A DNA stretch of 64,000 bases from Ascidiella aspersa. Lineage: Eukaryota. The stretch spans positions 9,672,001-9,736,000 of the forward strand of contig OZ004612.1 in NCBI GenBank assembly GCA_963924565.1. Direction: 5' to 3'. This document shows positions 1 to 64,000 of the stretch, one piece after another (positions within the stretch are counted from its first letter, which is position 1; every line of letters starts with the position of its first letter). The position numbers and the translations under genes are program-made. The notes beneath the pieces are model-generated. The model had not been told where the DNA came from. It worked only from the letters and a program-made list of their open reading frames with translations, and did not search any database.

Positions 1-3000
1 AACGCTTATCATAAGGTTTATTGCGCCAAAGGGTGTAACCCGCCGGTCTAGCTTTGTTAGGTCAGTTTTAGTATTAAGATATTTCAGCTTGGTTCGAAAA
101 AACTTTCTGAAGATATGCGATATGTTTAACTGGGTTAAGAAACAGGCATTTCGCGTTGTAGGTCGACGGTTTAGTGATCAAAGTGACATGATGATTGTTT
201 ACCTTAAATGAGTTCATGTTTTGCTTGGTATGTTAAAGTGTTTAAAAGGGACATTTCGATACTTCATTGCTCATAAAACAGCTCCACAATGATGAACTTT
301 GTTGTATGGATACGTATTTATTTGTAAAACGAAAGTTGTGATTTTATGGTCGTATGCGAGTTAAACTGCTTGTGCTGTTGCCTGATATTTGACATGTCTA
401 AATTGCGATCTTTGACTGTGTAAAAAAAGGAAGTCACATTGTTTTAAGACATATGTTCTTCATTTGGTGACAGCAGCCAGTCATACCTATAGTGCTTGTG
501 TATGACCACTGCGTTAACAAGTTAATATTAAACTTACTATCAATTGCCTCCATAGCGGTAGTTAGACAGATTCATGGGGTTTGAAGTGTTTTTTAGACAA
601 TTACATGACTTTAATAATTTTTATAGAAGGAGAACTACAATTTTGTTTAACTTTCTTAGGGTTACCGACACTAGAAATGTTGAGAACCACCAGACCAAGC
701 TATAACAAGCACAAAACGCCTAAAATTCTCTTAACTTGAGTCATCTGTAATATGGAATGTCAAAACAAAATAATTGTGTTGAAATCAGAAAGCAGAACTT
801 GTAGCTTGCCCACAGTTCGATTACTACATTATATTTATGAAAAAGATTAAATAAATGTGGGAAAAACAAGTGCACTTGCTCCGGTTCGGTTGGATTCTTG
901 CGGCATTCCGGTAGGAAATACACCTGAAGCACTACAAGGGGCATAAAGGTCGCTCAGAGGGCGGAGTGTGTTTCCCGTAAGCGTCCCCGCGTATGTTTAA
1001 CACACGAAAGCGCGTGTGTTCGACAAGGTGTAAATCGCGCCGAAGTCGAGACGGGGTCGCGGTGCTTCGGAATGCCTACTCAAAAAAACAGAAAGAAAAT
1101 GCAACTGTCCGTCACCCGACGACAAAAGACGAACTATCGCCTTACACAACAGCCTAGCCATTGTGCGCCTTGTTCGTCGCGACCCGCCAGTTGTCGTAAA
1201 CCAGGCTCCGCGCGCGAACGTTACAATTGTATCTTTTCGAGGCGGCGTTTACCAGTCCGAGCGGTTATCTCCGGTAATAAGCGCCCGCCGACCCGTCGCG
1301 ATACGAGCGGAGATTAGCCGGGCCGCTTATTGACCTGTTCGCCTTCTTTTTGTCGCGCGTTTTGCAGCCGATAGCCGCCGTTTGCGCTTATTGTATGGTG
1401 AGTCGCGAAACGCCGGCGACAGTCATTTGCTCGCTAACTGGTCAGCAGTTGTGGGACTTATGGTATGATTTTGGAATGTACGGAATGTTTCATTTGTGGT
1501 GCAGCCTTTAGTACAGAGAATAATTAACCATTAGTCAGTTTCGGTCCGCAGGGTTAAGACAGTTTTTGTTACACAGATAAAACAGAGTTTAGTTGACAAA
1601 CGTTAATCGCACACTTAACCATTGTCCTATAATAAGGGTAATTTAAAAAATATTCCACAGCCAACTCATTTTTATGAAACATTTAAGATTCATCTTGTTT
1701 CAGTTTTAGCATGATAGATAGCAGCTAGATCACCATGCGAAGACGATTTGCCATGTGGTTTTGTATTTCTTTGGATCTAACAAGTGTAATCAGTTTAGCT
1801 ATTTTGTAGTGTAGCAAAGTAGTGTTTTTTAGTTACGTGCCAAAAATAAACCCCGGTTTATCGCGGGTTAACCCCTTGAGTTCGCGTTTCCGCCAAACCT
1901 AAAATAGCCGTCCAAATGCCAGCAAAAACAACTTTGCCCGACGCTGCATTCCTGTAGAGTCAATGTAACCTCGCTGCAGCAATGCACACTGTACTGTAGC
2001 AATCCACTGGGAGAACACATGTTAGAGGGGCATCGATTTTCTGCCAGGTTCTGGGCTGTCGATCGATTAAGATGTCCTTGGTGATGGGCTGGTTAAAAAG
2101 GCCTGGCTTCCTATTTGCAACGGCGCATTTGTGCATGGCAACATTAAAACTATTTTGATTCTGTGATATTTTACCTTTTGGTTATTTTTGTTTTAATGTG
2201 CCGCGTTAAAATTAACGGGTATTTGATTTTTTTGTCCAAAATGTGCAAAGTTGTAACAACAAACAGACTTAGATAAAGTGTTTTTTGGCCAATCTAAACA
2301 ACCGCTATAAAAAGCTATATTTAACCTTTTTTACACTAAGTGTAACAGCCGCTATATATAATAAAGAATCTTTTTACCACGGTTTGATACATATTACATG
2401 TAAATCGATCTTCGTTCAACCGACCTATATGAGGTGCGTTTTAGAAGCACAGATCGATAAAAATAACTTCCAAAACGGCCTTGTAAGTTTAACCGTACTT
2501 AGCTTCTTGTAAGCGAGACCACGCTTGCAGCAGGCCTTAATTGTCGAGGGTCCTTGAATCGTGGCAGATGTCAGTGTCGAGTGCCTTTAAAAACGGCACG
2601 CTGGCACTTGGCGGGTCTTTGTAGTTGCTGGTCACAACTCACAAGCTTTTCTTCTTCTATTTGATCGACTGTAAGGCTGAGTGGCGTGATGGCGCACGCG
2701 TGTATTTTGCTCTCGTCGAAATAGTGTGCGTTTGGACGTTATTCCAGTGAGTTTAGGACTTGTTTCGACGAATCTAAATCGTATTACGTATTAGATATTA
2801 CTGCAAATTTGGTTTTGGCCTTAATTCTTGCTTATTATAAATAATTCCGCCTTAGCTTTTGTTGTTTAGATGTATTTGTATGTGTTTTCGTAAAACCGAA
2901 TTTACAGACTTGGAATATGTATTTTTGTTTTTCTAATTTAGTTTTTGCTTTAAATTCTGGGTTTAACACTTAAAATCAGCCAGTCAATAAGGCCGTTTTC

Positions 3001-6000
3001 TGCAGTTTCATGCTGCACCTGCAAGCATTTCTGCCGTTTAGTCTCGACCTTTAAGGACAATCGCCGGTCGAAGTTCGTACGCACGAAGCGCTGCCAGCAT
3101 AGTATATAGACGTCGCGCGTAATGTAACAAATCGATTGAAACCCTCGCGAGCATCAAGACTGCGTATTAATCGTCTTCCTCGCCCTATATCGATGATGAT
3201 GTAAGGCTAACGCGAGACGTGGAATTGCAGGTCTCGTAATGACTTCCTGCTTATGAATCGAGCATTGCGTAGAAAACTGGGTCTGTGCGCTGCTGAAAAC
3301 GTTATATATTGAGCAACGACCGGCGCATTTCCGATTCGGTAATGTATAGTCGGTCAGGTGATATTGACAGGTTTATGCGCATCACGGCATTAGGCAGGAT
3401 TTTGGTTTAGCGTTGTTTCGCAAAAATTTGAAAAAGTCACGTTGGCCTTTAAAGTATAGGTGAATAAAATTGCTCAACTTTGTTAGGTTTGGGTTGTTGA
3501 TAAAGTCTTATTCGATGCATGTAATAGTCAATCTGCAGCAAAACTTGTTAATATTTATTTTGTTCTGTATTATAACAGCATAGTTAAGTCTTAATGGCAC
3601 ATTAGCGCTGGGAGCCAGCTTATGCGCTCGAATCAGTGTCCAGGCAGGCAGCACACTACACCCACCGTTTAGTAATCATGCGCAACCAGTACCCTAAATA
3701 ACACTGTCATTTGACGCCTGACATCGTAAAATTCAGCGTCCTGCACATATTTCGACGAACAGTGCGTGCCAGTCGGGTCTTCAAATGCCTTGTCACTTTG
3801 AGCAGTACACACAGGTCACAGGTGCAGATAGACGAGGTATTTTCGGCCCATGATGCTTTGCTGCTAGTTTGAACCATGTGAACTGACTGGAGATTCTTCG
3901 AGAGATCTTTAAAATGTTATGGCGGGAGGAAAGTAGCATTTTCGTGGAAGTGCTTCACCCGGAAACAACGTGCTTGGCAGTTAGCGTTAGCAATTTTTGC
4001 CTGGCATGTGCTTTTGTTACAGGCATCTAGCGTCCTATCTCATATCGCAGTAAGGCCTCGGCTAAATACCCGTTTGGCAGCGTCCGTGTCTGTATTTTGT
4101 CTGTTACATTACTGCAAACTTGGATTCGTATTTGAATCAAGCCTTGCGCAAAGCGTGGGTATGTTTTTTAATGAAGAGGATATGTTTATATTTTTAACCA
4201 CTCTACATTTTCCTTATCTTAGCTGTACCTAACCAGCCTATGTTTAAAAAAATGTAGTATTTCCTCTCATAAGCTTTCACACTAAAAACCCTGGATACCT
4301 ATCGTTCGCAGCACCGGAAAAGAGTAATTATCGATACTTTTATTTTTTTCGAAACGTGAAATACCACTGAAACCTACTAATGCTGTTTGTACGCGTGAAC
4401 CCGTTTTCGTGTTATTTCGGTTCGTTGCTACAAATGCCGAGGTTTCACCAGCTTTTTAGAACCGAATCGACCTCATAAAGTCATCTTGTATTTTGTCGAT
4501 AAAGTGCTAAAAACTGAAGGAAGCCGAATATCGCGACTGTGACGTAACGCTGCGTGGTTGTGACGTCGTTGTGTGCCGATCTGACGCGTGTACGTGATTA
4601 GTCGTCAGGTGTCGTCTTCTCGAGACTACTCAAAGTGTTAGCATTGTTTTCTATAGTTCGCTTTCTTTGTATTGAGATCTATAACGTTGTAGAATGTTAT
4701 GTAATCGTGGAAAGTGCTCCACGCCTTCACAAACAGAGAACCTTTTAGTTGTCACTTTTTTACTGCTCCTTGTCTTTAAATAATTCAAAACGCTGGCATA
4801 AAAATTGTCTCCCATACGCCTTCGGTCGTATATTCAAACCCGCTTTTAAAAGTGAATTTTTCAGCTGGCGCATATTTTTACAAAAATAAAACGGAAGCTA
4901 CTCTGTTTATTTAGACAAAACTAAACCAGGCCTTTATAAAAAATATTTGCTTGCTATGTGTAACATCATTTAGGAGGCACCACGAAAAAATTTCTAGAAT
5001 CTTTCGGGAGTTAAATTCTCAGGCGAAGCAAATACAGGGACGTCTATCAAAATTGTTTTCCAACCGTCGGAGGACATTCCCCGGCTTTCCAGGCATTCGG
5101 CGGGATGTTTATTCACGGCTCGCAGTTGCATTGTGACGCCTCCCGAGAGCGCCTGCTGAGCGAATTAGGCGCGCCTCGTCGAATTCGCCGCCCCAATTTT
5201 CGCGTCGACTCCCATAGCTTGCTTCCGCTATTGCTGCTGCTTGGTGCTGTCGTTACTAAACGCCCAGGCATTCGTTTTGACAGCCCGCCTTTTTTAATGG
5301 CTACATAACAAGTTGCACCGGTTGGAGAGATTGTAATTTACTGCTGACGAGCTGGCAAATTATAACGGAGGAAGTACACAGAGAAAAAGTGGAGTTTCAG
5401 TTTGTTTTCAGTTTATCGATCTAGACATTTTAATGTCGTTGCGCCCCAGAAAAAGCAATAAGTGGATTTTTAATATCCTCATTTTAAAAAAGATCTGTCC
5501 TGAAATCAATTTATCCAATAATAACATTCAGTAGATCTTCTTCCAAATTGATTATGAATAATTTTTTTTTTAATTTAAACAATTAAAAGAGTAATAAAAT
5601 TTAACCCATTTTTTATATTTGAACAATCAAAATACCAAAATACTCTTTCAGAGTTTCGTTTTACCTTATTTGGAAATAATTACCCACAAGTAGAAAATCA
5701 CTGCCCTACGGAAATATACCGCGAGTGTACAAACAATGTATAACGCGACTCGCATACGGAGACCGGTTTGTTTTACTTTGCGACCTGCTGTCGTCCGAAT
5801 TTTACTCCATTAGCGTTGTTGACCTATACGCACACTGCTCTCTATACGCACACTGCTCGACGCCTGTGGTTACTGCAGTACAGCTAAGTCCCAATTAGCG
5901 TTTTGGCCGCTATGTTTTGCCTTGCGTCGTAAAGCAGACCTATTAACTCTGACTACTTGCTTCTCGTCGGACAAAGTGTGCCTTGTTGCTTTCGCTAATT

Positions 6001-8162
6001 GCGGCCCGCAGCGCTACAACACGCCAGTATGTTGGGCTTGCAAATTGCCGCTTTTTAAAGCCGCAACCAGCAATAGCCACCCAACCGACTATTATACGGT
6101 TTAAAAACAGCCCTTTTGTTTTGATTGGCACCTGCTTATTTGTGTACGCCTGACGGTCGTTGCAATTTAAGAATCATCAGCGTTTGGTCTTTGCTCTATA
6201 TAGATTAGCGCCGGTAATAGCCATATCGAAGTGCATATATAGGTTTGTGTATTTCTGTTGAAATGAATGTGTGTGCTGCTCTCGCCACAGCAGATTAAAA
6301 CTGGCTCGCAACGGCCGTTTGCTGCCTAAGCCCCAATTAGCGATTAGCGCCTCGTAATAACCCCAACAGCTCCGAGACCATTTGTTTGCACATAAACTCA
6401 CTCTAGTTGTATTCGCAGCAACACGGCCTTGTCCATTTTCGCCGGTTGTTCATATTGCCGGGACCTCAATTAGCGAATAATCGCACCAAGTTAATTGACG
6501 CGAGTCCCAAAATCCCGAGCGAACGTGCCGTTGACGCCGTGCGACGAATTGCCCATAGAGAAAGAGAAATGCCGCGTTTTCTGCCTTTTTTCTTACAGCG
6601 CCCGTTTAGCCGCCGGGTCCTGTTGTTATTCGAAGCGCTGCTGCTGTTGTTCGAAGCATTATTTTGCGCATTTTTAACGAAAAGGAACGAATTCTCTTCA
6701 GGCAGCCTGCCTCGCAGTTTTGTTTTTGCAGCCAGTTAGCGTTTTAGCAGCGAACTACGTTAAACGAGCCGCGCCATGTTAGGCAGTAAATGTGTTGCTT
6801 TTGGCTCAGAACATATTGGAAGTGTTGAAGTCCGGTTAATAAACAAGTAGCCGCCTTTTTTAATTTTGATCTTGTAGTTAGCGATTTTGCGCTGCTTTTT
6901 AAGGCAAGCTCTGCTTAGCAAGCTGTAACACACGCTCGACTGAAGGCAAAGTGAGCTTTAAGCTATTATGTAGCGTTCCAGGAGGTTTATGTTACATAAA
7001 GCGTTCATGTTGCCTATTTTTTAAATATGTTCTAGTCACAGTTGCAAGTTAACAGTCAGTTACTTAAAAAGTCAAAATTCATTTCTCCCTTTTCGTATGG
7101 CAGGCACCTATACAGGCCGAACCCTAATTTTCGACTTACCCACCGCAATGAACCGCCCAATCGGAGCGGAAGCTTCATTCACAGTCAGCCCCCAAAACCC
7201 ACAATTTGGTGCCGGGCACAAAAGAGCCAAATAGCAATCATGCAACGGCAGCGTTCTATTGCGCCGAGTCGGAAGTAAGGTCGGCAGGTCGGACAACGCC
7301 GTCGCGCTTCGCCTAACGCCCATGGAGGCCTTAGCGCGAATTCCTGAAGCCTTTATGTGTGAAAGGGGGGGTGGACCCCCTTGCGTAAACACTGCCAAGA
7401 GCATTCATGGGCGCTGTTCCGAGATATTGCCGCCCGAGAGATTGCACTGAAAGGCGTTTTTTATAAAGGGCGGACTAACAGGTGTGCTGGGTTGAGGTGT
7501 CCTGTGTAAAGTTTCGCTGTTTCAGTACTAGGTTTTGACTTTGCAGCAATAGGCGTATTTTTTGACATATATGTCTTTAGGGTTTTAGTCATTTTTATAC
7601 TTTCCTTTAGTGGAGCTTTTTAATCACGACTTGTTGGTTTGGAAAATGTCTATTAGAGATTGCTGTGAACTATTAACAGAAATCGTTCGCCTGGTTAATT
7701 ATTTTAAACACAGCTTTTAACATAACAAAAACGTCTAAATTTATATTTGAAATGTCGTCTACTTCTGTGAAGTTTTTGTTATTTGTTTTGCTTGTTGGTT
7801 TTGCCCAAATCAAAAAGGCATGATTGTTAATCTCTGCCTATCAACATATTTTGGTAGCACCGGAATATGCGTTGACGTACAACTTACCGCGATCTACAGT
7901 TAGAAAAACAAGACACGAGTTTGCAGCCAAGTTTATTTGACCTCGGGTAGTCGAGCATAGAAAGGCAAAGACAACAAACAGACGAGCCACCTACTTAACC
8001 CCCCTTCCTTTCTTCGCAGAATTTACGTGTAACAATAACACAGAGAGCTATTTTAGGGATCTGAACTTGACCTTCTAAATAAACACAGCGCCCTGCAATA
8101 TTCAGTGGCCACAGTTTGCGTTCATTTTACTCAAAAGTGCAAAAAATCAAAAGAAACAAGAC

Positions 8163-8225
8163 ATGAAGCATTTGGTCGCAGTGGACCACGTCGACAAGGC
8201 GCTTGTAATCGAGTCGCCCGACCAG
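8163..8225 (+). CDS. Candidate alternative first coding exon of cytospin (MKHLVAVDHVDKALVIESPDQ)
   Basis: ATG + 21 codons ending CAG|GTACGT, phase 0, so in frame with exon 9856; TAAATAAA at ~8075 and Inr-like TTCAGT at ~8101 upstream. No homology support. Confidence 0.4.
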
Positions 8226-9855
8226 GTACGTAACAAACGCCCCATTGTGACGTCACTAAGCGTCGCGAAGCTGCCTGTGCGTCGCTCTCAGGGGCCCAAG
8301 TGCACGGTCAAGTGGGACTCGTATCTATTTAGCGACGAGTGCCCTCGGCCCTGTTTTAGTGGTTGGGGTTTGAAGTCAACATCCACCTAACATACTAAGC
8401 AGGTGGATTTGGTTATACATATACTGCATAGTTAGATATAGATCAGTTTTGAATGAGCTACTTAGTATTCGCATGATTATAATTGTGATATAGCCCTTAA
8501 GTCGTGGTTAACTATAGCGGCGCACATACAAACACTTTTTAAATATAACACCTGATTGTAGACTAGTTTTCTGGCGAATTACCGCTTTGTTTAACTAAAA
8601 AGATGGACTGCGTTTAGGTTGGTTTTAAATTAAAATAAAAAAAACTTTTTAGTTTAGCTTTTGTTGTAGGTTACTGCTTCAGTGCAAAACACAACTAAAA
8701 CGGTGGAACATTTTGAAAAAGAAAATTAGAGCGTCCATCCAAATTGAATAATATTATGGGTGTACGTTTTCTTGACAGTCTTTCACGTTTTTTCTCGAGT
8801 GCTGCACTCGAAACGCGCAAAGGCACGCTTCAGATTTGCCCTTTCCATCACCAAATCACCATCAATCTTTCGGCCTCCGCCTAAAAAAGCCTTCACACAA
8901 ATGCAAAAGGGCGCGCGCACGACCCGAGTCGACGCATCAGCATAAACCAAAGCCGCAGCGGCGTCGACGCAAACACACAAATCTCGGGACTCTGGAATGA
9001 TTGATGATCAGTCCAACATAATCGAGGCAAACAACCAGCTCTCGAATCTCGCGGGAAATCGGTGCTCTTTTTCCCGCAGCGGTCGGAAGCCGGACCTGAT
9101 CTCTGCAAATATTTGCGCGACGCCTTGGGCCTTGAATCTCGCGTAGATTTATATCGTTTACAGTAGCGGGGAGGGCGCCCGAGCCCTATTTAAGCCCCGG
9201 TGCCACTGGAACGGGTCGCCACAGTCACCGAGAGCGAACAATGGCGCCGATTGTGCGCCCACAATGCCTCGCGCTGTAATTTTCCTCTCCACCCCCCTCG
9301 GCGATTCTGTATATTGTGGTGGGGATGCAGCTGGCTGGAAAACACTGTTTGCAATTGAGTTAGAAGCGAATAGGAAAATAAGCCCTTTTTCAGGATTGTG
9401 TTAATGCGATGTTTGTCGCAGAAAAACGCCATGGCCCTTTCATAAAGCGACCGGAACCTTTTGTGCCTCATATTTTTCTGCAGACATGAATCAAAATACG
9501 CTTATAACAGGCTCAACGTTTAGTGAGGGGTTTACACAAGGAGTTCAAATAATAATTCAAACCTATGCAGAAGTAGATGTATTGTATATTACTGTTTGAA
9601 ACTAGTTATTTTTTAACATGGAAAGTTGAACGTTTTGCGGTGTAAAATATTCTTATCATTTTATCGGATTGAATTCCCAACGTTTTATTGTATTAAGTAT
9701 TTGTTGTGCTTTTAATGCAATAAACGTACATACAATAACTATTATTAGATTGTGAAATACAGATTTTTATCCATATGACGTCTAACACAAATCTTGATTT
9801 AAAATTGTAAGTCATTTGCAAACTCAATTTCAATTATTTCAATTTTCGTTTGAAG

Positions 9856-9964
9856 GACGAAAACGCCAAGCTGCGCGATCAGATGGACGCGATGATGATT
9901 TCCATGAAGCACAAAGACAGCGACAAATCACTGATGCTCAACAGACGCCAAAGACTCGGCCACG
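9856..9964 (+). CDS. SPECC1L: Cytospin exon ([14 protein letters not shown]...)
   Basis: AAG acceptor, G|GTACGT donor, phase 0-1, coiled-coil-like peptide. Confidence 0.75.
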
Positions 9965-12900
9965 GTACGTTCTTTGCAGCTACCAACGCCCATAAAGAAA
10001 AAAAGTTTTTGACTCAAAATAATGGCTTTTTTACAATTAAATGTTCTCTGCCGTAAGCATTTTGCAAACCAACTTTAAATTGACTTGATTTTCTACACAA
10101 TAGTTTTTTAATTCGACTTATATTCGCATGCCCGTAGCTCTTTAACGCTAAACTAGGTTAACCTGTTTTTAATTTGTGAGTTGAAAAAAAATATCATTAT
10201 TTTATCCCCAATTTGACGCAGTATTTCACAGTACTGGAAAAAACATCGTTCGAAAATAATCCAATTTTTAACACAATTTTTATACGATTTTGCTTTCTCA
10301 GCAGACCTTGACACTTTGTCGAACGACGACGGACTCAGCTCGTCCTTGGACGACCTTGCCTCAGCCACCAGCGGCGACGCCCTTCAATCGACCTCTGTCT
10401 CGCGATCCACATCCACAGAGAACCTTCTCGAAGACGCTTCATTCGCCTTCCAGCATTCCGGTAAGTGACCGAAAGGCCGGGGTTATTTTTCGGTCAGGTT
10501 TTTCCTGCGCGACTGTGATGTATTTTTCCCCTTTCGAAGCAGAGTTCGGCAAAGGATGGCTGAAACCGGCAGACTAGGCCTAGTTTTTGCCACATTGACT
10601 CCCAAATTGATCGCAGTTCATAACAAATTAACCACTGTTTTACTCAATAAAATTTGCTGCCACAAACTAGAACGTAAAATAACCGCAATTACCAAGCTTT
10701 TTTGATCAAAAAAATTGTCACGTTTGCTTAATATTTGCCCTAATTTTTTGCATTTGCACTTGCGTGGCCTGATTTCTGCGTTTGCACACAAATGACCAGC
10801 GGTTAACGCGCATTGCTATGCGGTTAATAATCGCCCGCAAATATCTCGGCAAAAGCAAATATTGGCCAAGCTGATGTCGACACCCGGTTTGACAAGAGGT
10901 AGTGCAATTGGCCTATTTGATAAGGCTATTCTGAACTAATAAGAAAATAAACATTGGTTTTAATGCTGCACGTTTCTTATTATGGCGCAACCGGAACAAA
11001 ACATGCATTGTGATATTTTTTCTAGTGTATTATACACCAGTGGTCTCCAACCTTTTTTACCCGACCCCAATTTAATTAAACTGAAATCAGCATTTGCAGG
11101 CGACCCCAGTTTGGTTTTAGATAAGTATTGCATGAATTAAACAACACAAGCGATTGATTAAGTTATATGCTTAAATTATACACAAATCCATATTCTGTTA
11201 TATTTAGTTTAACACTTTGATTATACTCATTCCGCTCGTTCAAATAACTAGCGCAATGAAATCACTAAAACTGCACACGAGGGTGAATGATGGCGACCCC
11301 ATAAAAACTTTAGGCGACCCCACATGGGGTTGCGACCCATAGGATAGAGACCACGATTATACACTATGTAAGAAATTTTCCGCACCAAAAATATTAAATA
11401 CAAGTGTTATTCAGATGAACCTTTAGATTTAAAAAAAAATCTGTTAAAAATAAAGTTTGTTTTATAAATTTATATGGTTTTCTTTCCTAACTTCACTATA
11501 AGAAAACGAGATAAACCCGTTCGAACACAGTGCAACCGGTTTCGGCAACTGACAAAAACTCGACTATTTTAGGAATTTTAACTGTAAACAGCCCCGCTGG
11601 CCGCCGATAAATTTCCCGCCTTGCCTAGAAAAAGCCGCTAATCCGCGGTCCGCCGCGTTCGCATGCATCCGCTCAAGTTGTTTTTCAAAATCTCATTTGT
11701 TGTGATTCAAAAACGCAGCGTCACGCTCGGACGACAAGACGTCGGATTGCGCGCTAAGCGAGTCTTCGTCGGTGACGGTTGCGTGCCTAACGGAGCGTAT
11801 CCACCGAATGGAGGAAAGCCACATCAGCACCAACGAGGAACTGGAGGCCACTGTACAGGTGATTGACTTACTTACTGACTGCTGCGAATATATACGGTTA
11901 AGTGAAATGCTTGTGCGCTCATTCCATACCCAGTTCTGGAACTGTTTTAATATATGCAGTGGTCGACAAACTGCGGGCCGATGCCCAAATGTGGTCGTTT
12001 TAGCCCTTTTCAGTGTTTTTTTTTATGTAGTTGTGAGCCGCCTTTTTAACTTCTGTGTGTTGTGGTTTCAATTTTTGCCCGGATTACGTTTTTTTCTACA
12101 TACTGGCAAGACTATGCTTGGTCACTTTTACCTTGGTAAAGGGTTGCAAAATGCCTTAGTTTGCGGTGGAAAAAGCAACTGCTTCAAAAAGTTACAATCT
12201 TTACTGGATTGGCTTTTTGTCATCCAGAAGTGTAAGTTATTACTTAAAAAGGAAAGGGATTTGCGTATGATCCTGCATTTATTTTATACTTCATTATGTT
12301 CCTCAAATGAATGCTCGACGCAGTTTTCATAGAAGTGAAAAAATAAAATCGAAGGTTAATAGAATTACAACACAACGAGTATAGAAATGCAATTACAAGT
12401 TAAATTTACTCAAAAATTCTCCTAAGAAAGTTATAAATTTAGACAAGAGAATGGGAAAACCGCTATTTTCGTCACTTATACGCTTCTACCGGATTTTGAG
12501 CCACTCTTTAAATAGGGCAAGAAATCAGTTTCGAAATAGCGCCCTTCGTTGCAATTTAGAAACTCTTAATTCGGTCGCGCATCGTGCACTTTTATACGCC
12601 ACTATTTCTGCCACCTTCGTGACTTGAGTGAGCAACTGACACCTCGACTAGTGTATTGCAATACGCACTTGTTGATCAGCGAACGCACAGCCCCATCAAA
12701 CACCCCGATTGTTCGCTGAAACTGCATCAATCAAAAACACCTCAATTTATCTACTTCCTTCTGAGACAAAGGTCGACCAGCGTATATGCCGTAAATACCG
12801 GGCAAAAACCTTCACGAGTCGCTATTTGCCTTTTGACGCAGCTCTTTGATTAGATTTTATTGCTTGCCGAGTTTGCGCGAACGGCGGTCACGATTTCCAC

Positions 12901-15900
12901 ACAGGAGCTTTGCATTGCGTCGAAAGCGTTTTGCTACCGAAGCATATTTTGCAGCAACTGTTCATCCAGTACAGCTGGGGCCCAACTTTCGCTATAGTTT
13001 TTTTGTGCGTCACACATTATCTCGTTTCCGATTCCGCACTCGCCCCCGCTTTAACGTTACGCCAAGCGCGACTTGTGTAATATGCACTGTGCAACATCTC
13101 AGTGTAGATGTGCTGGGAGATTCAATTAGAAAGGAACGAGTGCCAAAGTTGCTACAGATTTGATGTTTTTGTCAAACCAGGCTTTTTTAATCGAGGTATT
13201 AAGGAATAAGTTGTGTAAGGTAAAATAAAATTCCTTAAATTGTAGTCTGTAAATCTTTTAAATGACATAACCATTGGAGTGATTTTTAAAACTTCTCGAC
13301 AGTGCAGCAAAAAGACACCAGAAATAGGTTTAAATTTTAGTTGTACATATAAAGCCAAGCGGTAGCCCTTTATGTACAGCCCACTTTCGAAAAGCCATTA
13401 GAACGTTTGTAAACCGTGATTTATTGACCACTACAGGAGCTGACCGACCTGCAGAAGTCAGTTCCCGAGCTGACCATCGACAACGACCGACTGCAAAAGG
13501 AGAAGGACTTCCTCATGGTGAAGCTGCAGCTGGCTGAGAAGAAGCTCAGTGAACAAGCAGCCGAGGCCGAACACTTAAGGGTGAGTGGATCGAAATTCAT
13601 GACCAATCATGACCAACTATTCATTTAAATAGAGGGATCAGGTGGCACTGTATAAAGACAAATTGTATTGAATTCTCGACCAGCTTTAGCACCAACGTGC
13701 TTCATCAGGTCATTTCTAATTTGACCTAATGAAGCACAGTTGTGCGAAAGCTTGTCGAGAATTTAGTACAACTTGTCTTTATACAGTGCCCACGATCCCT
13801 CTATTTAGAATTAGACAAATACGAGTCGACCATATACCAGGATTGCTAATCATTTAATCTTTTGCTCGAAGTTATTATTTGAGTCCACGTTCGCCAGTAA
13901 CTATACAGTTTCGGCTGGGTCGGGTTTAATGCACAAGGGGCCTGATCACTAAAAAATGGAATCTACCAATTGGAAAATAAGTGTATAGAAAAACTGAAAG
14001 CTTTTGGATGTTTTCCTAAAATTGTGTATTAATGCCCACAAGGCTCAAAAAAAAAAATTCCGTTTAATTAATGGTTCTCACTAATTATTGATTTGTGAAA
14101 CATCACCCGAATACCTTGGCAAAAATTATTGTGTAAGCCATCAGGGTTCAATTAACGAAACTGGAAACCTTTCCAAAGCGGAAAAAAAGCAACGATAAAT
14201 GAAAGCGCAAACAAAAACGCCAAAGTTTGTTTTTTGGTGGCATTTGGCCAACTGTATATTTAGGAAGTGACGTGAAAGCGAAATTGGGTGTTGCTGCGAA
14301 ACATCGCCTTGCCTTAGTTCGGGGAACCTCTTTAACTCGGCCGAACCGCCCCATAACCTAAAGCAGTGAAAAGGTCGCTTCCGAAGGGCGTCGAATAAGC
14401 AGCTCTCATTTCAGAATAACCTCTTGCCGTGCATTGTTTTGGCCCGCAAAATATCCGCTCTAGCTCACGAATTGCCATCCCATTCACATATATGGGCAAC
14501 CGCTCCTTACTTTTGCTTAGCTTGGCTTTTGTTTTTTTAGCAGTAATTAGCCAGTTGTATGGACACATTTATTTTTGGCTTTGGAGACCATAACATTGGC
14601 GAACGCAACTATTTTATCTAAGATCTAACTGCTAAGTCTGCTCTTCTTGCAGAAGTAGGCTATGTTTTAAAGGACTGTTTAAAAAATTTAATAGACCGTT
14701 ATTATCCTTAAATCAATTTGAAAGGCGCTTTGCATGGGCATTTGGGCAAAATGTGGTCATTTTCTCAAAAAACAGAATCGCCATATAAAGTGAGAATATA
14801 TAGCTTTTCACAGTAGCCATGTAAACCGGCTTGATGGTCATTCGGACCCAAATGTCACCGGACACTTGTCACCGAGCATCATCGCTGACTCACGAAACTT
14901 CAAACTAAGTTTTACTTTTCCCGTTAAGGCGCCTCACAGGTAGCAAATCAATTGCTCACTCATAACGAGATTGGTCATCCCATCCCTGCACACACAAGCA
15001 CACACGAGCACAGATCACCTTCTGCAATTAACAAGCGCACCCTTCAGTGTAGAACAATTCATGTATCCTGAAAATAGTCGCCAAGTTATCACGTTTGCAC
15101 CCGTCTGCCCCTCCGTGCCTTTTTTTGCTAGAGCGCGCTACAAAAACCTTGCATTTGGTGTTGTTGTTGTTGTTGTTGTTGTTAATCTGTTGTTGCGCGA
15201 CGTCCAAATCCCAATTAGGTCGTTTTCGACTTCATTCCTGCAGCGCCAGGCAGAAGCCCACTTGTTTATGTTGCGGCAGCGCAGCGAAAAGGACTCGCCG
15301 GTCAGTATGCACCCGGCTAAACCCACTCGCCATTAGGGATTAGGGCCGTTGATTGCGCCCTGTGTAAGCATTTGAGAGCGCGCTGCCGCTAGTTCGTCGA
15401 TTTTCGCTCAATAAACGCGAGTTTAAGCGTTCGTCGAGCGTAGCTGTGAATCGACCGCAACGCTAAAACTGGACGGACGTCGATACGCCATTGTTTGCAC
15501 GGGTGAGGTTGAGAAAACAGACAAGTTCGTTGAACCAAGGGGCATGCTAGTTTTACCCCATGGACCCATGGTGCCTAAGAGCAAGTCAAAGTTAGCTAAG
15601 CGAAAGAGAATGAAAGAGACAAGTCGTGCGAAAATAAGAGAAAGAGAGGTCAGAGCTACCTTTTTCTTTTTTCCTTCGCTGCGAATCTTTAGCTTCTCTC
15701 TCGGCGCGAAGGCGGCTCATATGTCGCCGAGCCTTGCGGGGGCGAGTGTATAGGCTCAGAACAGTTACAAAGCCTGTGAGAGTGTGTAGTGTGCAGCCGT
15801 TGTATCCGCCGAGCTAAAGTACAGTAGTCCGGCGTGGGATCTCAGGAAATGCGTTGGCCTGGCCGCGCTAAACCGACGTGGCGTGAGTCTCTCTTTTTAC

Positions 15901-18900
15901 CCATTAGTTATAGACCGGCTACGGTTAGCGGCGCTTTCTTTTAAGTATTAATAACAACAACAACATGAGTAGTCTCCGATTTACCAGGCGTTCCGGCCTT
16001 GCTGTTTTCGCTTGTTTACAGCGGACAACGCATCGCCGTATTGAACTTCGAGTGCGAGCCACCAGGTTTGTTTAGGTTTCGAACTGTTTGTTGTTGCTGT
16101 TGTCGTCGTACAGGTTTCTTTGGTTTAGATTGGGCGATCGTTGGTCAGCATAAGAGCAAAGGGTTGACCGAATAACAAAACACCCATATATGTCAAGAAT
16201 AAGAAGCGACAAAATGAACTGTTTGGTAGGTGTCACAGCATTCCAGTTGGACAGATAAAAGTTAGATTTTAAAGAATAGTCAGAGATTATGTTTAGGCGT
16301 GTAGACCCTTTCGTCAAAGGAAGTACTTTGTAACAGGCATATAGTTACAGACTTAGTTCGACAGTTAAAAGTTAGTTTATGGTAGCGATTTTGTTTAGAT
16401 TTTTAGACTCTGTCGTCTAAAGGCGTACTTTGGAACACGAAAATGCTGTTAAGGTGTTTCGTAATGCCTTGCTTTAGCGATTACGTTACCTCCCCTGTTA
16501 TGTGGAAACCTTATGCTTGGGAACTTTGAGCCCCGCTTCTTGCAAGGCCAGCTATAGTTTGCTTCAATTGTTCCGGGTGCCTTGTTTAATACGCAATTGC
16601 GCGCGGCTATGTTGCCAAAATCACATACCGCCAGTTGCACAGAAACTTTACAGTAGACAAAAGGCAGATGGCTTAAATTTGTTTTTTGCGCCATTCAAAA
16701 CTGCATTTTGGCCAGTTGACAGTATATTATTCAATGATCTATTTCCTGGCTAATTTATTAGTTTAGTCATTGCCAGTAATCTGTAGCGCTTTTTTTTGTG
16801 GTTTGTACCGTAGTATTACGTTTTCGTAGATTTTAGGTGGGTTTATTTATGCATGTTTAAAATGCAATAATCACAGATAGACACTTCATACTCGTTTTTT
16901 TTTTACTAAATGGTTTCGCCGAGGCGCTGTGACGCAATTGCAATTCTGCATCGTGCCATTTCGGCCGCTTTCTTTATTGTGACGTAACGCCGCGTCGTGC
17001 TGGAGACCTTGATTTGAACGTGACATATGCTCACAATCGTGCGCGCTAAAAACACCGCCAGCAAAGCAGAAAAATTGACATTTTCAGTCTTCCCAATTTG
17101 CCTTTTCCGATTGCCGTCAAATTCCAGTCAGTGCACCACTGATAGGTTGACCCCCCTCAACCTATCACGCATCGAAAGGTTATCTGGGTTCTGGCAGACG
17201 TGCACTCCTGTTGTGGCGCAGACAAGAAAGGGCCACTTGTTTTTTTGTGTGTGACTCTTAGTTCGCCGGGCGCTCGAATTTAGCGCGGTGCAACGGGGTT
17301 TTGGGTGGTTGTTGACACCGTCGCAAGTGTCGCGTGTTTTTTGCTGGAAACTTTCCAGAAGCAGAGAGTTTTACGACCCGTTTTCAACAGGCTCGTTTTT
17401 ATCCTTTAAGTTACAAGTTACCGCGGAAATTACTTTTACCGCGGAAAATTTTTCAGAAGCTGGAAGTGTTGCGACTGTCTTTAGCAGGCCACTCATTGAT
17501 ATAAAAGGTTCTCAGTTTCGTCTGAAATTACCTAATAATCGTTGTGGGAAAAATGTGCCCCGGAGGTTTCCTTTTCCAAACGCACGTTCGACATTGCAAC
17601 GTGTATTTTCGTTTTCGTCTAATATAAACAACCAACCCCTGTTTAGCCATTTGTCTTCGGTCAACTTGTTCATGTGGTCAGCTTCGGTTGTGTATTCCAG
17701 CAATTTGTAGCCAGAACGTTTCAAAGTGCCACCTATTCGCGCCAATTACGCGGTTATGATTTCGATCGGCAATTAGTTTGACGGCGTACAGTATAGCCCA
17801 CTCGAAATCGTGAACTATTACAAATTGGGCGAGTTCACACATGAAAGGCAATTTACCGGCAGCGTTTATGTCATTTTTAAAGAAGGAACACGTAATGCGT
17901 TAATAAAGTTAACAATGTTTAAATGTCACGTTAAGTAACGAAATTGGCTTCGGGCATGTTAATTCCACACATAACTAGTTGTTTGGGTTTTATAATTAGA
18001 TGACGAGCTTAATGATTTTAAGGCAAATCGTTTTCGAACGCAAGTACGTTAATTAATATGTGCAAAAAAATAGCTTCGTAACACTAGTTTGGTTAATTAG
18101 AATTCAATATATTGCCCTTTCGTTCGATATTTCGTTAAGGTAAGACAAGTTGGTCTTATGCTAAGTAAACAACATTTCCTGTCAAATTAGTGTGCCCGAA
18201 AATAGAACACGTACGACCTCCGGTTTGCATTTTGCTAAATTTGTTTTAAACGAACGCCAGGTGTCCAATTTTACGTCATTTCTTCTTCAGTCAGTTTATA
18301 ATTTAGGTTTCTTCTACATAGCTCGAGTTTCTCGTTCTTGATGTAAAAATTGCGCGAAAAAGAGAGAAAAATTTGGATTTGTACTCTTTGATGCTGGCTT
18401 TGTGTTACGTAGCGATCGAACTTAGCCTGTATAGAGAGGCAGCCAGCAGCCGTCGTCCGCTATCGATTGCATTTCGCCGCTCCTGCCTCTATCGATCCGA
18501 TTTTTCTACCGAGAGCCTCGCTCACGCATTGCAATATATTGCCGCGCCGCCAAATTGCGTTTCCCAACCCTCTCCTGACGGCTCGGTAATTAGAGGTTGC
18601 AGCAGCACCACGGCCGCCTTTTCTTTTGCAGCATTTTGCCTAATTAGGTTCCACGGCGCTGTTTTTGCCCTTATTTTATGTCGCTAACAAGCCGTTGCAA
18701 ATCTATACAGCGGTGTTATACTGAACTTGTTTTAGCAAAGGATTCAAGCGTACAGATTTTTTCAGGTCCGGCCAACGCGTTACATTTTTTGATATATATT
18801 TTTTTGGAAGCAAAACGCGATTTATTGTCCAGCTAGTGGTAAAATCTGTATCCTTTTCTGTGCATCGAAAATGTCACTCAACGTACCGCAAAGAGTTAAT

Positions 18901-21900
18901 CATTTTTTCAGTAAACCTGGCTTTTGTTTAACGTCCACATTTAAAACTTAAAAAGACCGCTCGTTGAGTAGCCCTTTATGCAGGCTCGCGTTCTATTCTG
19001 GTATGCTAAAATTGAAACAAAACTTGCATTCGGGACAAGCTTAATTGATGGTGCGCTGACCTGAGCTAGGTGCACAGGCCTTTTTGTTTGTTGTTCTTGC
19101 ATTTCGATCGCTTTAATCCGCACTTTGCCCGCCGATAAACGACCCACGTATTTACACAGCCGAGTCGTTTGCCCGCATTGAAATAAATAAGCGACATCAG
19201 GTCAAAGTCGCATCGTGCACTTGCCTTGACCGAGTGGCTTGCCGCGTGCCGCATTTTGACTTATGCTTCAAATGCTCCATCGCTGGCCTTGGCCGCTAGG
19301 CTCGCTTGAACATTAACTAAACCGCTGGTTCTTAAACGCTTCACCTGCAGCAACCTCTTTGTTTGTTTAAAAAACTAATGAAGAACCCCATTGTTCATTA
19401 TTTGTTTAAACCGGTAAAAAAACAATACTAACGTGTTAAGTATTTACAAGCAGTCTAATGGTTTATTTGTTTTTAAAAGTTATTAAGAAGTATGTGCTAT
19501 GGCTTATATATTTTGTCATTTAATCAATTAAAGAATGTGCGCACCCGGTTTAAGAACGCCTAAATAGCTGTTAATTTTTTTTTCGGTTTTTAGTTCGGTA
19601 CCCCGGGTATACTTATAAGTACATTACCAACGCCGGGTTAATATCCGAATTATTTTTCGTCGGTGTATTAAAAGTTAAACATTAACCATCCCACGTCCGT
19701 GTGGGGGTGGCCTGTTGCTCATTTAATGCTTTTCCACGTCGTCGTAAACTTTTTCTGCGCCGCCGTTGACGTTTGTTGGCTTTTGGTCGGGATTGCGAAA
19801 TTCACTTGCAATGTTACCGACAAAACACAACCCTTGTTACATTGTGCGCCTGTTAGGCCTTATAAGGTGCCCTGCGAACCAAACCTAATACTTTCGCTTT
19901 CGAATGCGAAAAACAACAGCCTTTTAAAAAGTCGGTGGAAAGAGAAAGTGTCGGGGGTTTCTGCGAGTTGGAAAAACAACTGTCCCCGTTCTATTTTCGA
20001 GCGAAGTTTAGCGCCTGAAAGGTTGCATTTCCCCGTCGTCTCGCGAATCTGCGGTAAATTCCTGTTTGTGGCGAGTGCAGGCTTCCTCGCGCGCGCAACT
20101 CGACGTCATCCGAGCGTTGTCCTTCCCCTAATGCCGTCAGTTGTCGACGGGCAATTTCGTTGACGGCTAAGTTGAGTGGGAACTTCGGTTTAGTTTTTCC
20201 CCACATCTGGATTGATTGCATTTTCCTCGAAATTTCGAGAATACCAGAGTGGTTGACGCCCGCGTTGACGCTATAGGCAGAGTTCAGTTTCGAACTCCCG
20301 CGTATTTTCCCTGGGCTGCAAGTTTTCAGTCGTAAAAGCTCCGAGAACGCTTTTTTGGCGGCTTTGTTCGCTTACAAAAGCAGCGGACTCTTGTCCGACT
20401 ATCTGTGTCGTGCACCAGGCCTGATAAAAAGAGCAGAAGAACTGTGCGTCGAAAGTTTAAAATCTCCTTTGCTCGGTATATAGTAGAACCTAGTTAAGTT
20501 GAGAAGACGGAAAGCGTTGGGTAAACATGAGGTAATATCGAACCCCATATGTGGTTAGGACGATAAATTTTGTGGACGTGTCGAACTTTCTAATACGAAT
20601 TAAATCTTATTCGAAGCATCCACATAATGTTGCCTTCTTTAGTATGAGCTTCGATATTTTTCTGCCGAAGTTGTTTACTTGTTTTGCGATCCCTTTCCGT
20701 CGCAACAAGTCGTACGAGCTACAAGACTAACGCGTGTAATACAAGGCCGACGGCATGTCGCCCCACTCTGCCATGAGCAGCAACAGCAGGCGTGCAGCTG
20801 TTTTGGAATGCCGGCACCCGGTTCCCGCTCTTGATGGCGCTCGTAAAGCGGTCAACGGAATTCTTTTCCGACCTCTTTAGCCTTGTGGCCGCCGCGTGTG
20901 TGGCTCAGCTAACTGAAGTCGCGACTTGAGTGTCGCCTGTGTGCTTAGCCTTAACGTCCCCGGGATTTGAGTTATGCGTTATGCGAGCGCTCGTTTTAGT
21001 TTTATAGTGTGGCTTCAAGTTACATGAGGGAATATTGGTAATTTATTGGTCGCGTGTTGCATTGGGAGTAAGTGTTCGCGTTTGAAGGCGTTTAATTAGG
21101 AGAAATTTCTCATTGCTTTTATTGGATATTGTCTCTCGTTTACAACCTTTTGGGTTTATGTCAGTAGTAACAGGCAGCATTAAATACGGTAATCATGTCA
21201 GGCAGTATCAACCAGTATTACTTCAAAAAGATATACTATCTTGTGCCGCCAGGCCAAATCACAGGACTGCCTTTGACGTGCTTTTGTTTTTACGTTTAGC
21301 ATACACTATACAATATAGGGTTTAGTTTTACGAGTAATAACAATTGTGGCGCGAATCCAAACTGGCTGCAATGATTCTGACCGAGTCGAGTATGCTGCAG
21401 AGTCCCATCCACGTCTCGTCTTCCCAACGACAAGTGAGTTCTATAGAACGTCCGGGGTTGGGGCGACTTTACAACATACACACATACAGATAACATACAG
21501 TTGTTGCCCTTGCATACTAAAAGTTGTTGCCCTTGCATACTAAAAGTTGTTGCCCTTGCATACTAAAAACTTATTATTACGAGAATTACTCTCCGCTTTA
21601 TGCGAAATTTTGTCAAAAAAACGGGGTTAATATACGTATCATTAAATAGCGTAGCGGTGGCATTAAAAGCGTCTTAAATTGCGTAGGCTCATATTTCGAG
21701 TTTTAAGTGTTTTACTCTCATTCTGTGGTCTACGTCGGGCCACACTGCTTGGAATATATTACTAGCGTATGTGATTTTCAGCCCAGCTCGGGTTAACGTG
21801 TACCAACACGCGTACAACAAAAATCGTCGTTTCTCGCGACAAGGAAATGCCACCGCTACGCTGTTTACATTATGAGCTCATAAACGTAAACAAGCGCGAG

Positions 21901-24900
21901 AGCACGGCGACCGGGCATCGCCGTCATCATCACCGCCTTTTGTTGTTGCTTTTGTAACTATACAAAGATGCCTCGAAACGGAAGAACGCCGTTAAACCCA
22001 ACAGCGCATACTTCCTTATGCAAAAGTACTTGCATCTTTGGAAACGCGCTTAGCACTCGGGAGAACTGCATCTCAAAATAGATAAGTTTTGGGCTTGCCC
22101 GTAAGTGTGTTGCAGATTTGGACGACTGCCACAATCTTTAGTAGTCTTTTAAGTAAATGCGCAAGTTATGCCAATAAACGTTTGGTATTGTTGAAATTTG
22201 CTGTCCAACCTAAGAGCAACGCCGCTTTTGATGGTTGTTTAAACAATGGCACTTCCCCGAAAACTCTTTGAGCAAATCGTCCGAGCGATACTCACTACTC
22301 GTCCGAGTCGAATGACGCCCAAAAGTAGACTCCATTGCCAATAAAATAGCACTCGAGTAAAAACTCGATCCGAAAACAAAAGCACATATTTGACATCAAA
22401 AAGTGAACATCGTTGCCTTTCCAAATACCGCAGCTGTAAAGTAAAACAAACTAAATCCCCCAAAAAACAAAAGTGCATCTTTCAAAATTCACCCAAAGCG
22501 CCAAAAAAGTGACCTCGAATTGACCCGGCTCCTTTTTCTCTTCTCTCTCGCCAGGCGTTGGTCTCGGATCACCTGGGCGACGACGCGAACCACAGCGACC
22601 TGAAGCAGCAGTACGTGCATCTTCTCAATGAGCGGGAACAGCTCATCCAAATCCAGGAGTCGATGAGCAAGGAGCTGCGCGGCTCCGAGGAAGAACGCAA
22701 GAAGTCCCAGGACCTCCAGGACGCCTTCAAGGAGCGCCTCCGCCATCTTGAAAGAGAGCTCTCGCAGTCCAATACCGAGAAGTCACTACTCGAGAAAAAA
22801 GTCAAGGTGGGTCGCTGGTCTGCGGTCTTGAATTCTAAAATAATATTTTTTTTCACAAAATTTTGTATTTTGAACCTAATTTTTTAGGACCAGGCAAAAA
22901 ATAAAAAAGTGCCTAACCGTTGGGCATTTTTCGATGATTTGTCGAAATTCAGTCAATGCTTCTTGCATTTTTCTTCGACGAATTTTCTGTTTGTGGCCCA
23001 TTTTTTTAGCACACTGTCTATTATGACGACACAGAATATGAATTTCAAAAAATGCCCAACAATCCAGATTTGCCTATAACTTTATTTGATACACTATATG
23101 CATTTAAAACAAGCTATCCATTACTCCGCTTGCCTAAAAAAACGATTCGTTGCTAGGAAACCAAGGCGACGATGGAGGAAGAGCACAGTGACGTTGTGCA
23201 GCGGCTTGAGGAGGAACTGCGCAAGGAGCGGCAGCGAGTGACCACGATCACGGACACGCTCCAGGCTCCCGGAGTGGATGCAGGGAAGAGCATGATGGAG
23301 CTCGTCGACTCACTACAAGGAGAAAAGCAGGTTTGTGTTAAAACGGAGGGATTGGAGGATTAACGTTTTGTTCATGGGAGAAGTTTGGGAGAATATGCGA
23401 ATTGCGAACCACAAAGGGTGGAAAATAGATATAAAAACAACTTTATTCAAAAAGATCACAATATACTTTCTGCGTAACACTAGTATACTGCTCTTTTTGA
23501 ACAAAAGTTTTAGATATTTGTAATACCCATTGTGGTTCTGTTTGGATCTTACGATATGGATAGGAAATTAATAACTAACAGTGTTGGATAGGCTTAGGTC
23601 CCAATATAAACAATAAAAATAATGGCGATATTCATATTTTGTCAACTAGTTTGTTTTTATAGGTTTTATATTTTGGCAAGTTATGTTCAAAAGTTGCCTA
23701 ATCAGTTTCGAAAATGACTAACCTTGTTAGCGTTCAGTTAAATAAAAAATGGAAAGGCGCCAAAGAATGTTTAGTTTGCGGTTTCCGTGATAAATTAAAC
23801 TAAAAATATCGGCTTGAAACCTATAACAACCTGTTCAACTCAAGGCTTGGTATATTTTTAAGTAACGTACTCTGCGTTGTGGCTAAATCTCCCAAAAACT
23901 CATTTTAACCATTTTCACATCACTTCATTCCACAGGAGCTTGAAGATCGCCTTCTGCTTCTCGAAGACGACTTCAACCAGTGTCAAAACGAGAACGAAAA
24001 GTTGGACGCGCGAGTCGCCGAACTCGAGGAGGACTTGGAAGCAACCAGAGCCAGAGTGAGTATCTTCATTTTTGCTATGTAAAGTTGGTTCGCACTAGAC
24101 GTCAAGTTTACACAAAAACGGCAAATTTCCTTGCTTCTAACCGAAATATTTCAACTTTTCGCAACCAAAATCGTTTTTTAAAGAACGTTTTACTTTAACG
24201 TCATTCGCGTCTAGTGCGAACCAACCCTAACGTGTGAAAAACGCACACGCAAAGGCTTTATTTTCGCAGTGCTTACGGTTTGTTTCACTGCTCAACCTTT
24301 GCGAATTGGGCAGAGCAGTGCCGTCTGGCCTTCCACAATTTGCGTTCAATTTTGTCGGAAATTGTTTTTCCTTTCCTCTTTTCCGCAGTCTGTCCCTTCG
24401 TTGCCCCCGAATCATTTAATTCCCCGTCGGTTGCAGATCGTGCAAGAATGGCCCGCTGTTTTGGCAGCTCACTGAAAGAGCGCAATTTTGCATTTTGCAA
24501 ACGTCAACCTAAAAACGTGACCCGTGTCCTTCGCCAGCACGAAAAATAATAATATTGTGGAATGTTTTTTGAACACGCCGTCGATCAATTCAAATCTAAA
24601 AACAAGGCCAACCCGCTAAAAAACACACGGATATTGGCAGTTCCGCGAATAGGCTTTTTTATATTTAAATCAGTCTGCAAAAAGGCGCGCAGAAGCGAAA
24701 ATAACCCGACTGCGTGTTTTTTGCAAAATAAAGGATGATCCTTGACACATATTTGGCGCCGATTCGTGATTGACAGGGTATAATCTGACGTCTTATTTAA
24801 GATGCGTGATTGTAGTTTCGAGCAACGAGTGAATACTTGTTTCTGCGTGTCTAGACCATTATGACTGTCTGACGAAATGGCAAGTAACGAAAGACCATGT

Positions 24901-27900
24901 ACAGAAAATAGGCATATGAGAGGACTTTATGAGATTCTATTATAGGCCGATTTAATATTGGATAAAATAAACGTGGTAATTTTGTGTTATGCATTCGATT
25001 ATGTTTGATAGGATGTTATGACAAACATTGACCAAAATACGCTGTGTATCCTAAAATTTCAATCAATTTTCCTATCACGTAGTACCAAAACTTTCTCCCA
25101 AGAAGCTTTTTAGTTGGCTATGTAGGCAGCTGAATATGACGACACAACAACAAATTTGAACGATGCAAAACAGCTTATTATATAGTTAAGATGCACTACT
25201 TTCTATTCATTACTTTCTATTGTTTTAATCAAATCCCTCTTTCAACGCATTCGAGCTATCCGATCCAGCTTCCCATATTTCTCTTTCATAATTTACCTTC
25301 TTCTCTTCCAGGCCAACAATGACCTCTCCGAGCTGTCGGAGCTGATCGATCGCCTCCAGGAAGACCTGAAGATCAAGCAGGCGAGCCTGGATGAAGTGAA
25401 CGACACGCTCTTTGTGATGGAGGACTCGGTGGAACAGCACATTGCCGTCAAGAAACACGACAACCACATAATCGGACAGCTCAACAACCAGATCTCCAAC
25501 CTCAAGGTAAGGAAGTCGAATCCTTTTTTTCTTTTTATTGTATCTTGATTTAAACGACGGTGGATTTTGAATTGATATGTGTTAGTTTTTTCATTTTATT
25601 TTTTGGTCGAAAAATATGCTGTGTTATTTTGGCACCTCCTAGCAAACTTGCTTTGTGTAAAATATGCTTTGAAATGATATTGCCGGCGGTAGTTTATAAG
25701 TTAAACTTTGATGGATTTGAAGAGTATTTGTTAGGGTTTGTATTTCATTGTTTTGTCTTAAAATACATTTCCTTTAGTTTTTTTGCATTTCCCAGATAAA
25801 AAGTGCTTTAAAAAGATATTCGATATATTACTACTGCGAATTGTATTAACTTACAGGCGGCTGTCATTGTGGCCATTATTTTATCGGCTGTAAAATTAGC
25901 GGAATATAATGTCATTTTTTGAATTGACTTTGTGTGCTTGATAGCCGTCGTAAACAACTACAATTATTCAATGAACCATGTACACACACATATGTTCAAT
26001 AACTGTGATCAAGCCCTTCTGAATCTGCTTTTTGACCAACGATTACGGCTTACGTATCATTAGAACATGCAATGGCTTTCGGTAAACAACTACAACGGAT
26101 TTCGTTTTTACAGGAGGAGCGCTTTCGCCTGGAAAAGGAAATCCAGCAGTTGAAGAAGGAGCAGCGCAACCAATCGGAGGAATGGAAGCAGTTCCAGGCC
26201 GACCTACAAATGGCCGTTATGATCGCCAACGACATGAAAGCAGGTAAAAAGTCATAATTTATTATATCGAAAAGCGTAGTTGATTTTTCTTACATCGGCA
26301 TATTTTTTTTTCTGTGTTGGATGTGGGTTCTTTATTGGCCTGGTTACACGCGCAGGCTTGATTTTTTAAGCTAGCATTTTTTATATGAAAAAAAATATAT
26401 GTAATTTTACTGACCTTAAAGAAATTGTTTAAAGAATTATCTCAGTTATAGATTTTATATTTTTGTCTGTTTTTGTCGTATTTTTCTTTGCAAAGCGGAT
26501 TTACTATCTCGATAGCGGAATCCAACTAAGTCCAGATAAGACACATTAGTCCAAATTTGACAGTAAAATAAGTCCATTTAAAAAAAAATATATGGAAATA
26601 TATGACCATATAAAAAATATATGACTCTTAAAAATACAAACCACCCTAAACCAGAAAACCTATAAACGTTATAAAAAATTGCTGCGCCGCATTACGATCG
26701 CCAGTAATCGTCCTCCTTTTCTTAATTTCTTCAGAAGTGCAGTCGGAGGTTGCCAAGCTGCGTGAAGACAACCAGGCCTTGGATGAAGCGGTCACCAAGC
26801 TCCAGGTGGAGAACGAACAGCTGAGGAGGAGAAGAGTGTCCTCCGTGTCCGCAAACTCCTCCGCCATCCTGGAGGCTGCCGCTCTTCGCCAGCAGAGGTC
26901 CACCATCGAGAACAACATCGCCGCCATCCGAGAGGTAGGTCCTCCGTTGCCAGTTGTGTTTTTGCCTAAAGCAATTGCGCCATTTGAGGAAGAAATATGT
27001 TGCATACACCTGATCCTTAAAGCCAAAACTCACAGAGTGATTTTAGTTCTGACGCCTATAAATCGCGTTACCTTGACTTGATAAAGGGATAAGTTTATAG
27101 AGGTATTCTACTTCAAGGTTTTGCGCATAATCTTTCTGTTACGTGGTAAAACTAACCTTCCCTTTTTCTCACCGCTATCTATACTGTTTAGCGCTTTAAA
27201 TCCAAAAACACAATATTTTAAAGATCTTAAGTTGCTCAAATAAAGTCCTGGAAATTCGATTTTAATATAAAATACCCAAAATGATTACAACAAGTGCGCT
27301 TGAAAGAATCACCCGTTATCACTTTAATGATCAACAAAGAAACAGCCCAATAGTTCGTTGTATCGACTAAAGTAAAAATGTAAAATATTCCCCTATAGTC
27401 GCTTAAACTAGTCCAATTCATTCACAAATATCGCCCTTCTCACGCAGACCTACAAGCGACGAACCGGCGAGACTTCTCCTGGCGTCCAAAGTCTCATCAA
27501 GTCCTTCGACAACCAGTCTTCCGTCCCAGGGGAAGCCCCTTCGTCCCCGACGCGCGCCCAAACCCCGATGGCTCCGGCCCCAGCGTCTGCGCTGCCCCCG
27601 CCCACCGACCTGCCCTCCCCCGGGTTCAGCCCGGCCAAGGGGGCGCCCCAAGGCGGTAAAGTCCCTCCCCGTGCCGGATCCAGCCCCATCACGGCTACAG
27701 TGAGCCCGATGCAGCGCCACCACTCGATGAGTTCGATCACGACCGCTATGTCGCAAGGTGGCACCCCACCCTCGGCCTCCTTCGCCAACAAGCTCGTTCC
27801 CAGCTCGAACGGAGACTCTGCGGCCAGCAGCAAACCCGGGACGCCGGACAGCAGTCGTGGCAATGGCACCGGTGGGTTGGATTTTATGCTTGCTTTTTTA

Positions 27901-30368
27901 TGTTTCGTGTTAAGTGTAAATCGCGATTGGTTGTTGTAAACACATAAAGTGTGATTCTTAACCAACAATTCGGTGCGAAATGCTATGCGAATCGCGATTT
28001 GTATAGGTTGACCAAACGTTGGTAAAGAATTACAATTACTAGAGGAGCTGTTTTTGATTAATATTACTATGCCGGATAGCAACTGTTTATATACACAAAG
28101 TGTGGTTTGATTCGCAAATGTATTAAGCTTGAAAATATAAATCATCGTTTTAGCATCCCACTAGAATACAACTCTTTTTCGCTTTGTCAAATTTTAAATT
28201 AAAATCCAACTGTTTGCGTCCAGTTTAAAGTGAAAGTTAACAGTTTAGGATAACCTACATGTTCGGTCCGAAACTGTTTTGCGCGTATTTTCATTCAAAC
28301 GTTACCCTTTGTTTCGTCACAGTCTCCAGCACTGATCTGTCTCAGCTGTCGACCTTGCTGCGACGCAACTCCACGCAAGAGTTCGCGCGCAAAACGTCAA
28401 CCGACGGAAGAAAGCCCCAGTTAAACGGTGAGTTTTAGGCTCTCGCCCCTCGCAAACTTTTTCGTCTCTAGAAATCATTTGCTAGGACTTTTTTTCTTAA
28501 AAAAAATTCCGTTTTTTCCTACCCCCGTAGTTTTTATCAAGCCTGTTTGTCGCAAACGACCAAGAAAAGTCAGCAACCAGTTAACGCGATAACGTGTAAA
28601 ACACTTTTTTGTATGGATTAAGAAGCGATCCACTATATGCCAACCGTATTCGTGATGTTAATCAAACTAAAAAATATATATAAACGCGGAAAAGACTCAT
28701 CACATTAAAAAGGTTAAACTCAAGTCGCTGAACTTTTTTGTGTTTTGCATCTCTCTTATTACCTCATTGATCTATTTTTTATCAAATGCTTCTCATATAA
28801 TGCCCCAAGATCAATTCTGTAAATCCTAACTAGTATAAACATTACCCCCCTCTTTCCTTGCAGAAATCTACGACCGCCTGGGTCCCTCCACACCCGTATC
28901 TCGACACCCCAAGTCGACCGCCGTGCCCCCTAGCACCCCTAGCACCCCGGCCAACACCAAGCACCGGGGCCACCTGAACCAGACCCCCTCCACTGACCCC
29001 CTGGCCACGCTGGCCCGACGCTACGGCGGTTCCAAGAGGAACGCGCTGCTGAAGTGGTGTCAGGAAAAGACCCAGGTGGGATTTGTTTGTTTGTTTGTCT
29101 TTTATATGTTACTCCTGTCTCATTTTTAACCAGTTTTCTGTTCGCTTAACACTAATGTATTTCTTATATTACAAAAGTCCTGCATTGATGCGTGCTTTAC
29201 GTTTTTTTATTTTTTAGCAGAGCCACCGGCGTTTATTCATTTTAACATTGTTTTAAGTAAAAGCTCTTCAAAGGCGTTAAAACAATCGACCTACTCAATC
29301 GACTTTAGTTCTGTTCAATATTTCCTGTTGTAAAACACTTTTTGCCTTGAAATAAATTTTAAAAATTTAACAAACAAAAAATATATTTATTTTGTTTCTC
29401 TTTATAAAATCAGTATAAATTTATTTCCTATCATGAAAACCCCTTTGCTTTTACATTATTTTAATCTTGTCGGCGAACTTGTCTAAAAAGATAAAAACAA
29501 CAGCTTTTATATGGGACCTGTTATATTTCAAACGTTTCTTATTAATTCACCTTTAACACATTATCGCCTTCTTTCCCACAGTCGTACAAAGGCATCGACA
29601 TCACAAACTTCAGCTCGAGTTGGTCGGACGGTCTTGCCTTCTGCGCCCTACTCCACTCCTATCTACCCGCCCACATCCCCTACGACTCGCTACTCCACAC
29701 ATTTCACAACGCGCCCGACGACAAGGCACGCTTCCAGCTGCAGGTAATATCGATATTCGGTCCGCTGGATTGTTTTGACTTTGCTGCTGTGGAATTTTAA
29801 TGTATTTTTTGGTTCACGAATGAGGAAAACTTCGCCCTTTCATCCGAAAAGTTGACTTTAAAACGCCCGCTTATAGATTTTTGAGATAGCAAAGACGTAC
29901 GCGCTTTGTGATCAATGACCCCTTACATGTCTCTCTATTTTGTCTCAAATATATCGTTGCGAAAATATACGTCCCCAACACGAAAATATCTTTCAACGCC
30001 TAGTTTGCGATTTACGGCGTCGCCATTCCAATTATAACGCCTTTAACATTTAACATTTGCTTTTATACGTTATACCGATCCTTAACGATCTACTTTCGGT
30101 TTGTTACCAGCTTTTTATTATAGTTCCCGAAAATCGAAACATCTGTATTCATTAGTCGTTGCTTTGGTTCTGACTGCTAACTTTTATCCCAAGTAAATCT
30201 GTCAATCACTTTTCGCAGGCCAAACACTTCCGCCTCGCCTTTGCGGCAGCAGAGAGCGTGGGAATCGAACCGACCTTGGCTGCGGAAGAGATGTCCAACA
30301 AGGACCGACCCGACTGGCAGCGCGTCATGAACTACGTCACAATGATCTACAAATACTTCGAGACCTGA
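9856..30368 (+). CDS. SPECC1L: Cytospin (SPECC1/SPECC1L-like) coiled-coil + calponin-homology protein; 5'-incomplete spliced CDS, 15 exons, ~890 aa visible
   Basis: Exons joined with consistent phase and GT-AG ends: 9856-9964, 10305-10460, 11719-11858, 13437-13580, 22555-22806, 23157-23330, 23936-24055, 25312-25506, 26114-26243, 26735-26934, 27448-27871, 28323-28427, 28864-29075, 29582-29743, 30219-30368 (2673 nt, open, ends TGA). Cytospin motifs recognised from memory: [30 protein letters not shown]; [18 protein letters not shown]; [19 protein letters not shown]; SLIKSFD; [26 protein letters not shown]; [25 protein letters not shown]; [20 protein letters not shown]. It is probably a co-ortholog of vertebrate SPECC1 and SPECC1L. 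Confidence 0.93.
10305..10460 (+). CDS. SPECC1L: Cytospin exon (Ser/Asp-rich linker [18 protein letters not shown]...)
   Basis: CAGCAG tandem acceptor (alternative start 10302), G|GTAAGT donor, phase 1-1. Confidence 0.8.
11038..11356. mobile_element. hAT-type MITE in cytospin intron
   Basis: Termini CAGTGGTCTC...GAGACCACGA, perfect 8-bp TSD TTATACAC on both sides, internal GCGACCCC motifs. Confidence 0.85.
11719..11858 (+). CDS. SPECC1L: Cytospin exon ([13 protein letters not shown] motif)
   Basis: CAG acceptor, CAG|GTGATT donor, phase 1-0, family motif. Confidence 0.92.
13437..13580 (+). CDS. SPECC1L: Cytospin exon ([23 protein letters not shown])
   Basis: CAG acceptor, AGG|GTGAGT donor, phase 0-0. 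Confidence 0.92.
13626..13807. repeat. ~180-bp foldback (long inverted repeat), MITE-like
   Basis: Arms of ~86 nt (TAAATAGAGGGATC...GGTCA / TGACC...GATCCCTCTATTTA) with few mismatches and a 9-nt loop. Confidence 0.9.
15159..15183. repeat. (GTT)n microsatellite
   Basis: ~8 GTT units. Confidence 0.9.
21371..21433 (+). CDS. Candidate internal alternative first coding exon of cytospin ([21 protein letters not shown])
   Basis: ATG + 21 codons ending CAA|GTGAGT, phase 0, in frame with exon 22555; in-frame stop upstream of the ATG. Confidence 0.33.
21499..21567. repeat. 23-bp tandem repeat x3
   Basis: AGTTGTTGCCCTTGCATACTAAA repeated three times with no spacers. Confidence 0.9.
22555..22806 (+). 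CDS. SPECC1L: Cytospin coiled-coil exon
   Basis: Long polypyrimidine tract + CAG, AAG|GTGGGT donor, phase 0-0. Confidence 0.9.
23157..23330 (+). CDS. SPECC1L: Cytospin coiled-coil exon
   Basis: TAG acceptor, CAG|GTTTGT donor, phase 0-0. Confidence 0.9.
23936..24055 (+). CDS. SPECC1L: Cytospin coiled-coil exon
   Basis: CAG acceptor, AGA|GTGAGT donor, phase 0-0, [15 protein letters not shown]... Confidence 0.9.
25312..25506 (+). CDS. SPECC1L: Cytospin exon ([11 protein letters not shown] motif)
   Basis: Pyrimidine tract + CAG, AAG|GTAAGG donor, phase 0-0. Confidence 0.93.
26114..26243 (+). CDS. SPECC1L: Cytospin exon ([10 protein letters not shown] motif)
   Basis: CAG acceptor, CAG|GTAAAA donor, phase 0-1. 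Confidence 0.93.
26735..26934 (+). CDS. SPECC1L: Cytospin exon (end of coiled coil)
   Basis: CAG acceptor, GAG|GTAGGT donor, phase 1-0. Confidence 0.9.
27448..27871 (+). CDS. SPECC1L: Cytospin Pro/Ser-rich exon (SLIKSFD; SPMQRHHS)
   Basis: CAG acceptor, G|GTGGGT donor, phase 0-1. Confidence 0.88.
28323..28427 (+). CDS. SPECC1L: Cytospin exon ([12 protein letters not shown])
   Basis: CAG acceptor, G|GTGAGT donor, phase 1-1. Confidence 0.85.
28864..29075 (+). CDS. SPECC1L: Cytospin exon, start of CH domain ([13 protein letters not shown])
   Basis: CAG acceptor, CAG|GTGGGA donor, phase 1-0. Confidence 0.93.
29582..29743 (+). CDS. SPECC1L: Cytospin CH-domain exon ([17 protein letters not shown])
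   Basis: CAG acceptor, CAG|GTAATA donor, phase 0-0. Confidence 0.93.
30219..30368 (+). CDS. SPECC1L: Cytospin last coding exon (…IYKYFET*)
   Basis: CAG acceptor, TGA stop at 30366-30368, canonical family C-terminus. Confidence 0.95.
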   Translation, partial: AKHFRLAFAAAESVGIEPTLAAEEMSNKDRPDWQRVMNYVTMIYKYFET

Positions 30369-31080
30369 ACGTCGCAATGACGTCACTTGCTTCCGTTGCG
30401 CCATCGTCTCCCGTTCCTGGTCGCAAAAATCCTGGTTGTTGTATGACGTCACCGGTTTTGAGGTCATGCCTTACCGGAACTGACGCAGGATCTTTTTTGC
30501 GATGCTGGTGAAGCTGTTTTGGCTTTTCGTTTTTCTCTTTTTTCTGCTTCATTGTTTTTGCGAAATTTATATTTAAGGAATAGTTTTTATTTGCCACGCG
30601 TTGAATTTCGAGCGAGATGAAATGCTATATTATATATAACCGCGTATTTTTAAAGCACTCAAAATCGACAGAAAACTGCAAGTGAGAAAAAAAACAACGG
30701 CATTATATTTTAAACATTCGAAGAATATCAACAAAATACGTTTTATTACCAGCGTTACCAAACAAGGCGACACGCCTCCTATTGTTATTTTCTTGTTATT
30801 ATTCATCTATCCACGGTTTCGCTTCGTCCAAACCCAAATCTCAAGTCTGCAATGAAACAAACTAACAAGAAAGCGGATTCATGGAGCTCCGTTCTTTTCC
30901 ACTGTGACCACCAGCCTCCGCTCGCTCTTTCGTCGTACTCTTCTATTGGAGCTTTCAATCTTCTTTTCGCGGCTGCCTGCATTTCCTTTGAGCGCACAAT
31001 TCCTACGGCTTCTCACGCTATCTAAGCCTCCTGTTTAGTCATCGGTCTTATGTTGTCGGTAAATTTATCGCGCCCTCTCG

Positions 31081-31086
31081 AATAAA
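31081..31086 (+). terminator. Candidate polyadenylation signal of cytospin
   Basis: AATAAA ~710 nt after the stop, followed by a GT-rich stretch (GTGAAGTTGTTGTATG). Confidence 0.55.
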
Positions 31087-31428
31087 AGCTTTGTACCCTT
31101 CGGGTGAAGTTGTTGTATGAAGGGTTATCTTTTGCAAAACAAACGATTACAAAGCTGACTTTCGACTGGTTTAGACCTGCCTTGTGTTTCCGAAGTATGA
31201 GTGCCTTATTCAGACAGCATTACAGTGATGCTTAAATTAACGCTAGTTTTGATTGCTAAACAGCTGGGGATAAAAACTATAAAATTTTGTCTATGCGTAG
31301 CTTTTTAAACGTTGGACACAGATTTAACTGGTGGTAACAGAGTGACTAAGCCTAATTACACTGCTCACCGGCAAAGATTCCAGCTAGCATTAAGACATTG
31401 CAGAGGTTGTCTAACAGACGCGTATATA

Positions 31429-31434
31429 TTTATT
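31429..31434 (-). terminator. Candidate polyadenylation signal of fucosyltransferase A
   Basis: AATAAA on the minus strand ~290 nt after the stop codon. Confidence 0.45.
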
Positions 31435-31726
31435 GGTATTAATGGGTTAAATAATTCAGTTCAATTTAAAACAGTGTAATCACTTTACGCGCTGTAAATA
31501 TTAGCAGTGTCAGGTTTAACCACAAGCAAAAAAACAATAACATGTTCCAACGTACGGCTCTCCTTTGTCTACCACTCAACCAAAAAAACAAGAGGATAAT
31601 CAATATTTTTAAACCATTCAGGCTGAATGCTCTGTTTGTCGTTTTCAACCACATTTCGTAAGTACCTAAACAAAAAGTAGCGTTTTGTTTTCTGTACATT
31701 GCGTCCAACGAAAAAGTCGCATGCCT

Positions 31727-32296
31727 TCAGTTACGCGCCAAACATGACGCCGTCTCACCGCCGTAATAATAGTCGGATATGGAGCCATAGCTTTGTCTCC
31801 GAAAGTCGCTTTTAAGCTTTTCGCACAGCAGTGTTTCCAGCCCCGGGTTCGATAAAATCTGCTTTGTCCTTTCGCTTGGGTTCAACCTCCAATTGAAGTA
31901 CTCCCGATAAGCGGTGTCGTTCTTTGCGAGATAAAGAAGATACTCGGCCAGGTGAGCTGGAGAAGTAAAGTCTTCCGCGTGAATGAAAGACCCAGAGGGA
32001 GCCAATCGAGTAACGTCAGCTTTGGAGGGACCCCAGACCACCGGGACTCTCCCTAACTTGATGGCGTTCTTCCAGAACTTTTCAGTCATGTAATCTTCGC
32101 AGTGAAGCGAGTTTTCGAACGAGAGGTAAAACTTGTAGGAGCCAAGCGTTACCGGAGGAAGTTTTCCGAATTCCTCCTTGTTCTGGAAGCACGCGCCGTA
32201 TCGATGAACCGGAAGTCCAGCTTGGATGAGGTCCTCCACATATTTCATTCTATTCCTTGATCCAGGAAGAAGGTCGCAGTTGCTCACCACCCAGAG
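31727..32296 (-). CDS. FucT-A last exon (GDP-fucose-binding domain, alpha-1,3 motif)
   Basis: TAG acceptor at 32298-32297; LWVVSNC...CLARN*. Confidence 0.95.
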   Translation of the reverse strand, partial: LWVVSNCDLLPGSRNRMKYVEDLIQAGLPVHRYGACFQNKEEFGKLPPVTLGSYKFYLSFENSLHCEDYMTEKFWKNAIKLGRVPVVWGPSKADVTRLAPSGSFIHAEDFTSPAHLAEYLLYLAKNDTAYREYFNWRLNPSERTKQILSNPGLETLLCEKLKSDFRRQSYGSISDYYYGGETASCLARN

Positions 32297-35200
32297 CTAA
32301 AACATAAAATGATTTTCAACAAAAAGAATAAATCCTCAAAACTAGAGCATTCGTTGGAACGTGTCAGTCCTGGAAAGGTATGTGCAAATTCGGGAAATTA
32401 GATATACAATTATTCGACACTAATTGCAAAGGCTGCCAACTCGCTTTGAAACTTTTTTCGACCTGGCTTAGAAAATAGTTGAATCACAAGTTTAACTCCA
32501 GCCCAAAAACTAAATTCGCCTCGTCCCAAATCAGGAACCCGGTACCGACTCCGCAGCCCTGATTTATAATTCCAAGTAGTTAGTTTTGTATTAGTATAGC
32601 TAAACCTATCATGGTCTTAAGAAGTACAGGCAACGAGAACGCGATTGCTGGTTAAATTTAGACGTAAATGTTTGATAAGATATCTAGCAGCCCATACACA
32701 CTAGTCGTACTCGTACGCATGGCAGTTACAGTTTCCTCAATCGGTCAGCACTGAAGTAACTCAATTTATTTCGTATTTAATGCGTTATCTGCTGGAAAAA
32801 CCAAGTACGCTTGACCTGACAAATCTAAACAACGTTAAAGTCCGTACCGCAATATTAGTCTTGTTTTTTAACATTTCTTCCAATTCTTTTTTTCCGTTTT
32901 CAAGCACTCCGAAGGCGTTGACGGAATAGGATGCCGATACGTCGGAGTCCGTCTTGTAGGTCATGGTCCAGTTAATGAAGTGTCCGTCGAATTCGCGCAT
33001 GCTTCTTCCTTCTTCGTTTTGTACGTAGCTCGGAGTTTCAATGATCTCAAACGCGAACACTTGGTCGGGATGTCTGCAAGTTATTAAGCTAATTTTAGTC
33101 CCTAGTTTCCAGTGTTGTAAACAAATCATTTTGAAATGACTTGAGTCCCAGTCAAGTCATTCGTAAAATAACTTAAGTCCAAGTCAAGTCTTTTTGAATA
33201 AATAAAAAGTCAAGTCCCAGTCAAGTCATAATTAGAGCAAGTCAACTTCAAGTCCAGCCCTTGTCAAAAAAATAAAACTTTAAATTATGAAAACCGGCAA
33301 ACTCCTCCGATTATTATAAGCAACTCAAGTGAAAAATAACATAAAACCAGCCTATTACAAGCATTTTTTTTTATGTGCAAAGATTGGGATGAATAACGCA
33401 ATTTTATAAATAATTGCTTAATTAAAACAATTTATTTCCAAGTGATTTGTCCAAATGACTTAAGTCAAGTCAAGTCATTTGCCCAAAAGACCTAAGTCAA
33501 GTCAAGTTATTTTGCCCAAAAGGCTTAAGTCAAGTCAAGACATTTAAAAACAGTGACTTAAGTGCACTAAAGTCAAGTCATTGACTAAAATCATTACAAC
33601 ACTGATAGTTTCCCAAAGTTAGGCAAACCAAGGGCCTGGTTTATTTTATTTTAAATTTTAGAGATTATTACGATAAGGTTTTCATGCAGTATATCGTACG
33701 AAACCATGCGCTTTGCCCCTTTATTTTGCCAATTTTTTAATAACTGTAAGCCGATATTTGATGACGAAACATTTTACGTGGTAAAAACTTGTTAACTTAT
33801 TTTTTGTTCTTGAATGCAGTGAAATGTCAACAATATTAGGTCTCACTAATTCTAGATTCGACAAATACTAAGTCTCACTAATTCTACTTATTAAAACACT
33901 GCGGGTAAATCAGTGGAATCATGATGCTCAACAGACTTCGGGTGAATAACTGTTTGCTTTGTTTAGATCTCTCGTGACAATATTTATAGTTTGAAGATAA
34001 AATATTTCACCTGTAGTGTTTCCACGGCATACGCTCCTCATCCAAGGCGCTGTAATGGAAAACGACTGCACTGGCTGTTTTTAGCTGGTCTCGGTCGTAC
34101 GTGAATCGACAGCCGTTTATTACAGTGCCCTCTGGGATACCGTGCTGTACGCGTCCGTGTGGGTGGCGCCACAGCAGTATGGTGTGCTCATCTTGCGTCA
34201 ATTTAACAAAGTCTCTACACAAAAAGATTGTCTGTTTGTTGCAAGCAAAACAATAATTCATTGCTTGGCCTGTACAGCGCTACAAAATGCTCCACAGAGC
34301 AAGTTTATATGTTGTACTTGTTTGATAAAACCTTCTACAAAAATTAAAAATTGACAGTGAGCGTTTTGTCTTATTAAATATGGTTAACTGCCATTGAATC
34401 TGTCCTTTTTCTGTTTCAACCAGCAGGTTAGTTTTGCTTTCGTGAGACACCGTTACTGCAGTCACGGTACACTCTCTAAAGACATATGTTTTAAACAGAC
34501 TGAAAAGTCTAGCAAAAAGTCACATAATTATTTGCCTTAGTTTACTGTTTTTTTTTCTTCATAAACCATTCCTAATTATTTTGCGGGCAACATGAGGTTT
34601 ACCTTAACTTTTGCCCGTTATTTATAGATCAGTTGAAAATGGCGATAGTTCGATTATACAAAACTTGTTTTAAATTTACGCATTACAAACCATTGAAGAC
34701 TCACCCGTCGTATTTTAATCTCTGTCCGGTTGTCTTTTCTGGGAGACTGCAAGACAAAACGTTTTGATGTCAAACGTGGATTAACTGCCTTTATTCAAAA
34801 TAACGATTTTGACTGACTGTTTTTTTTCATATAAGGACATAACGAATGCGAAAGAAAAAAAGAGGCGAGATAAAACACATGTCAAAAAGCGATAATTTAG
34901 CAGGGGGGCATTAAAATACTGGGGGTTCAGGGTTCCTTGTACTGAGCATTAAAATAGTCCTGCGCGCTTGCAGAGAAAGTAATTAATTTTATTCTTAGTG
35001 GCAATCAGATGTTTCCATTTCTGGACCGAATTGACCATACTGAGGAACGTATTAAAATTCGGCACGCGTCCAGCGTACTTACAAGTTACAACGGTAAATA
35101 AAACGTGCACACAACAACAAACAGTTCAACAGGGTTTCAGACTGATTCACCACAATACCAAACAACATATGAACTGAATCAGTTGTCCAACCCATGGTAA

Positions 35201-36409
35201 CTGGAGCACAGTGATAATAAAAGACCAGTGTGTATGGCCATATAAAACAACGACAAACGATTTCTAAAAAATACAACAAAAATAATAATTTAGAGCTAGA
35301 TATTAGTTTTACTGAGAATAATTTTAATCCAAAACATTTCAATAATTCTTAGTGCTGGGCATCTCAAAGTTTGTGTGGTGCATCTAAATCAGAATTGAAA
35401 CATACTGGGATGGAAAGCAAAGGTTTATGATAAAACATTTGGTAAAGTTTAAATTTTAAATATGTGTTTCTTATGTAAATAATTCAAGCAGCATTTATTT
35501 ACTCTGGGTTTAGCATCATTCAACTTACAATGGCAATGTCAGGGTCTTGGACTTGAGTTGAGTGAGTTTTGACCTGTACTCTTGCGGTTGACTTGACTCG
35601 GACCTAGTTTATTCAATAAAAGTTAATATCACTGCACACTAGAATATGTATCGCAGAGAATCAAAACGAGGAAGCAGTTAAATGATCGCAGTGGAATTCA
35701 CTCCGCTATGTATAGATTGTTGCTACAGAATGTTTTGCGGAGGCTTTCGGGCACCACATGATAAAAGACAAGTCAAACAGGCGCTATCATGGTGGATCGT
35801 AAGACGTTTTAAAGCTCTTTTGGGTACTAATTTAGACCATATTACCACAGATTCAAATTCAATTTATTTTTGTGCATGTTTGCAAACATCGAAAAACAAA
35901 ACAACTTACAGATCAAACACAAGGACAGCGAAAGGACCTTTCGGTCATCGAGTACCACAGTTACGTCACATCATCATTACATGCTTTGTCGTTTGTGCCT
36001 AGTAGTCCGTAGGATTACAAACTAAGGAAGTTTTAGAATGACATTCCAGGTTTTCTCACAAAACGTTGTCAGTTTACATAATATTCTAGGGTAAAATCAG
36101 TTTAATTTAGTCGTTATTTTATGTTGTTTCTGTATGGATTTGTATCCCTTTAATGTTAGACAGTCGGCATGACATATTTCGGTGCTTTTTGTTTCCAATT
36201 GCAACTTTAGTAAACGCGGTTTAACTGAAACACTATACTCTATATTATTTTCCAAACTATGCGATACCATGAGCACCGTAAATTTACACTTACCTTACAG
36301 TTTCGGAGAGACGTGTTCTGTTTCCGAAACCAATATTCCAAATGACGAGGAGCAGACAAACTGCCGAAAACAAAACTGCGAGCGAGAAGCAACGCATGCT
36401 TCGCAACAT
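31727..36409 (-). CDS. Alpha-1,3-fucosyltransferase (CAZy GT10), paralog A; 5 coding exons, 385 aa type II membrane protein
   Basis: Exons 36409-36294, 34746-34705, 34214-34011, 33073-32848, 32296-31727 with GT-AG ends and phases 2,2,2,0. N-terminal TM (MLRSMRCFSLAVLFSAVCLLLVIW). GT10 motifs: ILLW, C..T.DR, VVFH, ETP, NWTMTYKTDSD, WVVSNC, YKFYLSFENSLHCEDYMTEKFWKNA, VPVVWGP, SFIHAEDF, YREYFNWR. Confidence 0.92.
32848..33073 (-). CDS. FucT-A exon 4 (HPDQVFAFEIIETPS...NWTMTYKTDSD)
   Basis: CAG acceptor, GCG|GTACGG donor, 226 nt, same size as paralog B exon. Confidence 0.93.
33110..33604. mobile_element. hAT-type MITE with internal (AAGTC)n arrays, in FucT-A intron
   Basis: TIR CAGTGTTGTAA/TTACAACACTG; 8-bp TSD CTAGTTTC/ATAGTTTC. 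Confidence 0.88.
34011..34214 (-). CDS. FucT-A exon 3 (ILLWRHPHG...CRFTYDR...VVFHY)
   Basis: TAG acceptor, AG|GTGAAA donor, 204 nt. Confidence 0.93.
34705..34746 (-). CDS. FucT-A 42-nt stem micro-exon (LPEKTTGQRLKYDG)
   Basis: TTGCAG acceptor, CGG|GTGAGT donor; same size, phase and YDG ending as the paralog B micro-exon. Confidence 0.8.
36294..36409 (-). CDS. FucT-A first coding exon (cytoplasmic tail + TM anchor)
   Basis: ATG, hydrophobic segment, AAG|GTAAGT donor in phase 2. Confidence 0.8.
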
Positions 36410-36751
36410 TGTGCTTCTAAAGTTAACAAAGTTAAATCTCTTATGCTCTTGTGACTATAAAACAACAGGTAGGTTATTTACGTTACTAGAGCTACCATTG
36501 ATCAATGTCTCCACATCCTACATGACCGCTTTAAAGGGTGTGGGTGCGAACCACAATAGAAACAGTACTTACAGGAACTTACGAACGTTGAATAAATTTA
36601 ACTTTGAACGTGCGCGATCTGGACTCCACAAGTGAACAGTAAAATACTGCTGCTTTAGCATAAAATGCCACCACTTGAATAGCGAAATTAATTAAATTTT
36701 GTGACAACACGCTTAAAACACGACACAAAAATACAGGAAATTCTAATCAAT

Positions 36752-36933
36752 TGACAAAGCGCTTCCAGCGACCTGCTTGGCAATTTGATACAAACGCACA
36801 GACGTCATAACCGGCCAGACTGAATAAGCGATCCAGCGCGACTGACAAAGCGCTTCCAGCGACTGGCTTGGCAATTTGAAACAAACGCACAGACGTCATA
36901 ACCGGCCAGACTGAATAAGCGATCCAGCGCGAC
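36752..36933. repeat. 91-bp tandem duplication upstream of FucT-A
   Basis: TGACAAAGCGCTTCCAGCGAC...GATCCAGCGCGAC twice, with ~3 mismatches. Confidence 0.9.
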
Positions 36934-37327
36934 AAGCTGTTGTAGTAGAGAGCAATATTTATTACCAACTAATGAATTTGTATATTACGTGATGACGTCC
37001 ATAGTGGCCCATGACTTCCATCCTGTTTTTTTCAACTTTTTGAAAAAAATAATTAATAAACCAATAATAACCAAAAAAAAAATTGTTAGAAAAAAACAAT
37101 AAAAAATAAATTAAGAAAATTAAAAAAAAAAAAAAACAATAAAAAAATATTTAAAAAAAGTACGTGGCCCAGGAATGTCATTTCTATTTAATGCGCATTA
37201 CGGTCGGACGGTCGGAACATCACTGCCATCATAGAATACTTAAACATATATGCAATACTATATTGTATTCTGTTTAACTTCAAAGCAAGCGCATGTTACT
37301 ACTGCGTTGTGGCAGATTTATTTGTTA

Positions 37328-40300
37328 CTAGACGAAATTCCCGGCGTTGCCCAGATTAAGTAGGGTATATACCAGTTTAATTTCAACTGATAAAGGTCTG
37401 ATGTAGTTGTACCGGCTATGTAAATTAAAGCGCGATAGTTGGCGAAATTAACATGAAATTTGCTTGGTTACACAAAATGAAACAATCCATTCTTCATCAC
37501 TATTGCATATTACGTTATTGTCGGGCAGGTTAGATAATGAGGTAGTAACGCATACGGCCTTGGGTTTTACTTTTATCAACACTATGTCCTATGTAGCCTT
37601 AAAAGACTTTCTTTAACAACGATGCACTATAACAGGGGTCGGCAACCTTTTTCTAGTCGCGGGCCTAAACCAAACTCAAAAAGATCTCTTCGGGCCGCAC
37701 ATAATGATAACTAAGAATTGTGTTATTAACATGTTAGAACAACTGTGAATAAGCCGGAAATCGGATCGTTTTTGCACTTAAAAACGTGTTTAATTACATT
37801 TTAAGAGGCAGTAAATTGTTGGCGCAAAGCGCGAAAAAAAGCGTTTGTTTGATTTAAAATTCGAGTTCACACGTCGTGATCCATACTTCTAATAAAAAGT
37901 GTAATACAACTACTTTGAGGGGACGCGATAACATCTAAAGTTAATCTAGCTGAGTGTTTTTTAACCTTTTAAGTTAGGGCATACCTGGCGAGCGAAGCAA
38001 GCGCGATTTTTTGGGGTGTACCCAGTGATGAGATTCAGCCGGTTCGCACCGGTTCTCTAGAACCGTCTCGCGGAATTTTATGAGATCAGCGAACCGGTTA
38101 GCATTACTGGTTACTGTCAATGGACTGGATTTTTGCGTCTTATTCCATACAACATTGATTTTTGAGCTCCAAGTAGTACCTATATACGTGTTTGTTTTTT
38201 TTCAAAATGTGCAATGGTCAAGGTCACACGTTACTGTACATTGTGTTACATTTTTATAATTAAAGTATTTTTCCTTTTGTAATTGTTTATCTGAAAATGT
38301 AATTGTTGCGTCATAAGTATAAGACGAATGCTGCTTTTTATTAGTGTGGCTGTTAGCAGCGATGGGATTCAGCCGGTTCTCAGTTTGCAACATTTGCTGA
38401 AACGTTGGGTTGCATCCTGTTCTTGCAACTACTTTAATTATTTCCCGAAAAATATGACTTTTTGTAACAGAACCGGCTAAAATATATGACATTTGGGCCG
38501 TAGGTTGCCGACCCCTGGATTAGAACATATATGCACATACAACGTACAATAAACCCACATTTTTTGCGTAATGCGCAAATAGACTTTTAAATCAAAGTAA
38601 CACCCCACAGCCTGTGTGGAAGTGGCATTAATGGAATGGCGTGTTTAAATATGTGACTTATCTGCGTGGCTCTAAAGATTTAATTCTTGGTCTCTGTAAA
38701 TTGCCATTAAATTTTTCATTTGGTTAAAACATTGTAAAATTAACGTATTAAAAGCAGTTTTGTGTCTGAAATAGGTCACTGAAGGTAAGGCGCTAACGCG
38801 CTCTTACCATTTAATCACTAATCACGTGTTACCAGCATTGTATAATCTTCTTCCTGAAGCCTCTATATGTTACAGCTGATAATTTAAAAAAAAATACATT
38901 TAACATCAAACCAAATTGCAACGCTGTGTGTTTTTTTAAATGAAGCTAATAAAAACACAACCATGGCTAAAGACGTCTCGCATATTTTACGTAACGAAAA
39001 CCCGTGACATATGTCGATCAAAAATTATTAACAAACGTGAAAAAGTCGTAGCACCAATTGTTTAAATCGCGCGAAATTCAAGCAAATGGGTAATCCCGGT
39101 GGGTAGCATACTGCATCCAACGAAAAAATCCCGTTTGAAAAAACAATTTGCTTAGTGTTCAAACCGCTACACACAATATTTTGCAAACTTAGGCCAAATG
39201 TTGCGTAGTTGCTGTACGTGTCTGTGTAAGTGTCTTAATACCTCATGAAAGAATTCTAATGAAACTGCTGCAAAAAACGCAATATTTTGCGAACTCTGCC
39301 AAGAATTGCGTGGATAACACATTATAAGGAGCTATTAGGCTTAAGCCTTAATCACTGTCACAATATTGTTGGTAAGGTTTGTTGTAGATATCCGTGCAGG
39401 TTTCCTGATGTTCATTCAAAGTATGTTTATAAAAGTGAAAAATGGTAAACCTTTGCACTAAACGCCAAATTAAGCTGCGTCCAACGTCAGAAAAATCCGT
39501 AACCCTTGCTTTTTACGTAATTCCGGTACCATACTGCTTCCAACGTAAGTAAAATCTCGCTTGAAACTGAAAATTGGCTACTATTAAAACCGCTGCAAGG
39601 ACTAAATAGCCAACGGCTAAGCACGTCAAACATCTTTTAAGTTAAATTCATTAAAATTTATTTTTGATTAGGGCAATATAGCTAATTTGAGTTTTTATGA
39701 AACGCAGGTAATTGCGCTTAAACAAAAGGTGTGGCGCGGTTACGTTAAGAGGTTTACCATATACCACGCGCGCGCCCAGGCCAGATTGGAAACTTTGGAT
39801 ATTGTGCGGGGGAGATGTTTTGCAGCTGAAAAAATGCGCGGCCGAAAATAAAATTTCGATGCGCGGCTGAAAATAAACAATCAGGCTACCGAACGTTGTA
39901 AGTTGCGAAATTATATTAAACTTACAGCGTTCATAGACTACTTTTGCGCAATTTTTGGTTGGTGTGCGGGCGCAGCTAAATATTTAAAAAGGTTGATAGT
40001 GTAGCATTCAATATGCAATATTACTCGATATTGCCTAATTTGACGTCACTATACACGTGACCGTTGTCCACTGATGCGTGACCAAAACGCCGAACTGTGC
40101 GTTTTCAGCGCTTCGCAGGGGATTCTATATGATGCATTATATTATATATGTCTTATAGACTAGCGTTAAAAAATGTTATGCAACTTCAGTATGCGGCCCG
40201 GCAATTTTTTTTGTGCTTGTTTAGTTTCATACAGTAGTTTGCGCGGCTGAAGTTTTGTGCGTTTGCTCGAGTCAGATTTGCGCGGCTGAGCACATTTTGT

Positions 40301-40503
40301 ATAAAATGCGCGGCTGTGACCGCGGCTGAAAGTGCTACTGGCCAAACTTTCCAACCTGGCGCCCAGGAAGAGGCGAGCACACGGCGGGAGTCGCCGCTCC
40401 TTTTGTTAGCCGACTACCCCTTGCTCTACCAGCGACCGACCGGCGAACATCTTGCCACACACACACACACACATCTCACAAATCTTTTCTTTTATTATGT
40501 AGA
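37328..40503 (-). mobile_element. Probable non-autonomous Helitron (or composite) with nested MITEs
   Basis: On the minus strand: 5' A|TCTACATAATAAAAG followed by (TG)n; 3' hairpin CTGGGCAACGCCGGG, 8 nt, then CTAG|T; AT target, no TSD. Pairing of the two ends is inferred. Confidence 0.55.
37633..38517. mobile_element. hAT/Charlie-like MITE (TIR CAGGGGTCGGCAACC) with nested fragments of another element
   Basis: 15-bp perfect TIRs; 5' ~380 bp homologous to 51471-51835; nested CAG(T/C)GATG(A/G)GATTCAGCCGGTTC ends at ~38023 and ~38358; TSD poorly matched. Confidence 0.8.
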
Positions 40504-41771
40504 TACGCATTCTGCGTCGAAGCAATGCTGATCGCACCCCAGTGTTACATCATAATTGGCATTTCGTTTTGGCTTCATAAGTCATCGTAATTGGACTTGA
40601 AGTCAGTTCCTTTTGGGATACACCAGAGTTCCAAGTGGGACTCACAAGAGTTACTTACGAGCTCACTAAAGTATCTTAACGGAGACCGATCAATAACCTT
40701 CTTAGCTATCGACATATACTGTTAACAGCGATGATATTTGCAAGTGGCATCTGCTATATGCTAACTTACTTCGCCGATCTATAGAAACAGGTTGTTCGTT
40801 CACTTGTGGTTGCCTCGCGAGTAAGATACGCAACCTGAAAGGAGTCTTAACGAAAACGTCAACTAGAATGCTCCTCTGTTAAAAAAAGTTTCAACAACTC
40901 AATTCGAACCCACACTGTTCACCGAATGAACAGAGTTGACCCGGTCATAATTCAATATTTAATCCAAGTCAAGCCATTTGAAAACAATTATTTAGGTGCA
41001 TAGGTCAAGTCATCAACTGAAGTCTCAACACTTCTCATCTTACTACAATAGCTTGACTTCGATTACATATTCTGGATAAATGACTTACTTTGAACTTAAG
41101 TCATAGTGTCAAATAACTTGGGTTAAAAAAAATTGATTTCAACACTGCGCATCTTACTACAATGTAATATGCCGTACTTTCGCCTTGTGTTCGTAAAGAT
41201 GTATTGCGATCTGCGTAAAACATACTCAAGCAAGATAAGATTCGCGCAAAAGCGAAAATAATTTCCGGTGCTAAAACAAACAAAAATATATTATATGTAG
41301 TTTAGGGTTAAATGCCTAGATCCGCCACTGTAAAGATGTAGGTATTATTTTTGTCATTGCACCTTTTTCTTGGATATTTGATTTTAGGTTGAAATATTAC
41401 AAGGCGCCTTGGTGCCGAAACCACTGCTGTATCATAATGTAAAACAAAGCATGAAAAGAAAAACGTTTACGCGCGAAGCGCGAAAACTTTTATATTTACA
41501 TACAGTTTAGGTTGACAAAAATATAGTTCGACAGGCTCTCAGGACCACATTTGGCACGTGGGCCTTCCCAAGCTAAGCAAATTTATAAAATCTACTCCAC
41601 ACAAACTTTAAATGAACTGTCACGCGGCCTACAACTAAATTACCACACTAAGCCATTTAAAAGTAACTCGCGGCAACAAAAAATGGCTCTGCGGCCCACA
41701 GTTTGCTGACCACTGCACTATACGATAGAATCGCAAATCCGATTTGAAATTGGCGCAGAAAATGATAAAGC

Positions 41772-42059
41772 GAATGTTAAACTGTAAAAACATTAGACTT
41801 AAAACATTTCACAAAGCAAACACAGAAAACTAAACCTGCAGCAGTAAAATTGTTGTTCAAGCACAAAGTACAATAAGCCACCTTTGAAAAACTATTCAAC
41901 AAACAAAGGCATTTTTAGAAAATACTCAAGTCAATTACAAAGACATTTTCCAAAGACAAGTAAATTTGACCCTTCATTAACTTTCAGTAAACGATGTCAG
42001 AAGCTTTTTCATTAAGTTTTCTTCTGCTACACAACAAAATATATCTCAACCGAAATATC
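41772..42059 (+). repeat. ~290-bp dispersed direct repeat, copy 1
   Basis: Aligns by eye to 43596-43893 (GAATGTTAAACTGT...CACAAAGCAAACACAGAAAAC...CAGTAAACGATGTCAGAAGCTT...CCGAAATATC). Confidence 0.8.
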
Positions 42060-43595
42060 TGAGATTTCAAATTTGCGCAGAAAATGCTAAGAAAAAAATG
42101 TTTTAAGGAAAATATTGCGGACTGGATTCTTGGCGGGGTGCGTAGTGAACCGTGTACGACACGTTAAACATCACTGCTCTAGAGCAGTGCTCAGCAGCCT
42201 TAATTCACTTGTGGAAAACCAACAGAGTTAAAATTCGGCTTCCCTACGAAATATGTGAATATCGATAATGCACAAAAAAACAAATATCCCAGGCTGCCCA
42301 GAGATAGAAGGAGTGATTTGTGATTAAACGCACCGAAGGCGCTAAAAACTTTAACATGACGTTTAACATTCATTTATCTCTGATTTTACGGTTGTAGAGT
42401 CTTCCTAAATAGCTTCAGACGGCCAATAGGGGACTCGAGTTATAAGTGCGAAAGTAGAACAAATCAACGTCGAAATAACACACAGTTCGGAAGAAGACCC
42501 AAATTATATAGATACCTAATGGTCGTAATAACGTCTAACTCAGAATAAGTCCTAAAACCCGTCAGAAGTCAAAGAAAATTTTACACGTCTAATTTTGCGG
42601 TTTAGCTGACTGTTGAATATATCTAAAGCGTGCAGTCAAAGTCCTAAAAATTTTACTCCTTTTGTAATAGCAGATTAGAGAACACACAACTTTTAATATA
42701 ATTGGTAGATAAAACTGGATATTGGTGCTTTGTATATTTTAACTTCAGTTCTTTTTCGAAACAGCTCGCAAGACTAATCATATTATCACAAAATAATAGT
42801 ATATTTACAATGATATTTGCTAATAGTATATTTAGAATGATGTTGTATGGGTTTCGAGCGTATGGTTAATCTCTGTTTCCACTTTGGTGTAAAGTTTGAA
42901 AACAATTTTGTATATTTATACCCTTGTTAGTTCCTGGTACCTGAGGCGGAACACACAGCGGTTGCGGAGCATTGTCTACTTCTAGACGCTCTAGACTGCT
43001 AGATTGACAGTGACTCATTTGTTTTTTGCTTCCTAGCTTGTTAAACGGAAATTCCCGCAAGGGTTCGACTGGTAACAACAACTTTCTTCAGGCTACTTGA
43101 TAATAATGTTACCACGCTATGTAGCATTTTGTGACGTTCATGTCTGAATTCTCCAAAAACATGTCGAAGACCTTTCGTCGCCAATAGACAAGGTTTGAAA
43201 CCAATCTGAGTGCGTGTTCTGAACTTCTGAGACCCATATAGGGGCCGCGTTTTACTGCCGTACCCACCAAAACCTGAAGTAACATGCGCCAAAAAGTATA
43301 CTGTTGCTGCAAGGCATGGTTTCAATTACACAGGCTAAGAACAAGTTTTAAACAAAGATATTAGCTCGTCCAGGTTTCATGTAGTCGATAAGACTGAAGG
43401 TACCTGCGTACGTTGTAGAACTTGATCAGTTTTATATACAAGTAATTTCTGCACGACTGAAATAAGTAAAGTCCTTTTGTTACACATAAAAAATAAATAA
43501 AAACTAATGAGTTTAAGCTAGGGTCGTCTGTTGTCCAAGTTTAATCTTTAGCCTAACCCTAAAAAGTCAATTTTGACGTGATTTCAATCAGGTGT

Positions 43596-43893
43596 GAATG
43601 TTAAACTGTTAAATTACTAGAATTGACCGACTCTAAGCAACATTTCGCACACAAAGCAAACACAGAAAACCAAACATGTAGCAAAACTGTTTTTCAAGGA
43701 CCGGTACAGAGCATAATAAGCCACTTTTAAAAACTACTTAACTAAAAAGGGCATTTGTAGAAAATACCCGAGTCAATAAGGCATTTTCCAAAGAAAAGTA
43801 ATTTTGACCCTTAATTTTCAGTAAACGATGTCAGAAGCTTGTTTATTAAATTTCCTTGTGCTACACAACAAAATATATCTGAACCGAAATATC
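43596..43893 (+). repeat. ~300-bp dispersed direct repeat, copy 2
   Basis: See 41772-42059. Confidence 0.8.
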
Positions 43894-44168
43894 ATGTGCT
43901 GGATAATTAATTACAAAAAATAGCAAGTGTGCCTACATAAACTTAGGCAAAAAGACCATTGAATCTTTTCCACTGCCAAATGAAGACAAATCACCACTAT
44001 ATAACTATATCCTCGCAAAATGTACGCTTAATGAATACCAACAGGCCTAAACTTAGTGTTGGCACGTAAAGCAGTGGCCTGATGAAAGATCTCTGCGCAA
44101 CAATGGGCATACGAAGGCATTACTCTGACAAAAAATACGAGGCATATTTTCAACAGAAGAATATACAC

Positions 44169-45488
44169 CAGGGACGTGCGGTCAGGGGAGGCAGTGCCTC
44201 ACCTGCCAACATCTGGCAAAGCAAAACGTATATTAAAGAGAGGTTTATCACAGAATATATATTATTTGTTAAAGTACAGTACACATTGCATGTTTTTGGG
44301 TACTTTAATTTAAATGGATTCCTGTAGTCCATACTCCTTCTCCCGCAAATTTTACACTTCTATACCTAAAGCGTTATTATTTCCAATTTCTGTTGCGTTA
44401 TTTATATCAAGCATTCAAAATCGTTGAAATACGCAAAGAGAGGCAGTGCCAAGCCGTGCCTCTCTTCAGATCACAAAATTTCTATGTACTGCATTATGCG
44501 TGCTTTTTTCTTTCCCAATTCTCTCGGAAAACATGATAAACGATTTAGCTAGGATTTGAGGCATGCCTCAAATGTGACGTCCCAGCTATGAAAAATTTCT
44601 ACATTGACTTCTTGCAGTGTAAAGGATTGTTTTTTATATAAAATTTAACTAAAATGGAGGAAAATTTACACTTTCAATCAATCTAAAGTTAGAGTCATAA
44701 ATAAAGGCAAATCTGTTTCCCATTTAAAAGGTTTGCATCAGACGACTGGACAAAAAAATAACACGCAACTTTCAAAGAGATTGGTAAAAAAAGAGTGGAT
44801 GTGACTGTCATAGGCTCAGCCAGGGGGCCACAGAGGCCATGACCCCCTAAAAATTTATAAATATGTGTACTCTAAATAATATTTGTTTTGCAGTACCACA
44901 AAAGTCGATCACATGCATGCCAAAACCTCAATTGTCATGCACTGTTACGTCATAAACGATTTAGTTATTATTATATTCGCTATAGGCTACTTATTGATGT
45001 AGTTTTACTTTTTAGTCATTTTGTTTTTGCTCTCTGAATGATTTTTTAGTATTGCGCTAGAACTCAGTAAGTTGCTGCTCGAAACGGTTTGCTGGCGTAT
45101 TTGTTTGTGTTCGATACGCAGTTCATACAATGGCAAAAGCTAAACAACAAAAGTTTAAACTTTTTGCCCAGACCCCACCTTCCTAAATTTTTGGCTGGCT
45201 ACGCTACCGGTGGCTGTGCTTTAAAAATATCGCCTTTTATACTTTTCCTGTTTCTTATTTTCAAGTTTGTAATAAACGTGAAAGTGTGGGGCGCAGCCAC
45301 AATGAAAGAATGTAGCCTAAACATTAAACATTCTATAAACATATTTTCATTGTGGCTGCGCCCCCCAAAAGCATGCCGCTAATTTTCTTATCTTTATTAG
45401 TACGATACCGTTTTTGTGATTGTTAAACAAAAGCGTGGCTTGAAAAAATTAGTGCCTCACCATCTAGGAACGTCACCGCACGTCACTG
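44169..45488. mobile_element. hAT-type non-autonomous element
   Basis: TIR CAGGGACGTGCGGT/ACCGCACGTCACTG; TSD ATATACAC/ATATAGAC; subterminal GCAGTGCCTCACC. Confidence 0.82.
44809..45209. mobile_element. Nested degenerate hAT-type MITE
   Basis: Degenerate ends (CATAGGCTCAGCCAG / CTGGCTACGCTACCG) flanked by TSD GTGACTGT/GTGGCTGT. Confidence 0.6.
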
Positions 45489-45503
45489 ATATAGACTATA
45501 GGT

Positions 45504-45915
45504 CAGGGATGGCGAACCACTGACCCGCGGGCCACAAAGTGACCCACCAGATGACCCACTTGTCTTTCTAGAAATACCGAAATCTTGTCAATCATTTTTA
45601 AGAGATAATAATTGTAAACAAATAATTCTTTGTTAGATAGAAGTATATAGTATACAGCCAACAGTTTGAATCAGGGCTGCCTAATCTGTGGGTCGTGCAA
45701 AAGGGTAACTAGGGGTGACGAGTAGGCCTACTTTAATTGTACTCCCATAATAATTGCTGCAGCATTTGTTAACTATTTATGTTCTTAATATACGTGGCAA
45801 TCAGCAAAGTTTCACATAAAATTAGCATATAGTCAAATATATGACCCACTTGTGCATTTTGTAAGGATAAATGTCGTGTTTGTGACCCGCGCAATGAAAA
45901 GGTTCGCCATCCCTG
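45504..45915. mobile_element. hAT/Charlie-like MITE
   Basis: Perfect TIR CAGGGATGGCGAACC/GGTTCGCCATCCCTG; flanks CTATAGGT/CTATAGAC; TGACCC motifs. Confidence 0.88.
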
Positions 45916-45927
45916 CTATAGACTATA

Positions 45928-46222
45928 GCGGCTCTTCAACCAGTTTCATGCGGCTCTTACGTTCAGGTTATATTTGAGTTTCAATATTTAGTGAAAAAAA
46001 ATCACGCGTTTTGCGCTAAATTTGTTTAACTTTCCTGCAGAGTGCCTTAATAATCGCTAAATGTAGCCTACACAATATTGTTAGTGTGCAACATTTATAA
46101 TAATCCTATACCCTTAGTAAGGCATTTGTAAGTTTAGATCTGTACTTGTGAAAGGTGTGGCTCTTTGCGGTTAACCAGTAAAAAAATGCGGCTCTTGGTC
46201 TCTAATTGGTTGGCCACCCCTG
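45928..46222. mobile_element. 5'-truncated hAT MITE (GCGGCTCTT motifs)
   Basis: Right end GGTTGGCCACCCCTG followed by CTATAGAA. Confidence 0.65.
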
Positions 46223-49200
46223 CTATAGAACATTTGGCATGGAAAACTTATATTGATATAGCCCAGACCGCGACCCATTAATCATGTTTGTGTGGTTCTT
46301 AGGTCCATGTTGCATTTCTTGTTTTTTGTTTTTACGATGCCCAGTAATAATTCTCGTGTGCTATATTTTTATTCTAATTTAACCACTTCAATGCATTTTT
46401 TTATTTTTAATATGCCTTGGCCCGTTTTGAGAAAAACTTCCATAAAAGGCGATGGCGTTTATTTCAAAAGTCAGTCAGTGTAAATAGAAAATCATATGTC
46501 GCTTACACAATATTGTAAATGTGCACATTTACAACAAATCTAGTAGGCTAGAGCAAAGGTACATGTTAGTAAAGGAAGAAACAGGGTGATATTTATTTCT
46601 GTCCATGTTAAAGTTAGTAAACCAAAGAAGAAATGTGGTTCCTGTTCTCTGACTGGTTGACCGCCCCTGTAAACGCGGTTTGCTCAACTCAATTGTAAAA
46701 GGGCCTCAAAACGCTGAGAATATTCTTGTGAAAAACGATAAAAAAAAAAACAGTTCAATCCATGTTAACCTCTATACTTTTGTAGATTCTTTTTCATCAG
46801 ACCATAATTACATGTTTTAAAATTAGTGCATTCCCTATAAAAAGAGGAGGTTTGTTGGTAGAAACTTACCAATCAATGTATCAAGCATTTCGAGTGAAAC
46901 TCATGCCCTTTTCCTAGAAAACCGACTAACAAAACATTCTAAAATCACGCACTATGATGTTTTTTTTTAATTTTGTCTCATCATTTGGTATTGCAACGAG
47001 CCCGGTATTTTAATGTTAAATTACTTGATAGGATGTTTCATATGTAGACTGATATTGGTCAGTTATAGGAAGGCACTCGGTGCATTTTGAATAAATTCCA
47101 GATATATGAGGCAAAACTGTTTCACAAAATATTGATGAGTCGAGTCAGAACCAGGATTCTAGTTTGGGTTGGTAGTTTAGAAGATGATGTCATAAAGTTA
47201 GGTGAGAACGTAACTTCATACAAAATTGTTTAAAGTAATAACTGTTCTGGAACGAACTGGCGTGCACATATGCAAGTAAACTCAGGCTAATCGTATGGCC
47301 CGACTTGTTTCCTGAAGGGCAAACTGAGTTTGTTTAGTTTAAACTAGAGGTTACAGTTCTGCTCCCGCTAAGATTGAATCCGACTCGATTTGACTTTGCT
47401 AAGGTTGCGTGTTCCAACAGCTTAGCCACAGCAATCTATTAAACGTATCTGGTTTTATTGAATAACAGTAGAACGGCAATCAACATACAGAAATAGGGAA
47501 AGGTCCAGGGTCTAGAATTACGGTCCAGCATAATAGCTTCTGTCTGTTACATTATGTTAGTTGAATGGGTTAGAATTATTTAGCAGAGGCGGGTTAACGT
47601 GTTTTATGGTCATTGGGTCACGTCATAAAGTTTGGCTTTAAAACTTAGTTTTGAATAATAGCAACAAATAATGGAATGTCCACCACACTTCCACTCCTGG
47701 ATTCGCCTCTGCTTATGATAATATAGTATTCAACCCTTGATATATACGCTCTTTTTATTGTATTCTAAGTGCCTTGGTTGTGGTTTGATTGTCATATGGT
47801 TGTACTATGGACAACTTTATTGTTTATTTTGTTTTATACAGGGTTTTACAACCTTGTAAACCGACGGATGAAAAATGTGTATCATGAACTAGCGGAACTA
47901 GCCCATGGGCCAAATATTTGTACGCAAACTGTAGACCGGGCGCAAACGCTTCGCATCGAGAAGATTAACCTTAACTAAAGTGCTTGCAAACTAGGTCTTT
48001 TCCCAAGGTGTTCTTTAGTCAGTAGTCAGTACGCCTAGATGAGATTTCGTGAACCCTATTGTTTATGTGAAAGCTCAAACACGTCCGTTGAACAAATGCA
48101 AACTTCGCAGCCACGGGATTTGCTGGGACCATGTACTGAACCAATTTTAAATAAGCCACAACATATCGAACAGAATTAGTGGCGTTATTCTTGATATATG
48201 TGCTGATAAAAGCTTGGCAAATAAACTGTACGGTTATCATGTATTTTTAAAGAGGCAATAAAACGACTCGTCTCCCGGAGTCCGGTCAAAATAGTTAACC
48301 AGTCCGATTTTTGGCTAAATAAGCGATTTCGTCGATTCCCGAGTCCGGCTCTGACATTACACTCAGAATTTCACCCATTTACCTAACTAAAACATGGATA
48401 TTAAGCAACCAGCACTTACAGGGGTGTTATATAACTCATACCTCGTCCACTCACAATATACATGATTTTTTGACGTTTTTGCATCTGCAGGACTTATTTG
48501 TCTCATGAAATGGGATTTAGAAGTCTTAAGATGAACTTTAATCTATCCTTTAACATACCACAGCATTTAACTTAAAATGTCAGAACAGAAAGTGGTTTAT
48601 TTTGCATTAAAAAAATGCTACTCAAGTGAACCATTGGTCCCCACCCACGGGACAGTTGGTTCAAGGGTTGGAGACAATTGATTTTAGAACATCTTGTTGA
48701 CGAAGAACTCAAACACCGTCCATTACAATTGCAATTTTCATCTGCAATAATTGCTAATTTATATTTACTACTATATAAGGTCTTGTACTTTAAATCACAT
48801 TTCCGTATTATGACCCGTAAGAAGCAATTTTGACGTCATCACTATCGTCTGTTTGTTTGTTGATACGTTTTAGACTACGACCAACCAGTTTAGAGATGCC
48901 GTAGGAAATTTGTTTACCTCTGTGATTTGTTTGTTCGGTAAGCGAACAATACTGATTTACTAATCCACTGGTCCCCACCGGGTTGTGAACCACAGGACCC
49001 ATGGCGGCAATTTACATTTGGCGTGACCTGAGTTGAAACTTAGACTAGCTTTTCAGGTGTACTATTTTTGCCATCAGCTAACTAAAATGCAATAAGAATT
49101 TTTCCTTTTAAACCACAATATACAACACTTTGCTCTAGTGCAAAAAAGCCCTTTAGATCTTCAGCATTGATCTTAATTAGTCCTAGTTACATCACACCAA

Positions 49201-49849
49201 AATCTATACAGCAGTATACCTACACAATACACGGCATCACACAGTTAAATATGCAGGAAGGAAGGCTAGCAAAATCTTGCCAGCCTTCTGGTGACAAGCA
49301 TTTTTGGCCTAAATTCTTCGGTTTTTGGTCGCACCCCTATACTCAAATGATGTGTTCGCCTAAGGAATGTACAAACCTTGCCATGTTTTGGCGATAAACA
49401 AGGCTATTAATAAGTAAATTAGACAAGAAAACATTGCGCTGAAGGCCAAAATTTATTGTGACATTAAGTCATTAACAAATACATAAGGGGCATGTAAAGG
49501 TACAACCTGGGGTCTTGTACATGTCTGCTTTTCTTACTCTAAAAATGTTATATAGATAAGCTGTTTTCAGGCGAACTTGTGTGAATACATGCAGTTCAAA
49601 ACCAGATTGAAAATCACGAAAAAATATTCTTTGGATAAATTAGGTTAAATTTCCAATTTATATTGAAATAAGGATATTTATAATAAAATTTAGTAGAAAC
49701 TGTCACAGTCACAGTGCAACATGGCACATTGCCACACAGTATGCATATTATCTCTGGGATAGATAGAGTAAAACCAGGCTAAAATTCGCGCGAAGCGTAA
49801 AAAATTTTTGCGTTTCCGTATTGAAAACAACCAAAAATATACTTTAGGC

Positions 49850-50724
49850 CAGACCTGGGCAACATACGGCCCGCGGGCCGGATCCGGCCCGCCAAGCAGT
49901 TCTATCCGGCCCGCGGCGTATTGTACTTAAAATACATCATAGGCTCAGTTTCTATATGTTTGGTTGTATCGTAAACAGGGACGGATCTAGTCATGATCCC
50001 GCCAAATTCGATTTTAGCCTGTTTTAAATACTAAAACGAAAATTGTTTAAATACTAAAACGAAAATTGAAAATTGAATCTATAGTGTCTTTGTCGTGTGT
50101 TCCACGCGATTTTTCGGCAACTTTACAGACAAATAGCGTCCTCTGCATTGTGGCACTCTCTCCAACGAAAGTTGAACAAACTTAGCCTAAATACTTACAT
50201 ATTTTTAGCGCATCGAAAGTATTCCATCTTTAAAATATGAGCGAAATACCGACTGTTGTCTTAACTCTAAATATTACACTTGTTAACCTAATTTAGTTAC
50301 TGCCATGTTGTGCAGTTCTTCCGATTTATATCGCATTTGCAATATGGCCGTTGTACCGCACGTAACACATCGGCAACTTGAAGCTTTATAAAGCCCAAAA
50401 AACATAGCAAGTTTTTTTTGAATGAAATTTTTCGTATTTTAATCTAAACTTTTGGGTCAACGCGCCCCACAACTTGAAAAAAACATTGTCGCAATTGTTT
50501 TTGCGCTTCGCGTGACGTCTTGTGGCCTTCTTTAAATTCGAGTTAAATTGCACATATTCGCATAACTCTAAACGTAATAATAAACTCGTTAGCTTATTCG
50601 TTTTATTCCGTCAGAGTTTCTGACGTCATTTTGCGTGTATTTTAGATCCTATTTGTGATCCGGCCCGCCACAACATTTTATGTTTGTCATGCGGCCCGCG
50701 GCTAAAAATAATTGCCCACCCCTG
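49850..50724. mobile_element. hAT/Charlie-like MITE
   Basis: Ends CAGACCTGGGCAA/TTGCCCACCCCTG, CGGCCCGCGGGCCGGATCCGGCCCG subterminal palindrome, TSD CTTTAGGC/CCTTAGGG. Confidence 0.82.
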
Positions 50725-51470
50725 CCTTAGGGCGAGAAAGATAGCCTGGTATATCCTTAATATGCCGATGCAAATGTTATACCTGTAGGCCCTACATTTA
50801 ACAGGAATGGGGAATTCAACTTAATATAAGAGTACTTGCCAAATCAAAGTAAAACTGCAAACACATAACAATTCTATGATCAAAATTGTGTACTTTTTTA
50901 AAATAACAAACAATCTATATGCCTAACACTAGCTTTTTATCACTTACCAAAGTGCTTCACACTACCGTAACTTTTTTCGAAATGGCACAACAAAATCAAT
51001 TTCCGACAATTGTAGTTGTAATGTTATTACATATTTCTGCTTTTTAAAAATAGAAGTAAGATATATGTGTAGAAAGAACCGCAAGGTATTTTGTAAATTG
51101 GATCTTAAAAAATAATTTTTTTCCAAGAAAAATTTTCAAAACAATTTTTTTTGTCTTAAATTTTTTTTTGCACCAAATTTCTTCGGTTTTCTAGCTGATT
51201 CTTCGGCCGACATAATCGCCAAGTCACCAACATTCTGCCATACTGCAGGAAGGCCAGCAAAAACTTCTCTATGCGTACTGATGCTATACATGCCTTCGCA
51301 GAAACACGTTGGAAAATCGAGGCAGCGCATTTTATGAAGACTTTTACGTGGTCGGATCGCCAAAGCCTTTTTGGAAGTCTGTGAGGTGTTTGTCCTACTT
51401 GGTCGCTGGTAGGAATCTGCTGTACATCCAAATTCATTTTGGCTGTGGTCCGGTATGGCTTCGTATATAC

Positions 51471-52045
51471 CAGGGGTCGGCAACCTTTTTCTAGTCGCGG
51501 GCCCAAACCAAACTCAGAAAGGTCCCTGCGGGCCGCACAAAATGCTAACTAAGAATTGTGTTTTTAAAATGTTAGAACAACTGTGAATCAAGAGGGCCTC
51601 GAATATTTTTTGCAATTAAAAACGTGTTTAATTACAGTTACAGAGGCAGTAAAGTGTTGGCGCAAAGCGCGAAAAAAGGTTTGGTTTAAAATTGGAGTTT
51701 ACACGTCGACTCGTCATTCATACTGCTAATGAAAAGTCTAATAAACTACTTTGAGGGGAACGCAATAACATTTAAAGATAATCTAGCCGAGAGTTTGTTA
51801 ACAGTTTTAAGTCAAGGCGGACCAGGCGAGCGAAAGTTTTTATTACATTGCCGAAAATTTACCGTTTTTCCGCGACGTACTTGGCAGCTTTCCACGGCGC
51901 AATGGTAAAGAATTGCTGGTTAAGTTGAAAAGACAGCATCACGTAGTTAAAATAGTCAAAAAGTATTTGAAATGAACTCTTTTCTAATTTTTCAAAGAGG
52001 CGGCGGGCCGGATCCGGCCCGCGGGCCGTAGGTTGCCGACCCCTG
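51471..52045. mobile_element. hAT/Charlie-like MITE (same family as 37633-38517)
   Basis: TIR CAGGGGTCGGCAACC/GGTTGCCGACCCCTG; flanks GTATATAC/GCATATGC. Confidence 0.88.
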
Positions 52046-52356
52046 GCATATGCCATCACATCTCTTTGCGTAACAACTCTCGTATGTCGGCTGTATTAGA
52101 TTATAATTAATTACGGATTAACTCTGAAAAAACAACAAAACAATTGCACTAAATCGAGTTGTTGTTTTTAGGGTATAACTCATACAGTACACGTTATGAT
52201 TACGTTTTTGTTGTTCGTTGCGACTTCACAGTCCATCGGAACAATTTGCAACACGAACAATACAATACCACATGAACGAACCAGAAGTGCAACAAAATAG
52301 GAAACGCTGCATTTGAAGCACAGTATAGGAATCGTAAGACGGGAGAACGTTTTTCA

Positions 52357-53007
52357 TCAGGACTTATGAAAGTAACGTAACGCAACAAAGCACACAGCAT
52401 AAAACGTCCAGCGCAAGACGGCTAACGCAAGAGAGAACCCGTTAGGCGCCAAACATTCTTTCGTTTCACCACCGTAATAATAGTCGGATATTGAACGATA
52501 GCTTTGCTTTCGAAAGCCGCCTTTAAGCTTTTCGCACAGCAGTGTTTCCAGCCCCGGGTTCGATAAAATTTGCTTTGTCCTTTCGCTTGGGTTCAACCTC
52601 CAATTGAAGTACTCCCGATAAGCGGTGTCGTTCTTTGCGAGATAAAGAAGATACTCGGCCAGGTGAGCTGGAGAAGTAAAGTCTTCCGCGTGAATGAAAG
52701 ACCCAGAGGGAGCCAATCGAGTAACGTCAGCTTTGGAGGGACCCCAGACCACCGGGACTCTCCCTAACTTGATGGCGTTCTTCCAGAACTTTTCAGTCAT
52801 GTAATCCTCGCAGTGAAGCGAGTTTTCGAACGAGAGGTAAAACTTGTAGGAGCCAAGTGTTTCCGGAGGAAGTTTTCCGAATTCCTTCTTGTTGTTGAAG
52901 CACGCGCCGTAGCGATGAACCGGAAGTCCAGCTTGGATGAGGTCCTTCACATACTTCATCCTCATCCTTGATCCGGGAAGAAGGTCGCAGTTGCTCACTA
53001 CCCAAAG
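52357..53007 (-). CDS. FucT-B last exon
   Basis: TAG acceptor; LWVVSNC...YKFYLSFENS...; 27-aa C-terminal extension relative to A. Confidence 0.95.
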   Translation of the reverse strand, partial: LWVVSNCDLLPGSRMRMKYVKDLIQAGLPVHRYGACFNNKKEFGKLPPETLGSYKFYLSFENSLHCEDYMTEKFWKNAIKLGRVPVVWGPSKADVTRLAPSGSFIHAEDFTSPAHLAEYLLYLAKNDTAYREYFNWRLNPSERTKQILSNPGLETLLCEKLKGGFRKQSYRSISDYYYGGETKECLAPNGFSLALAVLRWTFYAVCFVALRYFHKS

Positions 53008-56000
53008 CTAAAAAACAAATAAAGCTTAAATATAGAATTGCGCTGAATTTGCAGCGCTAACCAGGTATAATTGCACAGCCACACCACACTTTTTCCTTCA
53101 GGTATTTTATTCTCTCTTTTTCAAATGTTGGTTGTCAATATAGAATCAGTAGATTAAGTTTTGTTTAGCTTGTTAACCAATAATTAGTAACACCAAACCC
53201 CGATTTGTAATCTTAAAATAAATAACTAATTTAAACATGTGGTTAGAAATGCAATACTGTACAAATAAACAAATATTCGAAAGTGTGTGCATGACTTAAC
53301 GCTTCTATAACGATCTAAAAAATAGAAACCTTACCGCAATATTCAACTTGTTTTTTAATAGGTCTTCCACTCCAGCTTTTCCTTTTTCTAGAACTTGATT
53401 AGCTGCACTGGAGTAGGACGCAAATATATCGGAGTCTGTTTTGTAAGTCACGGTCCAGTTGATAAAATGTCCGTCGAAGTTGCGCATGTTTCTGTCTTCC
53501 ACATTTTGCACGTAGCTTGGCGTTTCCGTGACATAAAAGGCGAACACTTGGTCAGGGTTTCTGCCATAAAAACGCAATGAGTCAAATAAGCAAAAATCGA
53601 GGAAAGCGTCGCGTTTCCAAAAAAAGATTTTTTTTACAGGCCCCACTGACCTGAATATTATTAATAAATTGGGCGGTGTCCCCGATTAAAACACTTTTAT
53701 TTCAAATCCGAATTTAACTTGGTAAAAAATCGATTTAAGCCACAATCGATTCAAATGAAACTAATAGCGAATTAGGAAAAAGCCAGGACGCGACGTGTAA
53801 TTTACATGGAAGCATTTAACCCAAATTAAATGCAAACCCTAGACATATCAAAAGACAAAATTTAAAAACACATAAAATCAAGGCATTTTAAGCTGAGCAC
53901 TAAAGGCACTGATAAATATCACCATAAATATGGCCTTCTTAGAATCTCGTATTTTAGGTTCTTTGTAAGTGATATTTAGAAGTGAAAGAATATTAAATCC
54001 CCGCAACGAACGGGGTACATTTCATACAAATGTTCAAACAAACAGGAGGTTTTTAACAACTTGTATATATTTTGTAGGAGCTTTAAAAAGTATTCTATCT
54101 CGCAGTACAGACCGCAAAGACTATGATATAAAGCGAAATTGGTGTAAGATATAAAAATACCGATTCTAACTCACTTAAGTCACAAATCATTGCCCGTGTG
54201 TGATTCCCTTAAGACCTAAGTGTTGCGCGGAAAGATAACAATTTGCATATCAAGCTTCTGTTGATATTATTTCATGATGACTTTAGTCAGTTAGTTAAAC
54301 AGAGCAGCTAACGCTAGAACTCACGTTATTCTAAATAAATCTTAACAACGTTCAAATTAATAAAAAAATAATAAATAAATCTTAATAACGTTAAAATTAT
54401 TAACATTTAAACGTTATACTGTAAGTGAGAAGTTATGGACGTACTTTTTTAAAATTATGGTTGATCGCATTTAGAGTAACATGTATTGTTTGTTTTAGTG
54501 AAATGTAGTTTTGATTTGTTCAGAAAATGCGACGAAAATATCAATTAATTGTGAAACTCAACCTAAATAATAATAGTGTATAATATTGAAACTACATTTG
54601 GAACAAGTCACAGACAAAATACGACTGCAAGTTGAGGAAAACGTTCCTCTATTTAGGTGGAAAGTATCGTAAGACCATAACCTGTAGTGTTTCCACGGCA
54701 TACGCTCCTCATCCAAGGCGCTGTAATGGAAAAACACTGCACTGGCTGTTTTTAGCTGGTCTCGGTCGTACGTGAATCGACAGCCGTTTATTACAGTGCC
54801 CTCTGGGATACCGTCCTGTACGCGTCCGTGGGGATGGCGCCACAGCAGTATGGTGTGCTCATCTTGCGTCCATTTGATGGGATCCCTACACGCAAGAACG
54901 ACACGTAAATAATGCATAAGGGTGCTTTGAGAGACAAGGGCACTCTCAATGTGTCGCCACAGCCTTTCTGATTCCACGTCCATCTGTTGTCGTGTGATAA
55001 TATCGCTTATTGCGGTCTGCCTTTTACTGAGCATTTTGTCATACAATAAACAGAAAACTAAGTAACACTTATAATTCCTTCAGCGTTATTTGATTTTAGG
55101 TCTTAAATGAAGTACTATACCTTTTGCTTGGTTATTTACATTATATTGGCTCACATAATGAATATATATAGTCATAAATAATATGACCTTATATATTCAG
55201 TTCACTTAAATAGGATTGCTCACCCGTCGTAGATCACTTTGTTGTCAGAAGATTTTAGTCGAACGCTGCAACAAAGTACAATGTTTTATATATATATATA
55301 GGCCTACTATATATAAAGGGCGTATTTGGGGAACACTTATAAACCAATCAACCATTTTGTCAACTCTAAGGTAAAAACCAGCGAAACAGTTTAACTTTAT
55401 TTTTTGATAAATGAAATAGAGGCTTATGTTTGGAGTTTAAAAAGGTTGACCAGTAAACATGACGTAAAATTGCAAACCACTGAACTGACAATAAATCATA
55501 ATATGTTGTCGTTTGAGTAAGATTAATTAATCGATTACAAAAATACCCCACTAGCCAAATTAAAGAAAATTGACCAAAAGCTTTGACAAATTTTTAACCT
55601 AACTTGTCGTTTTGCATTGACAACGTTTTGTGCTCTACTCGTTCACCAGGGACATCGCCATCGATCTGATACGAACATATTGATCGAAAATGCTGGCTTG
55701 AAAAAATAAGGGCAAATAGCACCACATGACAGCGTTGCAATGACTTAAGTCAATGAAAATGCACTTAAATGCACTTAAGTCACTGTTTTTAAATGACATG
55801 ACTTGACTTAAGTCTTTTGAAAAAATGACTTGGGTTAAAATAAAGAAAATATAAGTATTTTTTTATAAAATTCAGCCATTTGTCCAAATTTTTGCACAAA
55901 AAACAAATGGCTTGCTATATGTTCTGTTTTCGTTAGTTTTTAGTTCAGTTATTGTTCATAATCATGCGAGTTTAAATTTTTTTAAAGTTTGCGGTTTATT

Positions 56001-56555
56001 TTTATGACAAGAACATGACTTGAAGTTGACTTGCTCTAGTTATGACTTGACTGGGACTTGACTTGCGCAACTGATGACTTGGACTAGGACTTGACTTGTT
56101 ATTTATTCGAAAAGACTTGACTTGGACTTAAGTTATTTTACAAATAACTTGACTGGGACTTAGTCATTTTAAAATGACTTGTTTACAACACTGCCACATG
56201 AATAAATGATTGTGAATCACATCATATCAAAACATGACGTTAGCCTAGCTTAGGCCATGAGAAATTTATTTTTTCTTTCTTTTAAATATGAATGTGACAC
56301 ACAAACTTGTTTTGGCCGGATATTTCTGCCAATGTATGATGGCAGCAAGAGTATTTTTCCGATTGCATGCATTACATGAATATTATTGCTATAACTTGTC
56401 AATCAATTGACTTCAAAATCACTTTACCTGTTTAACAACGGGAAGTAAGGATTGTAAAAAGCCCGAGATATCAGACACAGATCCAGGAGCAACAGCGCAA
56501 GGCCCGCCACAAGTGCAGTGGCTTGAAGGCGCCTTCGCTTGAGAAGCTTAAACAT
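52357..56555 (-). CDS. Alpha-1,3-fucosyltransferase (CAZy GT10), paralog B; 6 coding exons, 447 aa
   Basis: Exons 56555-56428, 55696-55604, 55265-55224, 54885-54682, 53560-53335, 53007-52357 with phases 2,2,2,2,0. N-terminal basic tail + TM (MFKLLKRRRLQATALVAGLALLLLDLCLI). Same GT10 motifs as paralog A. Confidence 0.9.
53335..53560 (-). CDS. FucT-B exon (NPDQVFAFYVTETPS...NWTVTYKTDSD)
   Basis: CAG acceptor, GCG|GTAAGG donor, 226 nt. Confidence 0.93.
54682..54885 (-). CDS. FucT-B exon (ILLWRHPHG...VFFHY)
   Basis: TAG acceptor, AG|GTTATG donor, 204 nt. Confidence 0.93.
55224..55265 (-). CDS. FucT-B 42-nt micro-exon (VRLKSSDNKVIYDG)
   Basis: TTGCAG acceptor, CGG|GTGAGC donor. Confidence 0.8.
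55604..55696 (-). CDS. FucT-B extra 93-nt stem exon (QHFRSICSYQIDGDVPGERVEHKTLSMQND)
   Basis: T-rich tract + AAG acceptor, AA|GTTAGG donor, phase 2-2, open frame; no counterpart found in A. Confidence 0.55.
55730..56193. mobile_element. Same AAGTC-MITE family, opposite orientation, in FucT-B intron
   Basis: TIR CAGCGTTGCAA/TTACAACACTG; perfect TSD CCACATGA; (GACTT)n arrays. Confidence 0.9.
56428..56555 (-). CDS. FucT-B first coding exon (tail + TM)
   Basis: ATG, KRRR basic tail, hydrophobic stretch, CAG|GTAAAG donor in phase 2. Confidence 0.82.
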
Positions 56556-56648
56556 GCCTTATGTTAACCATGCCACAACGACCAAGAAGCCATGCGGTGA
56601 TGCCTGTTCAACAAAAATGGAAAACTCTACATAAGTGGCGAGTTATTG

Positions 56649-56756
56649 ACGTCTTTCAGCAGTAAATCTAGCCTAAATATCCAAAGTCTTTCAGTTATAT
56701 CTAGCTTAAATATTCAACGTCTTTCAGCAGTTAAGCTAGCCTAAAAATCCAACGTT
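56649..56756. repeat. ~35-bp imperfect tandem repeat x3 upstream of FucT-B ATG exon
   Basis: GTCTTTCAG(CAG)T.AA.CTAGC.TAAA.AT.CAA three times. Confidence 0.8.
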
Positions 56757-59700
56757 AAAATTGCGATCTGCGTTTATACATGGTCATTAGTTGACTTTTC
56801 AAAAAATCATATTGCTACCCAGAACCTTTCAAAGTAACTGACTCAGCTTTTTCAAGGCAGCCTAAATTGTTCTGTTGAACTGAAAGCGAAATCGGACGAG
56901 CAGTTCCACCTTTCCAAATCGGACAAAAAAAGGGCACATTTCGCGTCCAGCGTAAGCAGCACAACAGCACATTTGAACGGCAGCGCTGCGAACACCAACA
57001 CCTTTGCATGTATGCACGGTTGCACACGCAGCACACACGCCACTTTAGGTTGCGGTCCATTGGGAAAGCGCAATTGGGGTCGCAGGCGCCCAGCGCGCTT
57101 TAAAACCAATAAAACATAATTGTGTCGCTTTTTTCCAACGCACGTTAGATTACAACTTCCTAAATATTTTTATTTTAAATACGCACTAACTCATGAAAAT
57201 TTATTGATTTAAATTAGACTATAACCAATTAAAGCAAAAAAAAAAAAAAAAAAACGTGAACTAAATTAAATTTAACAATTTTATTGGATATCTTCGTAAA
57301 AAGCTTACCGAAATCATTCAGCTTTATAAAGACTTCAGTGCAAACAAGGAAAGACAAGAAAAATTCTAGCCTGCGGTGAGGTTAGAACTTTACGTTGTCC
57401 GTTAAAGCGTGCTTGTTTTTTTCAAACGGCGCCCCATACATAGCAACACACTTGCCTGCCGCACCCTGTTCGTTCATAAAACCTCAATTAAAGGGTCACA
57501 AGCCCGTATTCAGCAACTGAAACCTTCATTTACACAATGTTTACTCCAAAGGGGCTTGATCACAGAATACACATTGTCTCAACAAGTGTAAACAACTTAT
57601 GTTTGATTGCGATCGACTGAAATATTTCTTAAATACTCTCGGTCGACTGTTGGTTCAGTAGAAAAGTCACAAGAACTCTTTATTTTTTTTAACTGCCAAC
57701 AAAGTCAGCGATAGAGGTTAATTTGTTAAGTCAATGAACGCTTTATTCGGCCTGTCCAGTCACCAATTTGTCATATTAGTGTTTCACTTGTGTGCGATGA
57801 GACGCGATCAACCTAGTAAAATGTGGCGAAGGGCCGGTGGATCGCGATCGACGTGTTGGCTACCCCTGGACTCTCTATGAACGAATTTAGGCTGTTCATC
57901 CCCTTTTACTGAGATATTCACGGACGGGATGCATCAGTCAATGGTGGTATATGTTGTTTCTTGACTTGCGTCCTTCTCAGCCTGTGCAACTCATTAGATA
58001 AAAAGACGGCGGAAGGACGGGAGTTTAAACGTTATCGCAGGTTTGTTTTTCTAGGCTGCTGGCCTTGCTCACACTAGAATGCTGAATATAGGCTTACTGA
58101 CCTCGTATATTAATTGCGGTTGTGCTATCCGTGTGCCCTTATCGTTGGCTAGTACGACTATAGTCGACTACAGAAGGGCTTGATCACAGAAAACACATTG
58201 TGTATGTTGTGTATATTTCAGTTCACAACTAAATATAATTTTTGTACAGTCTCACAAGAATAAGAAACCACAACAATTGGTTAACTTTGAGGTGAATCAA
58301 ACTATTATGCAAGGTAAATTTAATTTGGTTTATGCTTGGCGTGAATTGTTGCGTATTATTGGGCTTCAGGAGTGCTATGCATTGTGGATAAATTGAAATA
58401 TTTGCCTTAGTTATGTATCATGTCGCACAAATCAAATGTTTGTGCAAAAAGCACAATTACACATTTTGAATATTCAAGTCGCACGTTTATTAAAACTTTT
58501 TGTTTTTTTACAGGAGAACGTACAGGCGATTAGGCTTATAACGACCTGTTTCCTGATTACGTCAAAAAACGTTGACAAGGCGAAATGTAACTCAGTCGTT
58601 GTTTGCTTGTTTGCTGCCATGCATGTTTTGAATAAAAATTTCCAAAGCTGTAAAAGGCTTGAAACAGTCTAACAATGAAACTTGCAACGGTTTTTCGGCA
58701 AACCGAAATGAAAAACTCGATTAAACTTTTTGGAAACACAAACTTTAATACAACCTGTACAAAGACGCGCTACCATAATAATAAACCCAATAAAAAATGT
58801 TGCCAGTGCTGCGACAAATTACGTTTTATTTGAACGTTCGACCTGTGGGACTCAGGAAGTATTACACGCGTCTCACGCACAACTCCCTGTTTATTCGGAG
58901 AATGTTTACATTTTAAAGTGTTGCTTTAAGGATGCTGCACTCTATAAGTTAATATTTGACTAAAAAATAAGGTTTGCTAAAGCCAAGATACTATATAGTC
59001 TTTTAAATCGCGACGCTTATAAAAATTTAAGGTAAACGTGTCAATCCAAGTAGTTGTTAAAGTTACACTATCAGTAATACCCCAAAACACTGTTTTAGGC
59101 TACCCAAAAACACTGTTTTAAAAATTAAGGTTTGATAGGCACACAAAATCAATTGGTTTGTACAATACGATTCCTTAACACTTTTTCATATGCGGCACAC
59201 CAACAGAGCTAAAAAATCGTGACACACCTAAAGACCTACGGGGTAATATCCGATGCAGTTCAGAGCAAAGAAGCCTTTTATGGCAAAAAGGGAGCTATTG
59301 ACGTTTTATATCCCTTATCTTCTAATCTTGTGGTTTTACGGCCCCCTACAATAAACCCTGCAAATGGTACCTCTCTATAATAACGGCTTGGAGAACATTT
59401 CGAGATTCAAAATAACAGTTTAAAGATGAAACCTGGCAATTGTATTTTGTACGTTTCTACTTAATATTATTTAGTTACACCAGTCAAAAAATCACATAAA
59501 TACAAATTATTTTATCATGCTATTTTATAGGTTTCGAGTAAATGGATATTAGTGTACTATTTCACTTTGGTATATACCCAATGTCTATTTATTATGTCAA
59601 TATATAGAAACAAATAGTTGTATATACTCTGATGCCCTGATCGCCGGGTAGTTCAATTTGGTAAAAAAAATATTTCGAAACACGATTTTTGTTTTTAACT

Positions 59701-61789
59701 ATTTCGACATACATGTTAAAATGTAAACATTAAGAAAAATTAGGAGAATTACATCATCTGGATATTGGCATTCGGTCAAAATGCCTGCCTTGGCATATAT
59801 CGTGTTAATTCTACCGGCCATAAGACAGTATATTTGAAAAAAGTAAAAACCTCCTAAAACAAAGCGTCTCACTGGTTGCGGAACACTGCCATAAATCAAC
59901 AGCTGAACTGGAAGTGTGTGCTGAAATAGGAGACACTTCCAAGCAGTAGAGTGTGCCAATGTCTGGTGTAATTTTCCAGAGTTTGACAATTATGCTTATG
60001 TCCCACTGTCTGCTGATGGTATAAGAAAGAAACAATAACCGACACCCATAGGAAATCAACATGACAATTTAGTTTTCCTAAAATAACGCCTTCGCTACGA
60101 AGAATACAGTTTATCCGATCTTTTCCAATTTCGAAGTTTTATAAATACTACATCGGCTTTTCAGAAATGTAAAGTGGTTTTACCAGATAGTTTCAATACG
60201 CAAAAGAGACTGAAATAATTACATGCACAATTTTGTAAATGTATGACAGTATACTCATTGTGGCGCCCATGTAACACCTCCTATACATAGTATTCATTTT
60301 GGAAGGTTTCAATAACGGCATATAGGTATTCTAAGATCAAAAAGCAAACGAAACAAAGTTATTAGGCCTATTACAGCTGCTGAGGTGGCAATATTCTCAC
60401 CACAGTGGCGTGGCTTAATTATAGTTGAATTCTGCATTATTTTGATTTTCAAGCATCCTGGGTAACCATAAAATACATTATTAAACAAAACGATAAACTT
60501 GTTTAATAATTTCATTAATTCGTTTTATTTTAAAAATAGTTCGCTTTTGTAATGAAATACAAATGCTAGCTATAGCCACTCACGTTTATTCATCACCGAG
60601 GTTGTTTCCTATTTGTAACGCGTGTACAGACTTTAATTTAAAGTGACACCAAAACAACTTTCAAGAATCACTTCCCGCCTTAAAATCGCAAACCACTAGT
60701 GTTAATCTTTCTGATTTTTGACGAATGCGTTCTTCTATTAACCAACTACAGCTTTCTGTTCCTGTCTATACTTTTCCCAGAAAACGCCGTAGGTTAAACG
60801 AAATAAATTAACCTTTTGAAAGTTTACCTTCAACTGAAACAACAAAAACATGCCATTCTAAGTAGCACGCTTTCTAACCATTTGTTTCCTGTCGTGATTT
60901 GGCCTTAATATAATTTAAACCACATAAGTAAATTACAGTACGAATCAGCATATCGTTGCGCCTGGCATGCTTTGTGCCTCGAGTAGCCCTACACTGAACC
61001 GGTGCGCCGTAACCGCCACGCACGACTGACAACGTAAAACGCTGATTTTTTTTCACCCAAAGGTTGGATAAGGGGCTCAATTAGAGTAACGCGATGCATT
61101 GGCCATTGGTAAATATTCTCGATTGCCTGATTTCGGGTAATTGAATTCTATCTGGTGTTTTGCCGCTGTGTTTAACATGGGTTCTACTGGCATGTATGTG
61201 ATCAAAACTTATGGAACTTCCTTAGTAAGTTACTTCGTAACATGTATACGACTTTATTCCGCTACCTTATAAACATATGACAGAGAACTGGCCCGTTTAA
61301 ACGCGCACGATAGTGTACGAACCATTGGTTATTTATTAGCTAAGTTTTTCACTTATATTGTCAACCTAAAATTATCACGATGCATAATTTTGATTAAGTA
61401 AAAAAAAATCGTAGTACATTGAATGGACCACAAGTATTCTTTGATTTGGTTGTGCCGTTTCTTAGGTTGCAAAGAGGCTATTAGCTAATAAGATAATGCA
61501 ACGAAAAAACGGTAAGTTGGCCAAGTCACTTGTTGATAATTTTAGGGTATATGCAGCGCGCTTTCCCTCAAAACGCAAATATAGTAATTGTAAAAACAAG
61601 TTTGTTTGTTGTTTTGAAAAAGCGCGACATACGTTGCCCACACCGGAGTAAATAATGCTGTCAGCGGGCGCAACTGCTTTTGATTGATAATTAATATACA
61701 AAGCGCAGTGCCAAGTTCAACAGAATTGAAAATGCCTCTGGCGGTCTGTAAGTAGCAATTTAATCGTTTTACGTGCAAGACATGAGACA

Positions 61790-62006
61790 AATAGCTCAAC
61801 TTGAAAATTAAATCTTAAATGAAAACACTTAATTTCAACCTCAATCATTAGACTCAATGACTTACGTCCAAGTCAAGTCCTTTGTCTAAAATAGTTAAGT
61901 CAAGTCAAGTCATGTTACCACAACGACTTAAGTCAAGTAAAGTCATTTGAAAACAGTGACTTAAATGCACCTAAATCAAGTCACTGGTTTAAACATTACA
62001 ACACTG
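61790..62006. mobile_element. Truncated copy of the AAGTC-MITE
   Basis: AAGTCAAGTC arrays and right TIR ATTACAACACTG; left end not found. Confidence 0.75.
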
Positions 62007-64000
62007 GTTTGTGCCATGCAATTGTAGAGTAACGATTAATCCAAAGGAAATACAGAAGGTCGATAGCAAGGAATAATTAAGGAAGTTTGAGGCCAAACTT
62101 TATTGTCGTGTTAAACTGTATAGAAAAGAACCGAGCTCATGCTTGCCCATCAAAAACGAATAGTACGCTATATGTGATGTTCATTCTTTCAACCTCGCAA
62201 AAAAATGAGAACCATTTTAATTTTGGGGGTAAATCTAATATTCATCTTTGTTAAAAGGGTAAAACATACAAAAAAAAGTTAAGAACCCCTGATCTATAGG
62301 CTACTTAGCTCAATAACTTGAATTAGACTTACATTTTTTCATTAAATAATATTTTGATAAAATTAGGTTATTTTAGCCCTAATTTATGCACTTGGAACAA
62401 TTTGTTTATACAATTAGTCGAATTTTGGTTGCTTTCGAGTTAAAACATTGCTCAAAATCGGAAAGTATATTATTTTTATTGGAGTAAAAAAAAAACGGTT
62501 TTACAAATTACTTTACATGGAATTTACTTCAATTTTCCACAACATAGCCTTAGGGCTGTCACTTGTCTTGATAAAAATGGATTATTCGGCCAAGGATTTT
62601 TACTCATACACTCCCGCTGTATATTCGCCATCGTTTTTAATGCCATTCAAAAGACAGGTCAAACAAATATCCTAATATTGACTTAAGGCAGTATTTTCGT
62701 TAGTGGGTGTTCGAAGCGGAGCACTGTTTGATAGGATATGATGAAAAAGTGTTTGTAAAAAAAAATTGGCCTCAACATTGAATATAAAAACATAACTTTA
62801 ATTGCGAATGTCACAAAAAAACCTTTCAAACAACAATCCTTCGTTACATTGTTACTGCGAACGACATTCAAAATATTACTAAAGTAACGTATTGCTCCCC
62901 ATCAGCGAAACTTAAACCTGCTTAGAGATATCTTTGAAATACATACAAAGCTAAAGGTCGGTGGCTTGTGTCAATAGGCTACGATATGCACAAAGGCGTG
63001 CTTTCCACATTTAACAATAACAGCAGATTATGCGGTGGGTACCTAACTTTCTATAGGCAGAGAACTCGCATGAAACGCTTTTGAACAAGTTACGTATCGC
63101 ATATAATGCTCAACAAGCGACATGACATCAAACGACGTCATAGAATATGTCGAGGTTGTTTTTCATATTTTCGCGTACAGATTTGGCGCTTTCGACTTAA
63201 CTGGCTTTGGAAACAGCTGAATAGTGGCTCGTTTTATCTTCTCTAACTCTGCGTTAAGTAAATAAGGCAATGGAATTCCTTTATCAATTGTGTGATTGTT
63301 TTTCACCTTGCACATTTATTAAAATTAATATTACAAAGTTACTAATTTTACTATTGGGCTTTGACAACAATTATAGTCTTCACTGTAATGTTGGATATCA
63401 AGTAAGTTAACCAAATTTTAGAAGAATAGGAACCGTAAAAAAGGAGCAGAGCATAACTTAGCAGTTATGTCCCGGAGTGTCCTTTAGTTTACCAGTTCCT
63501 ATGGAAAACGCTAGGGATGAGTTTCAAAGGTGAAGACATTAGCGTTACCGCTGTCGATCTGCTTAAGGCGATTAGCCTGACAACATGTCAATCTATATAG
63601 TTTAAACTTTCCTACAACATTGTCAAGTACTTAACGTTTATTTAGGCGATATTTCTCATGGCTATAAAAGTCAACTGTTCTATCACTTGTTTACCCATAG
63701 CTGCAACCACTTAGCGATTGCCTTCTAGCACGTATGTTTATCACACAGTAAACTATCCGCAAAAGTCGGTTTGTGGATTGTATTTGCACTAACTTTCGTT
63801 TACTAACCTGAAATCTCTTTAAGCGAACCAAAAACACAAGCACAAGACAGGCAACAAACCGCACTATCCAACAAGAATCATCTGTGCTCTAACCATTGTT
63901 GAACCCCACTTAGTTTGTTTAAGCTCATAGTGACCAGACGAGTTTAGCCCGCCAGACACCTCAATAAGTTCATTTTACTATGGGTATCATTACAAACAAA

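Follow-up and report, generated by a model that had tools for sequence, protein, structure and literature searches.

Two neighbouring fucosyltransferase genes of the ascidian Ascidiella aspersa, referred to here as A and B, are nearly identical over parts of their coding sequence and strongly diverged over the exon that separates those parts. The question that this locus raises is how such a patchwork came about, and whether the divergent exon escaped homogenisation passively or was held apart by selection. The window, a stretch of 64,000 nt on contig C6 of the 309-Mb genome, was analysed for this purpose, with gene models drawn from open frames and splice signals.

Two GT10 genes and the divergence between them

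A (36409 to 31727) and B (56555 to 52357) both lie on the minus strand, and each consists of five exons with open frames and GT-AG borders. In A, a hydrophobic open frame with a phase-2 GT donor forms exon 1 (36294..36409), which holds the start codon and a predicted type II membrane anchor. It is followed by a 42-nt micro-exon of the stem (34705..34746; AG/GT borders, frame kept), exon 3 with the first half of the GT10 N-terminal domain (34011..34214), exon 4 with the catalytic Glu (A133) and two acceptor loops (32848..33073), and exon 5 with the GT10 C-terminal donor-binding domain (31727..32296). The exons of B are, in the same order, 56428..56555 (start codon and predicted membrane anchor, from hydropathy and splice signals), a 42-nt micro-exon at 55224..55265 (splice signals), and 54682..54885, 53335..53560 and 52357..53007 (splice signals and Pfam). 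A further candidate for the transmembrane (TM) exon of B, around 57310, was rejected because no frame there is free of stops. The frame of B's last exon runs 27 codons beyond the position of A's stop, and this extension (52357-52440) encodes a hydrophobic tail that could be a second membrane anchor or neutral read-through.

The C-terminal profile PF00852 (Glyco_transf_10) matches A and B at 169.5 and 169.6 bits (cut-off 23.9), and PF17039 (Glyco_tran_10_N) matches exons 3 and 4 of A and B at 32.9-38.7 bits each (cut-off 28.7). Both proteins find their best relatives in ascidian fucosyltransferases, with 65% for Phallusia, 61% for Ciona and 58% for Clavelina. By their domains, A and B are members of the GT10 fucosyltransferases; as aligned, they lack two features of the vertebrate FUT3-7/9 subfamily. 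Among the four cysteines conserved there, which we take to be Cys82, Cys91, Cys335 and Cys338, the equivalents of Cys91 and Cys338 are present and the alignment, read by eye, shows no counterpart of Cys82 or Cys335; the motif V-X2-H-H-(W/R)-(D/E) is absent, since A, B and the paralogs C and D have Ser where Arg or Trp111 is expected. A and B are also two residues shorter than C before the last conserved Cys region.

RNA reads in the 6% of run X8 that was used are few; they fall, in the expected orientation, on exons 3 and 5, and at two sites 4 of 4 carry letters of the B/C type. These X8 reads gave no depth on A's exon 4 or exon 1, and no splice joint was seen in RNA reads at gene A, where an intronic repeat swamped the joint signal. 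A high-copy repeat of short AAGTC-type units occupies GT10 introns at 33110-33604, 55730-56193 and 61767-62006, with a depth several hundred times single copy. Upstream in the window, at about 9800-30370 on the plus strand, a gene stands tail to tail with A; its exons encode coiled coils and, at the C terminus, a calponin-homology domain (PF00307), and it is presumably cytospin/SPECC1-like. A 91-bp tandem duplication lies upstream of A (36752-36933), and two pairs of dispersed repeats are present (37628-37996 with 51466-51834; 41772-42059 with 43596-43893). No GT10 remnants were found between A and B or between B and C.

Compared without gaps, 31811-32146 of A and 52522-52857 of B (tract 1, within exon 5) differ at 2 of 336 nt, at 31859 and 32096, both synonymous. 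Positions 34011-34199 and 54682-54870 (tract 2, in exon 3) differ at 5 of 189 nt, three synonymous and two non-synonymous, and exon 4 differs at 59 of 226 nt. These counts agree exactly with the two near-identical tracts and the divergent exon between them that the first-pass annotation had described. Exon 4 has 25.5 synonymous differences over 44.8 sites and 33.5 non-synonymous differences over 180.2 sites (dS 1.07, dN 0.21), and its dN/dS of 0.20 (p 7e-7), with 22 residue differences, indicates that it is under net purifying selection. The per-exon comparison of dS that the annotation had proposed gives values far from uniform: 0.08 in the exon 3 tract, 1.07 in exon 4, 0.25 in the first 150 nt of exon 5, 0.03 in tract 1 and 0.57 at the end of exon 5. 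Taken by whole exon, with no tract chosen by eye, silent differences number 4/59, 18/51 and 13/171 in exons 3, 4 and 5 (chi-square p 3.3e-7). Shuffles of the 279 silent sites gave 0/2000 for the longest A-B run, 0/2000 for the sum of squared runs and 1/2000 for the maximum chi-square; among six control pairs, the same shuffles gave a low count for A-D alone (22/2000, on one of the three statistics). GC3 is about equal in A's tracts and A's exon 4 (0.57-0.62) and lower in B's unconverted parts (0.40-0.49).

Outside the tracts, the four intron pairs and 3' flanks yielded one 24-nt match in total and are otherwise unalignable, the TM exons align poorly, and the micro-exons have mainly their last ~9 nt in common, much as had been noted beforehand. 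The annotation also had the tracts stop near exon borders in an exon-by-exon mosaic. This is true of tract 2, whose identity reaches the donor GT and ends 15 nt short of the acceptor, but not of tract 1, which is internal to the 570-nt last exon, beginning 150 nt in and ending 84 nt before the exon's end. The last exon therefore has three strata, and the mosaic is not exon by exon. In silent divergence, exon 4 does not significantly exceed the 3' flank of tract 1 (18/51 vs 4/20, p 0.26) and exceeds the 5' flank only marginally (7/43, p 0.06); the 5' flank differs from tract 1 at p 0.002. Taken together, the silent-site contrast, the permutations and the unalignable introns uphold an old duplication homogenised in two separate tracts, and interlocus gene conversion between A and B is almost certainly real. 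This is a known kind of process, as regional conversion in tandem paralogs, including fucosyltransferases, is well known.

Tracts of 190-340 nt at 97-99% identity could also be produced if assembly collapse or polishing had copied one gene's tracts onto the other, a possibility that the annotation had left to be settled by reads. Four runs were mapped, on gene A only and not on gene B, which leaves this explanation some room. After repeat bins and a mixed one had been set aside, depth was compared between four tract bins, one of which also takes reads from C, and 17 single-copy bins. In raw run X7 the tract bins have a depth of 9.4 against a single-copy median of 5.8 (1.6-fold, p 0.009), and in the contigs of X1 a depth of 364 against 112 (about 3-fold, p 0.002); raised depth over both tracts is contrary to a collapse. 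A 282-nt contig of X1 (depth 280; A-only contigs 61-139) matches 31860-32141 without difference; it starts immediately beyond the A/B difference at 31859 and ends 30 nt past the point where C joins. This contig also spans 32096, a site of difference between A and B in the assembly, so that the B of X1 likely has the A letter at that site. Only B/C letters are found at 32252-32253 in X1, even in a contig that reaches 280 nt into the intron of A itself, and the same letters stand in 11 of 12 reads of X7; unphased and taken from summary tables, they suggest that alleles vary in tract content. At several sites all reads of X7 carry a letter other than that of the assembly (10/10, 12/12), so that this run is likely from another individual, and run X4, labelled as another organism, is near-identical to gene A at low depth. 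With the same pattern also present on other chromosomes, an assembly origin is extremely improbable. The tracts are not a collapse artefact and both copies are real, as depth and contig structure at gene A indicate.

Older tracts and other GT10 clusters

The account involving two genes, with which the annotation had worked, is not supported as it stands, because a third paralog, C, carries an older tract in common with A and B. C, D and E follow A and B beyond the window. Comparison of C with A and B shows saturation (pS 0.66-0.98) apart from residues 197-246, where pS among the three is 0.19-0.28; from pS and a site list, this older tract is placed at 32112..32296 in A and 52823-53007 in B. 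Shuffles for clustering gave, per 2000, counts of 0, 0 and 5 for A-C and 138, 7 and 0 for B-C. In C the stretch forms a separate exon, and similarity stops ~15 nt before a C-specific intron. On these patterns of divergence, the cluster has at least two ages of tract. A's exon 1 aligns with the first exon of C and not with that of B, and trees of exon 3 place A/B with D, at a support of 86-93 for protein and 70/89 for DNA, a grouping that counts as a lead. A thus has a first exon (36294-36409) like C's (L018-L019) and catalytic exons like B's, and its chimerism may include older layers. In exon 4, C and the paralogs on C1 (36.9 Mb) and C3 (4.1 Mb; L025-L026) have an additional intron; another, in exon 5, is found in C and the C3 paralog, and D has one elsewhere. 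A and B are without two introns that are present in C, which are also absent from D and the C7 paralog.

A profile search of the genome with PF00852 gave 63 matches, some of them two exons of one gene, which corresponds to roughly 50 genes. Codons of 24 gene regions were mapped to one profile and 23 pairs were listed. Seven clustered and nine control pairs were tested, the within-cluster pairs of C4 and C9 having been picked after viewing the profile map, and the patterns of the other clusters are those of the assembly alone. For A-B, silent differences in the exon-4 equivalent and the core are 15/36 and 1/81. The same contrast is seen in C4c-C4d (12/32 vs 2/83), C9a-C9b (14/27 vs 3/72), C9a-C9d (14/33 vs 7/75), C7a-C7b (9/33 vs 2/81) and, for two genes 2.1 Mb apart, C8a-C8b (10/27 vs 13/78). 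A counter-example is C6x-C6y, in which exon 4 is not spared (1/38 vs 2/79). A near-identical donor-binding core is therefore present in three further GT10 clusters and weakly in a fourth, and unlinked pairs are without it. In eight of the nine control pairs the exon-4 equivalent does not differ from the core (e.g., 12/20 vs 30/56; 15/19 vs 34/53), the borderline pair being C6x-C6E (p 0.048), and divergence at these core sites amounts to 35-67% in controls. The core is not slow by nature, since the controls are flat while the clustered pairs show a trough.

Exon 3 is also unconverted in most of the recurring pairs, and in C7 the tract begins mid-exon. By these silent-site profiles, the constant feature across clusters is the trough over a converted donor-binding core, rather than a spared exon 4 or an alternation of exons. 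The exact A-B pattern, with exon 3 converted and exon 4 not, is found again in C9a-C9d (4/31 vs 14/33, p 0.012), where the residues of exon 4 differ at 4/43 only. Pairs at 23.8 Mb on C3 and 15.3 Mb on C9 have uniformly low divergence and are recent block duplicates. Four GT10 copies with in-frame stops (L071-L078, C2 27.6-27.7 Mb) are likely pseudogenes, and the copies at C2 27.5-27.7 Mb were left out of the cluster analysis. GT10 paralogs of Clavelina (P0003-P0010) have segment-wise uneven protein identity (e.g., 77/95/90/94/96%), and some of these may be alleles from different assemblies.

Acceptor loops and residue 132

The first-pass annotation had inferred that the donor core is shared and the acceptor side spared. 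For human FUT9, a review gives acceptor loops at 69-81, 136-153, 157-169 and 326-330 and contacts at Phe73, Gln75, Leu136, Glu137, His141, Tyr168, Phe329 and Trp330, plus Trp/Arg111 (PMC12717137). Positions were mapped from P0001 to FUT9 (PDB 8d0o) and on to A and B, in a numbering deduced as chain index + 37, which is consistent with all the named residues. On this mapping through P0001 the catalytic Glu (FUT9 Glu137) is A133/B137 and the Asn153 sequon is A155/B159; together with the GT10 domains and the Tyr168 equivalent, they are common to FUT9 (PDB 8d0o; PMC12717137) and both ascidian genes. The two middle loops lie within exon 4. Tract 2, which corresponds to positions 2-61 of the 109 in the Pfam N-terminal domain, covers loop 69-81 and position 111, that is, the equivalents of Phe73, Gln75 and Arg111, and its two non-synonymous changes align to Asp78 and Leu107. 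Loop 326-330, with Phe329/Trp330, likely falls in tract 1, where the alignment is loose and either reading is inside the tract. Two of the four acceptor loops thus map to homogenised tracts, one of these by loose alignment. What stands of the inference is the shared donor core and an exon 4 with the catalytic Glu motif and two of the acceptor loops; what is not supported is an acceptor side spared as a whole.

Seven of the nine acceptor-related positions of FUT9 could be placed by alignment, and A and B differ at the Leu136 equivalent alone, which adjoins the catalytic Glu (codon A132, Ile, 33040..33042; Thr in B, 53527-53529). This residue is the one datum bearing on diversified acceptor specificity, of which it is suggestive. 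A and B both have His (34159 and 54830) at the conserved aromatic position of Phe73, where C and D have Trp, and an unusual predicted acceptor pocket is likely common to the two. The acceptor of A/B is likely not predictable from FUT9, because Phe73, Gln75, Arg111, Leu136 and His141 are replaced in A/B by His, Arg, Ser, Ile/Thr and Tyr.

Across the genome, the Leu136 column is polymorphic in five of six clusters, which holds for no other of the 218 columns with scores in at least five clusters; the one cluster that departs from this has a homogenised exon 4. With A-B, the source of the site, left out, the probability of four or more of five is 0.006 under equal rates and 0.021 under family site rates, and 0.06 to 0.33 exon-4 columns (0.33 with site rates) would be expected at this level by chance. 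At residue 132 a single member out of four departs from the rest in C4 and in C9, and pairs with the same residue there still have a divergent exon 4 (C4d-C4e 12/36, C9b-C9d 16/29). Selection on acceptor specificity is, on these alignments, a testable lead.

Possible passive escape or selection, and known systems

A and B are old tandem GT10 paralogs in which exon 3 and the donor core of exon 5 were likely homogenised through repeated conversion at the DNA level. As the introns no longer align, each exon would act as a separate homology island. The core protein changes least, so that long identical runs would stay, copying would be costless and conversion would sustain itself, while exon 4 has probably drifted beyond the similarity needed for conversion and would now diverge at the background rate. 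A homology threshold for conversion is stated in two papers (PMC3966223, as general; PMC3924837). The escape of exon 4 may, on balance, have been mostly passive, and this is more likely than selection because the introns give no homology on either side, unlike in the opsins, and because thresholds are described as general (PMC3966223). The end of tract 2 at the donor GT and that of C's tract ~15 nt before the C-specific intron agree with passive escape; against it, exon 4, at 226 nt, has at least the length of the converted exon 3 (204 nt).

The rival reading in which conversion is real and selection holds exon 4 apart, as copies must differ at the acceptor site beside the catalytic Glu, is a substantial possibility, if the less probable one. 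Both the C9a-C9d pattern and the recurrence of residue 132 in five of six clusters favour it, the latter at low probability even without A-B. It is weakened by the chance expectation under site rates, by C4 and C9 with their single differing members and same-residue pairs that diverge anyway, by the low dN/dS of exon 4, by the lone difference among the seven placed positions with Phe329/Trp330 inside the identical tract 1, and by Clavelina P0003/P0008, which are more divergent in exon 3 (77%) than in exon 4 (95%). That the core is the most conserved protein segment might instead point to a recent duplication with fast change of exon 4 and introns, or to strong silent-site constraint in the tracts; such a history is scarcely credible given that fourfold sites differ at 11/20 in exon 4 and 0/50 in tract 1, that the same core sites diverge freely in controls, and that the introns are unalignable, unlike those of the block duplicates on C3 and C9. 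Exon-only tracts would also be expected if reverse-transcribed mRNA had served as the template of conversion, in line with tracts that hold no intron sequence and with the two introns that A and B lack relative to C. This, too, is highly improbable: a cDNA tract would cross junctions, but identity ends at the exon 3/4 junction, C retains both introns flanking its converted exon, and D and the C7 paralog are also without the two introns. The per-exon trees that had been suggested showed no significant conflict among A. aspersa paralogs, with no sister-species DNA included; none of 13 AU tests (6 protein, 7 DNA; p 0.06-0.45) rejected the constrained clade, and the trees therefore support neither conversion nor its direction.

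Passive escape thus remains the preferred reading for exon 4. A bolder and rather doubtful proposal is that ascidian GT10 clusters are constant/variable cassettes, in which conversion would keep one GDP-fucose-binding core per cluster, selection would separate the acceptor site, and the residue before the catalytic Glu would be a recurrent specificity switch. If this is true, the acceptor determinants of alpha-1,3/4-fucosyltransferases would be charted naturally by the pattern of conversion over about 50 paralogs. By itself, the A-B pair is nothing unusual; the gain comes from replication across independent GT10 clusters in one genome. Several clusters with a core-centred tract make passive escape testable against selection, with one residue to mutate. 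In addition, tunicate GT10 trees based on the C-terminal domain would sort the genes by cluster and not by age.

A literature search returned no report of conversion among ascidian GT10 genes within its coverage, which left out most subscription papers and all supplements. The nearest counterparts are FUT1/FUT2/Sec1, the mammalian alpha-1,2-fucosyltransferases, likewise tandem paralogs with tracts in parts of the catalytic domain and involving three genes in leporids; there, however, it is mostly the N-terminal part of this alpha-1,2 family that is converted (PMC4398370), whereas in A/B it is the C-terminal donor core, in several independent clusters and with introns as barriers. In the clustered protocadherins (PMC1852091), the C-terminal region is likewise homogenised within and divergent between subclusters, and the presumed specificity region is seldom converted. 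Those genes differ in being adhesion proteins with one large exon and reported positive selection on the spared domains, while the spared exon of A/B has a dN/dS of 0.2. Red/green opsins (PMC3924837) and copepod GOT1 (PMC3728101) also show an island of divergence amid conversion, read as a possible target of selection. In the opsins the flanking introns are homogenised (PMC3924837), which isolates selection as the cause, whereas the introns of A and B are unalignable and keep passive escape plausible.
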